A stretch of DNA of 64,000 bases from Mytilus trossulus (lineage: Eukaryota). The stretch lies in the NCBI RefSeq assembly GCF_036588685.1, contig NC_086378.1, forward strand, positions 20,646,001 to 20,710,000, given 5' to 3'. Both the position numbers and the translations under genes were made by a program. Shown one piece after another: positions 1 to 64,000 of the stretch. The notes under the pieces are model-generated. The model was not told where the DNA came from and did no database searches. It saw only the letters and a program-made list of their open reading frames with translations. Numbering within the stretch: the stretch's first letter is position 1; each line of letters opens with the position of its first letter.

Positions 1-3000
1 ACTCAACCTGTGGACCGAACCAGTGAATCAAAAAAGGACAGTAACAATGAGACCATAAGAGACGAAAAAATGAAAGAATGTACAAGTAATAATCTAGCAG
101 ATGAATTACCCAATAAAGAATGTTGTAGCTTGATGATAAATGACAAAGTGGGAAGCAATACAGCTATTATTACTGATGACAAAGTGGGAAGCAATACAGC
201 TATTATTACTGATGATGTTGATTGTGTCAAGATAGCTGATAATGAAATAATTATTGTACAAGAATTAGAAGATCATGATTCGGTAAAGCTTGAGGAACAA
301 ATGGAGGTTTTTATAGAAGATGAACACGACCAGACAGAAACAAATAACGTTGTGGATATTGATGGCAATGGAACAAGTGATGAAGACCTACTACAAACTC
401 AAACAGAAGTGGAGGAGAATGAAGATAGCGATATTCGGGTCACTGATCTTCACCAAGATCTCATAGCAACACAGACTGAATTAAATGATGTGGAGAAAAA
501 AGATGAAGAGGAAATATTGACAGCAACCCAATCTATGATGAATGAAATAAAGGAGTTTGGAGAGACTCAAGATAGTATGACAACATATGGTCCAGATCTT
601 ATAGCTACACAACCATATTCTGATGCATCTGAGACAACAGAGCAGTTGGAATCAGAAACAATTGTCAATCATGGTGAACTCAGTGAATCGGTTGTTGAAG
701 AACCAGAGGAATCAGTAACAATTGTCAAACATGGTGAACTTGGTGAATCAGTTGTTGAAGAACCAGAGGAATCAGTAACAATTATCTATCATGGTAAACT
801 TGGTGAATCAGTTGTGAAAAAACCAGAAGAATCAGTAACAATTGTCAATCATGATGAAAATGGTGAATCAGTTGTTGAAGAACCAGAAGAATCAGTAACG
901 ATTGTCAATCATTGTGAACTCGGTGAATCAGTTGTTGAAGAACCAGAAGAATCAGTAACGATTGTCAATCATGGTGAACTTGGTGAATCAGTTGTTGAAG
1001 AACCAGAAGAATCAGTAATAATCGCCAATCATGGTGAACTTGGTGAATCAGTTGTTGAAGAACCAGAAGAATCAGTAAGGATTGTCAATCATGGTGAACT
1101 TGGTGAATCAGTTGTTGAAGAACCAGAGGAATCAGTAACAATTATCAATCATGGTAAACTTGGTGAATCAGTTGTGGAAAAACCAGAAGAATCAGTAACA
1201 ATTGTCAATCATGATGAACTTGGTGAATCAGTTGTTGAAGAACTAGAAGAATCAGAAACAATTATCTATCATAGTAAACTTGGTGAATCAGTTGTGGAAA
1301 AACCAGAAAAATCAGTAACAATTGTCAATCATGGTAAACTTGGTGAATCAGTTGTGGAAAAACCAGAAGAATCAGTAACAATTGTCAATCATGATGAACT
1401 TGGTGAATCAGTTGTTGAAGAACTAGAAGAATCAGAAACAATTGTCAATCATGGTGAACTTGGTGAATCAGTTGTTGAAGAACCAGAGGAATCCGTAATA
1501 ATTGTCAATCATGGTAAACTTGATGAATCGGTTGTTGAAGAACCAGAAGAATCAGAAACGATTGTCAATCATGGTGAACTTGGTGAATCAGTTGTTGAAG
1601 AACCAGAAGATTCAGAAACGATTGTCACTCATGGTAAACTTGGTGAATCAGTTGTGGAAAAACCAGAAGAATCAGTAACAATTGTCAATCATGATGAACT
1701 TGTTGAATCAGTTGTTGAAGAACTAGAAGAAACAGAAACAATTGTCAATCTTGGTGAACTTGGTGAATCAGTTGTTGAAGAACCAGAAGAATCAGTTATA
1801 ATTGTCAATCATGGTGAACTTGGTGAATCAGTTGTTGAAGAACCAGAAGAATCAGTAACAATTATCAATCATGGTGAACTTGGTGAATCAGTTGTGGAAA
1901 AACCAGAAGAATCAGTAACAATTGTCAATCATGGTGAAGTTGATGAATCGGTTGTTGAAGAACCAGAAGAATCAGAAACGATTGTCAATCATGGTGAACT
2001 TGGTGAATCAGTTGTTGAAGAACCAGAGGAATCAGTAACAATTATCTATCATGGTAAACTTGGTGAATCAGTTGTGAAAAAACCAGAAGAATCAGTAACA
2101 ATTGTCAATCATGATGAAGTTGATGAATCGGTTGTTGAAGAACCAGAAGAATCAGAAACGATTGTCAATCACGGTGAACTTGGTGAATCAGTTGTTGAAG
2201 AACCAGAAGAATCAAAAACAATTGTCAATCATGGTGAACTTGGTGAATCAGTTGTTGAAGAACCAGAAGAATCAGTAACGATTGGCAATCATGGTGAACT
2301 TGGTGAATCAGTTTTTAAAGAACCAGAAGAATCAGTAACGATTGTCAATCATGGTGAACTTAGTGAATCAGTTGTTGAAGAACCAAAAGAATCAGTAAAG
2401 ATTGTCAATCATGGTGAACTTAATGAATCAATTGTAGTTAGTAATGTTAGTTATGGTAATGTGTTTGAGGACACTCTTGTTAATATTGATGAAATTAAAA
2501 GTAATGACACCACTGAAGGAAGTGAGGTCCAACAGCTTAGTGATGATATCATAAATAGAGTTAATGTCGAACAAGCATTCAAAGAAACATCAATTTCATG
2601 TTTAGAAAATACTGATAAATCTATATGTAGAACAGAAAGTGAATTTGATAAAGTGGGCAATCTGAATAGAAATGAGTCGCCTAAATATTGTCAACCTGAT
2701 ATGGATGAAACAAGTATTCAAGAGACTATTGTATTGGATGCCCTCAATACTGAGGATTCTGCTAGCTTATTTGACAACCACCAAGAAGACTTTGTAGAGA
2801 ACAATATTGGCGAGGATGTAGGAGACAGGTCAATGCAGATTATGGAAGAAAAACATTCTGACAAGAAAAATGGAAATGATCAATTTGACCTGGACCAAAA
2901 CAAATCATCTGCAGTATTGAAGGAACTAGTAGATGACTTTAGCACAGAAATTTTGGAAGATGGCTCTCAAACCAAACATGGACAAGATACTGTGGAAAAC

Positions 3001-5743
3001 AATCAAGATAGTGGTTTACCAGAGAAAAAAGATAAAAGCAAAATCAGAGAAGAATTACCAGTTGTTGGTGAAGATTCATTTGTCTTTGACTTTAGTAACA
3101 TCTCTGATTTAGAGGATAGTGAAAAATTGATGATAGATCTTAACACAGGCAAGGATGATACTAGTCAATATGATTCTGATGAACAAGTTGATCTCCAAGT
3201 AGGCAAAGAGGATACTAGTCCAGCAGGCAAAGTGGATACTAGTCCAGCAGGCAAAGTGGATACTAGTCAAGCAGGCAATGATGATACTAGTCAAGAAGGC
3301 AATGCTGATACTAGTCAAGCAGGCAACAGTGATACTATTCAAGTAGGCATGGATGATTCTGATGAACAAGTTGATGTCCAAGCTGGCAATGATGAAACTA
3401 CTCCAGTAGGCAAAGAGGATACTAGTCCAGCAGGCAAGGATGATACTAGTCAAGCAGTCAAGGATGATTCGGATGAACAAGTTGATCTCCAAGCAGGCAA
3501 TGATGAAACTAGTCAAGCAGGCAATGATGAAACTACTCCAACAGGCAATGATGAAACTAGTCAAGCAGGCAATGATGAAACTACTTCAACAGGCAATGAT
3601 GAAACTAGTCAGGCAGGCAATGAGGAAACTACTCCAACAGGCAATGATGAAACTAGTCAAGCAGGCAATGATTATACTAGTCAAGTAGACAATGATGAAA
3701 CTAGTCAAGCAGGCAATGATGAAACTAGTCAAGCAGGCAATGATGATACTACTCCAGCAGGCAATGATAATACTAGCCAAAAGGTCATGGATGATTCTGA
3801 TGAACAATTTGATCACCAAGCAGGCAATGATGAAACTAGTCAAGCAGGCAATGATGAAACTAGTCAAGCAGGCAATGATGAAACTAGTCAAGCAGACAAT
3901 GATGAAACTATTCAAGCAGACAATGATGAAACTAGTCAAGCAGGCAATGATGAAACTAGTCAAGCAGGCAAGGATGATACTAGTCAAGCAGGCAATGATG
4001 ATACTACTCCAACAGGCAATGATGAAACTAGTCGAGCAGGCAATGATGAAACTAGTCAAGCAGGCAATGATGATACTACTCCAACAGGCAACGATGAAAC
4101 TAGTCAAGTAGGCAAGGATGGTTTGGATGAACAAGTTGATCTCCAGGTAGACAATGATGAAACTAGTCAAGCAGACAATGATGAAACTAGTCAAGTAGAC
4201 AATGATGAAACTAGTCGAGCAGACAATGGTGAAACTAGTCAAGTAGACAATGATGAAACTAGTCAAATAGACAATGATGAAACTAGTCAAGCAGGCAATG
4301 ATGAAACTAGTCAAGCAGGCAATGATGAAACTAGTCAAGCAGGCAATGATGATACTACTCCAACAGGCAATGATGAAACTAGTCAAGTAGGCAAGGATGG
4401 TTTGGATGAACAAGTTGATCTCCAGGTAGACAATGGAGAAATTAGTCCAGGAGGCAATGATGATTCTAGTCAATATGATTCTGATGAAAAAGTAACAGAA
4501 GACGTTGAAGTTTCCAATGAAAATAAAATTACTATTTCAGACAGCACTGAAAACAGTAAATCTGACTTTGAAGACATTATAAGGGATACCCCCAACAAGT
4601 CTGAGCTGGAAGTTGATGATAAAAGCCCTGTCGATTTGAAGGAGGATGACACTGATACAGGAGATCATCTAGCAGGAAAAGTAACGAAAATCTTTACGAG
4701 TTTTATGAATCGTTTGAAGTCTGAATCGGGTACAGATGAGATTGAAAGTGTACGCTTTACATCTGGTAACTGTGGAGATGACAAGACTAATTATAGTACA
4801 TATACACTACCAGACTTTGATATTTCATCTGATGGTAGCATACTTAAATCAGAGAGTAGAAGTAGAGAGAGCTCTGTAGAGTTTGTTTGTACAGCTCCTG
4901 TAACACCAAGTGCTGACTTATGTAATGAGGATTCTGATTCCCTGCCAGAAGTTGAATTTCTAAGAGCCAGTCCAGCAAAACATCCAATCGTTAAAGAGGA
5001 AAAGTCAGGAGATGATTCTGGATTAGAAAGTGGCATAGATGTTACGGATAAGGTTGATGACTTCATTGATAAGAAATGTAAGAAATTGATAATCAGGATG
5101 CCATCCACACCAGTTAAAGATAATGAGCAGATAAAGGCTGTATTTCATGTCTCCTCAGACAGTTCTAGTCTGGAAAATAATACACCACCTATTCAACGGT
5201 GTATTACACCAGTCAAATCTAGAGAGTCAACCCCATCAAAATTAAAACTCGAGTTGAAAAAACTTGATGCAGGTGAAGAAAGTCCAAGAAAAAAAAGTTT
5301 AAGAAAGAAAAAGAAAGATCCAAGCCCTAAAAAGCAAAAATCCCCAATAAAAATTCATGAAGAACCAGATGAAAACCACAATAAAAGACCATCCAGGAAG
5401 AAAAAGACAGATACCAGTTCTGAAAAAGAGAAAACACCTGTTCGTGATGGAGAGTTTTCAGGGAAGGGAGAAGGGAGAAAAAGGAAATTATATCAAAGTC
5501 CTAAAACTTGCCAGACACCTGAAAAGAAAAAAGATACTCCCAGCAAAAAGAAAAAAATGACTAAAGATAAACAAAGGTTGAGTGATTTGATTGAAATTTG
5601 TACTGATGATGATTCAGAATCTGAGATGGTGTCAAGGTCACCAATAGTCAAAACTGAACAGAATGAAGGGCACGATGATGAACCAAGTTATGAAGTGGCA
5701 ACTGCAGAGAGTAGTAGTCTTACAGACTACACGAGTCAAAAAG
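1..5743 (+). CDS. Host gene exon A (>5.7 kb, begins upstream of window): acidic low-complexity region with coding tandem repeats and a Lys/Arg-rich segment
   Basis: Frame is open from base 1 (TQPVDRTSES...). Donor AAAG|GTATAT at 5743/5744 is phase 1 and matches the next exon. Confidence 0.8.
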
Positions 5744-8700
5744 GTATATATCTTGTCAAGTATAAATTGAACCCTGGGAAACAAGAGTCGGATTGTATTT
5801 TGACCCTCTATGACCCTATTTAACATTCTTTAAGATTTTAGTTGCAAATATAGCTATAATTTTTTTTCCAAAAAAATGATTCATTATACAGAGGGCAAAT
5901 TGTTAACTTGGAAAATTACCCTGTAAATTTTAGAGGGGTATACATAAACCAATTATTTTTAGAGTATAAATTCATTTTGATTTGATTGAATATGTTGTGA
6001 TAGAAAAATAATCTTCAATTTGAACATTTTGTGAAGAAAATACTGCTTGAAGATCAGTATTTTATTTGATTTGTTAAAGAAACAAATAGTTGTGTGTAAT
6101 GTTATGTATAAGAGCCTGGAATATTATTCTGAAGCAGTAATCTTGGCTAATACACTAACAGATCATCTTTTCCTTAATTCACTTCAGTTAGAGCTTAAAC
6201 AAACAAGTTTTAAATGTGCATAGAATAGCAATACAATAAATGTAATATTATTTTTGGGTACATGTACTAATTTGTATGGGTAAAAAAAAAAAAAAATACA
6301 TGTCACTAAAAAAATACAGTAATATATATTGTCATATAAAGATTCTACTTGTTGAAGTCTTTTGTTCAGTAGGCATGGCTGAAAATAATAGCATCCCTTT
6401 ATTGATATCTTAAAACTTATTTTGTATTAGTTGTACTTTAAGGATGTACTTAGGAATTAAGAAATTAAGAAATTAAAAAAAAATTGATACTATAAGCTGG
6501 TAGAGCATCAATTAAGGATAAAGATAAGCTAAAACTATTGATAGGTCATGGATCTCCTTTTTGAGATATTTGATATTTAAAATATGTCAGGGGGGGGGGA
6601 GGCTGACATGCACTTTTACCTTGTACTGTGGATTCATTATTATTCGTTGGAAACCAATTTTCATGGATTCGTGGGAACAGACAAACTACGAAATTAAATG
6701 TTCAACGAATACCTAATTTTCTGTAGGCTTGTATGCAGATTTCTACAAAACCACTAAATTAAATATCCACGAACATATAAGTTTTCCTCAATCCACGAAA
6801 ATTGGTATCCACGAAAATAAACGAATCCAAATTATTTGCATTGGTATTATTTGGGTCTCAAAACAAAAGAAAGAAATCAAGAATCTTGTAAAATTTTGGT
6901 AAATGACCTTTCATTGGCTGTTATGTCTTATATGAAAAAATAAATGGGTGTTATGGGTCAAAAAATTTACATTGTATTGTATGGAAAAACACCAAGGAGT
7001 CTAAACATTTGACACAAATTTCAAAACCTCATCTAAGTACATCCTTAAGGCATATACATATACCTGAAGTTTAACTCAATTACAAGAAAAGTAATTAAAG
7101 CAGGTACACATCATTAATGCCACTAAAATATGTGTATTTACAGATTGTTCTGATGGATTGGAATGGTGTAGTCAAGAAACACATACTACAGAAAAGGTAC
7201 TGTATACAGTTATATTAAATCTTTTAAGTTAGAATATTACCTAGATTAATGATTTAAATTTAAGATTAATAAAGATATGTATATAGATATAAGAAGATGT
7301 GATATGAGAGCCAATGAGATAACTCTATTCTAGTCATAATTTGTAAAAAAAAATCAAAACATAACAGGTCAAAGTCTTAAACAGGGAGACGTGGTTCACA
7401 CTGAACAGCAAGATTTAAAGGACCCAATAAATGACTAGTGTAAAACCAATTAAACAGGAAAACCAAAGGTCTAATCTTAAAAAAAAAAGAAACGAGGAAA
7501 CACTTGTGAACGACATCAACAAACATCAGGTTTTTAGCTCACCCGGCCCGAAGGGCCAAGTGAGCTTATGCCATCACTTTGCGTCCGCCGTCGTCTGTCG
7601 TCGTAAACTATTTCAAGAATCTTCTCTGAAACTACTGGGCCAAATACTTCCAAACTTTAACTGAATGTTCCTTAGGGTATCTAGTTTATAAATTGTATCC
7701 GAAGTTTTGATCTATCTACAAACATGGTAGCCATTGCTAAAAATAGAACATAGGGGTCAAATTCAGTTTTTGGCTTATAACTCAAAAACCAAAGCATTTA
7801 GAGCAAATCTGACATGGGGTAATATTGTTTATCAGGTCAAGATCTATCTGCCCTGAAATTTTCAGATGAATCAGACAATCCGTTGTTGGGTTGCTGCCCC
7901 TGAATTGGTAATTTTAAGGAAATTTTGCTGTTTTTGGTTATTATCTTGAATATTATTATAGATAGAGATAAACTGTAAACAGCAATAATGTTCAGCAAAG
8001 TAAGATTTACAAATAAGTCAACACGACCGAAATGGTCAGTTGACCCCTTTAGGAGTTATTGCCCTTTATAGTCAATTTTTAACCATTTTTCGTAAATCTT
8101 AGTAATCTTTTACAAAAATCTTCTCCTGAAACTACTAGGCCAAATACTTCAAAGTTTAACTGAATGTTCCTTAGGGATCTAGTTTATAAATTGTATCCGA
8201 AGTTTTGATCTATCAACAAACCTGGTGGCCATTGCTAAAAATAGAACATAGGGGTCAAATGCAGTTTTTGGCTTATAACTCAAAAACCATATAATTTAGA
8301 GCAAATCTGACATGGGGTTATATTGTTTATCAGGTCAAGATCTATCTGCCCTGAAATTTTCAGATGAATCAGTCATTCTGTTGTTGGGTTGCTGCCCCTG
8401 AATTGATAATTTTAAGAAAATTTTGCTGTTTTTGGTTATTATCTTGAATATTATTATAGATAGAGATAAACTGTAAACAGCAATAATGTTCAACAAAGTA
8501 AGATCTACAAATAAGTCAACTTGACCAAAATTGTCAGTTGACCCTTAAGGAGTTATTGCCCTTTAAACTCTTTTTTACAATTAGTTCATCATGTTGACTT
8601 ACTTTAAAAAATCTTCTCCTTTGAAACTGCTGTATCAATTTCAGCCAAACTTAGGCTAAATGAGTTTCAGAGTATCTAGTATAAATTTTATATTTTATTT

Positions 8701-8940
8701 CCTTGTATGTAAAGAAACATAGCTCCTATGACTAAAATAGAACATAGGAGAACATGAGGTTTTTTTTGCTTTTGAAGAAAATAGGACGATCCAAAGAACA
8801 TTTAAATAAATTGAAAAGCCAAAATAATCATTGATGAGAGATTTAACCAAAAGAATTAAGGTGAGCGATTCAGGCTCTTGAGAGCCTCTTGTTTCATTAG
8901 GTGCTGTCTGTCTGTCTGTCTGTCTGTCTCTGTCTCTGTC

Positions 8941-8973
<33 letters not shown>

Positions 8974-11900
8974 TGATAGTAAAACAAAATCATGATACAA
9001 ACCGAAAAAAAACCCAGGTAATAATGCATGATCCTGTTCTTCTCTATTCATGCTATTAGATAGTTATCTTATTGGCACTCATAACATATCTCCTTTTAAA
9101 AAAAATTATAACATAAATAGTTTTAATCTCAATTAACTAGATGAGAATTTGCACTGTAAACCTTTTTATTCGTTCTGGTTTAACATCTCAATTTGATTCA
9201 CAAAAAATGTAATTGAAAGAGATACTGATAATCCTTATTGAGGCAGTCCCCTTCCATCCCAACAGAGGATAAAAATGACAAATATTAAAAAGTAACATTA
9301 TATTTTGTGCCATAAGCTAAGGAAAACACTGTTTGCTAGGTTTTTGTAATTTCCTCCGTTGAATATTGTGTTTTATTATTTTATTTATTTTAACAACAGG
9401 ATACAGTACAGGGAACACAGTCAAGTATTAGTGACATAGATAACATTCATAGTGAGGAGAGTACAGACTGTAATACACAACCGTGTCAACAAATGATACT
9501 ACCAGACGACCAAATATCTGAACTCTCATTTTCAAATACTGTCGTAACCGATTCAGTGACTGAAGATGAGAGCATCTGTTTGGAAAGATTACCAGGCCTG
9601 GTTCCATCAGATCAGACACCAACTTCTGCAACATCTTATGATGAAAATGAGGCTGGCATAGACGATGACCATACCGATGGAGAAATATCTCCTGTGAAGG
9701 AAATTGATCAGCTCGATATACAATGTACATTTGAAGATGTCGCTACTGACGATGAGGACAATCAAGACATTGGTAATATTGTTAATTTTCTTGAAAATGA
9801 AACTGTTTGTTATAGTGACCTTCATGAAGATCAGAGGTCACTCAGTGGACAGTCTCACACTGGGGATGATTATCCATCTGTTGATAGACAACTATCTCCT
9901 ACTTATGAAATGGAAAGGGAACCAGTCCCAGGTGTAAAGTATGGTTTCCTGTCAGAACCAGAAGAAAAGAGCACAGATAATCTACACAATAATTCTGAAT
10001 GTGATTATTTAAAAAATGGAATGGAAACGTCCACACCAAATGAGTTTGAAAAGGATTCATTGAGGAGGCTGCAAAACTTGGAGAGGAAATTACAAGAGAA
10101 ATCATTGAATCATCAACATGTGACAAGTATAGAGACTGGTACTCCCAATATTTCAAGAAGTGATGAAACGGTATTGTATTATGATGATGAAAGTGGTCCA
10201 ACAGTTCATATAGAAAATGTGAGGGGAAATTTTGCTGGTGATTTCAATCCAAGTTCAGATGAAGAGGACAATGATATTGACAGTGGAACTCCCCTGTCAT
10301 TACAGTTTAGTAGTAATAGTTTGACCATGCCTGCTCTTAATGATGAAGTAAGGGATAATGATCCATACCATGTAGAAGAGAGAATGGATGGTAGTAATAG
10401 TTTGACCATGCCTGCTCTTGATGATGAAGTTAGGGATAATGATCCATACCATGTAGAAGAGAGAATGGATGGTAGTAATAGTTTGACCATGCCTACTATT
10501 GATGATGAAGTAAGGGATCCATACCATGTAGAGGAGAGAATGGAAGACTCTACCAATTATAGTGCTGCAAATAAAGAAAATGTACTTGGACATCATAGGA
10601 CAAGCCAAGACATCTCCAACAGGATAAATTATGGTCAAAGTTGGGAAGGTAGCTCTATAGATTACCAAGAAGATGAGGGAAATTTCCAACAAGGCCAAAA
10701 TGAGGGTTATAATGACAAAAGTATTGATGTTTTATATGAAAGGAATAGAAACTCATTGACTTCTTCATACCCACAAAATATTAAAGAGGAAATAAAATCA
10801 CCAGAAGAGATTATGCCTAAAAGAAAAGCTAAAGATTTACTAGAAAAACTTAGGGCCAAGAAGATGAGGTTATCACTTCCAAAAGCAGCAATGCCATTAA
10901 AAGTGAACGAAAATGATGGACAAGAAGCTGGTCCAAGTCGAATAAGACCTCCAACACCTGCCATGTCTGGGGATTTAGATAGGTATGATATGTTCTGGAT
11001 ATTTCCTCTATGGGTTATCACTAATATTTCTTCAAAAATTTGATAATGACCATTAAAATATAAATAAAATATTTTAAGGAGTAAAAAAAGGGATAAATGG
11101 AAATACTGTTTTGGGATGGGAGTGGCCTAATATATGTATGGTCAATATTTATCAATTATGGACTGTTGGCGAGGTTAATACATTATATAAGGACCTGTTC
11201 AGATTAAATTGACCAAAGACTTGTCCGAGTGTCAATATAATCAAACAGGTCCATATATCACTTATTAACTGAGTGAAAGTCCTTAATTTTTATATTACAT
11301 ATATGTAAATTATGTATAAGGAAAATGGAGCTTAATGTTCCTTCTGTGTATTCTTAAATTGTATTTTGCAAATTAGAAATACCAATATTTTTTGAACAAC
11401 TTTATAGCTTGTTGCGTTAGCTTCCTTGTATTCTCAGAGGCTGCATTTAACATAAAATTCTTGATATCTTCTTATGATAAAATTGCATTTTTTTAAAACT
11501 GCAGCAGCATGTTCCATGGTTGTTATGACGTCATAAATCTAAATTTAGCAACAGATTTCTTTATATTGACCACCAATAAAAAGAAACATAGTGTCAATAT
11601 ACGTAAAAATAGAGACAAGGCTTCATATATGTAAAATAACTAATGAAACACATGATCGTCATATCCAATGAAAACAATAGAATGCTACACCATATATATA
11701 TAATATAAACAATGATAAACAAACTATTAAATTGCTAAAATAAATAGGAAAAAAATAATTGTTTTGTATTTACTGCAAAATGCATTATGATTTTCCATGG
11801 GTTTCTAATGTTTGTAGTTAAAAGAGAACCACATGTTAAAGTGTTGAACAAAGTAAAAGGTTCATTAATGCAAAACTGTTTAAAACAACAAATTAAAATT

Positions 11901-14900
11901 TTTTTTTTTTTTGCAAAATCCAGGAAAATTGGTACACACAAATCTGTAATCATTCTGAAAAAATTAAGATATAAGAACAAAATTAGCATATGGTACACTA
12001 GCAAGTATTTTAGAGATATCCGATTTTTTTTTCAGAAATTAAAAAAAACCATTTATATACTATTAATGTTTGTTTTTTCTATACAGGTGCAAGGAAGTAG
12101 TATTAAAGTTGAGGAAATCTTTGTCAAAGGAGAAGAAAATGAAAAACCAACAAAGAGTTGAAGTTTGGAAGTAAGTATACTTTGAAGTTCACCGTGAAAG
12201 TACTTGTATTTTTATGATACATACACAGATTTACTAGAATTGCATGGTTTTGGTTTGATGTCTACTTTGAAATATTTGCAAAGCTTGCAGGTTTAGGTTT
12301 GGGATTATATCAATGTGTAAAATCTTCGGAGCTATATCAGTTTGCGTGGAAATTTAAAAAAAAAAAAAAGCACCGTGATCTTTCCCTGATGATGTTTTAA
12401 TGGCCGTCCGGCTTAAAAAAAAAACTGTAAGATGAACCGCCAAATAATATTAAATCAATAATATTTGGTATACAGTTGCCTTAGCATTAGCATTTCTTCT
12501 TTCCACATTATTATTTGGCCATGCAACTTCAATCCTGGTTGATTTACTTTGAAAGTTTTGCATAGTTTTCATGTTAAGTTTTTAATTAAAACATTTACAA
12601 TCAATATTACATGTATGCAAGACATATCTCTATGTTAACAGTCAATAATTCTTGTTTTTATGCCTGACCTACAATAGTAGAGGGGCATTATGTTTTCTGG
12701 TCTGTTCATTCGTCCGTCTGTTCGTCTGCCCGTTCTTTCATTTGTTGGTCCGCTTCAGGTTGAAGTTTTTTGTAGAAGTAGTTTTTGATGAAGTTGAAGT
12801 CCAATCAACCTGAAACTTATTATACATGTTCCTTATGATGTGATCTTTCTAATTTTAATGCCAAATTAGAGTTCTGACCCCAATTGCAAGGTCCACTGAA
12901 CATAGAAAATGATAGTCCAAGTGGGGCATTTGTGTACTGGGGACACATTCTTGTTTGTTGTTTAATCTTTTACAACAATACCAGTTAAACAACACTGTTT
13001 TAAAGTCTGTTGTACAGTGCTGATTAAAATATAAATTGAATTTCAAATGCATATAAATTTTAGGCAAGAACTGAAAGATCTTGAGATATAAAAAAGAAGA
13101 TGTGGTCGATTGCCAATGAGACAACTATCCACAAGAGACCAAATGACACAGAAATTAACAACTATAGGTCACTTTACTGCCTTCAACAATGAGCAAAGCC
13201 CATACCACATTGCCGGCTATAAAAGGCCCCTAAATGACAAATGTAAAGCAAGTCAAAAGAGAAAAAGAGAAAATAACCGCCTTATCTATGTACAGAAAAT
13301 GGAGGAAAAACAAATGTGTAATACATCAACAAACAACAACCTTGAATTACAGGCTCCTGACTTGGCAGACACATACATACATAATGTGAGGGGGGGGTGG
13401 GGTTAACAAGTTAGCGGGATCCCAATCCTCCCCCTAACCTGGGACAGTGGGGTAACAGTACAACAGAAGAACGAACTATAAAAATCAGTTGAAAAAGGCT
13501 TAGCTCATCAGACAGTAACAAATAGAAATACATCTAACAAAAACGCAAAGTGGATGTGGCTGGTTAAGGTATATTCTCACAAAAAAAAAGACACTAAGTA
13601 CTGATCTAAGAGTACTCCCAGTTACCGAAAGCTAGTTCAAAGCTACTTACAACTATTAAAAAAAGTCATGCATCGAAGACTAAATTATTAATCTGTACAT
13701 ATCCAACATCCAATGGATTTATTGTTAGGACGTCATAAACAGGTATCGACAGATTGTAGATCCATGAATGTGTATATGTATACAACAATAATATTTAGTT
13801 TGCTTTTAATTTTAGAGTTAACTTTGTTTGTCTAAGATAAAAGTGTCTCACTCTAAAGTGCTTATTGAAATAGTGTTATTTCAAATGCTTATTTATTTTA
13901 GGCAAGAATTAACTGAGCTTGAGAGTAGGCTATGTTTGCCCAAGGTTACAGTGGCTGTGGTAGGAACAACGGGTGCAGGGAAGTCCAGTCTGATGAATGC
14001 CATTATAGACCATTACAATGTATTACCTACATCAGGTACACAGGCCTGTACAGCTGTGGTTGTCAAGATAGAGAGTAACAATGACAGTGATCTGTTTGAA
14101 GCTGATATTGAATTTCTCTCTATAGAGGTAAACATTTTCCCTTTAAAAAGTGTTTTTTGGTCTGTGTGTCTGTCTGTCCCACTTTAGGATAAAGTTTTAT
14201 AGTTTTTGGTCAAGTTAGATTTTGATTAAGTTAAAATTCAATCAACTTGAAACATAGTACACATGTTCACTATGATATGGTCTTTCTATTTTTATGCAAA
14301 ACTGAAGTTTAAGATCCAATATGGCGGTTCACTGGACATAGAAAATTATCATGTGAGTGGGACATCTGTGTACTATGGACACATTCTTATTCTTTCTTCT
14401 TTAACATTAAGCTCTTCTTATTTCAAATGATCTTGAAATTTAAAAAGATATATTATTTTCACTTTAAATAGATATTGGATTCTTTAAGTAGGTAAAAAAA
14501 TAATAAAAAAATCACAATGTATTCTTGCTTTGATGGTTAAATTATTTAAGGTTTACCAAAAACTCAAACCATATTGTTGAATCCATCCAACCAGTTACTA
14601 CTGTACAGTTGGATAACTGACATAAACGATAGATACAAGTAGGTAATGAAATGAGGAACAAACGAAGTGGAGAAATTTGCAGTTTTTTTATATAAAAAGT
14701 GAACTTCTAATACTTTAAGGTTTTTGAAAATATTAATATTCAATTTTAGGAATGGGAGAATGAACTCCAACTATTGAAAAAAGACTTGACAGATAAAAAT
14801 GGAAAAATAAAGAAAGTCAAACCTGACCCAGAAACAGAAGCAGGAGTAGCTTTTCTGAAGATGAGAGCTGTGTATGGAAAGTTTGAAACTTTTGAACAGT

Positions 14901-17900
14901 TGTCCAGACCAACTCCTGTGACAAGATGTCTAGGGAAGATTGAAACTGTTAAGTCAAGATGTGTAAGTTATACTATTGTTAATTTTGCGATATTGAGAAA
15001 AACCCTATTTAATTTACATAAAAAATTTCAAAAATGCAAGTTTGAATTATTGTGATCATAACCCTGTGACATTTTTGGCAATGATAAAAACATTGCAACG
15101 AAGTTATACTTTTTGAAACGTTAGACCCCACTCAAGGCTATAGTGAGTGACTATATTGCATTCATCTTGTGCATCGTTCCCATAGATGCCAACCATTACC
15201 ATTTTCCCGTAATTTTTCCGATTTTGCTATCAAAACTACGCTATTACGGTCAAAGTCGAATAGTTACGGATTCCCAATCATCGCCGTTCAATTGTGTAAA
15301 ATGCGGATTTTTATCATTGCTTTTTCGTCTTGGTCCAGTATTTAGTAAATGCCAATGTAATGCTTCCGGTTTCTCGGGAGTTATCGACCTATTGTTGTTT
15401 AACTAACTGACTTCCAAAGAGGGAAACTTGCATTTTATGAGTAGCTTTCCCCCTTTCTCTAATTCTCCTTGACAAAATGAAAATGTACGAGTCGAGAACA
15501 TTTAAACAATTAATGAATAGAATACAAACTACAGATAACATGTTTAATGAAACATGTTAGTGCACATCTGTTTGCAATCACTTGTTAGTATTTTTTATTG
15601 GTAAATGCATGTTTTTGAAAGATTACTGAAAACTTTTCAATAATACGGAAAATTTGATAGTTTGTTACTGAATGCCTTCAATGGGTCAAAAGGGGGTTGG
15701 CATCTATGCGTTCCATCTGTTCTTCCAAAATATATATTTCTTTCACAATTTTCTGAAGTACTTCTAAATGGATTGACTATGTATTTGGTAAGCTACTTGA
15801 TAGTGATGTTTTGTTAAGTTGTAGTACTTTTCAGTCGTAAGTTGTAGTGAGCACATTGCAGTTCAGTCTGAAACTTACTTTTTGTTACTAATATTTTAAA
15901 TTTTCATTATTTTCAATAAACTTACTGTGGATTTATTTATTTTCATTGGTATTATTTTATGTAGATCTAAAAAACCGTGAAAAATTGATATATTTAAATT
16001 TGTGGTTTATCTTTACACACAAAATCGATAATCCACAATATATTTAATTTGAACACAATATGAACTTTTTTGTTGAGAAAATCGTCACAAATTTTTCACT
16101 TCAAAATTCAAAGTATTTATACATATACTTCCAAAAAAAAGAAAAAAAGAAAGTGTTATAAAAGCCAGATTTGTTAAAGAATAATTTATCTACTATTTCA
16201 CTTTTCAGTCATCAACTTTCCGAAATAAGATTGACAAATATATAGAGAATACATCATCAAAGAACGGCGGACAGTACTGGCCTATTATTAAATCGGTAAC
16301 GATACGTATACCACATTGTTCAGTCTGTAGTAATGGTTGTACATTGGTAGACTTGCCAGGTGTTAGGGATTCTAATGCTGCCAGAGATAGGATAGCTAAA
16401 GATGTAAGTTATAACTTCTATTATTACATTGGTAGACTTGCCAGGTGTTAGGGATTCTAATGCTGCCAGAGATAGGATAGCTAAAGATGTAAGTTGTAAC
16501 TTCTATTATTACATTGGTAGACTTGCCAGGTGTCAGGGATTCTAATGCTGCCAGAGATAGGATAGCTAAAGATGTAAGTTGTAACTTCTATTATTACATT
16601 GGTAGACTTGCCAGGTGTCAGGGATTCTAATGCTGCCAGAGATAGGATAGCTAAAGATGTAAGTTGTAACTTCTATTATTACATTGGTAGACTTGCCAGG
16701 TGTCAGGGATTCTAATGCTGCCAGAGATAGGATAGCTAAAGATGTAAGTTGTAACTTCTATTATTACATTGGTAGACTTGCCAGGTGTCAGGGATTCTAA
16801 TGCTGCCAGAGATAGGATAGCTAAAGATGTAAGTTGTAACTTCTATTATTACATTGGTAGACTTGCCAGGTGTCAGGGATTCTAATGCTGCCAGAGATAG
16901 GATAGCTAAAGATATAAGTTGTAACTTCTATTATTACATTGGTAGACTTGCCAGGTGTTAGGGATTCTAATGCTGCCAGAGATAGGATAGCTAAAGATGT
17001 AAGTTGTAACTTCTATTATTACATTGGTAGACTTGCCAGGTGTCAGGGATTCTAATGCTGCCAGAGATAGGATAGCTAAAGATGTAAGTTGTAACTTCTA
17101 TTATTACATTGGTAGACTTGCCAGGTGTTAGGGATTCTAATGCTGCCAGAGATAGGATAGTTAAAGATGTAAGTTATAACTTCTATTATTACATTGGTAG
17201 ACTTGCCAGGTGTTAGGGATTCTAATGCTGCCAGAGATAGGATAGCTAAAGATGTAAGTTGTAACTTCTATTATTACATTGGTAGACTTGCCAGGTGTCA
17301 GGGATTCTAATGCTGCCAGAGATAGGATAGCTAAAGATGTAAGTTGTAACTTCTATTATTACATCGGTAGACTTGCCAGGTGTTAGGGATTCTAATGCTG
17401 CCAGAGATTATTTAGCTAAAGATGTAAGTTGTAACTTCTATTATTACATCGGTAGACTTGCCAGGTGTTAGGGATTCTAATGCTGCCAGAGATAGGATAG
17501 CTTAAGATGTAAGTTGTAACTTCTATTATTACATTGGTAGACTTGCCAGGTGTTAGGGATTCTAATGCTGCCAGAGACAGGATAGCTAAAGATGTAAGTT
17601 GTAACTTCTATTATTACATTGGTAGACTTGCCAGGTGTTAGGGATTCTAATGCTGCCAGAGATTATTTAGCTAAAGATGTAAGTTGTAACTTCTATTATT
17701 ACATTGGTAGACTTGCCAGGTGTTAGGGATTCTAATGCTGCCAGAGATAGGATAGCTAAAGATGAAAGTTATAACTTCTATTATTACATTGGTAGACTTG
17801 CCAGGTGTTAGGGATTCTAATGCTGTCAGAGATAGGATAGCTAAAGATGTAAGTTGTAACTTCTATTATTACATTGGTAGACTTGCCAGGTGTTAGGGAT

Positions 17901-20900
17901 TCTAATGCTGCCAGAGATAGGATAGCTAAAGATGTAAGTTGTAACTTCTATTATTACATTGGTAGACTTACCAGGTGTCAGGGATTCTAATGCTGCCAGA
18001 GATAGGATAGCTAAAGATGTAAGTTGTAACTTCTATTATTACATTGGTAGACTTGCCAGGTGTTAGGGATTCTAATGCTGCCAGAGATAGGATAGCTAAA
18101 GATGTAAGTTGTAACTTCTATTATTACATTGGTAGACTTGCCAGGTGTTAGGGATTCTAATGCTGCCAGAGATAGGATAGCTAAAGATGTAAGTTGTAAC
18201 TTCTATTATTACATTGGTAGACTTGCCAGGTGTTAGGGATTCTAATGCTGCCAGAGATAGGATAGCTAAAGATGTAAGTTGTAACTTCTATTATTACATT
18301 GGTAGACTTGCCAGGTGTTAGGGATTCTAATGCTGCCAGAGATAGGATAGCTAAAGATGTAAGTTGTAACTTCTATTATTACATTGGCAGACTTGCCAGG
18401 TGTCAGGGATTCTAATGCTGCCAGAGATAGGATAGCTAAAGATGTAAGTTGTAACTTCTATTATTACATTGGTAGACTTGCCAGGTGTTAGGGATTCTAA
18501 TGCTGCCAGAGATAGGATAGCTAAAGATGTAAGTTGTAACTTCTATTATTACATTGGTAGACTTGCCAGGTGTTAGGGATTCTAATGCTGCCAGAGATAG
18601 GATAGCTAAAGATGTAAGTTGTAACTTCTATTATTACATTGGTAGACTTACCAGGTGTTAGGGATTCTAATGCTGCCAGAGATTATTTAGCTAAAGATGT
18701 AAGTTGTAACTTCTATTATTACATTGGTAGACTTGCCAGGTGTTAGGGATTCTAATGCTGCCAGAGATTATTTAGCTAAAGATGTAAGTTGTAACTTCTA
18801 TTATTACATTGGTAGACTTGCCAGGTGTTAGGGATTCTAATGCTGCCAGAGATAGGATAGCTAAAGATGTAAGTTATAACTTCTATTATTACATCGGTAG
18901 ACTTGCCAGGTGTCAGGGATTCTAATGCTGCCAGAGACAGGATAGCTAAAGATGTAAGTTGTAACTTCTATTATTACATTGGTAGACTTGCCAGGTGTTA
19001 GGGATTCTAATGCTGCCAGAGATAGGATAGCTAAAGATGTAAGTTGTAACTTCTATTATTACATTGGTAGACTTGCCAGGTGTTAGGGATTCTAATGCTG
19101 CCAGAGATAGGATAGCTAAAGATGTAAGTTATAACTTCTATTATTACATTGGTAGACTTGCCAGGTGTTAGGGATTCTAATGCTGCCAGAGATAGGATAG
19201 CTAAAGATGTAAGTTATAACTTCTATTATTACATTGGTAGACTTACCAGGTGTTAGGGATTCTAATGCTGCCAGAGATAGGATAGCTAAAGATGTAAGTT
19301 GTAACTTCTATTATTACATTGGTAGACTTACCAGGTGTCAGGGATTCTAATGCTGCCAGAGATAGGATAGCTAAAGATGTAAGTTGTAACTTCTATTATT
19401 ACATTGGTAGACTTGCCAGGTGTTAGGGATTCTAATGCTGCCAGAGATAGGATAGCTAAAGATGTAAGTTGTAACTTCTATTATTACATTGGTAGACTTG
19501 CCAGGTGTTAGGGATTCTAATGCTGCCAGAGATAGGATAGCTAAAGATGTAAGTTGTAACTTCTATTATTACATTGGTAGACTTGCCAGGTGTTAGGGAT
19601 TCTAATGCTGCCAGAGATAGGATAGCTAAAGATGTAAGTTGTAACTTCTATTATTACATTGGTAGACTTACCAGGTGTTAGGGATTCTAATGCTGCCAGA
19701 GATTATTTAGCTAAAGATGTAAGTTGTAACTTCTATTATTACATTGGTAGACTTGCCAGGTGTTAGGGATTCTAATGCTGCCAGAGATTATTTAGCTAAA
19801 GATGTAAGTTGTAACTTCTATTATTACATTGGTAGACTTGCCAGGTGTTAGGGATTCTAATGCTGCCAGAGATAGGATAGCTAAAGATGTAAGTTATAAC
19901 TTCTATTATTACATCGGTAGACTTGCCAGGTGTCAGGGATTCTAATGCTGCCAGAGACAGGATAGCTAAAGATGTAAGTTGTAACTTCTATTATTACATT
20001 GGTAGACTTGCCAGGTGTTAGGGATTCTAATGCTGCCAGAGATAGGATAGCTAAAGATGTAAGTTGTAACTTCTATTATTACATTGGTAGACTTGCCAGG
20101 TGTTAGGGATTCTAATGCTGCCAGAGATAGGATAGCTAAAGATGTAAGTTATAACTTCTATTATTACATTGGTAGACTTGCCAGGTGTTAGGGATTCTAA
20201 TGCTGCCAGAGATAGGATAGCTAAAGATGTAAGTTATAACTTCTATTATTACATTGGTAGACTTACCAGGTGTTAGGGATTCTAATGCTGCCAGAGATAG
20301 GATAGCTAAAGATGTAAGTTGTAACTTCTATTATTACATTGGTAGACTTACCAGGTGTCAGGGATTCTAATGCTGCCAGAGATAGGATAGCTAAAGATGT
20401 AAGTTGTAACTTCTATTATTACATTGGTAGACTTGCCAGGTGTTAGGGATTCTAATGCTGCCAGAGATAGGATAGCTAAAGATGTAAGTTGTAACTTCTA
20501 TTATTACATTGGTAGACTTGCCAGGTGTTAGGGATTCTAATGCTGCCAGAGATAGGATAGCTAAAGATGTAAGTTGTAACTTCTATTATTACATTGGTAG
20601 ACTTGCCAGGTGTTAGGGATTCTAATGCTGCCAGAGATAGGATAGCTAAAGATGTAAGTTGTAACTTCTATTATTACATTGGTAGACTTGCCAGGTGTTA
20701 GGGATTCTAATGCTGCCAGAGATAGGATAGCTAAAGATGTAAGTTGTAACTTCTATTATTACATTGGCAGACTTGCCAGGTGTCAGGGATTCTAATGCTG
20801 CCAGAGATAGGATAGCTAAAGATGTAAGTTGTAACTTCTATTATTACATTGGTAGACTTGCCAGGTGTTAGGGATTCTAATGCTGCCAGAGATAGGATAG

Positions 20901-23900
20901 CTAAAGATGTAAGTTGTAACTTCTATTATTACATTGGTAGACTTGCCAGGTGTTAGGGATTCTAATGCTGCCAGAGATAGGATAGCTAAAGATGTAAGTT
21001 GTAACTTCTATTATTACATTGGTAGACTTGCCAGGTGTTAGGGATTCTAATGCTGCCAGAGATAGGATAGCTAAAGATGTAAGTTGTAACTTCTATTATT
21101 ACATTGGTAGACTTGCCAGGTGTTAGGGATTCTTATGCTGCCAGAGATAGGATAGCTAAAGATGTAAGTTGTAACTTCTATTATTACATTGGTAGACTTG
21201 CCAGGTGTTAGGGATTCTAATGCTGCCAGAGATAGGATAGCTAAAGATGTAAGTTGTAACTTCTATTATTACATTGGTAGACTTGCCAGGTGTTAGGGAT
21301 TCTAATGCTGCCAGAGATAGGATAGCTAAAGATGTAAGTTGTAACTTCTATTATTACATTGGTAGACTTGCCAGGTGTTAGGGATTCTAATGCTGCCAGA
21401 GATAGGATAGCTAAAGATGTAAGTTGTAACTTCTATTATTACATTGGTAGACTTGCCAGGTGTTAGGGATTCTAATGCTGCCAGAGATTATTTAGCTAAA
21501 GATGTAAGTTGTAACTTCTATTATTACATTGGTAGACTTGCCAGGTGTTAGGGATTCTAATGCTGCCAGAGATAGGATAGCTAAAGATGTAAGTTATAAC
21601 TTCTATTATTACATTGGTAGACTTACCAGGTGTTAGGGATTCTAATGCTGCCAGAGATTATTTAGCTAAAGATGTAAGTTGTAACTTCTATTATTACATT
21701 GGTAGACTTGCCAGGTGTTAGGGATTCTAATGCTGCCAGAGATTATTTAGCTAAAGATGTAAGTTGTAACTTCTATTATTACATTGGTAGACTTGCCAGG
21801 TGTTAGGGATTCTAATGCTGCCAGAGATAGGATAGCTAAAGATGTAAGTTATAACTTCTATTATTACATCGGTAGACTTGCCAGGTGTCAGGGATTCTAA
21901 TGCTGCCAGAGACAGGATAGCTAAAGATGTAAGTTGTAACTTCTATTATTACATTGGTAGACTTGCCAGGTGTTAGGGATTCTAATGCTGCCAGAGATAG
22001 GATAGCTAAAGATGTAAGTTATAACTTCTATTATTACATTGGTAGACTTACCAGGTGTTAGGGATTCTAATGCTGCCAGAGATAGGATAGCTAAAGATGT
22101 AAGTTGTAACTTCTATTATTACATTGGTAGACTTACCAGGTGTCAGGGATTCTAATGCTGCCAGAGATAGGATAGCTAAAGATGTAAGTTGTAACTTCTA
22201 TTATTACATTGGTAGACTTGCCAGGTGTTAGGGATTCTAATGCTGCCAGAGATAGGATAGCTAAAGATGTAAGTTGTAACTTCTATTATTACATTGGTAG
22301 ACTTGCCAGGTGTTAGGGATTCTAATGCTGCCAGAGATAGGATAGCTAAAGATGTAAGTTGTAACTTCTATTATTACATTGGTAGACTTGCCAGGTGTTA
22401 GGGATTCTAATGCTGCCAGAGATAGGATAGCTAAAGATGTAAGTTGTAACTTCTATTATTACATTGGTAGACTTGCCAGGTGTTAGGGATTCTAATGCTG
22501 CCAGAGATAGGATAGCTAAAGATGTAAGTTGTAACTTCTATTATTACATTGGCAGACTTGCCAGGTGTCAGGGATTCTAATGCTGCCAGAGATAGGATAG
22601 TTAAAGATGTAAGTTGTAACTTCTATTATTACATTGGTAGACTTGCCAGGTGTTAGGGATTCTAATGCTGCCAGAGATAGGATAGCTAAAGATGTAAGTT
22701 GTAACTTCTATTATTACATTGGTAGACTTGCCAGGTGTTAGGGATTCTAATGCTGCCAGAGATAGGATAGCTAAAGATGTAAGTTGTAACTTCTATTATT
22801 ACATTGGTAGACTTGCCAGGTGTTAGGGATTCTAATGCTGCCAGAGATAGGATAGCTAAAGATGTAAGTTGTAACTTCTATTATTACATTGGTAGACTTG
22901 CCAGGTGTTAGGGATTCTAATGCTGCCAGAGATAGGATAGCTAAAGATGTAAGTTGTAACTTCTATTATTACATTGGTAGACTTTTGCCAGGTGTTAGGG
23001 ATTCTAATGCTGCCAGAGATAGGATAGCTAAAGATGTAAGTTGTAACTTCTATTATTACATTGGCAGACTTGCCAGGTGTTAGGGATTCTAATGCTGCCA
23101 GAGATAGGATAGCTAAAGATGTAAGTTGTAACTTCTATTATTACATTGGTAGACTTGCCAGGTGTCAGGGATTCTAATGCTGCCAGAGATAGGATAGCTA
23201 AAGATGTAAGTTGTAACTTCTACTATTACATTGGTAGACTTGCCAGGTGTTAGGGATTCTAATGCTGCCAGAGATAGGATAGCTAAAGATGTAAGTTGTA
23301 ACTTCTATTATTACATTGGTAGACTTGCCAGGTGTTAGGGACTCTAATGCTGCCAGAGATAGGATTGCTAAAGATGTAAGTTATAACTTCTATTATTACA
23401 TTGGTAGACTTGCCAGGTGTTAGGGATTCTAATGCTGCCAGAGATAGGATAGCTAAAGATGTAAGTTGTAACTTCTATTATTACATTGGTAGACTTGCCA
23501 GGTGTCAGGGATTCTAATGCTGCCAGAGATAGGATAGCTAAAGATGTAAGTTGTAACTTCTATTATTACATTGGTAGACTTGCCAGGTGTTAGGGATTCT
23601 AATGCTGCCAGAGATAGGATAGCTAAAGATGTAAGTTGTAACTTCTATTATTACATTGGTAGACTTGCCAGGTGTTAGGGATTCTAATGCTGCCAGAGAT
23701 AGGATAGCTAAAGATTTAAGTTGTAACTTCTATTATTACATTGGTAGACTTGCCAGGTGTTAGGGATTCTAATGCTGCCAGAGATAGGATAGCTAAAGAT
23801 GTAAGTTGTAACTTCTATTATTACATTGGTAGACTTGCCAGGTGTTAGGGATTCTAATGCTGCCAGAGATAGGATAGCTAAAGATGTAAGTTGTAACTTC

Positions 23901-26900
23901 TATTATTACATTGGTAGACTTGCCAGGTGTTAGGGATTCTAATGCTGCCAGAGATAGGATAGCTAAAGATGTAAGTTGTAACTTCTATTATTACATTGGT
24001 AGACTTGCCAGGTGTCAGGGATTCTAATGCTGCCAGAGATAGGATAGCTAAAGATGTAAGTTGTAACTTCTATTATTACATTGGTAGACTTGCCAGGTGT
24101 TAGGGATTCTAATGCTGCCAGAGATAGGATAGCTAAAGATGTAAGTTGTAACTTCTATTATTACATTGGTAGACTTGCCAGGTGTTAGGGATTCTAATGC
24201 TGCCAGAGATAGGATAGCTAAAGATGTAAGTTGTCACTTCTATTATTACATTGGTAGACTTGCCAGGTGTTAGGGATTCTAATGCTGCCAGAGATAGGAT
24301 AGCTAAAGATGTAAGTTGTAACTTCTATTATTACATTGGTAGACTTGCCAGGTGTCAGGGATTCTAATGCTGCCAGAGATAGGATAGCTAAAGATGTAAG
24401 TTGTAACTTCTATTATTACATTGGTAGACTTGCCAGGTGTTAGGGATTCTAATGCTGCCAGAGATAGGATAGCTAAAGATGTAAGTTATAACTTCTATTA
24501 TTACATTGGTAGACTTACCAGGTGTCAGGGATTCTAATGCTGCCAGAGATAGGATAGCTAAAGATGTAAGTTGTAACTTCTATTATTACATTGGTAGACT
24601 TGCCAGGTGTTAGGGATTCTAATGCTGCCAGAGATAGGATAGCTAAAGATGTAAGTTGTAACTTCTATTATTACATTGGTAGACTTGCCAGGTGTCAGGG
24701 ATTCTAATGCTGCCAGAGATAGGATAGCTAAAGATGTAAGTTGTAACTTCTATTATTACATTGGTAGACTTGCCAGGTGTCAGGGATTCTAATGCTGCCA
24801 GAGATAGGATAGCTAAAGATGTAAGTTGTAACTTCTATTATTACATTGGTAGACTTACCAGGTGTCAGGGATTCTAATGCTGCCAGAGATAGGATAGCTA
24901 AAGATGTAAGTTGTAACTTCTATTATTACATTGGTAGACCTGCCAGGTGTTAGGGATTCTAATGCTGCCAGAGATAGGATAGCTAAAGATGTAAGTTGTA
25001 ACTTCTATTATTACATTGGTAGACTTGCCAGGTGTTAGGGATTCTAATGCTGCCAGAGATAGGATAGCTAAAGATGTAAGTTATAACTTCTATTATTACA
25101 TTGGTAGACTTGCCAGGTGTCAGGGATTCTAATGCTGCCAGAGATAGGATAGCTAAAGATGTAAGTTATAACTTCTATTATTACATTGGCAGACTTGCCA
25201 GGTGTTAGGGATTCTAATGCTGCCAGAGATAGGATAGCTAAAGATGTAAGTTATAACTACAGTCAAACCTATTATACTGGTAACCTCCATTTTAAAAGGA
25301 AAAAAACTGTGGTCAAGTCACTCTCTTCCTACTCCACTACTGTACATAGTACCTGTAAATATATCCTCAACTCAAATGATACCTTTCTTAGACTGTCTAT
25401 TTTCTCAGGTATCCATGCCAAGAGGACAGTTATATACCAACTGTTGGCTTTTGCCTGTTAATTGCTCTTTGGTTTGGTTATTGTCTTTTTGACACATTCC
25501 TCATTTCCATTCTCAATTTAATATACATTTGAATACTGTTGATTCATATTACTGTTTTATACAATTTTTGCGATTTTTAACATTTTTGGCAAAGATGAAT
25601 AAATAAGTTTACATTGTATAAACTTATTTGTTAAATCAATATCAGGAATTAGGTTTATACAAGCGAAGTTATACTTCTTGTCCCCAGAAATTCTTTATAA
25701 ACCAGTTTTACTGTAGTTTTCTGTGTAAGTAATAACTGATGAATTCTCATCTTAGAAAATTGACATAATGAATATCATTGAAGTTGGGATTACTTATACC
25801 CTCCCTGTAGTGTCTGTGTCCCATGGACACGGACACATTTCATTCATTTTCAGAATTTCTATCTGAAATCATTCTTGAAATGAGCTTCCCTGTAGTATTA
25901 CATGTTTATATATATAGTTTCCTTACAGCCAGCCAATCACACACTCAACTTTGTCAGTTTGTACGGTTAGAAATTGACACTTGTTGTTCTAAAATAACTT
26001 AATAATATGGATAAGATTCACAAACTAAAAATTGCTATTTTTTATGCCCCACCTACAATAGTAGAGGGGCATTATGTTTTCTGGTCTGTGCATCTGTTTG
26101 TTTGTCTGTCTGTCCGTTCGTTCGTCGGTCTGTCCGTTCGTTCATCCGTCTGTCCCGCTCCAGGTTAAAGTTTTTGGTCGAGGTAGTTTTTGATGAAGTT
26201 GAAGTCCAATCAACTTGAAACTTAGTATACATTTACCCTATGATATGATCTTTCTAATTTAAATGCCAAATTATAGTTTTTACCCAACTTCATGGTCCAC
26301 TGAACATAGAAAATGATAGTGCGAAGTTCAGGTTAAAGTTTTTGGTCAAGGTAGTTTTTGATGAAGTAGAAGTCAAATCAACTTGAAACATAGTATACAT
26401 GTTCCCTTTGATAAGATCATTCTAATTTTAATGCCAAATTAGAGAATTTACTCCAATTTCACGATCCACTAAACATATAAAATGATAGTGCGAGTGGGGC
26501 ATCTGAGTACTGTGGACACATTCTTGTTTTTGTAGTACTTGAAAAACTGTTCTGTAATTCTGGTGGTGGCTGAGGTCCATAGAGCTTCCACAAGTAAAAC
26601 AGCCAAAGAATTACTAGGGGACAACTTCCGTCGACAGCTACTCATGGATGGACAATATGGAAACGTAGCATTTATATGTACCAAGAATGATGTACTGCAG
26701 CCTTCAGAACTCATAAGGTAAAAATTATACCCAAACCATGTATATGGTAGACAATAATCCTATAAGTGCCAGACCAATTAGGGGTTGATCCAGTGTTGAT
26801 ATTGTCCTAACTATTTATGTTATTTAGACAAATGTGTAATTTATATCAACAATGAAAAGTTAGCATAATTTTGGGTTTCTAGGGGGATGTGCATTTCAGA

Positions 26901-29900
26901 ACTTATTATAAGACTAACATATGTGGATGGGGTCAATGGAAAATTATCAAATAAGCCTCAAATTTAACAATACAACCTCTCTTTCCCAAACAAGCACAAA
27001 ACATTACATAACACTACATAACACAACCCAAAACAAGAGATCTTGTAGAGGAGTTTTCAGAATGCTACATATAATCTTAATTATATATATATAATGAATC
27101 ATTTATTTACCTTTATCTTATCTTCTTATAGAGAGTTGGAATTGGATGAACAAACTGACTCTATTGAGGAGAATTTGAATTTGATGATGATCAAGATGGA
27201 CGAGTTAAAACAGACAGAGAGAAGTTTAAAGGAAGAAATACAATGGTTATTGGTGGACATTAGTACACTGACCAATGCTGTTGATGAACTAGAGAAAGAT
27301 ATCAGTGAGATAACAGAGCTAGTTTCACTTGTTGATACACAAGTAAGTAAAATAATATCATGATCAAGTGCAAAAAAAACCCCAATCAAAATGAATTTAT
27401 TGTCACAAGTTATAGAAATGAGAAGAATAAGTATTGTTACCCTGTCAATTTTGAAAAACCATGTATGCTTTTTTCTCAATCTGAATTGTGGCAGCTCTGA
27501 ATGGTTCTAAGCTTAAGGAATGGAAAATTTATTTAATGTAGAACTTAATATTTTTCACCCCTTTAAATTGAATGGGAAGTAAATTGGCAACTTTCTTTTT
27601 TTTTTTATTAAAGAACATTTCCAAGTTGAAAGTAGTCATTTTCCTGTAGACAGTGTAAAATGTAGCATGATTATTAACAGCTAGACAAAATGTCATAAGA
27701 TTAAATTAAAAATACTGCTAAGTGGGTGGTTCAACGTGTTTTTACTTTTTAAAGCAATTGCTTTCATGCCGTCGCGTATGGCCATCTTTGTGACCCAGAT
27801 CAGAGACTCCGCCCAGATCAAGCCATAGTATTTTGTTAAACAGGCTCCTGGTCTGTCATTCTTAAACACCTATGTATGTTTTCTAATGCAATACATAGCT
27901 TGAAACTTTTGAAAAACGTTAGTGGATTTAAGAAGTTTCAGCATACGTTCTTGTAGATGTATTTTTGTATTTAGGGGGACAACCGTTTGACTATCAAAAA
28001 ACATAGACGTCCGAGTGAAAAAAATGCATTTTTATACCTGCGATTCCGTTTTCCGTTCGTACGATGTTTCAACAAAATATGGAATCATTTCAGTTGTTGA
28101 TTTAGTATTGAAAATTTGACTGAATTATCTTTTATAATATATGGTTTTATATGTTTAATTGGTGTTTTTTAAGAAAGAGGTCAGGTGCTCTTGTTCATTC
28201 ATAAAATTGTCGTTCATTCATAAATTTATCGTAAAATCAAAATCACTACACAGGTTATCAGGTTATACGTAGTGTCAAATGATTACCTGTAATCTAAAAA
28301 TAGACAAAGTTAACTGACCTATTTTGTTGATTTGTTTGCGCAAATAATTTAGAGGAACGAAACCCTTGTTAAAAACACATAACAATAAGTTTGTTTTCCT
28401 TTTTTGTCATAATTCCGTAAGATTTATCGATCACCTTACTAATGAAATGGACCCGTCCAAACGTGATAGATGCCAAGTCCAGATGAAGAGATATTTACAA
28501 TTTGGAATTTTCTAGTTTCATAGATTAAAAAAAGTACAACCTTTTTGGATATCATATTCAAAACTGGGTATGAATGACAAATGATGAAACCATTATCCTG
28601 GTCTTTCCAATGGATGAGTCTACTACGTTTGTTGACCCTCGACGGTCCACCGTGTTTGCAATTTTATTTCACATGTTTTCTAAATATTGAAGATCATTTT
28701 CACAATGTTTCCTGAAAATTGGATAAATATCAAAGCAACTTAGAGCTGTTTGTTCTTGTTTGTATAATGACGATTTTATGTCATGTTTGTCTGTGATGGC
28801 CCCTCTTTTCGGGATTGCATGAGAATTATAGTAATCTCGTACCACATGAGGATGACACATATCAACTGAGCAATAATGTTTGGGACTTAGTTTTTAAGAA
28901 ATGATGACAAAGTAACATTATGAAAATATTTTTAGTCAGCTGAAATATATATTTATTTTTTACATGTTTATGTCTTGTAAAAAGTAAAATCACAAAAATA
29001 CTGAACTCAGAGGAAAATCAATTTGGAAAGTCCATAATCACATGGCAAAATCAAAAAACAAAACGCATCAAAAACGAATGGACAAGAACTGTCATATTCA
29101 TGACTTGGTACAGGCATTTTCAAATGTAGAAAATGGTGGATTAAACCTGGTTCTATAGCGCTAACCCTCTCACTTTAATAACAGTCTCATCAAATTCCGT
29201 TACATTTACATGATGCGTAAAATATTTTGTTTCTTTCCCGTTTTTCAACATTTGCGTCTGGAAAGTTGTAATGTTTTAACTGAAGTGTTAAATTTAAATT
29301 AATTATGAAAATTAAATCAATAAAGGAAATTATTGTTACAAACACTACTAGGGGATAATCCATAATAATTTCTCTTGGAGTTATATGTTTCAGCACATGT
29401 ATATTTGACCCCAACTTTAGCCTGGTAAATGTGTTGTCTCCTTGTGAAATATAAAACATATTAAAAATGACTTTCTGCTAAAGTCTTTAATTGATATAAA
29501 GTTAAAACCTTCTTAATTCTCACTAGACAACACTCCTGTCATGTTTAATTCTTAAATATATGTGGATGAAAAAAAAAGGTCCCCAAAACATAAACATGAC
29601 AGCAATTGCTTTTACAGCCTTTCAGGCTTTGATTTATTTGGCGTTCAGTCATGCAAGACGGGTGCCTCATTCAACGTGTTCTGCTTATTTAATTTTACGT
29701 GCATCGAAATTTTCAAAGTCTTATTTTGCGTGCTCGGTATTTTTCAAATAAAATTCGAACACTTGGCAGGGATCGATGATAAATACTTTTTTAAAAGCTG
29801 TAAATCAATTATATTATAAATGTGTATACTAAATGGGGAATATCAAGTAAAACAAAGAGTTAATATATACAAGAAGACAGTGACTCAGTCACAAAAATTT

Positions 29901-32900
29901 CACATAAAAATATTTATTTTTCGTGCAATGTTCATTACAGAATTTTTTTCACGTTCAACATGAAATTATATCTTATTTTACGTTATTTTCGTGCAAGCAC
30001 CCCCCTTTACCACCCTCAGCAAACCCCAGAATTTCCACTCTAATAATACTATTTTGAAACAAATATCTGATATAAAGTAAGTAGTTATCCATGATACAAC
30101 ATAAGATAAATGTTGTAAAGAAAGATCATTTTAACAATTCAAGATAAATGTTACAATGTAAAATAAATTTATGTTACAATTTAAGATATATGTTACAATG
30201 TGAGATAAATATTACATTGTAAGATAAATATTACATTGTTAGATAAATATTACAATGTAAGATAAATATTACATTGTGAGATAAATATTACATAGTAAGA
30301 TAAATATTTCAATGTAAGATAAATATTACAATGTAAGATAAATATTACAATGTAAGATAAATGCTTTCTTTTTGCAAATGAATAGGAGTTTATTTTTTCA
30401 TAGGAAGAAAATGAACAGTTAGAAGAATTGACGTCAGATCTACAGAGAAAAAGTGTAAAGTTATCATTGAAACAGCAGGCTGTGGATGCTAAGAGAATGA
30501 AAGTGGACAACATCCAGTCACAAAATAATCAATTGATAATTGAGATGAACCACAAAAGAAAAATGATTAATATGATCTGTGCTAAAGCTAGAACTATCTT
30601 TGCAAGGAATGCCATTAAGAAGGATTATAAAGCTGGAGTTAGGGTATGTATCAATAGTTTAATACTGTATATAAAGCTGGAGTTAGGGTATGTATCAATA
30701 GTTTAATATTGTATATACCACAGATCTATCAAGGGTATGTATCAATAGTTTAATACTGTATATACCACAGATCTATCAATATAAATGTTTGGAAATGTGC
30801 ATATTTATATTAAAAATTTAATTTTGATGTAACGCTTCTTCTGATTGGCTGACGTTATTTTGTTATGAGCATTTGACCGTGACGTCATCAATGTTTTTTC
30901 ATGCTTTTCTACGGTTTAAAAAGGAATTTAGAATTAAATTATAAGAAATGACTGTAATATTTTTTCTGTCTATTCGAAATAACATAAAAAAATTGGTGCA
31001 TACTGTTAAATAACCCGCTACACGTGTTATTCAGTGTGCACCAAATTTTTTATGTTATTTCTTCATAGACAGAAAAAATATTACAGTCATTCCTTAAATA
31101 ATTTATATCTTGAAACATTTTAGTATTAACTTGTGTATCATTCCTCTAATATAATTTTGGCACATTTTTTGCATTTATGAACAAAGAGAAAAAAAGACCT
31201 TTTTCAACATGACAATAAAAATAAACTTTTTACCTGGGATTATGTCCTTGGAAAAAAAGCAACACTGAGGCCAAAAATAAATAATTGTTTGTTTCCCCAA
31301 ACCCGACCCTATCAAGTCAGGTGAGGGTAGGTAGGTAGGTAAATTATTTTATTTTTTTGGTAATTTTTTTTTTTTGTACTTGTAAATAGGAAATTACAAA
31401 CCATCATTATAGGGCTGTATTTTAAATTCTAGGGTGTATTAAGCTATCAGTTTCCTCATGTCAGATTTATCAAATAAAACTCTATGTATAATTTGAAATA
31501 GTTTATTTAATTGGGTTTCTTTTGGGTGGTAATTTTCCAATAATGACACAGTCTTTGTTGCCCCCACAGCTGCACAGAAGGTACATAAATTGGGCTGTGC
31601 CACAGTAGTCATAATACGTGAATTCAACATGTGTTCGTCACAGTCTATCTGTAGGTGCACATTCAACACGCCTTCAACAGCATCACCTGAAATAAAGAAC
31701 AAGAGATCTTTAATAAATAAAAAAATAATATCCTAGAGTACTTTGTATATATATATATATATATTGGGAATTTTCGATGAAGGAAATGTCTAAAATACTG
31801 AGCCTTCTGTTTATTATATTAAGCAGTATAATCTGTCAGAAATCTGTCCAAGTTCAACATCAGAGTGTTCTAGTAGAATGAAGTTTATACCGTTCATTGA
31901 AGTATGCAATTTTCCACTGAAAAAGGATTTGAACATTGAACCCATATCAAACACTGAATAACTCAATGGAACATGAATATAAAATATAATCAACTGAGAG
32001 TGTATGTTCGATGTGGAAATTTCATTCAATGTTGGGTAACAAAATCATGCTATGCAAGACCATGTTATTATACATTAAAAATGATAAGAAAATCTTTTGG
32101 GAATACTATAAAAGCATTCCTTCAGGTGTGATAACAGATCAACAACAGTAGTCATACTTGGTTAGCAGTCTGTCGAATGCTCTTGATTCTCGAACAGTTA
32201 CCATTGTGGCAGCCTTCTATTTAGAGAAGTATGCATGGACTGTCTGCTTTAACAAGACTAGTGTGGAGTGATCTGCTTTTATTAGGGACCAAATGATTAA
32301 TTTAAATCAATTGCTTTCAGGCCTCAGGTTAAATTATTAAGGGCATAAGGAAATCATTAGGGAATTTAGGTAAAGGGTTTAAAAAATTGCAAGAAAAAGA
32401 ATGCAAACAAAGGTGGGGAGACTCTCCTTATCCTAAAAAAGTCTACCTTTGCTTGCAAGAAATAGATGTTGGGACGGTCACTTATTATACATACCTGTTA
32501 ACTTGTTAATAGCTTCTTCTTTTCCCTTAGAAAGTTTGTTGACAGCTTGACTGGCTCCCATAATTTTGTCAAAGGTGTTGACAACATTTGAGGAGGAGGC
32601 TTCTTTTTCTTTAGAGGTCCCATCAATATTAATGTCAATGCAAAATTTCAAAATTTTAAATATGTATAGGAAGATGTGGTATGAGTGCCAATGAGGCAAC
32701 TCTCTATCCAAATAACAATTTATAAAGGTAAACAGTTGTAGGTCAAGGTACAGCCTTCAACATGGAGCCTAATGGCTCACACCTAGCAAGCTATATATAT
32801 AAAGGCTTGTATAAAAAGTAAAAACACAAAAATACTGAACTCCGAGGAAAATTCAAAAAGGAAAATCCAAAAACAAAAGGCAAAATCAAAAGTCCAAACA

Positions 32901-35900
32901 CATCAAACGAATGTTGAATTGTTGAATAAAGGGCCCCAAAATTACATGTGTAAAACCATTCAAAGGGGAAAACCAACGGTCTAATCTATATAAAAAAACG
33001 AGAAACCTGTATAAATTACATAAACAAAAAGTCTTTATTAAAGTCTAGTGCCAGTTTCATGTCATCATCGTAGTGTGGACTAAATATTTCTGTAGAACCA
33101 CTTTTTTAGATACACAGATGTGTTTTTTGTCACGAGCATCCTCCTCCTCCTCAGTCAATTTTAAATCGGCTATCACGTCCTCACATATGTTTTCGAACCT
33201 TTCCTTCTTCGAAAATGTGCGCAATACATTTGTTACCAAGTCTTTCTTAAAGTTTCCAGCCGAATTCTGTATTTATTAATAATAAACGGCAACAAAAACT
33301 GACAGAACGGCGTCCATGGTAATATAAGAACAGTCTAGAGAATATTGTTCTGAATATCGTAAAGACCCGAGACCACGTGGAAGAAGAAAGCCAAGTCGCG
33401 TCATCAAGGAGTTTTCAACAATGCCGATTTCAAAGGCGCTTTGAAGAACAGCGTCTCCTTCTTATGTCTTATGTTTTGATTTTTCCATTTCATAGGAGCA
33501 CCGCACCACCACATGAATTTTGATAAAAAAAAATTCTACACAAAATCGGCAATAAAATTAATCCGGTCGCTGCGATTTTTCCGGGTTGGTCGGGATTGGG
33601 GAAACAAACAATATTTTATTTTAGGCCCGAACATGTTTGGACATAAGTGTTATAAATACGTTACTTAGCTGCTGAAGGAATGATTTTGATACTTGGTAAT
33701 AAGTTATATGTTACTTAGCTGCTGAAGGAATGATTTTGATATTTGGTAATAAGTTATATGTTACTTAGCTGCTGAAGGAATGATTTTGATATTTGGTATA
33801 GTGGTTTATAATGTTGAGTTGTACCATGTATTAAAGTGATGTTTTATTTTTATTAGACCCAATGTGCTTTTAAATAAGTAATTACACTTTACTAAACTTC
33901 TGTACAAAGGAGTGTTAGAATGGTTGTCTGGAAATTTAAACTGTTAAGTTTTACAATGTGAGGGATTTTCATATCTGCTGAATAGACCCTTTCTGTTTGA
34001 AAATATTTACTTAAAGGAGAAGGAAACCAAAAAAAAAAATTTGGATAAATTAATAGAAAATTATTATATAAATATATTTTTAACAACGTTTGTATTAAAA
34101 AAGTGTACCGTTATGAAATAAATCAATATTTTACAATTATCAATTTTGAAATTCCCGCCTCCATGTAGGCAGCCATTATTGTTTTAGCCCTGACGTCACT
34201 CCTACGGTTCCGGTTTACCTGTTCCAGCATCTGAAACTTTGCAAAACTAATTCTATTTACACACGTACCGCGATGGAAAACGGAAATATCCAAAATCAGA
34301 TGGGTCTTGTTGCTTACAACTTCGAACCTGAGCTCACTGTTCAAGAACTTGAAGATCGAAATAGAGCTGCATTAGCATCTTCTGAAGCTGTAGTTCAGAC
34401 ATTGGATGAATGGTGCGAGTGTGGGAACTGTCAGGAAATGCCGTCCCTTGAAGAAAATGTTTGTTGTAGGGTATCAGATTTGGTGCTACCGAACTTGGAA
34501 GACCACAACTGCATTACCATGCACCATAGTTATGACACCTTAATTTTAAATTCCGATGTATTAGCACTGGCTTACATTCAGATGATGATGTACAAGGGAC
34601 AGCAAGGCCGAGCGCCGGAAGAATTGAGCAACAGGTGAATTTTTGGACATTTTAAAAGTTTTATTAACCAGAATTAAATAAAAAGGTTTCCTTTCAAACT
34701 AACTTATATCTGGTTGTCTGCACAAATAATAGACACAGAGACAATTTATTTAAAAAAATATTGGGGGGGGGGGGGGGGGGGTAGGGTGAGGTGGTCCTTC
34801 AAAAATTTTAATATTGTCATTTCCCATTAAGTACACGTCGATTAATAATGAGTTTGAACACTGCCTACTATAAATTGAAATTGTTCTCTCACTATGAGAC
34901 AAAAAAAAAAGTGAATTACAAAAAAATCTATTTTTTTTTTCTTTTTTTTTTCAAAGTTTTCACCAACAAATGCAAACTTTAACAGGAACCATGAGTCAGA
35001 GTGGGTCAACTGAACTTGGAACTGTATACACCGAATGTGACTATTATTAATGTCAGCATAACTTTCATTCTATTGAAAAGAAAATATAATATTTGCTCCG
35101 ATTTTTCGAGTGTCTTTAAGTGGAATGATACTATATAAAAAAGATGCTGTATGACTGCCATGAGACAACTCTCCACAAGAGACCAAAATGACACAGAAAT
35201 TAATAAAATGTATTTTTGAATGTCATAACCACAATCCCTTTCTATTCTTCTTTGAATATGACTTCCTGAAATCAACAAATTTGTACTAATATATAAGACA
35301 TATATCAAGCACCACCTCTTGAGCAGAATCAGCCTGCCTTTCCCCGAGTTAAGTGGTTTCTGGTTGCAGTCTTGTTTTCAATGTTTTATTTTGAGGACTG
35401 CTGTTTGCCTAGTCGTCAAATGCTCAATGTTGGGAGACTTTTTCATAATTAATGCCCAATGTCTTTTGGACAGATAGAATGACAGATGAAGTAAAGTGGT
35501 TACTATATATATCTTTTCTCATCTTTGGTGACCATGTGAAATAAATTAAACTACATGCATTATTGTCAGTTCTGTTGAAATTTGGATAAATCCATTTTTT
35601 CCAAAATCTATCATATATTTGATGCTTTCATTTTCATTTGTATATTTTATTACAGACAATCCCGTCTTGTTGCTTACAGACAATTCATTTGTTGGATGCT
35701 TAAAGGAGAAAAACTTGGAAAAGGAAGAAGGGTGGTAATTCCTTCTTGTGTTGTCAAAGACATTAGAGATTCCTTCCCAGAGAACAACAATGATTATACA
35801 GGATTTCAAGCTGCTATAGATGTGAGAGAACTGTTTTGTTGAAATGTTTTAAAATCATAATGACAAAGGATTTGCAAAGAAACACAAAAATTATACATGA

Positions 35901-38900
35901 ATGTGATAGTTTTGTATGAAGCTAATAATATATTGTTAATTATATAAACTTGTATAAACTGTTGCCTTTGAATAATTATTAAAAACTACTGCATTTATAT
36001 ATGCACCTGTCCGGAGCCTGTTGTTTAGTGGTAGTCTTTTGTTGGTGTAGTTCATATGTGTTTTTTTACTTTTAGTGGTCTAAAACCAATGTCTCTATTC
36101 ATACAAGAGTGCACACGCTGAAATGTCTCGCCTTCTTTACTTATCATTGATATTATGTTGAGTCCTAAATATAAAGCTTTATTACTCTGAGCAATGACAA
36201 TGAGGTCAAGGTCAAATAAAACCTGCATGACTGACATATAGATAATAAAATATTTCCATACACCAAATATAGTTGACCTATTGCATATAGTATTAGAAAA
36301 AAAGACCAAAAACTCAAAAACTTAACTTTGACCCCTGAACCATAAAAATGAGGTCAAGGTCAGATGACACCTGTCAGCTAGACATGTACACCTTACAATC
36401 ATTCCATTCACCAAATATAGTAGACCTATTGCATATAGTACAAATGTAGTATAAGAAAAACCGACCAAAACACAAAAACTTAACTATAACCACTGAACCA
36501 TGAAAATGAGGTCAAGGTCAGATGACACCTGCCAGTTGGACATGTACACCTCACAGTCCTTCCATACACTGAATATACTAGACCTACTGCTTACAGTATC
36601 TGAAATATGGACTTGAACACCAAAACTTAACCTTGTTCACTGATCCATGAAATGAGGTCGAGGTCCAGTGAAAACTGTCTGACAGGCATGAGGACCTTGC
36701 AAGGTACGCACATACCAAATATAGTTATCCTATTACTTATAATAAGAGAGAATTTAACATTACAAAAAATCTTAACTTTTTTTTCAAGTAGTCACTGAAC
36801 CATGAAAATGAGGTCAAGGACATTGGACATGTGACTGACAGAAAGTTCGTAACATGAGGCATCTATATACAAAGTATGAAGTCTTCCGCCTTCTAAAATA
36901 TAAAGCTTTTAAGAAGTTAGCTAATGCCGCCGCCGGATCACTATGTACACCAAACAATCATCATAATCATTACATAAACAAAATGTAGTTATCCTTTAAG
37001 CTGTGTAGAGATTGAAGAAAACAACTGAATATACTAATGATATAATTCACCAAAAAACATACATACAATCAAACTCCCCCCCCCCCCCCCTTTCACCTAA
37101 CAACCAAACTATATGCAAGATATGATTTGCAGCAGGCCAAGTTTACGAGCATATTACATCCACGCCAGGGACTTACAACCTTACGACTTTTCAAGGTGCG
37201 CCAGAGGGTTGCATCCTGTACTGCAAATCATGTTCTGCTTAAATTATATGCAAGTATTTGATAAAGCCAAAATGAAATAGAAAATATGGAAATTCGTAAG
37301 TACAAAATGTATGTATGTCATTTGGGAAGGCATAAATTTATTTTTTTAAAGAAAAACATGTATATAATGATCATTGTAATCACATTAACATACATCATGT
37401 ACATGAACAGTATATATCTATTATCAAATTACTTTAACCAAACCCTCTGGTATGAAACTCAAGGTCAAGTTAATCCTTATATTCATAATAAAACTGAAAT
37501 ATTCATTATTCATTGTTGAAAGTGACATTAAACACCAAAAATTAAATCAATCATTCCAAAAAAAAAAACCCTCACCAGAACATTATATGATTTCATACCA
37601 TGCTGCATGTATGAACTGAATGACAAATTTATCATGTTTGTACAAATGTACAGTGCTGGGAAAAAAGATGCTTGCATGATACAAAAAAATACCCCCAGTA
37701 AAATGGTTGTTTCATATTTATATCAAGAAAAATATTCAACTGGATTTTTCAAATCGAGAAAAATGTTTCTGAATCAATGCAGATTTTGAGGGAACAGGCA
37801 AAGGAGCAATATTTCCTTCCTGTGCCCTTTCCTTTACTGGCAGTGTCATTGTTTCTTTTTGAACCAACACGTTTTCGATCATAGCAAATACCCACTGATA
37901 ATTTTTGTTATTAAACACTGGCTTTGCCACCCATTGCCCAGTTGCCTTTGGACAAACCAATTTGTATGCTTTTTCACCATCTTTGTTGACCTTTTGACCA
38001 CGATTTTGGTTAAGATTATGATCAATTACCGCCAAAGCAGTACGTGTCCACATTTGATCATTATCGAATTCCTGGCGTTTTGGTGTATATTTCAGCAACA
38101 GACTGTGAAAAACTTCTAAATTTCCTGTATGACAAAATTCATTTAGCTGACGAATGTCCTTTCTCAAACGCTTGTCCAACACTACTTCCTTTAATGCCTT
38201 ATGGGCTTTTGAATCTTTTACAAGCCATTTTTTAGTGTCAGACACTTCAGGTTCAATTGGTGTGTGAGCACATTGCTTGAAGAATTTACCCTCAAAAGAG
38301 TGTATATCAACAGTATGATTTACAATGGAAATCCAGCTTTCTTCCAAAATGTCCTTATCTCCACCACAATTACTGGCACACCACCACAAATGATTACAAA
38401 TAGATTTCATCCAATGGTTTAAATCTTCGCAACCTTTCCCTTTAGCCTTCAATGTTAGCTTTTTTTTAATCGATTTGCACAAGTGCCAAACATCAAACTG
38501 ATGTTGCACTTCCGGAAATTCCTTCTTCATGATGCTTCTTATCTGAACATGCCGATCCGTAGCTAACACCTCAATCCTGAACCCCATGTCAAGCAGAAGA
38601 GTCATGCATCTTCGAAAACCTTCAACTTCCATTTTTGAAGATGACCCAGTTTCAGTAACCTTGACAACAACAAATGTAATAATGCGTTGGGTTTCAATAT
38701 CAAGTAGAGAATAAGTGCAATACTTTGCACTAAAACCTGGTGAATCACACCTTCCATCACCTGCTAGCCGTATCTGGCGATTTTGTTCTTTGATTTTCTT
38801 TAACTCTACTTCTTGCAGTAAGGACCACGTGTGTTGAACAACAGGCATTAAATATTGTCTTTGAATTTTGTTGTAGGTGGTGTGTGAAATATATTGTAAG

Positions 38901-41900
38901 TTACAAAATTCTGCAAACTGTGATATGTGGCTGTATGTTTGACCACAGAATAATGTTGCAGCACTAACTAATAAATTTCCAACTGGCATCTTGCCAAGGA
39001 ATGGTTGTGAACTCCATTTTACAACTATGTGTCCACTGGTACAATTGGCAGTGATGGTTATTACAGTTCCATTGGACAAGTCTTTAACAATGTCATCTGG
39101 ATCAACCGGACATTCACAAATGTTGCATTTTAATTTGTTGATTAAAGTGTCAATTGCACTTTCAAATACAATAAATTTGTTTTCTTTAATTAACTTCTGC
39201 TCTTCGGTGTAGCATGTTGAAATGTCATTTTCAAAATTGTCTGAATCGGACTCTACCTGGTCAACACTTAGACTGTAATCAACATCTTCTGGATCATCCT
39301 CTTGTGTCAAACTTACAAATGACTCATCCAAAATATGTACAGGAGTAAAAATTGGTTCTACTGCACATTTTTGAAAATCAGTTTTTAAAGGAGTAGAAGA
39401 AATGAAGATTGGTTTGTCTTTTTTAGCAGGTGTTTCACTAGAACTGGCATGTTGAATTTCTGAAGACGTATCTACCTCTGCTTTAGATTTTGAGTAGCTA
39501 TGATCAAAAACCAATACATTTTCATCTCCTTTAATTTTTCTGCATACTTCACATGGATGTCCACAAGGAAGAATTTCTGGTATGGTCAATAAAGGTAATT
39601 TATCATGTTGTTCAGCATGAACAGGAACATTCTACAATAAATAAAATAAAATCATGTTATTTTTTTTAATCAGCATACATTTAATGCCCCTACAGAAAAA
39701 CTAGAGTTGACACACTTTTTACACGAGTTCAATGTGAGATAAACTCTTTCAGACAGACATGTACGTGGTTGTCGTTTGTTTATGTGTTACATATTTGTTT
39801 TTCTTTCCTTTTTTTATATAAATAAGGCCGTTAGTTTTCTTGTTTGAATTGTTTTACATTGTCATTTCAGGGCCTTTTATAGCTGACTATGCGGTATGAG
39901 CTGTGCTCATGGTTGAAGGCTTTACGGTGACCTATGGTTGTTAATTTCTGTGTCATTTTGGTCTCTTGTGGAGAGTTGTCTCATTGGCAATCATACCATA
40001 TCTTCTTTTTTATATGTAGGCCATACAATCATTCCATACACCATTTAGTTAACCTATTGCTAAAAGTATCTCAGAAACAGACCTCATAAAGAAATTGAAA
40101 TTTGACCAATGAACCATGAAAGTTCAACTGACACCTACCAGACAGACATACACACCATACAATATTCCATACACCACAAATAGTACAAATCAGAGAAATT
40201 AAGCATTGACCAATTGCAATGAACCATGACAATAAGTTCAAGGCCAGATGACACATGTCAGTTGGACATGTACACCTTACAATCATTCCATACACCAAAC
40301 ATGCCAAATATAAAAGACCTATTGCTTATAGTATCTGAGATAGACTTGACCTAGAAAACTTCACCTTGTTCACTGACCCATGAAATGAGTTTGAGGTCAA
40401 TATGAAAACTGACAGAAATGAGAACCTTGCAAGGATTCAGATAGAAAAATATGCAATGGGGGACCAAACAACACATGAATTCACTAATGGCTATAGTGCA
40501 TGAGTAAATTATCAGTGTTTTTCAGTTATGTATTGAATATTTTATCATATTTTAATTCTTGGATTTTATGGAATCTGAACTATAATGATTAAATTACAGG
40601 TTTTTTATGGCATAATTCTGGTAGGAATCTTGATAATAATGGAAATGGGATTTTCCCAGATTATGACGATGTAAAAAAGTTTTTTAAAATAAAATTTATT
40701 TTCAGCATGTAATAGGAAACATACATATTATATTAATATTTGGCCAAATTGCAATATTGACATACATAGAATAAAGGATGGAAACAGAGAATGTGTCAAA
40801 GAGACAACAACCCGACCAAAATTTACATAACAACTCAATGCCACCAATGGGTCTTCAACGTGAGAAATCCAGCATCCAGAGGCAGGCTTCAGCAGACCAC
40901 GAAACATTAATTTATACTATGTACTGATTAAAATTTTCTTAGCCATGATTACCTGAAGAAGACTTTAACTGTTAAAAAATACATGTATATGTCATATATT
41001 ACATGTATCTTCATTGTAAGAAGTTACAGTAGATACATTTAATCACTAAAGCTACCTTACCCTTAAATTTAATATATATTATAAACCTATATTACCCTAC
41101 AATCTTAGGCTATTTGAATGGTTTGAATTAATTGCTGTTTGTGATTTGTTGTATCAAAGGCATAATTCACAGAGTTACATATAATGCAATGTTACTCATA
41201 TAAATGTAGCAAATATTTTATTGTCTTTTTTATTTATCAGTACTTATAGCAATTATAGGCCCAAATCATAATCATTGTGAGACAAGACAGAATACAATTG
41301 CTGTTACATGTATACTGTCATATATGATTAAATATATGCCATATAACATGATTAAAAGAAATGATATTTGACCCAGAAAATATATACAAGTACAAATGTA
41401 TATGACTACATGTTCATGTTACCACAAGAAGTTATGATAATTCATTAACCTCCTCTCACAAAAAATACTGTTGTTTTTGAGTCGATATTATATTTTAATT
41501 ATTTAGTCATATAGGTGACTCTACAATTATTGAAATCAGTTTGTGAACATAAATCTCCTTTATCATGAAGGGAGACAGGAGCTCTTGGTTGATATATTTA
41601 GATGTCCAGGGCCTACTTTGATTCGCCCAACTCAGGTAGCAAAGTGTTAATGCGCATGTGCGTACCTCTACCGAATCGAAGTGAAAACTTTCATCGAGTT
41701 AACTCTAAAAATGGACGCTAAATAATAATTTTCGTTGTATTAACAACTATGCACATATATAATTATAACATAACTCAGGAACTAATTAGAATTTACCCTT
41801 CTTAAATTGTTCCTGCATTAAATTTCACAGAAACTCAGTGAACCGGTCTGTAGATTTTCGATTTTTATCAAGCGTTTAATTTAAATTAGCAACATATTTC

Positions 41901-44900
41901 ATGTACGGTAGTAATAAATTCACGAAAAGCCTATCCATTACTGCATTAGTTGTCGTATATATGACATTTCGTAATAAATTTTCATTTCATTCTTAGAAAA
42001 CTAAACGAAGTAACCAAATTTAGTTTTTTTTTATATTATTAAACAAAGTCATTACTGACAGTCTTTACACATGAAAAATGTCTATAAATGACAAAATACA
42101 GTTGAAAAATAAATTTCTTTTACTAACCGTTTTTTTATGCTGCATTTAAAAACAAAGTCTGTCATTGTAGCATAATCTTCTTTATTTTTATTTTTGACAC
42201 CCTTTTGAAACTCTACTAATCCTACCACAGGGGCGGATGCAGGAATTTTTGAAAGGGGGGGTGCTAACCCAGGGCAAAGGGGGGGGTGCAAAACATATGT
42301 CCCGATACAAATGCATTGATCGACAAAAATAAAGGGGGGGTGCGCACCTCCGGAACCCCCCCTGGATCCGCCACTGTACCACAACCCAGGGTTGATGTCG
42401 AATTAACTCGGGTAGGTTCAAAAGGTAAAACTCGAGGGGTTTGATTGTCAGTCGAGTAAACTCAACAGACTATACTAACCCCAGTTGGACGATAAGTAGG
42501 CCGCGATGAAAATATTAATAAAATATACACAAATTACCTCAAATGAAATATCATCTGACTGTTGAGGATGAACTGCAGTTGAACTTTTGAACTTCTTTGG
42601 TTTTGTTGCTTTACTGTCTGTACTTTCTGACAATGTCCTTTTGTTGGAACTTTTTTCCTTGGTGTTTACAAAGGCAGTTACACTACTTCTGAGCTGAAAT
42701 AATCAAAAAGCTTTTTTTTTTACAAAAATAAAGAAAAAGTGTTCCTGTACTTAACACTTCATGCAGTGTACACTTACGACTTTATGTACAGTACATGAAA
42801 CAACTTTTTTTAACATATATATACAAAACATGATAGAAATCAATAAAAGCTAATTAGATGCATCACATGTATTTCACAAATTATTTTTTTTCACCAAGAT
42901 ACATTGTACCTGATTTACAATGTGTTTCAATGCTTCACATAGCATTGAGTAGATATTGTGAGCCCCAAAACATGTTGTGTTTACTGCATTTTACAGTGAA
43001 ACCTGTCTTAACTACAAAATGTAGCTAGTTTTAACCGAATCATAAATAAACAAAGAATGTAAACATATAGTCAGCATCACATTTTTCTGTGTTTAACCCT
43101 CTTTTTGCCAGATTCAAATTTCAAACAACGTTACGTACGCCACAATACATGTAGTTTAGGACGTTCACAGTATTTTGTTTCATTTTCAAAATTCAAAATG
43201 CACAATGTGACGTCTTTAAAATTACAATTCAGACAATTTGATTTGTTTTAAAAAAGTACACAAATTAAGAAATTGCTACATTACATATTCAAATTTTACT
43301 TTATATCATTTATGAGGAAGTTTATTTCAGAAACAGCTTTGTAATCATAAAAATTAAAACCAGTGATTTTGTCATTGAAAAGGACATATGTGATCGTGTG
43401 GCAAGCTATCAGTGATGGACACATATGTCCGTGTGGCAGCAAGAGGGTTAAGAAATCTTTGTAACTGTGTCACCAACGGGGAAAGCAGGTCTATAACCGC
43501 TCCACTCTGTCCGTCAAAGACAGTGGCGGATCCAGGGGGGGGTGCGCACCCCCCCTTTGCCCTGGGTGCCCTGGGTTAGCACCCCCCTTTCGAAAATTCC
43601 TGCATCCGCCCCTGAGAGAGACGCTAAATAATGTGTTGTGTGTGACACAGGATTTTATGAAAATTTTAAGTGTGAACTTCGATGGCGGATCCAGGGGGGG
43701 GGGGGGGGGGGGGGGTTGTCCGGGGGTTGGAACCCCCCTTTTTTCAGGATGATCAATGAATTTGAATGGGGACATATAGTTGGAACCGCCCCTTTGTCTG
43801 GGGTTAGGAACCCTCTTTTTAAAATGGCTGGATCCGCCCCTGCCCTTTCACGAGATCACCCCCACTTTTTGGTGGGATTCGTTTAGTTTTCTATGTTGTG
43901 TTTAGTGTACTCTTTGTCTGTTTCCTTTTTAGGCATGGCTTTGTCAGTTTATTTTTACTTATGAGTTTGAATGTCCCTTTGGTATCTTTCGCCCCTCTTT
44001 AACTTTCAGGTGACATCATTGGGTCATAAAAAATAATTCATAATTGGTGTATATATATATATGTACAGTTACAAAGTTATGTGATATGCTTACAAATATC
44101 CCCTAAAGTACAACATCCCGAGTGTAGAAATTCAGTACTCAGCCTCCCCCTTTTTTGTATCCTCCACATATGTGTTCATGTGTCCTGTGTGCACTATAGT
44201 CTTTCCCCTATAATGCTATATTTTATCTGTAGGACCATAAGCATGTGAAACAAGACTGACAGAAAAACAAGTAAATTCTCATAATTACCTGTGCCTTCCG
44301 TCTCTTCTCCTGAAATATTTTGGTAGAAGTCCTTTCCTTTTGACGATCAGCTACACCAGGGCCAGGTTTTACTAAGGTTGGAACTGCTCCAGGCTTCAGT
44401 GTGAGTCTTCCAGATTTAAACCCCAGGGATTCAGCCATCAGATTCCTTTCAAAACAATCTTGTTCAAAATGTTCCTCACAAACAACTCTGCCTTTACTCC
44501 ACACAAAAGTTTCGATTTTCAGTTTATCATTGCGCAAATGATCTATCCAAAGTTTGCAGAGTTTACGTTTCTCGCTAGATTTTAACGGATCTGGTATTTC
44601 AAAAAAGCTCTTCCCACACTTTCCTCTTTCATTTACACAATTGATAGCTTGACAAGACGGCATAATATCGTATTGTTGAAAGAAAAATTTGATGAATATG
44701 GTTGCTTCTGGTTAGACCGGAACAGTAGGGATGACGTGGCAAATTTCAACTTCTGTACTCTCCAATACAGAAGAGCTCCTCAAAATGTCGATCTCCAGTA
44801 ATTGGCGGGAAATTTAAAATTTTTATATTTAAACTAACGGGTTTGACGTTTCTGAGCATAATTTTGAATAACTTTAAACAGTAAACCTTATTATTAACAA

Positions 44901-47900
44901 TAATTCTTTCAACTGAGCTAAAAAAAAAATTTGGGTTTCCTTCTCCTTTAAGAAATAGGTATCCCATTATGCCCTATTCTTGTCTCAATCGTCAACAAAT
45001 AATTTGTGGTTGTTCCAATGAAAATTAATTGATATTGGATTACTGTGGATTCATTATTATTCGTTGGATACCAATTTTCGTGGGTTTCGTTGGTACAGGT
45101 GAACCATGAATGAAAATGTTCAACGAATATCATATTTTTAATAGACCTTGTATACAGAGATTGGCAAAACCATGAAAACAAATATCCACGAATATGCAAG
45201 TTTTTAGCAATCCACGAAAATTGATACCCACGAAAATAAATGAATCCACAGTAATTTGACTATTTTTTGCTCATCCCTTGTTCATATCAAGTTGTACAAG
45301 TGTACTTTTTTTTGTTGGTAAATTCAGGAAATGAAGAGAAAAGCCAAGATGACCCAAGAAGAAATAGAGGAAGATGAGGAGGATGACTATGTCAGTGATG
45401 AAGATGATAATGATTTAACAAGGTCATGTGACAATCTACAGGTCTTCTGTGTCAGCTCATCTGAATACCAAAAATTAAACAACAGACTAACAGATGATGG
45501 ACCACCTACGGTATGTTTTTTTTTTTTTTAAATTTGATAAATGCAAATATGGAAATCTGCTTTATTCAAAATAAAGAAGAAAAAAAATTAGAAAGTTAGT
45601 AGTATTTAGATTCTATTTCAGTAATATCATGAAATGGTGAAGTCTGAATATGACCAATTCCAATCAAATTATAATTCTGTCTACATAGACAGCAGAATGT
45701 ATGTTTAGGTATTTCTACATCATTTTAAATTGAAAATAGCCGTCACCTTTTGATGGTAGCAATCTGAAATGAAGATTTGGTAAGGGACAACATCAAAAGT
45801 TCAATGTAGGATAAAAAACTTAATTCACATAGTTTTTTCACTGACCCCCACACCCCCCTTCCTAATTTAATTTGGGAAAAATTGATTTACCAATAGGGAT
45901 ATATGTAAAAATCGATTTTAGACAATCAAAACTTGCAGAATTTTAACCCCCCACCCCCAAACTATTTGATTGAAGTTTTTTATCCTACATCGATCTTTTG
46001 ATGTCGGCTCTAATATAAACTGTGCAGAAAATTGCGTCTGACATGGAATCTGACATTATGATGTTATACCCTTACACGTTTGAATTTAAAGGATCATAAA
46101 ATATTAGTTATAAGAAGTATTTAAGTGCGCAACTTTGCAATAATATTTTTACTTGTTTGGAAAACGTTTGGATTAACATCATAGAAATGCTCCTTGCAGC
46201 AAAGGACATATTTGTCCAAAGTGAGTTCAGCAGATTCTATGCAACCATCAAATACATAGCTGTCAATTGACCCGTATTCTGTGGATGTGACCCGAGATTT
46301 TCACAATTCTGAGGGATCACCCGGATCACCCGCTGGGTCATTGAAATAACCCGGGGATTCCAAAAATGACCCTTATTTCTTAGCCTTGAGATTGATTTTA
46401 TAAGTAATATAGTCGAAATACCAGCAAATTCGTAATTCTTCCATAAACAGAAAGTTCATCTAGCTATGTAAACTGTCAAGTTAAGTGACCCATTAAGTGC
46501 ATGGCTTCACTTGACAGCTTTGGTGTCAAACACACTGTTAATTAACACCAATTACCCTAGCTTTAGGTCGTAAATAAATTGCACTATTGGTTTGCAAAAA
46601 TATTTCAACCAAGATTTACTTCCCCTTATTTGTCACCATTCAAAATTATTCCTTATATTTACGTTTTATGGGTGAAAAAGATTTAATAATCAAAATATTA
46701 AATTCAAATACATATTGAAAAATAACTTATCATTATTTTTATACCTTTATACAATTTAAAAAAAAAAAGTTGAAAATTATATTTTACATTTATACTTCCT
46801 TTAACTGTATTACATGTACTATATTTTATCATAGTCTAATTTCCTTTTAAACTGACAATCCATCATGAATACAGTCACGTCTCAGTCCTTACAGCTGAAC
46901 GGACGTGCTGGGTCAGCTCTCCTTTACCCGCTATCTTCGATGAGGGTTTATTGCTAGATGGTCAACGACATACTACTAAGATGACAGAAACCAATCCATG
47001 CCGTACAGAGAGACGTAGTAGTTGGCGTACCCGCGTTAACATGCCTCCAAAACCATTGTCTATTATGGGGAGTGTCATGCCTATTAACGTCCGAGGGCTG
47101 TATCCTAGGCTGTTGGGTGATACGACCTTCATTTTACTGCCTCACGGCTTTGGTCCTGATAACGCTTCCTGTCATCTTTAAAACTACGTCCACGATTCAT
47201 CTGCCAGTACTCCTTCATCGAGGCTAGCGGGCTGCCAAGCTGACCAAACTGGCCCTGAAAGCAGCCGTTAGTGAAGAAAAACATCAAAATAGTAAACAAA
47301 GAAAAATCAACTCACCAAAACCAAGATGGCGGCCTACATATTGCGACCTCCACTACTTGTTCCTGACCCATGGCATCAAATCATTTAAAGCTCACCAAAC
47401 GCCTTCGGGCACCGAGCCGACCGTGCGAGGGCTGAAAGGCCAGTCAAGGTCGTTAAACACTTCCATATATATATTTTAAACTGAAAGATGGTATATTTGA
47501 AATCTACATAGTCAGTAGTGTCAAACCTTTTGAAATTAAATTTGAATAATAAATTGATGTGTTTCATAATCTCAAAAAGGAAACAACATAATACTGTGTT
47601 ATTCAAATGTATAACAAATCTTTAAAAGTGCAATAAAATAATAATTAATAGAATTTAAAATGACTTAACCAAGCGAACATGCATTGTTGTTTTGGTATCT
47701 TTGATATACATTATAAGAAAATGTACCATTAATACTGAAATTCTGCTCGAAAAAGTTTGTACCCGTTATGACCTGAGATTTGATTCTTCAATGCAGGTAA
47801 TGACCTGCATTTTCATCATCACAGGTTGACAGGTATGCAAATATATATATATATATATGTAATAGACGATGCTGAGAATACAGAGATTCCAGCAGTCAGA

Positions 47901-50900
47901 CAATTCATCAGACAGATTTCTATTCATGATTATGATTTCAGGTATTTAATGATGCTAAGGATACAGAGATCCCAGCAGTCCGACAGTTCATTAGACAGAT
48001 TTCTAATCATGATTATGATTTCAGGTATTTGATGATGCTGAGGATACAGAGGTTCCAGCAGTCAGACAGTTCATTAGACAGATTTCTAATCATGATTATG
48101 ATTTCAGGTATTTGATGATGCTGAGGATACAGAGATCCAAGCAGTCAGACAGTTCTAATCATGATTTTGATTTCAGGTATTTAATGATGCTGAGGATACA
48201 GAGATCCAAGCAGTCAGACAGTTCATTAGACAGATTTCTAATCATGATTTTGATTTCAGGTATTTAATGATGCTGAGGATACAGAGATCCCAGCAGTCAG
48301 ACAGTTCATTAGACAGATTTCTAATCATGATTTTGATTTCAGGTATTTAATGATGCTGAGGATACAGAGATCCCAGCAGTCAGACAGTTCATTAGACAGA
48401 TTTCTAATCATGATTTTGATTTCAGGTATTTAATGATGCTGAGGATACAGAGATCCCAGCAGTCAGACAGTTCATTAGACAGATTTCTAATCATGATTTT
48501 GATTTCAGGTATTTAATGATGCTGAGGATACAGAGATCCCAGCAGTCAGACAGATCATTAGACAGATTTCTAATCATGATTATGATTTCAGGTATTTAAT
48601 GATGCTGAGGATACAGAGATCCCAGCAGTCAGACAGTTCATTAGACAGATTTCTAATCATGATTATGATTTCAGGTATTTGATGATGCTGAGGATACAGA
48701 GATTCCAGCAGTCAGACAGTTCATTAGACCCATTTCTAATCATGATTATGATTTCAGGTATTTGATGATGCTGAGGATACAGAGATCCCAGCAGTCAGAC
48801 AGTTCATTAGACAGATCTCTAATCAGAAGAGAGAAGAAGCCACAAAAAGACTCATACAGAATCTGGCAGTTTTTATCTATGACATACAAAACTACTTAAC
48901 AGAAAATGGTCTTACAGTATGTATTCTTTTTATTAAACTGTAAATAATTATAAACTAGTTTGCTATGACAGTGTCTTTGATGATGTTTTAGATTTCAGTA
49001 TATATAATCTGTATTTCTAAAATAGTTTGTTATGACAGTGTTTTGTTTGAACATATTTTATTTACTCAAAGTAAAATGGATTGGACACAAGTAAGCCATA
49101 ATGACAATGTTTTTGGTGATATTTAAAAATTTCAGTGTATGTAATGTATGTATGATGGGTCGTCGTAACAATGAATGGCTTACCTTTTGCTTTTAGTATA
49201 GAAAAAAAAAATATTCATATACCACTTCCCATTTAAGTTTTTGATATGCTTTTGAATTTTTTCTATTCCTGTAATTTTTCCAATAGGGCTTGATACAATG
49301 TATAACTACGATTTTATTTATGTGTTTTTTAGAACAAAAACGACAGGTTTACAGTACAATCAGCAGTAGAAGATTTTTCCTCAAGGTTACATGAAGAGTT
49401 ATCTCCCATACTAGAAAGCCTACAACAAGATGTTGGCCATGAACTAGACAGTAGTATAGCAGCACGATTAAACAGAGGTGTAGAGGTTGCTGTCAACAGT
49501 GCAATAGAAACCTGTAAAGGTTGGGGCTCAGCTGTAAGTTTACCATGATATATAGACAGAAAATGCATATCATTTGAATAAAGATTTCAATTTCAAATGC
49601 ATGAACTTTTAAAGAGGGATTTGAGCTACAATTTTGATAATGAAATTAAAACATTTGTTTCTATTGTTAATAATAACAATGGAATATAAGAATAATTTTT
49701 AGTTATGTGCAGTGAGTATAAAATATTGCTGATGTATTCTTGACTTGCATCTTTATAAACAAACAAAAAACGAGAACCATATGAACAAACGACAAATACT
49801 GGACATAAGATTTCAATGATAATAAGGCTAACCTTTGTCTTTTTCTAGTTTTAAATATTTATTTTAGGTAAAAAAAGAAGATAAAAACAAAGGAGGGTTA
49901 TGTTTCTCTACTTACAAAGCAACAGTACGTAGATATGGTAATTTTCAATCACCCACTGCAGGCTTGATCGACTTCAACGAAAATTTAGCAGAACCACTAA
50001 CTACGAGCATAAGTATAGTATGGACCAAATTCTTTAGGTGAGAACCATATCAAATAAGTGTAATTATTATGTTTGAAGATGCTTCTATTGTTTATTTAAA
50101 AACAAAACATAACGTTGGTATTTTAAATTTAAGTCATAGATACTGTAGAAACTTTAACTTTCATGGGGATTTAATTTCGTGGTTTCCAAAAAATTGAAGT
50201 GATTAATTGTATGTAGGTGAAATTTTCATGTTTTTTTTTTTATTTCGTGGTTTCCAAAAAATTGAAGTGATAATTATATGCAGGTGAAAATTTGATGTTT
50301 TTTTTTATTTGTCGATATATTCTTTCCACGAAATAAACGAATGTAAAACCTCATTCAAAATTTCTGCTTTTTCAGTATAGACTAACAGAGGATTCTCAAT
50401 TTTTTATCACCCCTTTCTGGAAGCTTGTACTCATCTCAATCTAGTTGTTTCATTAATTATTTTTGAGCAAGCCAAAAAAACTTAATTTTTTGCACATTTC
50501 ACATAAAAATGATGAAATATTTTATTCTTAAGAATGCATTTTTTTGTGTGCAGATTCAATATCATCATTGCCAGTTTATGGTTATGGAACATTTTGGATC
50601 ATAGGTTGCGGTCAAAGGTTTCCTCATCCTTTACGATGAGAAAAAAATGCATAAAATCCTTGTATTTTGACAATTTATCCAAAATATGCTGATTTTGAAG
50701 CAACAAGTGTTCTCTTAATGAAGAGCTTTATGTTGGAAAAGAACTAAGGCTTTTGAAATTGATTCATTAGCATGATATAAAAACCAAATTAAGGCCAACT
50801 TGAAATTTTATGTTAAAGTTGAAATTCAAGGCTGTAGTTGGCATGAGGTCACCATTGTGCGTTTTTATGTTAAGTTTTATCCAATTTTAGTGTTGATTTG

Positions 50901-53900
50901 TGGAACCTTCTTGAGAGATACAAGCTGAGAATACTGAGTACATTACGGTCCTTCACTGGCAAACTTTGTGTAGAACTGATGTCTTGTAATGTATCAAGAA
51001 ATCAATTGGATACAGCACAAAGACAATTCCATTTGATTTCTGGAACAAAGGTAATATTTACAAATACTGCTTTATTAGCATTTCAGTATTATTAAAAAGT
51101 ATTTATATAATAGTATATTTTTTCTTTTAACGTCTCCTCCATGGAATTTTTTTTCTCACTTACTTGATTCACATAGGATTTTTTCAATAAAAACAATTCA
51201 TCAAGTTTGAAGTATAAATGCATTGTGAAAACGAATATTTCATCAATGAAATTCAAGTCAGATATTCTTATGAAAGTCCTTTTCATATTGGATACTAATT
51301 TTTTTAAGTTTGATGAAGACATTTTGTATTCAAAGCGTTTCAACTGAGGTACTACACAGGTGTCAAAAGGCGTCATTATGGAGGAAAGGGGGTGGCGTCA
51401 AAGAGCGTCATTATGGAGGAAAGGGTTAAGCATAACTAAGAACAATACTATTAACCCAATCAACAGCTGAATGTACAATTAATAGTACCAATATATCCAC
51501 GGAGGGAACATATACATGTACAATTAACAATTAAGATTCATTTTGTCATGTCTGGTGATTTGTTTATTTGGCAATCGCCAGTCAGCAGGGTTTGAGAACA
51601 TCCTTTGTTTGACCTGCTAGTAGAATGTAATTTGTTAAAATATTCTTTTTCCCTTTTTTTGTCTTTTGGAAAATTTTGTTTGTGCTGTATTTAAACCCCT
51701 CTACCAAGAAATTTGTTTTGCATGCACACATATAAAAATTGCAGATTTAGCTTAGCTTTGAACATTGTTTTCAATTTAGACTTGTTGATATATATATATC
51801 TGTCAGTGCACTAAATCCATTTCAGTTAGGAAGGATTTATTATTATTATACCCCCGCTTTAAAAAAGGGGGGGTACTGTTTTACCTCTGTCAGTCCGTCC
51901 GTCCCATGAATATTTTTGTCGCATTTTTCTCAGGAACTACAATACAAGGATTTCTGAAATTTGGTTTCAGGGTTTATCTAAGTCAGCTATACCGTGTGAT
52001 CCGTTTTCAGATTAATCACTTGACAACTTCCTGTTTACCGAACACTTGTATGATTTTACACATGATAGCCAAGTTGAAAATTTTCGTCACATTTTTCTCA
52101 GGAACTACAATACAAGGATTTCTGAAATTTGGTTTCAAGATTTATATAAGTCAGCTTTACCGTGTGATGCGTTTTCAGATTCATCACTCGACAACTTCCT
52201 GTTTACCGAACACTTGCATATTTTTACACTATTAATATTATCCACATGCGGCGGGGGTATCATCAGTGAGCAGTAGCTCGCAGTTTCACTTGTTCATATT
52301 GTTATCTAGGATGCCTTATGATGGCTTGATACCAACCCCTCTTTTTGAAACTTTTTGCTTAGTTAAAAATGTCAGTTTCTGATAATTAGGTCCTAGGGGA
52401 TCGGTCATGGTAAATCAATGATATTGTGTGTGCAGTTGTATCAAATTAGCAGGTATCATATCTAGGAAATATTTTGGTAAGTTTTTTTTAATTTTATTTA
52501 CAAATACTCTTCTATTTTAATTAATAGAATTGCAAATGTATATTTTTTCTTTATGAATAATCTTTCATTTTAGTTGACAGAAATGATTAGGAATTTACAA
52601 GAGTTTGTTATAGAAAGACAGAGAGATATGAACAGGATATTTCCTCCAACTATTAAGGTAAGAGAGTTTGTTATAGAAAGACGGAGAGATATGAACAGGA
52701 TGTTTCCACCAAATATTCAGGTAAGAGAGTTTGTAATAGAAAGACAGAGAGATATGAACAGGATGTTTCCACCAACTATTCAGGTAAGAGAGTTTGTAAT
52801 AGAAAGACAGAGAGATATGAACAGGATGTTTCCACCAACTATTCAGGTAAGAGAGTTTGTAATAGAAAGACAGAGAGATATGAACAGGATGTTTCCACCA
52901 ACTATTCAGGTAAGAGAGTTTGTAATAGAAAGACAGAGAGATATGAACAGGATGTTTCCACCAACTATTCAGGTAAGAGAGTTTGTAATAGAAAGACAGA
53001 GAGATATGAACAGGATGTTTCCACCAACTATTCAGGTAAGAGAGTTTGTAATAGAAAGACAAAAAGATATGAACAGGATGTTTCCACCAACTATTCAGGT
53101 AAGAGAGTTTGTAATAGAAAGACAGAGAGATATGAACAGGATGTTTCCACCAACTATTCAGGTAAGAGAGTTTGTAATAGAAAGGCAGAGAGATATGAAC
53201 AGGATGTTTCCACCAAATATTCAGGTAAAGAGAGTTTGTTATAGAAATACAGAGGGATATGAACAGGATGTTTCCACCAACTATTCAGGTAAGAGAGTTT
53301 GTTATAGAAATACAGAGGGATATGAACAGGATGTTTCCACCAACTATTCAGGTAAGAGAGTTTGTTATAGAAAGACAGAGGGATATGAACAGGATGTTTC
53401 CACCAACTATTGAGGTAAAAGAGTTTGTTATAGAAAGACCGAGGGATATGAACAGGATGTTTCCACCAACTATTCAGGTAAGAGAGTTTGTAATAGAAAG
53501 GCAGAGAGATATGAACAGGATGTTTCCACCAACTATTCAGGTAAGAGAGTTTGTTATAGAAAGACAGAGGGATATGAACAGGATGTTTCCACCAACTATT
53601 CAGGTAAGAGAGTTTGTTAAAGAAAGACAGAGGGATATGACCAGGATGTTTCCACCAACTATTCAGGTAAGAGAGTTTGCTATAGAAAGACAGAGAGATA
53701 TGAACAGGATGTTTCCACCAACTATTCAGGTAAGAGAGTTTGTTATAGAAAGACAGAGAGATATGAACAGGATGTTTCCACCAACTATTCAGGTAAGAGA
53801 GTTTGTTATAGAAAGGCAGAGAGATATGAACAGGATGTTTCAACCAACTATTCAGGTAAGAGAGTTTGTAATAGAAAGACAGAGAGATATGAACAGGATG

Positions 53901-56900
53901 TTTCCACCAACTATTCAGGTAAAAGAGTTTGTTATAGAAAGACAGAGAGATATGAACAGGATGTTTCCTCCAACTATTCAGGTAAGAGAGTTTGTAATAG
54001 AAAGGCAGAGAGATATGAACAGGATGTTTCCACCAACTATTCAGGTAAGAGAGTTTGTTATAGAAAGACAGAGGGATATGAACAGGATGTTTCCACCAAC
54101 TATTCAGGTAAGAGAGTTTGTAATAGAAAGGCAGAGAGATATGAACAGGATGTTTCCACCAACTATTCAGGTAAGAGAGTTTGTTATAAAAAGGCAGAGA
54201 GATATGAACAGGATGTTTCCACCAACAATTCAGGTAAGAGAGTTTGTTATAGAAAGGCAGAGAGATATGAACAGGATGTTTCCACCAACTATTCAGGTAA
54301 GAGAGTTTGTAATAGAAAGGCAGAGAGATATGAACAGGATGTTTCCACCAACTATTCAGGTAAGAGAGTTTGTTATAGAAAGACAGAGGGATATGAACAG
54401 GATGTTTCCACCAACTATTCAGGTAAGAGAGTTTGTAATAGAAAGACAGAGAGATATGAACAGGATGTTTCCACCAACTATTCAGGTAAGAGAGTTTGTA
54501 ATAGAAAGGCAGAGAGATATGAACAGGATGTTTCCACCAAATATTCAGGTAAGAGAGTTTGTTATAGAAATACAGAGGGATATGAACAGGATGTTTCCAC
54601 CAACTATTCAGGTAAGAGAGTTTGTTATAGAAAGACAGAGGGATATGAACAGGATGTTTCCACCAACTATTGAGGTAAAAGAGTTTGTTATAGAAAGACA
54701 GAGGGATATGAACAGGATGTTTCCACCAACTATTCAGGTAAGAGAGTTTGTAATAGAAAGGCAGAGAGATATGAACAGGATGTTTCCACCAACTATTCAG
54801 GTAAGAGAGTTTGTTATAGAAAGACAGAGGGATATGAACAGGATGTTTCCACCAACTATTGAGGTAAGAGAGTTTGTTATAGAAAGACAGAGAGATATGA
54901 ACAGGATGTTTCCACCAACTATTCAGGTAAGAGAGTTTGTTATAGAAAGACAGAGGGATATGAACAGGATGTTTCCACCAACTATTCAGGTAAGAGAGTT
55001 TGTTAAAGAAAGACAGAGGGATATGACCAGGATGTTTCCACCAACTATTCAGGTAAGAGAGTTTGCTATAGAAAGACAGAGAGATATGAACAGGATGTTT
55101 CCACCAACTATTCAGGTAAGAGAGTTTGTTATAGAAAGACAGAGAGATATGAACAGGATGTTTCCACCAACTATTCAGGTAAGAGAGTTTGTTATAGAAA
55201 GGCAGAGAGATATGAACAGGATGTTTCCACCAACTATTCAGGTAAGAGAGTTTGTAATAGAAAGACAGAGAGATATGAACAGGATGTTTCCACCAACTAT
55301 TCAGGTAAAAGAGTTTGTTATAGAAAGACAGAGAGATATGAACAGGATGTTTCCTCCAACTATTCAGGTAAGAGAGTTTGTAATAGAAAGACAGAGAGAT
55401 ATGAACAGGATGTTTCCACCAACTATTCATGTAAGAGAGTTTGTTATAGAAAGACAGAGGGATATGAACAGGATGTTTCCACCAACTATTCAGGTAAGAG
55501 AGTTTGTAATAGAAAGGCAGAGAGATATGAACAGGATGTTTCCACCAACTATTCAGGTAAGAGAGTTTGTTATAGAAAGGCAGAGAGATATGAACAGGAT
55601 GTTTCCACCAACAATTCAGGTAAGAGAGTTTGTTATAGAAAGGCAGACAGATATGAACAGGATGTTTCCACCAACTATTCAGGTAAGAGAGTTTGTAATA
55701 GAAAGGCAGAGAGATATGAACAGGATGTTTCCACCAACAATTCAGGTAAGAGAGTTTGTTATAGAAAGGCAGAGAGATATGAACAGGATGTTTCCACCAA
55801 CTATTCAGGTAAGAGAGTTTGTTATAGAAAGACAGAGGGATATGAACAGGATGTTTCCACCAACTATTCAGGTAAGAGAGTTTGTTATAGAAAGACAGAG
55901 GGATATGAACAGGATGTTTCCACCAACTATTCAGGTAAGTGAGTTTGTTAAAGAAAGGCAGAGAGATATGAACAGGGTGTTTCCACCAACTATTCAGGTA
56001 ACAGAGTTTGTTATAGAAAGACAGAGAGATATGAACAGGATGTTTCCACCAACTATTCAGGTAAGAGAGTTTGTTATAGAAAGACAGAGGGATATGAACA
56101 GGATGTTTCCACCAACTATTCAGGTAAGAGAGTTTGTTATAGAAAGACAGAGGGATATGAACAGGATGTTTCCACCAACTATTCAGGTAAGAGAGTTTGT
56201 TATAGAAAGACAGAGGGATATGAACAGGATGTTTCCACCAACTATTCAGGTAAGAGAGTTTGTAATAGAAAGGCAGAGAGATATGAACAGGATGTTTCCA
56301 CCAACTATTCAGGTAAGAGAGTTTGTTATAGAAAGACAGAGGGATATGAAGAGGATGTTTCCACCAACTATTCAGGTAAGAGAGTTTGTTATAGAAAGAC
56401 AGAGAGATATGATCAGGATGTTTCCACCAACTATTCAGGTAAGAGAGTTTGTTATAGAAAGACAGAGGGATATGAACAGGATGTTTCCACCAACTATTCA
56501 GGTAAGAGAGTTTGTTATAGAAAGACAGAGAGATATGAACAGGATGTTTCCACCAACTATTCAGGTAAGAGAGTTTGTTATAGAAAGGCAGAGAGATATG
56601 AACAGGATGTTTCCACCAACTATTCAGGTAAGAGAGTTTGTTATAGAAAGACAGAGAGATATGAACAGGATGTTTCCACCAACTATTCAGGTAAGAGAGT
56701 TTGTTATAGAAAGGCAGAGAGATATGAACAGGATGTTTCCACCAACTATTCAGGTAAGAGAGTTTGTAATAGAAAGACAGAGAGATATGAACAGGATGTT
56801 TCCACCAACTATTCAGGTAAGAGAGTTTGTAATAGAAAGGCAGAGAGATATGAACAGGATGTTTCCACCAACAATTCAGGTAAGAGAGTTTGTAATAGAA

Positions 56901-59900
56901 AGACAGAGAGATATGAACAGGATGTTTTCTCCAACTATTCAGGTAAGAGAGTTTGTTATAGAAAGGCAGAGAGATATGAACAGGATGTTTCCACCAACTA
57001 TTCAGGTAAGAGAGTTTGTTATAGAAAGGCAGAGAGATATGAACAGGATGTTTCCACCAACTATTCAGGTAAGAGAGTTTGTTATAGAAAGACAGAGAGA
57101 TATGAACAGGATGTTTCCACCAACTATTCAGGTAAGAGAGTTTGTAATAGAAAGACAGAGAGATATGAACAGGATGTTTCCACCAACTATTCAGGTAAGA
57201 GAGTTTGTAATAGAAAGACAGAGAGATATGAACAGGATGTTTCCACCAACTATTCAGGTAAGAGAGTTTGTAATAGAAAGACAGAGAGATATGAACAGGA
57301 TGTTTCCACCAACTATTCAGGTAAGAGAGTTTGTTATAGAAAGACAGAGAGATATGAACAGGATGTTTCCTCCAACTATTCAGGTAAGAGAGTTTGTAAT
57401 AGAAAGGCAGAGGGATATGAACAGGATGTTTCCACCAACTATTCAGGTAAGAGAGTTTGTTATAGAAAGACAGAGGGATATGAACAGGATGTTTCCACCA
57501 ACTATTCAGGTAAGAGAGTTTGTTATAGAAAGGCAGAGAGATATGAACAGGATGTTTCCACCAACTATTCAGGTAAGAGAGTTTGTAATAGAAAGACAGA
57601 GAGATATGAACAGGATGTTTCCACCAACTATTCAGGTAAGAGAGTTTGTTATAGAAAGGCAGAGGGATATGAACAGGATGTTTCCACCAACTATTCAGGT
57701 AAGAGAGTTTGTTATAGAAAGGCAGAGAGATATGAACAGGATGTTTCCACCAACTATTCAGGTAAGAGAGTTTGTTATAGAAAGACAGAGAGATATGAAC
57801 AGGATGTTTCCACTAACTATTCAGGTAAGAGAGTTTGTTATAGAAAGACAGGGATATGAACAGGATGTTTCCACCAACTATTCAGGTAAAAGAGTTTGTT
57901 ATAGAAAGACAGAGGGATATGAACAGGATGTTTCCACCAACTATTCAGGTAAGAGAGTTTGTTATAGAAAGACAGAGAGATATGAACAGGATGTTTCCAC
58001 CAACTATTCAGGTAAGAGAGTTTGTTATAGAAAGACAGAGAGATATGAACAGGATGTTTCCACCAACTATTCAGGTAAGAGAGTTTGTTATAGAAAGACA
58101 GAGGGATATGAACAGGATGTTTCAACCAACTATTCAGGTAAGAGAGTTTGTTATAGAAAGACAGAGGGATATGAACAGGATGTTTCCACCAACTAATCAG
58201 GTAAGAGAGTTTGTTATAGAAAGACAGAGGAATATGAACAGGATGTTTCCACCAACTATTCAGGTAAGAGAGTTTGTAATAGAAAGGCAGAGAGATATGA
58301 GCAGGATGTTTCCACCAACTATTCAGGTAAGAGAGTTTGTTATAGAAAGACAGAGGGATATGAACAGGATGTTTCCACCAACTATTCAGGTAAGAGAGTT
58401 TGTTATAGAAAGACAGAGAGATATGAACAGGATGTTTCCACCAACTATTCAGGTAAGAGAGTTTGTTATAGAAAGACAGAGAGATATGAACAGGATGTTT
58501 CCACCAACTATTCAGGTAAGAGAGTTTGTTATAGAAAGACAGAGAGATATGAACAGGATGTTTCCACCAACTATTCAGGTAAGAGAGTTTGTTATAGAAA
58601 GACAGAGGGATATGAACAGGATGTTTCCACCAACTATTCAGGTAAGAGAGTTTGCTATAGAAAGACAGAGAGATATGAACAGGATGTTTCCACCAACTGT
58701 TCAGGTAAGAGAGTTTGTTATAGAAAGACAGAGAGATATGAACAGGATGTTTCCACCAACTATTCAGGTAAGAGAGTTTGTTATAGAAAGGCAGAGAGAT
58801 ATGAACAGGATGTTTCCACCAACTATTGAGGTAAGAGAGTTTGTTATAGAAAGACAGAGAGATATGAACAGGATGTTTCCACCAACTATTCAGGTAAGAG
58901 AGTTTGTTATAGAAAGACAGAGAGATATGAACAGGATGTTTCCTCCAACTATTCAGGTAAGAGAGTTTGTTATAGAAAGACAGAGAGATATGAACAGGAT
59001 GTTTCCACCAACTATTCAGGTAAGAGAGTTTGTAATAGAAAGGCAGAGAGATATGAACAGGATGTTTCCACCAACTATTCAGGTAAGAGAGTTTGTAATA
59101 GAAAGACAGAGGGATATGAACAGGATGTTTCCACCAACTATTCAGGTAAGAGAGTTTGTAATAGAAAGACAGAGAGATATGAACAGGATGTTTCCACCAA
59201 CTATTCAGGTAAGAGAGTTTGTTATAGAAAGACAGAGAAATATGAACAGGATGTTTCCACCAACTATTCAGGTAAGAGAGTATGTCATAGAAAGACAGAG
59301 AGATATGAACAGGATGTTTTCTCCAACTATTCAGGTAAGAGAGTTTGTCATAGAAAGGCAGAGAGATATGAACAGGATGTTTCCACCAACTATTCAGGTA
59401 AGAGAGTTTGTTATAGAAAGACAGAGAGATATGAACAGGATGTTTCCACCAACTATTCAGGTAAGAGAGTTTGTAATAGAAAGGCAGAGAGATATGAACA
59501 GGATGTTTCCACCAACTATTCAGGTAAGAGAGTTTGTAATAGAAAGACAGAGGGATATGAACAGGATGTTTCCACCAACTATTCAGGTAAGAGAGTTTGT
59601 AATAGAAAGACAGAGAGATATGAACAGGATGTTTCCACCAACTATTCAGGTAAGAGAGTTTGTAATAGGAAGACAGAGGGATATGAACAGGATGTTTCCA
59701 CCAACTATTCAGGTAAGAGAGTTTGTTATAGAAAGACAGAGAGATATGAACAGGATGTTTCCACCAACTATTCAGGTAAGAGAGTTTGTTATAGAAAGAC
59801 AGAGAGATATGAACAGGATGTTTCCACCAACAATTCAGGTAAAATAATGTTTATACTAAGTATGTATATGAATCAAATTCAGTGCAAACAACAAGAATGA

Positions 59901-62900
59901 TCTTCAAAGGTTTGCTTTTGACTAAACAGAAAGGAAAGAGGCCTACATATAAAATGATTGAATCCACAAAATTGTTCTTAGCAGTACAATGAAACCTTAT
60001 ATGTTTTTTGTATACAAGCTGAAATGTAAAATAAAAGATGAAACTATTTATTATCCCCAATAAAACACCATTCACATACTTAACACACAAAATTGATAGC
60101 ACATGTACAAAAGCACAAAAGTGATAGCACAATGTATGACTGGATAAATGATAAAAGGTGGAGTACTTCTTTTGTTGGCTCCATTTTGTTGTAAGAATAG
60201 AAATATCCACTATAAACTTTTTGAAAAATAACTGGACACCATGGAGTGAAATTTTCAAAATATGACAAAGGATCGAGTTAATTGTTATATATAAATTGGG
60301 AAAATGTTATATTTATAGGATCACCTTAAAACAACATATGAAGATTGTAAGAATGACAGTGGGAAAGGACTTTTCCAACGTATGAAGAACAAAATGGAGG
60401 GTGGAGTTGATAATGAACGACCTAACATGTTCCAGAGTGCTTCAAGTACATTACTAGCTCAATTGGAACAGTTAATGGTAAGTGCTGCTCTATCAAAAGG
60501 AGTACGTTCAGTGTGAATCTCTATTACTAGCTTAAATCATCATTATGCCAATGAATTATAGTTAAAAACAAAGACTGGATAGGAAAGGGAATCCCGCAAA
60601 AGTTTGTTTTAACAAATAACCTACAACATGTATCTGACCCTTGTGTGCACCAAGTTTCTGTCTTAAACTGATGTGGTTGAAATCCAGAAGATTTTCAGTT
60701 CTTTTATACTAAAATCTTAATATTCAATCTATAAGTTCACCTGACTTTTCATGAGTCAGTGTGTCTTATGTTAAGTATTTCTTGATTTAAGTCTGTGTCT
60801 GATTTACTATGTCACAGTGAACTGGACATACGCCAAAGTATCATTATGGAAAATATCAGACGGTGACTTTGGTACCTCTTTTAACATTGATATTGTGGAA
60901 TTTATGATATATTTGATCCCAGTTTTGAAACCTTTACCTTTAAGACATTGAATATTAAATTTGATTAAGAGTTGTAAAGCAAGGCATTTCAGCTGGTGCA
61001 CTCTTGTTAACAGCTATACTGTGGATTCATTATTAGTCATTGGATACCAATTTTCGTGGATTTCGTGGGTACAGGTTAACCATGAAATTAAATGTCCACG
61101 AATGACAAACTTTTCATAGGATTGTGATAGAACCACAAAATTAATATCCATGAACATGCTAGCTTTCCTCAGTCCACGAAAATTGGTACCCACGAAAATA
61201 TATGAATCCACAGTATATGTCTTTAGAAGAACATATGAGGTATATGTAATTAATGTTTCTGTATGTAAATGATAGAATTGATGGGGTATACAGAAAACAG
61301 CCAAACTGCTTATAGAATAACGCCTTTGCTGCTAGATATTTATGTAAAGCTTAATTTAGAAATTATTTAATAAAATTTCTGTTTTCGGTTGTTTATTTAT
61401 CAATTTACCAGCTTAAACTATATCTCATACATATGAATAGATTTCATGAAATTGTCATATTTAGGTGAACGAAAAATAATGGTAATGTATTTAAGGATGT
61501 ACTTTGTTGCTATTAAAAAAATCTAGAATTTCAAATTGATACTTTAAGTCAGAAGAGCATTAGTTAAAGAACAAAATAGGCTAAAAGGAAGGAAAAGATC
61601 AACTAGGAACGTTTACCTTATATTTACATTGGTATCATTTTGGTCTCAAATCTAAGGAAACGAAATTAACAATCTGCTAAAATTTTGATAAACGACCTTT
61701 TGCAAAAATGTTTTGTAAGCTAATGAAGTCTGATGTGAAAAGAAAAATGGGTCTAATGGGGCAAAATATTTTAACCTGTATTGAAGTAAAAAAAAAATCA
61801 AGGAGTAAAATCACAAATTGCTAAACCTCAATTAAATACATCTATAGTTGATAAAAAAAAAAAACTAATGATAAGGCCACACCAATTTAATTTCTTGTTC
61901 TACGGATTTTTGGACTCCAAAAATTGGGGCGAGCGAGCGATTTGAAAATTTTAATAAAAAAATATTTAATTTGCAAATTTTTAAGGCGAAGCTTAAAAAG
62001 TAAAGGCGAGCAATTATAATTTTTTTTGGTAAATATAAAATATTAGGTTTTGACTATATTAAAACTTGATTTATCACTTGTACCTTGACATTTCTTCAAT
62101 TTATGAAGTATTTTTTCCCCTGTTCAACAAGAAATAATTGAATAATTAAATCTGGTCTATATATGTGTGACTGACAATGAGACAATTCTCCATCCAAGTC
62201 ATTATCAGGTTCAGAACAACCCCTTATATGACCCCTTAATATAATGAATATCCCTTTTCTGAGGGGTCAAAATATTAAAGTTTAATGAAATATATTTTTT
62301 TTGTAAAAACACTTTAAGTACAAAAGGGCTTATATTTTCCCAAAGAACTATAATATTTGGTATTAAATAGTCAAAACATGTTCAAGAATTTTGTAATATT
62401 CCTGAACTTTAACCATGTTAACACATTTACTTTGTCTTTAACAGTTTAATATTATTCAAAATAAGTGGACCCATCCCTCTTTCAGAAAAGTTGATTAAAA
62501 TATAATGTATTTCTCCTCTTTTTGAGTAAAAAATTCTAAGTTGTCAAAGGTTTGTATAGTAGCACTGTACAAATCCTTAGTATTTCTATTTTCTTTTCTA
62601 CAACAGACTGAACAGTAAACATGGTAAAATTACCCCTTCAAGGCCCTTGTCTGAGGGAGGGTTGGTCCCAACCTGATAATAACAAACATAGGTCAAATAC
62701 GGCCTTTTACACAGTGCTTTGATCAAGACCAACCAGCAAGCTATAGGGACCACAACTTAGTATTGTACACAATTCGAACAGAGAAACCAACGATCTAAAT
62801 TATATTTCCAAACGGGAAAATGTCAAATGAACCACATCAACAAACGATAACTGCTGCACGACAGGTCTCTCAATCAACCAGGACAGGTGCACAAACCTGC

Positions 62901-63543
62901 AGCGGGTATGACCGTCACCATACATTATAATTGCAGTTGAAGGCAAATCCTTCAGAAGTTCTTTGTACTTTATTTTAACAACGAACATTTTATTTATAGG
63001 GAATATAAGTTAGGGGGAAAGAAACCAACGTTTTGTTCTGTACTGGTATTTCTATTTATATAGAATAAATTGGTTTCATGCTGAAACAAATATTCTCGCA
63101 GATATTTACAGTGTTGTGGGGTGCTGATAGGTTTAAAATCATTACATAAAGGCTGGACTGTGATTTTATAAAACAAATGTTGAGATCTCTTTATAATATT
63201 AACAAAACAACGGTGCGGGAAATGGACATGATTTCATTTCCGGATGCGGGAAGCGGGAATATAATAAAAATTAAAAAAATCTGTTTTGAAAAAAGTAGGT
63301 GCGGGCGGGTCCGTCGAACAAGGAATCAAATTGGTGTGGCCTAAATTGGTAAGTTAACTGGAAGAAACATTGGAAGATCAAAGTTCAGTAATTGGTACTT
63401 TTTTCTTGTCTTTTATTAGAATGATGTAATTGGCAAGGTCAAAGAAGTATGTTCTACATTGTGTTTAAACTTACAAGCAGTGTTTGAACCCCTGTGGAAT
63501 TCTTGTGAGGCCTCCAAACAGCTCAAAAGTACTCTATTTAAAG
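1..63543 (+). CDS. NUGGC: Multi-exon gene (18 exons in window, 5' and 3' truncated): giant SLIP-GC/NUGGC-like dynamin-superfamily GTPase with long acidic repetitive N-terminus, about 3,320 aa in window
   Basis: Exons joined by hand through GT-AG junctions with matching phases: <1-5743, 7144-7196, 9400-10982, 12087-12170, 13902-14127, 14750-14962, 16209-16403, 26536-26717, 27132-27342, 30404-30643, 45328-45510, 48758-48916, 49333-49533, 49868-50037, 50891-51050, 52574-52657, 60319-60477, 63420-63543>. Motifs: VAVVGTTGAGKSSLMNA (G1), LPTSGTQACTAVV (G2 region), YWPIIKSV..TLVDLPG (G3), FICTKND (G4), and GGLCFSTYKATVRRYG..DFNENLAEP, which is typical of SLIP-GC-like C-terminal regions. The symbol indicates family resemblance, not proven orthology. 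Confidence 0.8.
650..2430 (+). repeat. Coding minisatellite, about 30 x 60 bp (20 aa ESVTIVNHGELGESVVEEPE)
   Basis: Consecutive 60-nt lines 661-2401 align almost exactly, with no frameshifts. Confidence 0.97.
3147..4486 (+). repeat. Coding minisatellite, 24-bp unit (AGNDETSQ / TGNDETTP) interspersed with longer DDSDEQVDLQ-type units
   Basis: Recurrent gcaggcaatgatgaaactagtcaa. Confidence 0.95.
6442..7044. mobile_element. Non-autonomous TTAA element (Kolobok-type MITE) containing a nested TA-MITE
   Basis: TTAA|GGATGTACTTAG ... CTAAGTACATCC|TTAA. A second, degenerate copy at about 61495-61843 lacks the nested insert. Confidence 0.8.
6624..6830. mobile_element. About 200-bp TA-flanked MITE (CTGTGGATTCATT family), right end eroded
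   Basis: Same sequence family as 45043-45251 and 61019-61213. Confidence 0.8.
7144..7196 (+). CDS. Host gene exon B (53 nt; D-CSDGLEWCSQETHTTEK)
   Basis: tttacAG acceptor and AAG|GTAC donor. Phase 1 to 0 links exon A to exon C in frame. Confidence 0.65.
7531..8894 (+). mobile_element. Helentron/DINE-1-like non-autonomous element (HINE) with about 500-bp internal tandem repeats
   Basis: T-run start, subterminal AGCTCAC..GTGAGCT inverted repeat, (cgt)/(gtc) microsatellite, internal repeats starting near 7617, 8117 and 8610, and a 3' GGTGAGC plus hairpin AGGCTC-ttga-GAGCCT followed by CTTGTTT. Confidence 0.75.
8905..8972. repeat. (TGTC)n/(TCTCTG)n microsatellite
   Basis: Read directly from the sequence. 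Confidence 0.95.
9400..10982 (+). CDS. Host gene exon C (1,583 nt; acidic, with 27-aa repeats)
   Basis: T-rich tract plus caacAG acceptor at 9398-9399, in frame with ORF 9493-11043. Donor AG|GTATGA, phase 2. Confidence 0.8.
10309..10545 (+). repeat. Coding repeat, about 3 x 81 bp (SNSLTMPALxDEVRDNDPYHVEERMDG)
   Basis: Three copies visible in exon C; the third is 6 nt shorter. Confidence 0.92.
12087..12170 (+). CDS. Host gene exon D (RCKEVVLKLRKSLSKEKKMKNQQRVEVWK)
   Basis: ttttctatacAG acceptor, AA|GTAAGT donor, phase 2-2. Confidence 0.75.
12655..12955 (+). mobile_element. Short HINE-type element (ATGCCCC/GGGGCAT family); further degenerate copy at about 14150-14390
   Basis: ttttatgcc..acctacaatagtagaggggcattatgttttctggtctg plus gtcc/gttc microsatellite, ending ggggcat..tgtgtactggggacacattcttgtt. 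Same family as 26038-26529. Confidence 0.75.
13090..13400 (+). repeat. Dispersed repeat family (aagaagatgtggt..attgccaatgagacaact..); other copies at about 7290-7525, 32669-33030, 35137-35205, 39770-40012 (-) and 62170-62880 (fragments)
   Basis: Mutual similarity among at least five copies in the window. The element class cannot be determined from the sequence here. Confidence 0.8.
13902..14127 (+). CDS. Host gene exon E: GTPase G1 (P-loop) and G2 region
   Basis: VAVVGTTGAGKSSLMNAII..VLPTSGTQACTAVVVKI. ttttAG acceptor, GAG|GTAAAC donor. Confidence 0.92.
14750..14962 (+). CDS. Host gene exon F (EWENELQLLKKDL...KSRC)
   Basis: ttttAG acceptor, TGT|GTAAGT donor, 213 nt, phase 0-0. Confidence 0.85.
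16209..16403 (+). CDS. Host gene exon G: GTPase G3 motif (YWPIIKSVTIRIP..TLVDLPGVRDSNAARDRIAKD)
   Basis: cttttcAG acceptor, first GAT|GTAAGT donor at 16403/16404, 195 nt, phase 0-0. Confidence 0.9.
16340..25258 (+). repeat. Tandem array, about 105 x 85 bp: last 63 nt of exon G plus 22 nt beginning at the 5' splice site
   Basis: Unit acattggtagacttgccaggtgttagggattctaatgctgccagagataggatagctaaagat|gtaagttgtaacttctattatt. Period 85 (16341, 16426, 16511). Donors run from 16404 to 25246, with one 2-nt insertion near 22984. Confidence 0.97.
26038..26529 (+). mobile_element. HINE-type element with two internal repeats, ending 6 nt before exon H
   Basis: ATGCCCC..GGGGCAT subterminal repeat, (gtct/gtcc/gttc) microsatellite, duplicated caggttaaagtttttggtc core, and 3' ggggcat..ggacacattcttgttt. 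Confidence 0.8.
26536..26717 (+). CDS. Host gene exon H: GTPase G4 motif (YLKNCSVILVVAEVHRA..AFICTKND)
   Basis: ttcttgtttttgtAG acceptor, AG|GTAAAA donor, phase 0-2. Confidence 0.9.
27132..27342 (+). CDS. Host gene exon I (acidic, coiled-coil-like)
   Basis: tcttcttatAG acceptor, CAA|GTAAGT donor, phase 2-0. Heptad-like Leu/Ile/Met pattern. Confidence 0.82.
28978..29215 (+). repeat. Dispersed repeat (aaaagtaaaa.cacaaaaatactgaactc.gaggaaaat); truncated second copy at about 32812-32912
   Basis: Two copies in the window. Confidence 0.65.
30102..30362. repeat. 19-bp minisatellite (aagataaatattacaatgt), about 13 copies
   Basis: Read directly. It ends about 40 nt upstream of the exon J acceptor. 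Confidence 0.9.
30404..30643 (+). CDS. Host gene exon J (EENEQLEEL...ICAKARTIFARNAIKKDYKAGVR)
   Basis: ttttttcatAG acceptor, AGG|GTATGT donor, 240 nt, phase 0-0. Confidence 0.85.
30626..30780 (+). repeat. Short triplication of the exon J donor region (44 and 47 bp periods)
   Basis: AGG|GTATGTATCAATAGTTTAATA has GT at 30644, 30688 and 30735. The second copy also repeats exonic tataaagctggagttagg. Confidence 0.9.
30942..31097. repeat. Near-perfect palindrome of about 156 bp (fold-back element end); more degenerate example at about 11155-11288
   Basis: aatgactgtaatattttttctgtctat..aaataacataaaaaa.ttggtgca / tgcaccaaattttttatgttattt..atagacagaaaaaatattacagtcatt. Confidence 0.85.
31269..33627 (-). 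mobile_element. Decayed 2.36-kb DNA transposon with 40-bp GGCC-ended TIRs (Zator- or PIF/Harbinger-type) and transposase-like remnants
   Basis: Left GGCCAAAAATAAATAATTGTTTGTTTCCCCAAACCCGACC vs right (rc) GGCCTAAAATAAAATATTGTTTGTTTCCCCAATCCCGACC. Flanks TGA and CGA. Broken - strand ORF pieces at 33057-33318, 32478-32620 and 31439-31690 (CxxC). Confidence 0.72.
33660..33799. repeat. 50-bp tandem repeat, about 2.8 copies
   Basis: ttacttagctgctgaaggaatgattttgata at 33661, 33711 and 33761. Confidence 0.92.
34149..34219 (+). promoter_or_regulatory. Putative KolX promoter: TTCCCGCC (E2F-like), TGACGTCA (CRE) and TTCCGG (ETS core)
   Basis: Lies 54-124 nt upstream of ATG 34273 and is mirrored at the other end of the element. 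Confidence 0.5.
34273..35842 (+). CDS. KolX: KolX-type accessory protein resembling the P2X7 cytoplasmic ballast (Zn-Cys) domain, 2 exons (34273-34634, 35656-35842), 182 aa
   Basis: WCECGNC..EENVCCR..CITMH..ILNSDVL..SNR|QSRLVAYRQFICW..LGKGRRVVIPSCVVKDIRDSFP..YTGF parallels the P2X7 C-terminus (WCxCGxC..CCR..CIT..AYR..W..LPSC..IR..FP..YSGF). Phase-2 intron AG|GTGAAT...tacAG|A. Confidence 0.85.
36103..36945 (-). mobile_element. HINE-type element with internal tandem repeats in the spacer between KolX and transposase; related fragment at about 40020-40440
   Basis: Starts acaagagtg.., recurrent tgaaccatgaaaatgaggtcaaggtca units, ends with (gcc)n. Confidence 0.65.
37736..44663 (-). CDS. Kolobok transposase, 3 exons (44663-44289, 42693-42538, 39631-37736), about 808 aa: THAP zinc finger, linker, DDE domain
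   Basis: Exon 1 is a THAP C2CH domain: MPSCQAINC..FFEIP..W..VVCEEHF..LKPGAVPTL. All junctions are GT-AG, phase 0. Exon 3 has RLAGDGRCDSPG (D), VLATDRH (D), QFDVWH, CNHLWWC..H..H..CAH and HTGNLEVFHS (E). No stops or frameshifts. Confidence 0.88.
41607..42505. mobile_element. Possible 0.9-kb TIR element in transposase intron 2, hosting the GC-rich MITE
   Basis: GGCCTACTTTGATTCGCCCAACT vs rc of right end GGCCTACTTATCGTCCAACT. No TSD recognised. Confidence 0.45.
42228..42376. mobile_element. GC-rich MITE with CAG(G/T)GGCGGAT(C/G)CAG TIR and 5-bp TACCA flanking repeat; relatives at 43521-43614 and 43681-43842
   Basis: TACCA|CAGGGGCGGATGCAGG...CCTGGATCCGCCACTG|TACCA. The inverted copy at 43521-43614 is flanked by AAAGA and AGAGA. 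Confidence 0.8.
43097..43447. mobile_element. piggyBac-type MITE nested in transposase intron 1
   Basis: TTAA|CCCTCTTTTTGCCA ... TGGCAGCAAGAGGG|TTAA. Confidence 0.78.
44711..44815 (-). promoter_or_regulatory. Putative transposase promoter: TTTCCCGCC, ACGTCA and TTCCGG
   Basis: Reverse complement of 44711-44737 matches 34193-34219 at 22 of 27 positions. It ends 48 nt upstream of ATG 44663. Confidence 0.5.
45043..45251. mobile_element. MITE with TIR CTGTGGATTCATT / AATGAATCCACAG and TA TSD (Tc1/mariner-type)
   Basis: TA|CTGTGGATTCATT...AATGAATCCACAG|TA. Confidence 0.88.
45328..45510 (+). CDS. Host gene exon K (EMKRKAK..acidic..LQVFCVSSSEYQKL..GPPT)
   Basis: ttcAG acceptor, ACG|GTATGT donor, 183 nt. 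The LxVFCVSSxEYQKL motif is typical of this GTPase family. Confidence 0.85.
45784..46010. mobile_element. 227-bp MITE with about 38-bp TIR and TAA TSD
   Basis: TAA|GGGACAACATCAAAAGTTCAATGTAGGATAAAAAACTT ... AAGTTTTTTATCCTACATCGATCTTTTGATGTCGGCTC|TAA. Confidence 0.82.
47866..48824 (+). repeat. Tandem array, 11 x 83 bp plus a partial unit: intron end, 3' splice site and start of exon L
   Basis: ttcAG|GTATTT with the AG ending at 47941, 48024, 48107, 48176 (69-bp deleted unit), 48259, 48342, 48425, 48508, 48591, 48674 and 48757. Confidence 0.95.
48758..48916 (+). CDS. Host gene exon L (VFDDAEDTEIPAVRQFIRQISNQKREE...ENGLT)
   Basis: Only the last of 11 tandem acceptors gives an open frame to the ACA|GTATGT donor. 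159 nt, phase 0-0. Confidence 0.82.
49333..49533 (+). CDS. Host gene exon M (NKNDRFTVQSAV...CKGWGSA)
   Basis: ttttttAG acceptor, GCT|GTAAGT donor, 201 nt. Confidence 0.85.
49868..50037 (+). CDS. Host gene exon N (GGLCFSTYKATVRRYGNF..DFNENLAEPL..VWTKFF)
   Basis: ttttAG acceptor, AG|GTGAGA donor, phase 0-2. SLIP-GC-like C-terminal motif. Confidence 0.87.
50891..51050 (+). CDS. Host gene exon O (VDLWNLLERYKL...ISGTK)
   Basis: ttttAG acceptor, AAG|GTAATA donor, phase 2-0. Confidence 0.82.
51127..51429. mobile_element. Degenerate piggyBac-type MITE
   Basis: Right end ATTATGGAGGAAAGGG|TTAA, with a duplicated subterminal block. Left end TTAACGTCTCCTCCAT is an eroded match. Confidence 0.5.
51845..52293 (+). 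mobile_element. HINE-type element (ATACCCCCGC family) with two internal repeats of about 170 bp
   Basis: 5' atacccccgc, (gtcc)n, duplicated catttttctcaggaactacaatacaagg core, and 3' gcgggggtat plus hairpin gtgagc-agta-gctcgc plus cttgtt. Confidence 0.75.
52574..52657 (+). CDS. Host gene exon P (LTEMIRNLQEFVIERQRDMNRIFPPTIK), using the first of about 115 donors
   Basis: tctttcattttAG acceptor, AAG|GTAAGA donor, 84 nt, phase 0-0. The 3' end is ambiguous because donors 2-10 are also in frame. Confidence 0.75.
52601..59842 (+). repeat. Tandem array, about 115 x 63 bp: last 57 nt of exon P plus donor GTAAGA
   Basis: Unit gtaagagagtttgttatagaaagacagagagatatgaacaggatgtttccaccaactattcag. Donors run from 52658 to 59839, with a +1 indel near 53228 and a -2 indel near 57851. 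Confidence 0.97.
60319..60477 (+). CDS. Host gene exon Q (DHLKTTYEDCKNDSGKGLFQRMK...LEQLM)
   Basis: tttatAG acceptor, ATG|GTAAGT donor, 159 nt, stop-free. Confidence 0.85.
61019..61213. mobile_element. MITE, same TA-flanked family
   Basis: TA|CTGTGGATTCAT...ATGAATCCACAG|TA. Confidence 0.88.
61495..61843. mobile_element. Degenerate second copy of the TTAA/GGATGTACTT MITE
   Basis: TTAAGGATGTACTT start and internal blocks (ttgatact.taag..agagcat; cattggtat.att.ggtctcaaa) shared with 6442-7044. Confidence 0.7.
61875..63341. mobile_element. Non-autonomous 1.47-kb TIR element with TAA TSD (Zator- or PIF/Harbinger-type)
   Basis: TAA|GGCCACACCAATTTAATTTCTTGTTCTACGGA ... TCCGTCGAACAAGGAATCAAATTGGTGTGGCC|TAA. 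32-bp TIR with 3 mismatches. Confidence 0.88.
63420..63543 (+). CDS. Host gene exon R (NDVIGKVKEVC...FEPLW..STLFK); gene continues beyond window
   Basis: Long pyrimidine tract plus ttAG acceptor, G|GTTAGT donor (phase 1), stop-free. Confidence 0.75.
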
Positions 63544-63702
63544 GTTAGTCATTGATTTTCACATTTATAGCTGTGTTTTCACTGTTTTTTGCAATTGAAA
63601 GTATGTTATAAATGTTACTAAAAATCTAGTACAAATAAATGTAAAAATATGTTATGAAAAATAGGAGGTGATGAGGCATCTTTAGCCAAATGTAAATCAG
63701 CT

Positions 63703-64000
63703 AATTCATTGCTGACCGTACCATTATATATATTGAGTTGTGCAAATTCATTGCTGACAGTCCCATTACATATATTAAGTTGTGCAAATTCTTGCTGACA
63801 GTCCCATTACATATATTAAGTTGTGCAAATTCATTGCTGACAGTCCCATTACATATATTAAGTTGTGCAAATTCATTGCTGACAGTCCCATTACATATAT
63901 TAAGTTGTGCAAATTCTTGCTGACAGTCCCATTACATATATTAAGTTGTGCAAATTCATTGCTGACAGTCCCATTACATATATTAAGTTGTGCAAATTCA
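63703..64000. repeat. 41-42-bp tandem array running off the window end
   Basis: aattcattgctgacagtcccattacatatattaagttgtgca, about 7 copies visible. Confidence 0.93.

What the first reader, a model, noticed from the sequence alone, without database searches (positions are those of the whole stretch)
16340..25258. The GTPase G3 (DxxG) coding segment exists in about 105 near-identical intronic copies
Seen: each 85-bp unit encodes TLVDLPGVRDSNAARDRIAKD followed by GTAAGT, and the exonic copy matches the array consensus. The unit is not a multiple of 3 and read-through reaches a stop in the next copy, so only donor 1 is productive. Variant units exist (gattatttagct giving DYLAK, ttggcagac giving LAD, tcttatgct giving SYA). 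Inference: an essential catalytic motif is exposed to concerted evolution with a satellite, so unequal crossover or gene conversion could swap variant units into the exon. The array also supplies 104 decoy U1-binding sites.
Basis: partly seen in the sequence, partly recalled or inferred. Interest (0 to 1): 0.7.

Follow-up and report, generated by a model that had tools for sequence, protein, structure and literature searches.

The report
Splice-donor 'mirage' array, mussel GTPase
In a mussel dynamin-like GTPase gene the end of one exon and its splice signal are copied 104 more times into the next intron, but splicing at any later copy would break the protein, so the cell likely uses mainly the first one and this is likely a harmless, unusually large example of a repeat type already known from lancelet and human genes.

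Summary
An 85-bp unit is repeated 105 times (16340-25258). Unit 1 holds the last 64 nt of a coding exon of a Mytilus SLIP-GC-like GTPase (DLPG motif) and its donor. 102 of 105 units keep GTAAGT, and any donor but the first meets a stop. Two RNA-type contigs join the exon once, straight to the next exon, but neither is shown to come from an array-bearing allele. The concerted-evolution idea found no support: no amino-acid-changing array variant appears in the 3 runs that cover the exon end or in 2 Mytilus proteins, and in a sister array the exonic unit has 2 private differences. This is a 'mirage' (lancelet) or F7-IVS7-type (human) minisatellite. The scan has noted the type before in other genes of this genome. 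What stands out is clustering: 4 of 30 homology-supported junctions of this gene are amplified, one array is in frame with 9 stop-free extra donors, and a paralog (1) and a malate dehydrogenase gene (2) carry such arrays too. A 1.3-Mb sample did not show genome-wide enrichment.

The parts
13897..14127 (+). Exon with the P-loop (G1) of the dynamin-family, SLIP-GC-like GTPase domain (limits from tblastn, approximate)
   Evidence: Pfam Dynamin_N E 1.4e-08; tblastn with P0002
16210..16403 (+). Exon G; its last 64 nt are the exonic part of unit 1; DLPG motif at 16350-16361
   Evidence: Homologs; contigs of X7 and X8 cover 16209-16403 and continue into exon H; ends checked
16340..25258 (+). 85-bp x 105 array: 64 nt exon end + 13 nt intron start with GTAAGT + 8 nt junction; fills 87% of the 10,132-nt intron
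16404..16409 (+). Donor 1, the only donor that gives an open frame
25269..25275 (+). 7-nt flank sequence equal to the last 7 nt of the unit junction; likely template of the founding duplication
   Evidence: the 7-mer lies in 0.18% of 25-nt windows at 26-47 kb
26536..26718 (+). Exon H, next coding exon (phase 0)
   Evidence: 100% identical to P0001 and P0002; spliced contigs
30626..30779 (+). Second junction array: 44/47-bp, about 3 copies, over the donor of exon J (30404-30643)
   Evidence: contigs end exon J at 30642-30644
47868..48825 (+). Third junction array: 83-bp x 12 over the acceptor of exon L; the last copy runs into the real exon (from 48758)
52600..59842 (+). Fourth junction array: 63-bp x 115 over the donor of exon P (52574-52657); donors 2-10 are in frame and stop-free (+21 aa each)
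63703..64000 (+). 42-bp array, about 3.3 kb in all (continues to L011:4041); relation to an exon not established

Best explanation
The array is a tandem repeat of one exon end with its splice donor that likely arose by a single local duplication and likely grew by slippage or unequal crossover; the cell likely splices mainly at the first donor, so the other 104 copies are likely unselected intron. Shown: unit anatomy, stop for every later donor, a 12-unit block duplication, decay of copies (nonsense, frameshift and donor-killing changes), and spliced exon G-H contigs with one copy of the exon end. Inferred: the founding duplication used short local homology, because the junction matches sequence 10 nt past the array. 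Inferred from F7: the most upstream donor wins, and rare use of donor 2 or later would give premature stops removed by nonsense-mediated decay. Such a duplication is tolerated because unit 1 leaves the exon and its donor intact, and purifying selection would remove any exchange that changed the motif.
For: Unit structure and variants: 13 distinct changes in the coding part, 7 of them missense or nonsense, plus a 2-bp insertion and 3 lost donors. Units 28-39 repeat as 40-51. X7 (1747-nt contig) covers exon G at record 177-371 and exon H from 372; X8 likewise ends at 16403 with exon H letters behind. The tandem junction is present in 3 of 4 runs, so the array is no assembly artefact. The peptide is conserved across distant homologs. 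Precedents: F7 IVS7 uses only the upstream donor, and lancelet mirages do not disturb splicing.
Against: No run shows donor-1 splicing on an allele proven to carry the array: X7 showed no array contig, the X8 exon differs from the array seen in that run, and the X2 contigs are broken at shared words. Contigs drop rare forms, so use of later donors is unmeasured. In human CBS and 6-16, two downstream pseudo-sites are used. 6 of 13 coding-part changes are synonymous against 24-29% expected (about P 0.15 by my hand calculation). Neutrality alone does not explain 4 amplified junctions in one gene.
Confidence: 0.8

Rival explanations
1. Expression rheostat: decoy donors divert a share of transcripts to premature-stop forms, or slow the removal of a 10-kb intron, so copy number tunes GTPase level.
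For: 101 intact decoy donors, all unproductive. Array-junction contigs occur in 3 of 4 RNA-type runs. Pseudo-sites are used in CBS and 6-16.
Against: Array contigs are expected from unspliced RNA or DNA, multiplied by about 100 copies, and the RNA status of the runs is a guess. Three donors are already lost, at a rate like other positions. F7 pseudo-sites do not compete.
Confidence: 0.1
2. One reading: exon end and array evolve in concert, and the array is a reservoir that swaps variant units into the catalytic motif.
For: The exon part of unit 1 equals the consensus. The two commonest variants are synonymous. G>A at unit position 16 (12 units) is also read in the X8 exon allele.
Against: No missense array variant in X2, X7, X8, P0001 or P0002. 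Unit 1 and the last three units keep A at position 72, where only 17 of 104 units do. The exonic unit of the 63-bp array has 2 private differences among 115 units. Lancelet border units are excluded from homogenisation. In X8 the exon differs from the array of the same run at 3 or more synonymous sites, though the two may lie on different haplotypes.
Confidence: 0.07
3. The array, or its length, is an assembly error.
For: One assembly only; no DNA reads were laid.
Against: No N in the window; ordered variant blocks; the tandem junction is in 3 of 4 independent runs from 3 studies.
Confidence: 0.03

Closest known systems
Lancelet 'mirages' (Adh3, troponin C, globins BflGb6 and BflGb9, PGBD5); PMC3087553 and PMC3902484, passages read
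   Same: Minisatellite-like tandem copies of an exon-intron boundary, on the donor or the acceptor side; unit 10-160 bp; splicing reported as undisturbed; border units excluded from homogenisation.
   Different: Mollusc. 105 copies and 8.9 kb against 3-6 units for BflGb6. Four junctions of one gene are hit. Length instability was not tested here.
Human F7 IVS7 37-bp VNTR, and the CBS, 6-16, LAMIN B2 and PDGF cases cited with it; PMC1557585, abstract and introduction read
   Same: First unit spans the exon-intron boundary; identical downstream pseudo-donors; the upstream donor gives the normal message.
   Different: F7 has 5-9 copies with 4 exonic nt; the others have 10-25 copies. Here there are 105 copies with 64 exonic nt that include a GTPase motif. 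No splicing assay was done here.
SLIP-GC-like dynamin-family GTPases (Pfam PF00350 Dynamin_N, PF24564 DUF7605, PF00498 FHA upstream)
   Same: P-loop exon, DLPG motif and DUF7605 exons; hits named nuclear GTPase SLIP-GC-like in bivalves.
   Different: Long acidic low-complexity region in front; activity untested. The labels G1 and G3 are recalled, not from a call.

Membership tests
Mirage / splice-donor-spanning minisatellite | Head-to-tail repeat whose border unit spans a true exon-intron boundary | tested here: met
   Unit 1 = 16340-16424 across the exon end 16403, which homologs and contigs fix
Mirage / splice-donor-spanning minisatellite | Splice signal reiterated in the intronic copies | tested here: met
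   102 of 105 units keep GTAAGT
Mirage / splice-donor-spanning minisatellite | Normal message made from the authentic border site | tested here: inconclusive
   X7 and X8 contigs join one exon end to exon H, but are not shown to come from array-bearing alleles; X2 is ambiguous
Mirage / splice-donor-spanning minisatellite | Copy number varies between haplotypes | not tested
   No DNA runs were laid; the lack of an array contig in X7 shows nothing about absence
Mirage / splice-donor-spanning minisatellite | Turnover inside the array, border units left out | tested here: met
   12-unit block duplication; A72 kept in unit 1 and units 103-105 (weak); private differences in unit 1 of the 63-bp array
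Dispersed or transposon-borne satellite | Unit present at many loci or inside a mobile element | tested here: not met
   105 of 106 genome matches lie in this locus; the first 180 nt after the array matched no other sampled DNA among the rows shown
Tandem exon array with alternative cassette exons | Each copy has its own acceptor and keeps the frame | tested here: not met
   The only candidate looked at gives a 53-nt piece, out of frame, and lacks the first 130 nt of exon G
SLIP-GC-like dynamin-family GTPase | Dynamin_N domain with P-loop and DxxG motif, followed by DUF7605 | tested here: met
   single exons other than the P-loop exon score below the Pfam cut-off

The most novel reading that the evidence does not exclude
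Splice junctions of some mussel genes are hot spots for tandem duplication and runaway expansion through a transcription- or splicing-coupled mutational process, with this gene an extreme case: 4 of 30 junctions, two arrays over 7 kb. Its in-frame 63-bp array would let donors 2-10 add 21 to 189 residues, giving copy-number-dependent isoforms, and the four arrays together form a natural test of splice-site choice among more than 100 identical sites.
Probability: 0.25. Interest if true: 0.6.

Novelty: new member of a known kind. Interest (0 to 1): 0.27.

Why it matters
As a single locus it adds a large molluscan example to a known oddity. Its use is as a test bed: 101 identical decoy donors that all lead to a stop, beside an in-frame array in the same transcript, allow a clean measure of first-donor fidelity and of whether nonsense-mediated decay hides errors. 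If junction clustering holds genome-wide, it would point to a mutational link between splicing and repeat birth, which PMC3087553 calls unclear. Such arrays can also mislead gene prediction and read mapping.

Tried and rejected
No listed run is on record as RNA; four guessed RNA runs were laid as contigs only, so levels and rare donors could not be read. One search was swamped by dispersed repeats and its tables were cut. The X8 mismatch between exon and array was considered as a direct refutation of co-evolution and set aside: the exon differs from the window at 13 of 195 nt while the array contig differs at about 1, which suggests two haplotypes or mixed material. Searches for a full-length Mytilus protein covering exon P found none, so the residues of other alleles at the 63-bp array and its donor use stay unknown. 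Two representatives with several matched stretches (P0027, P0099) were not repeated exons. The idea that the 4-nt DYL variant was copied from spliced message was dropped: the window's exon H start does not match it and the unit junction is as good a template. Genome sample: 14 blocks of 100 kb; the C14 block was dropped as one large repeated unit (looks like an rDNA spacer, recalled and untested). The first donor count for the 63-bp array had an index error and was redone. The Adh3 mirage paper is not held. Searches that found no molluscan report or conversion test: (open-access library only). No supplements were read.

Full report
Observation. TRF finds an 85-bp array at 16340-25258 with 104.9 copies and 97% matches. 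Splitting on an anchor gives 105 units, one with a 2-bp insertion. Each unit is 64 nt of exon end, 13 nt of intron start with GTAAGT, and an 8-nt junction. Of 104 units without the insertion, 83 encode the exact peptide and 57 match the exon part of unit 1 base for base. 102 of 105 keep the donor. Mean pairwise difference is 2.3% and units 28-39 recur as 40-51. The named variants are there: DYLAK 9, LAD 5, SYA 1. The unit is confined to this locus: 105 of 106 genome matches, the other being a paralogous exon (a lower bound).

The gene. Exon G (16210-16403) has 17 homologs, the best at 98% in M. edulis and 94% in M. coruscus; several others are named nuclear GTPase SLIP-GC-like. Pfam finds Dynamin_N on the P-loop exon and, weakly, on exon G, DUF7605 further on and an FHA exon upstream of the window. 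tblastn places 15 exons between 12 and 64 kb. Exon H starts at 26536 in phase 0. The intron is 10,132 nt, 87% of it array, and would be 1,290 nt with one unit. The motif region is conserved in distant homologs, so it is far older than the array.

Splicing. Read-through meets a stop in unit 2, before donor 2, so every later donor is unproductive. Four of 23 listed runs were laid; all are contigs and their RNA status is a guess. In X7 one contig holds exon G at record 177-371 and exon H from 372. In X8 a contig ends exon G at 16403 with exon H letters behind. X2 has the same junction on a short contig. X1, X2 and X8 also hold the tandem junction; X7 shows none. So normal splicing and the array are both real outside this assembly. 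The limit: no contig proves donor-1 use on an array-bearing allele, and contigs cannot count rare donors.

Concerted evolution. A young array copied from an exon matches that exon by descent, so the match is no evidence of exchange. The tests I could run: no missense array variant is listed in X2, X7 or X8 or present in P0001 and P0002. Unit 1 and units 103-105 keep A at position 72, as only 17 of 104 units do. In the 63-bp sister array, two bases of the exonic unit are shared by no other of the 115 units, both changing a residue. The X8 exon differs from the array of its own run at 3 or more synonymous sites, but the two may be on different haplotypes. For the idea: 6 of 13 coding-part changes are synonymous against 24-29% expected (about P 0.15 by hand), the two commonest are synonymous, and one equals an X8 exon base. 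This is weak either way; rare conversion is not excluded.

Origin. The last 7 nt of the junction equal the sequence 10 nt beyond the last unit, a word found in 0.18% of nearby 25-nt windows. This suggests a founding duplication by local misalignment; the pathway is inferred. Later growth by slippage or unequal crossover is inferred from the block duplication.

Surroundings. The same gene has three more junction arrays: 44/47 bp over the exon J donor, 83 bp x 12 over the exon L acceptor, and 63 bp x 115 over the exon P donor. The last is in frame, and donors 2-10 are stop-free; its donor use was not examined. That makes 4 of 30 junctions and 4 of 6 non-coding arrays that I counted with units of 30 bp or more. 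Leaving out the array that prompted the look, 3 of 5 has a chance of about 0.001 under random placement (post hoc, small numbers, junction count from homology only). The paralog on C2 has one donor array, 57 bp x 8, among about 20 exons. In 13 unselected 100-kb blocks there were 71 arrays, 40 of them single-locus. Two are confirmed donor arrays, both in one malate dehydrogenase gene. About four more have splice-like motifs but no confirmed exon, and part was cut. Only 2 of the 71 exceed 3 kb, against three in this gene. Without annotation this sample shows recurrence and clustering, not genome-wide enrichment.

What is known. PMC1557585 (abstract and introduction read) describes the F7 IVS7 VNTR: identical pseudo-donors, only the upstream one used. 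It lists CBS and 6-16, where two further sites are used, and LAMIN B2 and PDGF, where none is. PMC3087553 (passages) and PMC3902484 (one passage) describe lancelet mirages on both donor and acceptor sides, with normal splicing, length instability and border units left out of homogenisation; the first calls the generating mechanism unclear. The term and the lead came from earlier scan notes, which list eight similar arrays elsewhere in this genome, unreviewed and not counted as evidence; none lay near this window. Five searches of the open-access library found no molluscan description and no test of array-to-exon conversion.

Verdict. A real, large mirage at a GTPase motif exon, likely neutral, of a known kind. 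The variant-reservoir idea is unsupported but not excluded. The part worth following is the clustering of four junction arrays in one gene and the in-frame 63-bp array. Interest 0.27.

Noticed in passing
window 52600-59842: 63-bp x 115 donor array, in frame; donors 2-10 would add 21-189 residues without a stop. The exonic unit differs from the consensus by two private residue changes. Donor use untested.
   Followed up: partly
window 47868-48825: 83-bp x 12 array over an acceptor; the last copy is the real exon start.
   Followed up: partly
window 63703-64000 and L011:703-4041: 42-bp array of about 3.3 kb just after a possible acceptor at 63665; 14-codon unit, open for two copies; no homolog support for an exon.
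   Followed up: partly
window 1-5823 and 9394-11043; L013: Very long acidic coding exons with 60-, 24- and 81-bp coding repeats between an FHA domain and the GTPase domain.
   Followed up: partly
window 34150-34638 (+), 37736-39631 (-), 44223-44711 (-): The intron between exons J and K holds ORFs matching P2RX7_C, a Mutator-like transposase and THAP: likely a nested DNA transposon.
   Followed up: partly
L106:8920-L107 and L109:5120-5910 (G000 C8): A malate dehydrogenase gene with two donor-spanning arrays, 62 bp x 5 and 70 bp x 11.
   Followed up: partly
L016:7337-7779 (-) (G000 C2): The paralogous SLIP-GC-like gene has a 57-bp x 8 donor-spanning array at a different junction, and a 31-bp array ending just before an acceptor (L018:5690-5822).
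   Followed up: partly
window 30102-30362; L034:5147-5329; L043:1790-2247; L078:3764-5269: Several purely intronic arrays start or end within about 10-40 nt of a real or likely splice site.
   Followed up: no
run X8 on window 16209-16424: The spliced exon is 13 of 195 nt away from the window while the array contig of the same run is almost identical to the window's: mixed haplotypes, a hybrid or carry-over.
   Followed up: no
L116 around 4900 (-) (G000 C9): A repeat-coded precursor with MLRLG-K/R motifs that looks like a neuropeptide precursor (label recalled, untested).
   Followed up: no

What the first reader, a model, noticed from the sequence alone, without database searches (positions are those of the whole stretch)
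16340..59842. Four independent splice junctions of one gene have been amplified into tandem arrays of exon edge plus splice site
Seen: four unrelated repeat units (85, 44-47, 83 and 63 bp) each straddle an exon/intron boundary of the same GTPase gene, at about 105, 3, 11 and 115 copies. Polarity is consistent: donor arrays extend into the downstream intron with the first copy completing the exon, and the acceptor array extends upstream with the last copy opening the exon. About 17 kb of intron is therefore exon-derived and carries about 230 extra splice sites. Inference: four such cases in 18 exons suggests a recurrent process that seeds satellites at splice junctions, or strong filtering in which only junction-spanning duplications survive. 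Either would be an under-described route to intron expansion, cryptic isoforms and exon-array gene conversion. I cannot verify novelty against the literature.
Basis: partly seen in the sequence, partly recalled or inferred. Interest (0 to 1): 0.9.

Follow-up and report, generated by a model that had tools for sequence, protein, structure and literature searches.

The report
Splice-junction minisatellites in a GTPase gene
Four tandem-repeat arrays in one mollusc GTPase gene are each built from an exon edge plus its splice site; this kind of repeat is known from a few human genes, but here it is unusually large, clustered in single genes and apparently over-represented across the genome.

Summary
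Four arrays (85 bp x105, 44/47 bp x3, 83 bp x11.5, 63 bp x115) each span a real exon/intron junction of a Dynamin_N (SLIP-GC-like) GTPase gene. Homologous proteins run without a break across the first-copy donors and the last-copy acceptor. An RNA contig joins exon 45328-45509 directly to 48757, skipping the whole acceptor array. The two large units occur nowhere else in the 1.30 Gb genome, and a paralogue on another contig has no such arrays.

The kind is not new. Human F7, IFI6, CBS, LMNB2 and PDGF carry minisatellites whose first monomer spans an exon-intron boundary (PMC1557585). The "polarity" is a geometric necessity, not a finding.

Three things stand out: copy number above 100, several junctions hit in one gene, and recurrence. 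First readers of this scan noted the same kind at other loci of this genome. I verified one, symplekin, which has five donor arrays of very different ages. Genome-wide, periodic donor-consensus triplets outnumber reversed-motif controls 1.8-4 fold (11 versus 2 loci on one chromosome), and an acceptor motif shows no excess.

The cause of this donor bias is unresolved. Not tested: read support for the two large arrays, and donor use in RNA.

The parts
13897..14121 (+). P-loop (G1) exon of the Dynamin_N GTPase gene
   Evidence: Pfam Dynamin_N E=2e-8; homologues align
14750..14962 (+). GTPase exon
   Evidence: tblastn of P0013, P0003 and others; paralogue match
16209..16403 (+). G3 (DLPG) exon; its last 64 nt are the exonic part of copy 1 of the 85-bp unit; donor at 16403/16404
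   Evidence: homologue residue 2450 ends at 16403 and 2451 starts at 26536
16340..25258 (+). 85-bp donor-junction array, 104.9 copies; 101 of 104 copies keep the donor 9-mer; internal 12-copy block duplications
26536..26718 (+). next exon after the 85-bp array
30434..30643 (+). exon whose donor was duplicated twice
30626..30779 (+). two nested duplications (44 bp and 47 bp) giving three donors
45322..45513 (+). exon upstream of the acceptor array
   Evidence: RNA contigs X11 record 8 and X6 record 20
47868..48757 (+). 83-bp acceptor-junction array (intronic copies), about 10.5 extra acceptors, each with a branch-point-like motif and cag|GT
48758..48916 (+). exon opened by the last copy of the 83-bp unit; this acceptor is the one used in RNA
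   Evidence: record positions 1186 and 1187 join 45509 to 48757
49336..49533 (+). exon
49868..50032 (+). exon
50891..51009 (+). exon seen only in RNA contigs
   Evidence: joint 50032 to about 50886
52574..52657 (+). exon; its last 58 nt are the exonic part of copy 1 of the 63-bp unit
   Evidence: homologue 2958-2985, then 2988 at 60325
52600..59842 (+). 63-bp donor-junction array, 115 copies; 103 of 115 keep the donor 8-mer; stop-free in frame but with two frame-shifting steps
60325..60474 (+). next exon after the 63-bp array
63420..63542 (+). last exon seen in the window
649..4399 (+). in-frame coding arrays (60 bp x30; 24-bp family) inside a 1937-codon open frame upstream; context for the frame filter

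Best explanation
These are four locus-private minisatellites, each founded by a small tandem duplication (44-85 bp) that happened to include a splice junction of a transcribed Dynamin_N GTPase gene. They then grew by unequal exchange or slippage of one to many units.

Shown:
- The units are exon edge plus splice site.
- The two large units exist only at this locus, and the acceptor exon's protein finds only this locus and the paralogue.
- The 85-bp array contains repeated 12-copy blocks, the usual trace of unequal exchange.
- The paralogue lacks such arrays.
- The mRNA uses the last acceptor copy.
- Homologues hold one copy of each repeated peptide.

Inferred:
- The first donor copy is the one used. 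It is the only choice that keeps the frame, and it matches the 5'-to-3' first-donor rule shown for the human F7 IVS7 minisatellite.
- The inner copies are therefore silent intron, so the arrays are tolerated at any unit length.
- Arrays inside the coding exons upstream survive only with unit lengths that are multiples of three (36, 60, 24, 81 bp).

Beyond tolerance, donor-containing arrays are over-represented in this genome and cluster within particular genes. This points to a donor-sided bias in birth, growth or retention. I cannot identify its cause.
For: -: anatomy of the arrays.
- exon status and colinear homologues.
- RNA contig joins 45509 to 48757, plus three further GT..AG joints, in runs from two studies.
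- the two large units are private to the locus; the acceptor exon's protein finds only this locus and the paralogue.
- the paralogue on C2 has no junction arrays.
- block duplications and near-complete retention of donor motifs.
- exonic arrays all have periods divisible by three.
- five donor arrays in symplekin with 98% to about 70% identity, which means repeated seeding over time.
- genome-wide motif counts.
- PMC1557585: human precedents and the first-donor rule.
Against: - Donor use in RNA was not seen directly. The only read call covered 45250-51200.
- The lengths of the two large arrays rest on the assembly alone.
- The genome-wide counts are weighted by array size and use one consensus word. 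The locus-level comparison (11 versus 2) covers one chromosome, and those loci were not checked for being exon ends.
- The within-gene tests are biased, because both genes were chosen for showing the pattern.
Confidence: 0.8

Rival explanations
1. Chance plus tolerance only. The genome makes many minisatellites everywhere; those that span a junction are neutral and survive, and there is no bias toward donors.
For: Arrays are frequent in all three regions I could read, including non-junction ones beside the paralogue. The frame filter on exonic arrays is visible. With roughly 0.04 arrays per kb, some hundreds of junction hits are expected genome-wide by chance (my estimate).
Against: Donor-word triplets exceed reversed controls 1.8, 1.9 and 4.0 fold, and the other same-composition words more strongly. 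There are 11 versus 2 loci on C1 (P=0.02). Four to five junction arrays per gene occur in two genes, and a scan note reports six in a third gene.
Confidence: 0.3
2. A donor-sided mutational bias. Something tied to transcription or splicing at 5' splice sites in the germ line (polymerase pausing, replication conflicts, break repair that leaves small tandem duplications) seeds or expands arrays there, in particular genes, again and again.
For: Donor excess without acceptor excess. Clustering in broadly expressed genes. Symplekin arrays of very different identity (98% down to about 70%), which means repeated events in one gene. Array lengths are close to whole numbers of units, as after simple duplications with little microhomology.
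Against: No mechanism of this kind is documented as far as my four literature searches reach. Breakpoints inside exon and intron are not fixed: 2-75 exonic and 3-45 intronic nt. The acceptor deficit could equally be a selective filter.
Confidence: 0.3
3. Selection for extra donors. Reiterated U1-binding sites behind an exon help exon definition or protect long, transposon-laden introns, so such arrays are retained and grow.
For: Nearly all copies keep an intact donor. The introns concerned are long and carry transposons.
Against: Donor positions are no less variable than other positions in the two large arrays. The high identity is explained by recent amplification. The array itself creates most of the intron length it would protect.
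Confidence: 0.1
4. Assembly artefact in copy number. The arrays exist, but their lengths of about 7-9 kb are mis-assembled.
For: No read-level check of the 85-bp and 63-bp arrays was possible. Contig-based DNA runs break inside the 83-bp array.
Against: Copies differ by structured variants and block patterns, not by stutter. An independent DNA run under another organism label has raised word depth on the 83-bp array (about 78-198, against about 5-7 in single-copy flanks). Similar arrays occur at other loci.
Confidence: 0.1
5. The 63-bp array is read through as a coding repeat, giving protein-length variants in 21-residue steps.
For: The unit is 21 codons, and frames stay open for up to 1645 codons.
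Against: Homologues hold one copy and continue in the exon at 60325. Two non-period steps (64 and 61 bp) shift the frame. Every copy carries a consensus donor. The reverse strand is open as well, so openness is a property of the unit.
Confidence: 0.03

Closest known systems
Human minisatellites whose first monomer spans an exon-intron boundary: F7 IVS7 (37 bp x5-9), IFI6/6-16 (25 pseudo-sites), CBS IVS13 (15-20), LMNB2 (100 bp x10-15), PDGF intron 4 (81 bp x16-18); PMC1557585
   Same: Head-to-tail array. The first unit holds the authentic donor, so the donor is reiterated in the intron. The authentic, most upstream site is the one used (alone or mainly). Unit sizes are the same order.
   Different: Here there are 105 and 115 copies; four junctions of one gene are affected (five in symplekin); one array is on the acceptor side; the host is a mollusc genome where the type seems over-represented. 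Copy-number polymorphism and donor choice were not tested here.
Introns formed in or by internal tandem repeats (variable repeats at exon-intron boundaries, PMC2812944; 'intron-breeding' arrays, Zhuo et al. 2007, cited from memory)
   Same: Tandem repeats that carry splice signals and change exon-intron structure.
   Different: There the repeats create new introns or alternative splicing within the array. Here an old, conserved intron position is kept and the array only lengthens the intron. Unit-internal introns would be 19-33 nt, too short.
Satellite-like arrays carried by Helentron or MITE elements in bivalves (PMC7492417, PMC3879986)
   Same: Short tandem arrays scattered in bivalve gene regions.
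   Different: Those units are dispersed at many loci with transposon flanks. The 85-bp and 63-bp units occur at this locus only and are host exon sequence.
Recursive splice sites (juxtaposed 3' and 5' splice-site motifs; my own knowledge)
   Same: Each copy of the 83-bp unit reads pyrimidine-rich tract, cag, then GT.
   Different: The downstream half (GTATTT) is a weak donor. No intermediate was looked for. The RNA contig shows only the final joint.

Membership tests
Junction-spanning minisatellite (F7 IVS7 type) | Head-to-tail array of a 10-100 bp unit | tested here: met
   TRF; segmentation
Junction-spanning minisatellite (F7 IVS7 type) | Outermost monomer overlaps the authentic splice junction, so the splice-site sequence is reiterated in the intron | tested here: met
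   Boundaries read; exon ends fixed by colinear homologues and by RNA for the acceptor
Junction-spanning minisatellite (F7 IVS7 type) | Only (or mainly) the outermost site is used in mRNA | tested here: inconclusive
   Met for the acceptor array (RNA contig). For the three donor cases only homologue colinearity and frame logic; no RNA laid there
Junction-spanning minisatellite (F7 IVS7 type) | Copy number varies between individuals (VNTR) | not tested
Intron-forming tandem arrays | Introns begin and end within the repeats; each unit supplies both splice sites | tested here: not met
   Intron positions are shared with homologues; unit-internal donor-to-AG distances are 19-33 nt; no such joints
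Dispersed transposon-borne satellite | The same unit at many genomic loci | tested here: not met
   Own-genome DNA searches find the 85-bp and 63-bp units only at C6:20.66-20.71 Mb; the acceptor exon's protein finds only this locus and the paralogue
Dynamin_N (SLIP-GC-like) GTPase, host gene | P-loop and DxxG motifs in a Dynamin_N domain | tested here: met
   Pfam PF00350 on the exons 13900-14187 and 16209-16403; 130 relatives at E<=1e-10

The most novel reading that the evidence does not exclude
This mollusc genome has a donor-specific, gene-clustered process that repeatedly seeds and expands minisatellites at 5' splice sites. Several junctions are hit per gene, over a long time span, with arrays of up to more than 100 copies. 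On this reading, splicing- or transcription-coupled instability, or selection on reiterated U1 sites, is a sizeable route of intron growth.
Probability: 0.35. Interest if true: 0.8.

Novelty: new member of a known kind. Interest (0 to 1): 0.55.

Why it matters
A single junction-spanning minisatellite is a textbook curiosity. If the donor-sided excess and the clustering of four to six such arrays in single genes hold genome-wide, they would show a mutational or selective link between splice donors and tandem-repeat formation that has not been described. They would also explain part of the intron growth in this genome. Arrays of about 100 identical donors behind one exon are also a natural test of how the spliceosome picks one site among equals.

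Tried and rejected
- **Random genome sample.** I planned to run TRF on 60 random 10-kb pieces for an unbiased array-by-donor test.
- **Same-species protein fragments across the 16403 donor**. The best hit was 71% identical, so this says nothing about donor use.
- **Extra conservation of donor positions within the arrays**. No signal; variation is dominated by a few block-borne variants.
- **Dispersed satellite or transposon origin of the units.** Rejected.
- **Coding read-through of the 63-bp array.** Rejected as unlikely.
- **Arrays inherited from the gene family.** The paralogue on C2 has none at its junctions.
- **DNA contigs** could not size the 83-bp array because k-mer contigs break there.
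- **Literature searches** for a genome-wide or mollusc report of donor-anchored arrays found none. This is absence in the library searched, not proof of absence.
- **Joined coding sequence.** I did not build one.
Full report
**What is there.** Tandem Repeats Finder confirms four arrays at the stated coordinates:
- 16340-25258: 85 bp, 104.9 copies, 97% matches.
- 30626-30779: 44 and 47 bp, about 3 copies.
- 47868-48825: 83 bp, about 11.5 copies.
- 52600-59842: 63 bp, 115.0 copies, 96% matches.

The window has no N. It lies at C6:20,646,001-20,710,000 of a 1.30 Gb assembly. Runs labelled as mollusc hold parts of it.

**The host gene.** The exons at 13.9 kb and 16.2 kb match Pfam Dynamin_N, with a P-loop and a DLPG G3 motif. 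A profile-free search of 1.8 billion representatives with the P-loop exon gave 130 relatives at E<=1e-10, many of them 2000-5000 residues long with the GTPase near the C-terminal third.

I aligned these proteins to the window exon by exon. They are colinear with exons at 13897-14121, 14750-14962, 16209-16403, 26536-26718, 30434-30643, 45322-45513, 48758-48916, 49336-49533, 49868-50032, 52574-52657, 60325-60474 and 63420-63542. I did not build a joined coding sequence; every search used single exons by reference.

**Each array spans a real junction.** In P0013, residue 2450 ends at 16403 and residue 2451 starts at 26536. Residue 2728 bridges 45513 and 48758. Residue 2985 ends at 52657 and residue 2988 starts at 60325. 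So homologues hold one copy of each repeated peptide, and the intron positions are old.

Reading the sequence gives the make-up of each unit:
- The 85-bp unit is 64 exonic plus 21 intronic nt.
- The short array is two nested duplications: 44 bp (18 exonic + 26 intronic nt) and 47 bp (2 exonic + 45 intronic nt).
- The 83-bp unit is 24 intronic plus 59 exonic nt.
- The 63-bp unit is 58 exonic plus 5 intronic nt.

The donor 9-mer is intact in 101 of 104 copies of the 85-bp array. The donor 8-mer is intact in 103 of 115 copies of the 63-bp array.

**The polarity is not a finding.** This holds for any tandem array that contains a junction.

**RNA and DNA evidence.** I spent it on 45250-51200, and all four runs were Logan contigs.
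- An RNA-like contig of 1747 nt (run X11) lies on 45328-45509, 48757-48916, 49336-49533 and 49868-50032 with adjoining record positions. The mRNA therefore uses the last acceptor copy and skips the whole 83-bp array.
- A run from another study (X6) shows the joints 48916>49333, 49533>49868 and 50032>~50886, all GT..AG. These reveal a further exon at about 50891-51009.
- DNA contigs break inside the array, as k-mer contigs do. A DNA run under another organism label has word depth of about 78-198 on array bins, against about 5-7 on single-copy flanks. The array is therefore multi-copy in independent data, but this gives no copy number.
- The two large arrays were not checked with reads, and donor choice in RNA was not seen. 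A search for same-species protein fragments across the 16403 donor found nothing closer than 71%.

**Origin and growth.** The 85-bp and 63-bp units occur only at this locus in the whole genome. A protein search with the acceptor exon found only this locus and the paralogue. One paralogous gene on contig C2 (74% nucleotide identity on the G3 exon) has the same exon ends but no junction arrays. The arrays are therefore private and arose after the gene duplication.

Inside the 85-bp array, a run of about 12 copies with a characteristic variant pattern recurs two to three times. There is a single 87-bp step. The 63-bp array has two non-period steps, of 64 and 61 bp. This is the signature of growth by unequal exchange of multi-unit blocks, not of assembler stutter.

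Array lengths are close to whole numbers of units (105x85-6, 115x63-2). That fits a simple founding duplication with little microhomology.

Donor positions are not more conserved than other positions. I therefore see no sign of selection on the inner donors.

**Tolerance.** The upstream 1937-codon open frame and the next large exon carry arrays of 36, 60, 24 and 81 bp, all multiples of three. The junction arrays are 85, 44, 47, 83 and 63 bp. This is what a frame filter predicts: duplications inside exons survive only in frame, whereas those that include a splice site become intron and are free.

For donors, the human F7 work shows that identical downstream pseudo-sites are functional yet silent, because the most upstream site is chosen (PMC1557585).

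**Is it more than chance?**
- *Within this gene.* 5 of 16 duplication events span one of 26 junctions, where 0.8 are expected (P about 0.001). The window was selected for this, so the test alone is weak.
- *Other loci.* First readers of this scan noted the same kind at other loci of this genome: symplekin, DROSHA, MPRIP, MON2, RBMX2, a Kv channel, and a gene with six arrays.
- *Symplekin, which I tested.* Pfam Symplekin_C locates the gene at C3:91.88 Mb. TRF on 60 kb and inspection show five donor-junction arrays:

| Array (bp x copies) | Note |
|---|---|
| 37 x 10.7 | |
| 20 x about 9 | degenerate |
| 37 x about 10 | split by an insertion |
| 49 x 24 | |
| 93 x more than 107 | runs off the fetched stretch |

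  Each starts inside an open exon end, and two of these exon ends lie in the Symplekin_C match. Identities range from 98% to about 70%, so seeding recurred over a long time in one gene.
- *Motif counts.* I instead counted, genome-wide, triplets of a word at array-like spacing. The tool also reports the reversed word as a control.

| Word (type) | Gap between hits | Matches | Reversed control |
|---|---|---|---|
| AGGTAAG (donor) | 13-43 | 4413 | 2397 |
| AGGATGA (same composition, control) | 13-43 | 1347 | 594 |
| AGGTAAGT (donor) | 12-42 | 550 | 290 |
| AGGTAAGT (donor) | 43-73 | 1770 | 446 |
| TTTCAGG (acceptor) | 13-43 | 869 | 1516 |

  Counted as distinct loci on contig C1, the donor 8-mer gives 11 arrays and its control 2 (P=0.02).

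These counts are weighted by array size. They use one consensus word, and the loci were not checked for being exon ends. I read them as a moderate excess on the donor side only. They are not a measured enrichment.

**What I conclude.** The anatomy and the silent-intron reading are well supported. The kind is already known from human genes, so the claim of an under-described route is too strong for a single array.

What remains unusual is the scale, the clustering of four to six arrays in single genes, the acceptor-side case, and the apparent donor-sided excess in this genome. A pure tolerance filter does not predict that excess. A mutational bias tied to transcription or splicing, or selection on reiterated donors, could each explain it. 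I have no evidence that decides between them.

**Limits.**
- There was no read-level support for the two large arrays and no RNA across the donor arrays.
- There was no orthologous comparison.
- The genome-wide test was by motif only.

Noticed in passing
window 34015-44947: Large transposon inside the intron. It has a minus-strand 617-aa ORF with a Mutator-like/MULE transposase match (37736-39589), a THAP-domain ORF (44223-44663, minus strand) and a plus-strand ORF matching the P2RX7 C-terminal domain (34273-34638). Scan notes call it Kolobok.
   Followed up: partly
window 131-216, 649-2435, 3196-4399, 10310-10544: Coding tandem arrays of 36, 60, 24 and 81 bp inside very long open frames upstream of the GTPase exons. 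All periods are multiples of three. Whether these exons belong to the same transcript was not shown.
   Followed up: partly
window 31255-33635 and L027-L031 (reverse-complement coordinates 25463-28131): A repeat element of about 2.4 kb, about 90% identical at the translated level (tblastx), sits in an intron here. In the C2 paralogue it starts directly after the G3 exon.
   Followed up: no
window 47941-48757: Every acceptor copy reads cag followed at once by GT, preceded by a branch-point-like ctaat. This is the motif layout of recursive splice sites. Only the final joint was seen in RNA.
   Followed up: partly
window 63703-64000: A 42-bp array (at least 7 copies) runs off the window end. It starts 160 bp after the last exon, has no donor motif, and does not span a junction.
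   Followed up: no
L039 and beyond (G000:C3:91879987 onward): The 93-bp donor array behind a Symplekin_C exon has more than 107 copies and exceeds 10 kb. Its end was not reached.
   Followed up: partly
G000:C1:104226188-104226683: A 33-bp array turned up in a control search. Its unit reads like a pyrimidine tract, tag, then an exon-like GATGATG. It may be an acceptor-junction array.
   Followed up: no
L027-L031, reverse-complement coordinates 7497-7772: A 26-bp x10.6 array near the paralogue with a strong donor-like motif on the opposite strand. Gene context unknown.
   Followed up: no
window 52600-52662 versus the rest of the 63-bp array: The exon copy differs from the array consensus at three positions, one of them unique to it. 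The true exon is therefore slightly set apart from the array.
   Followed up: partly
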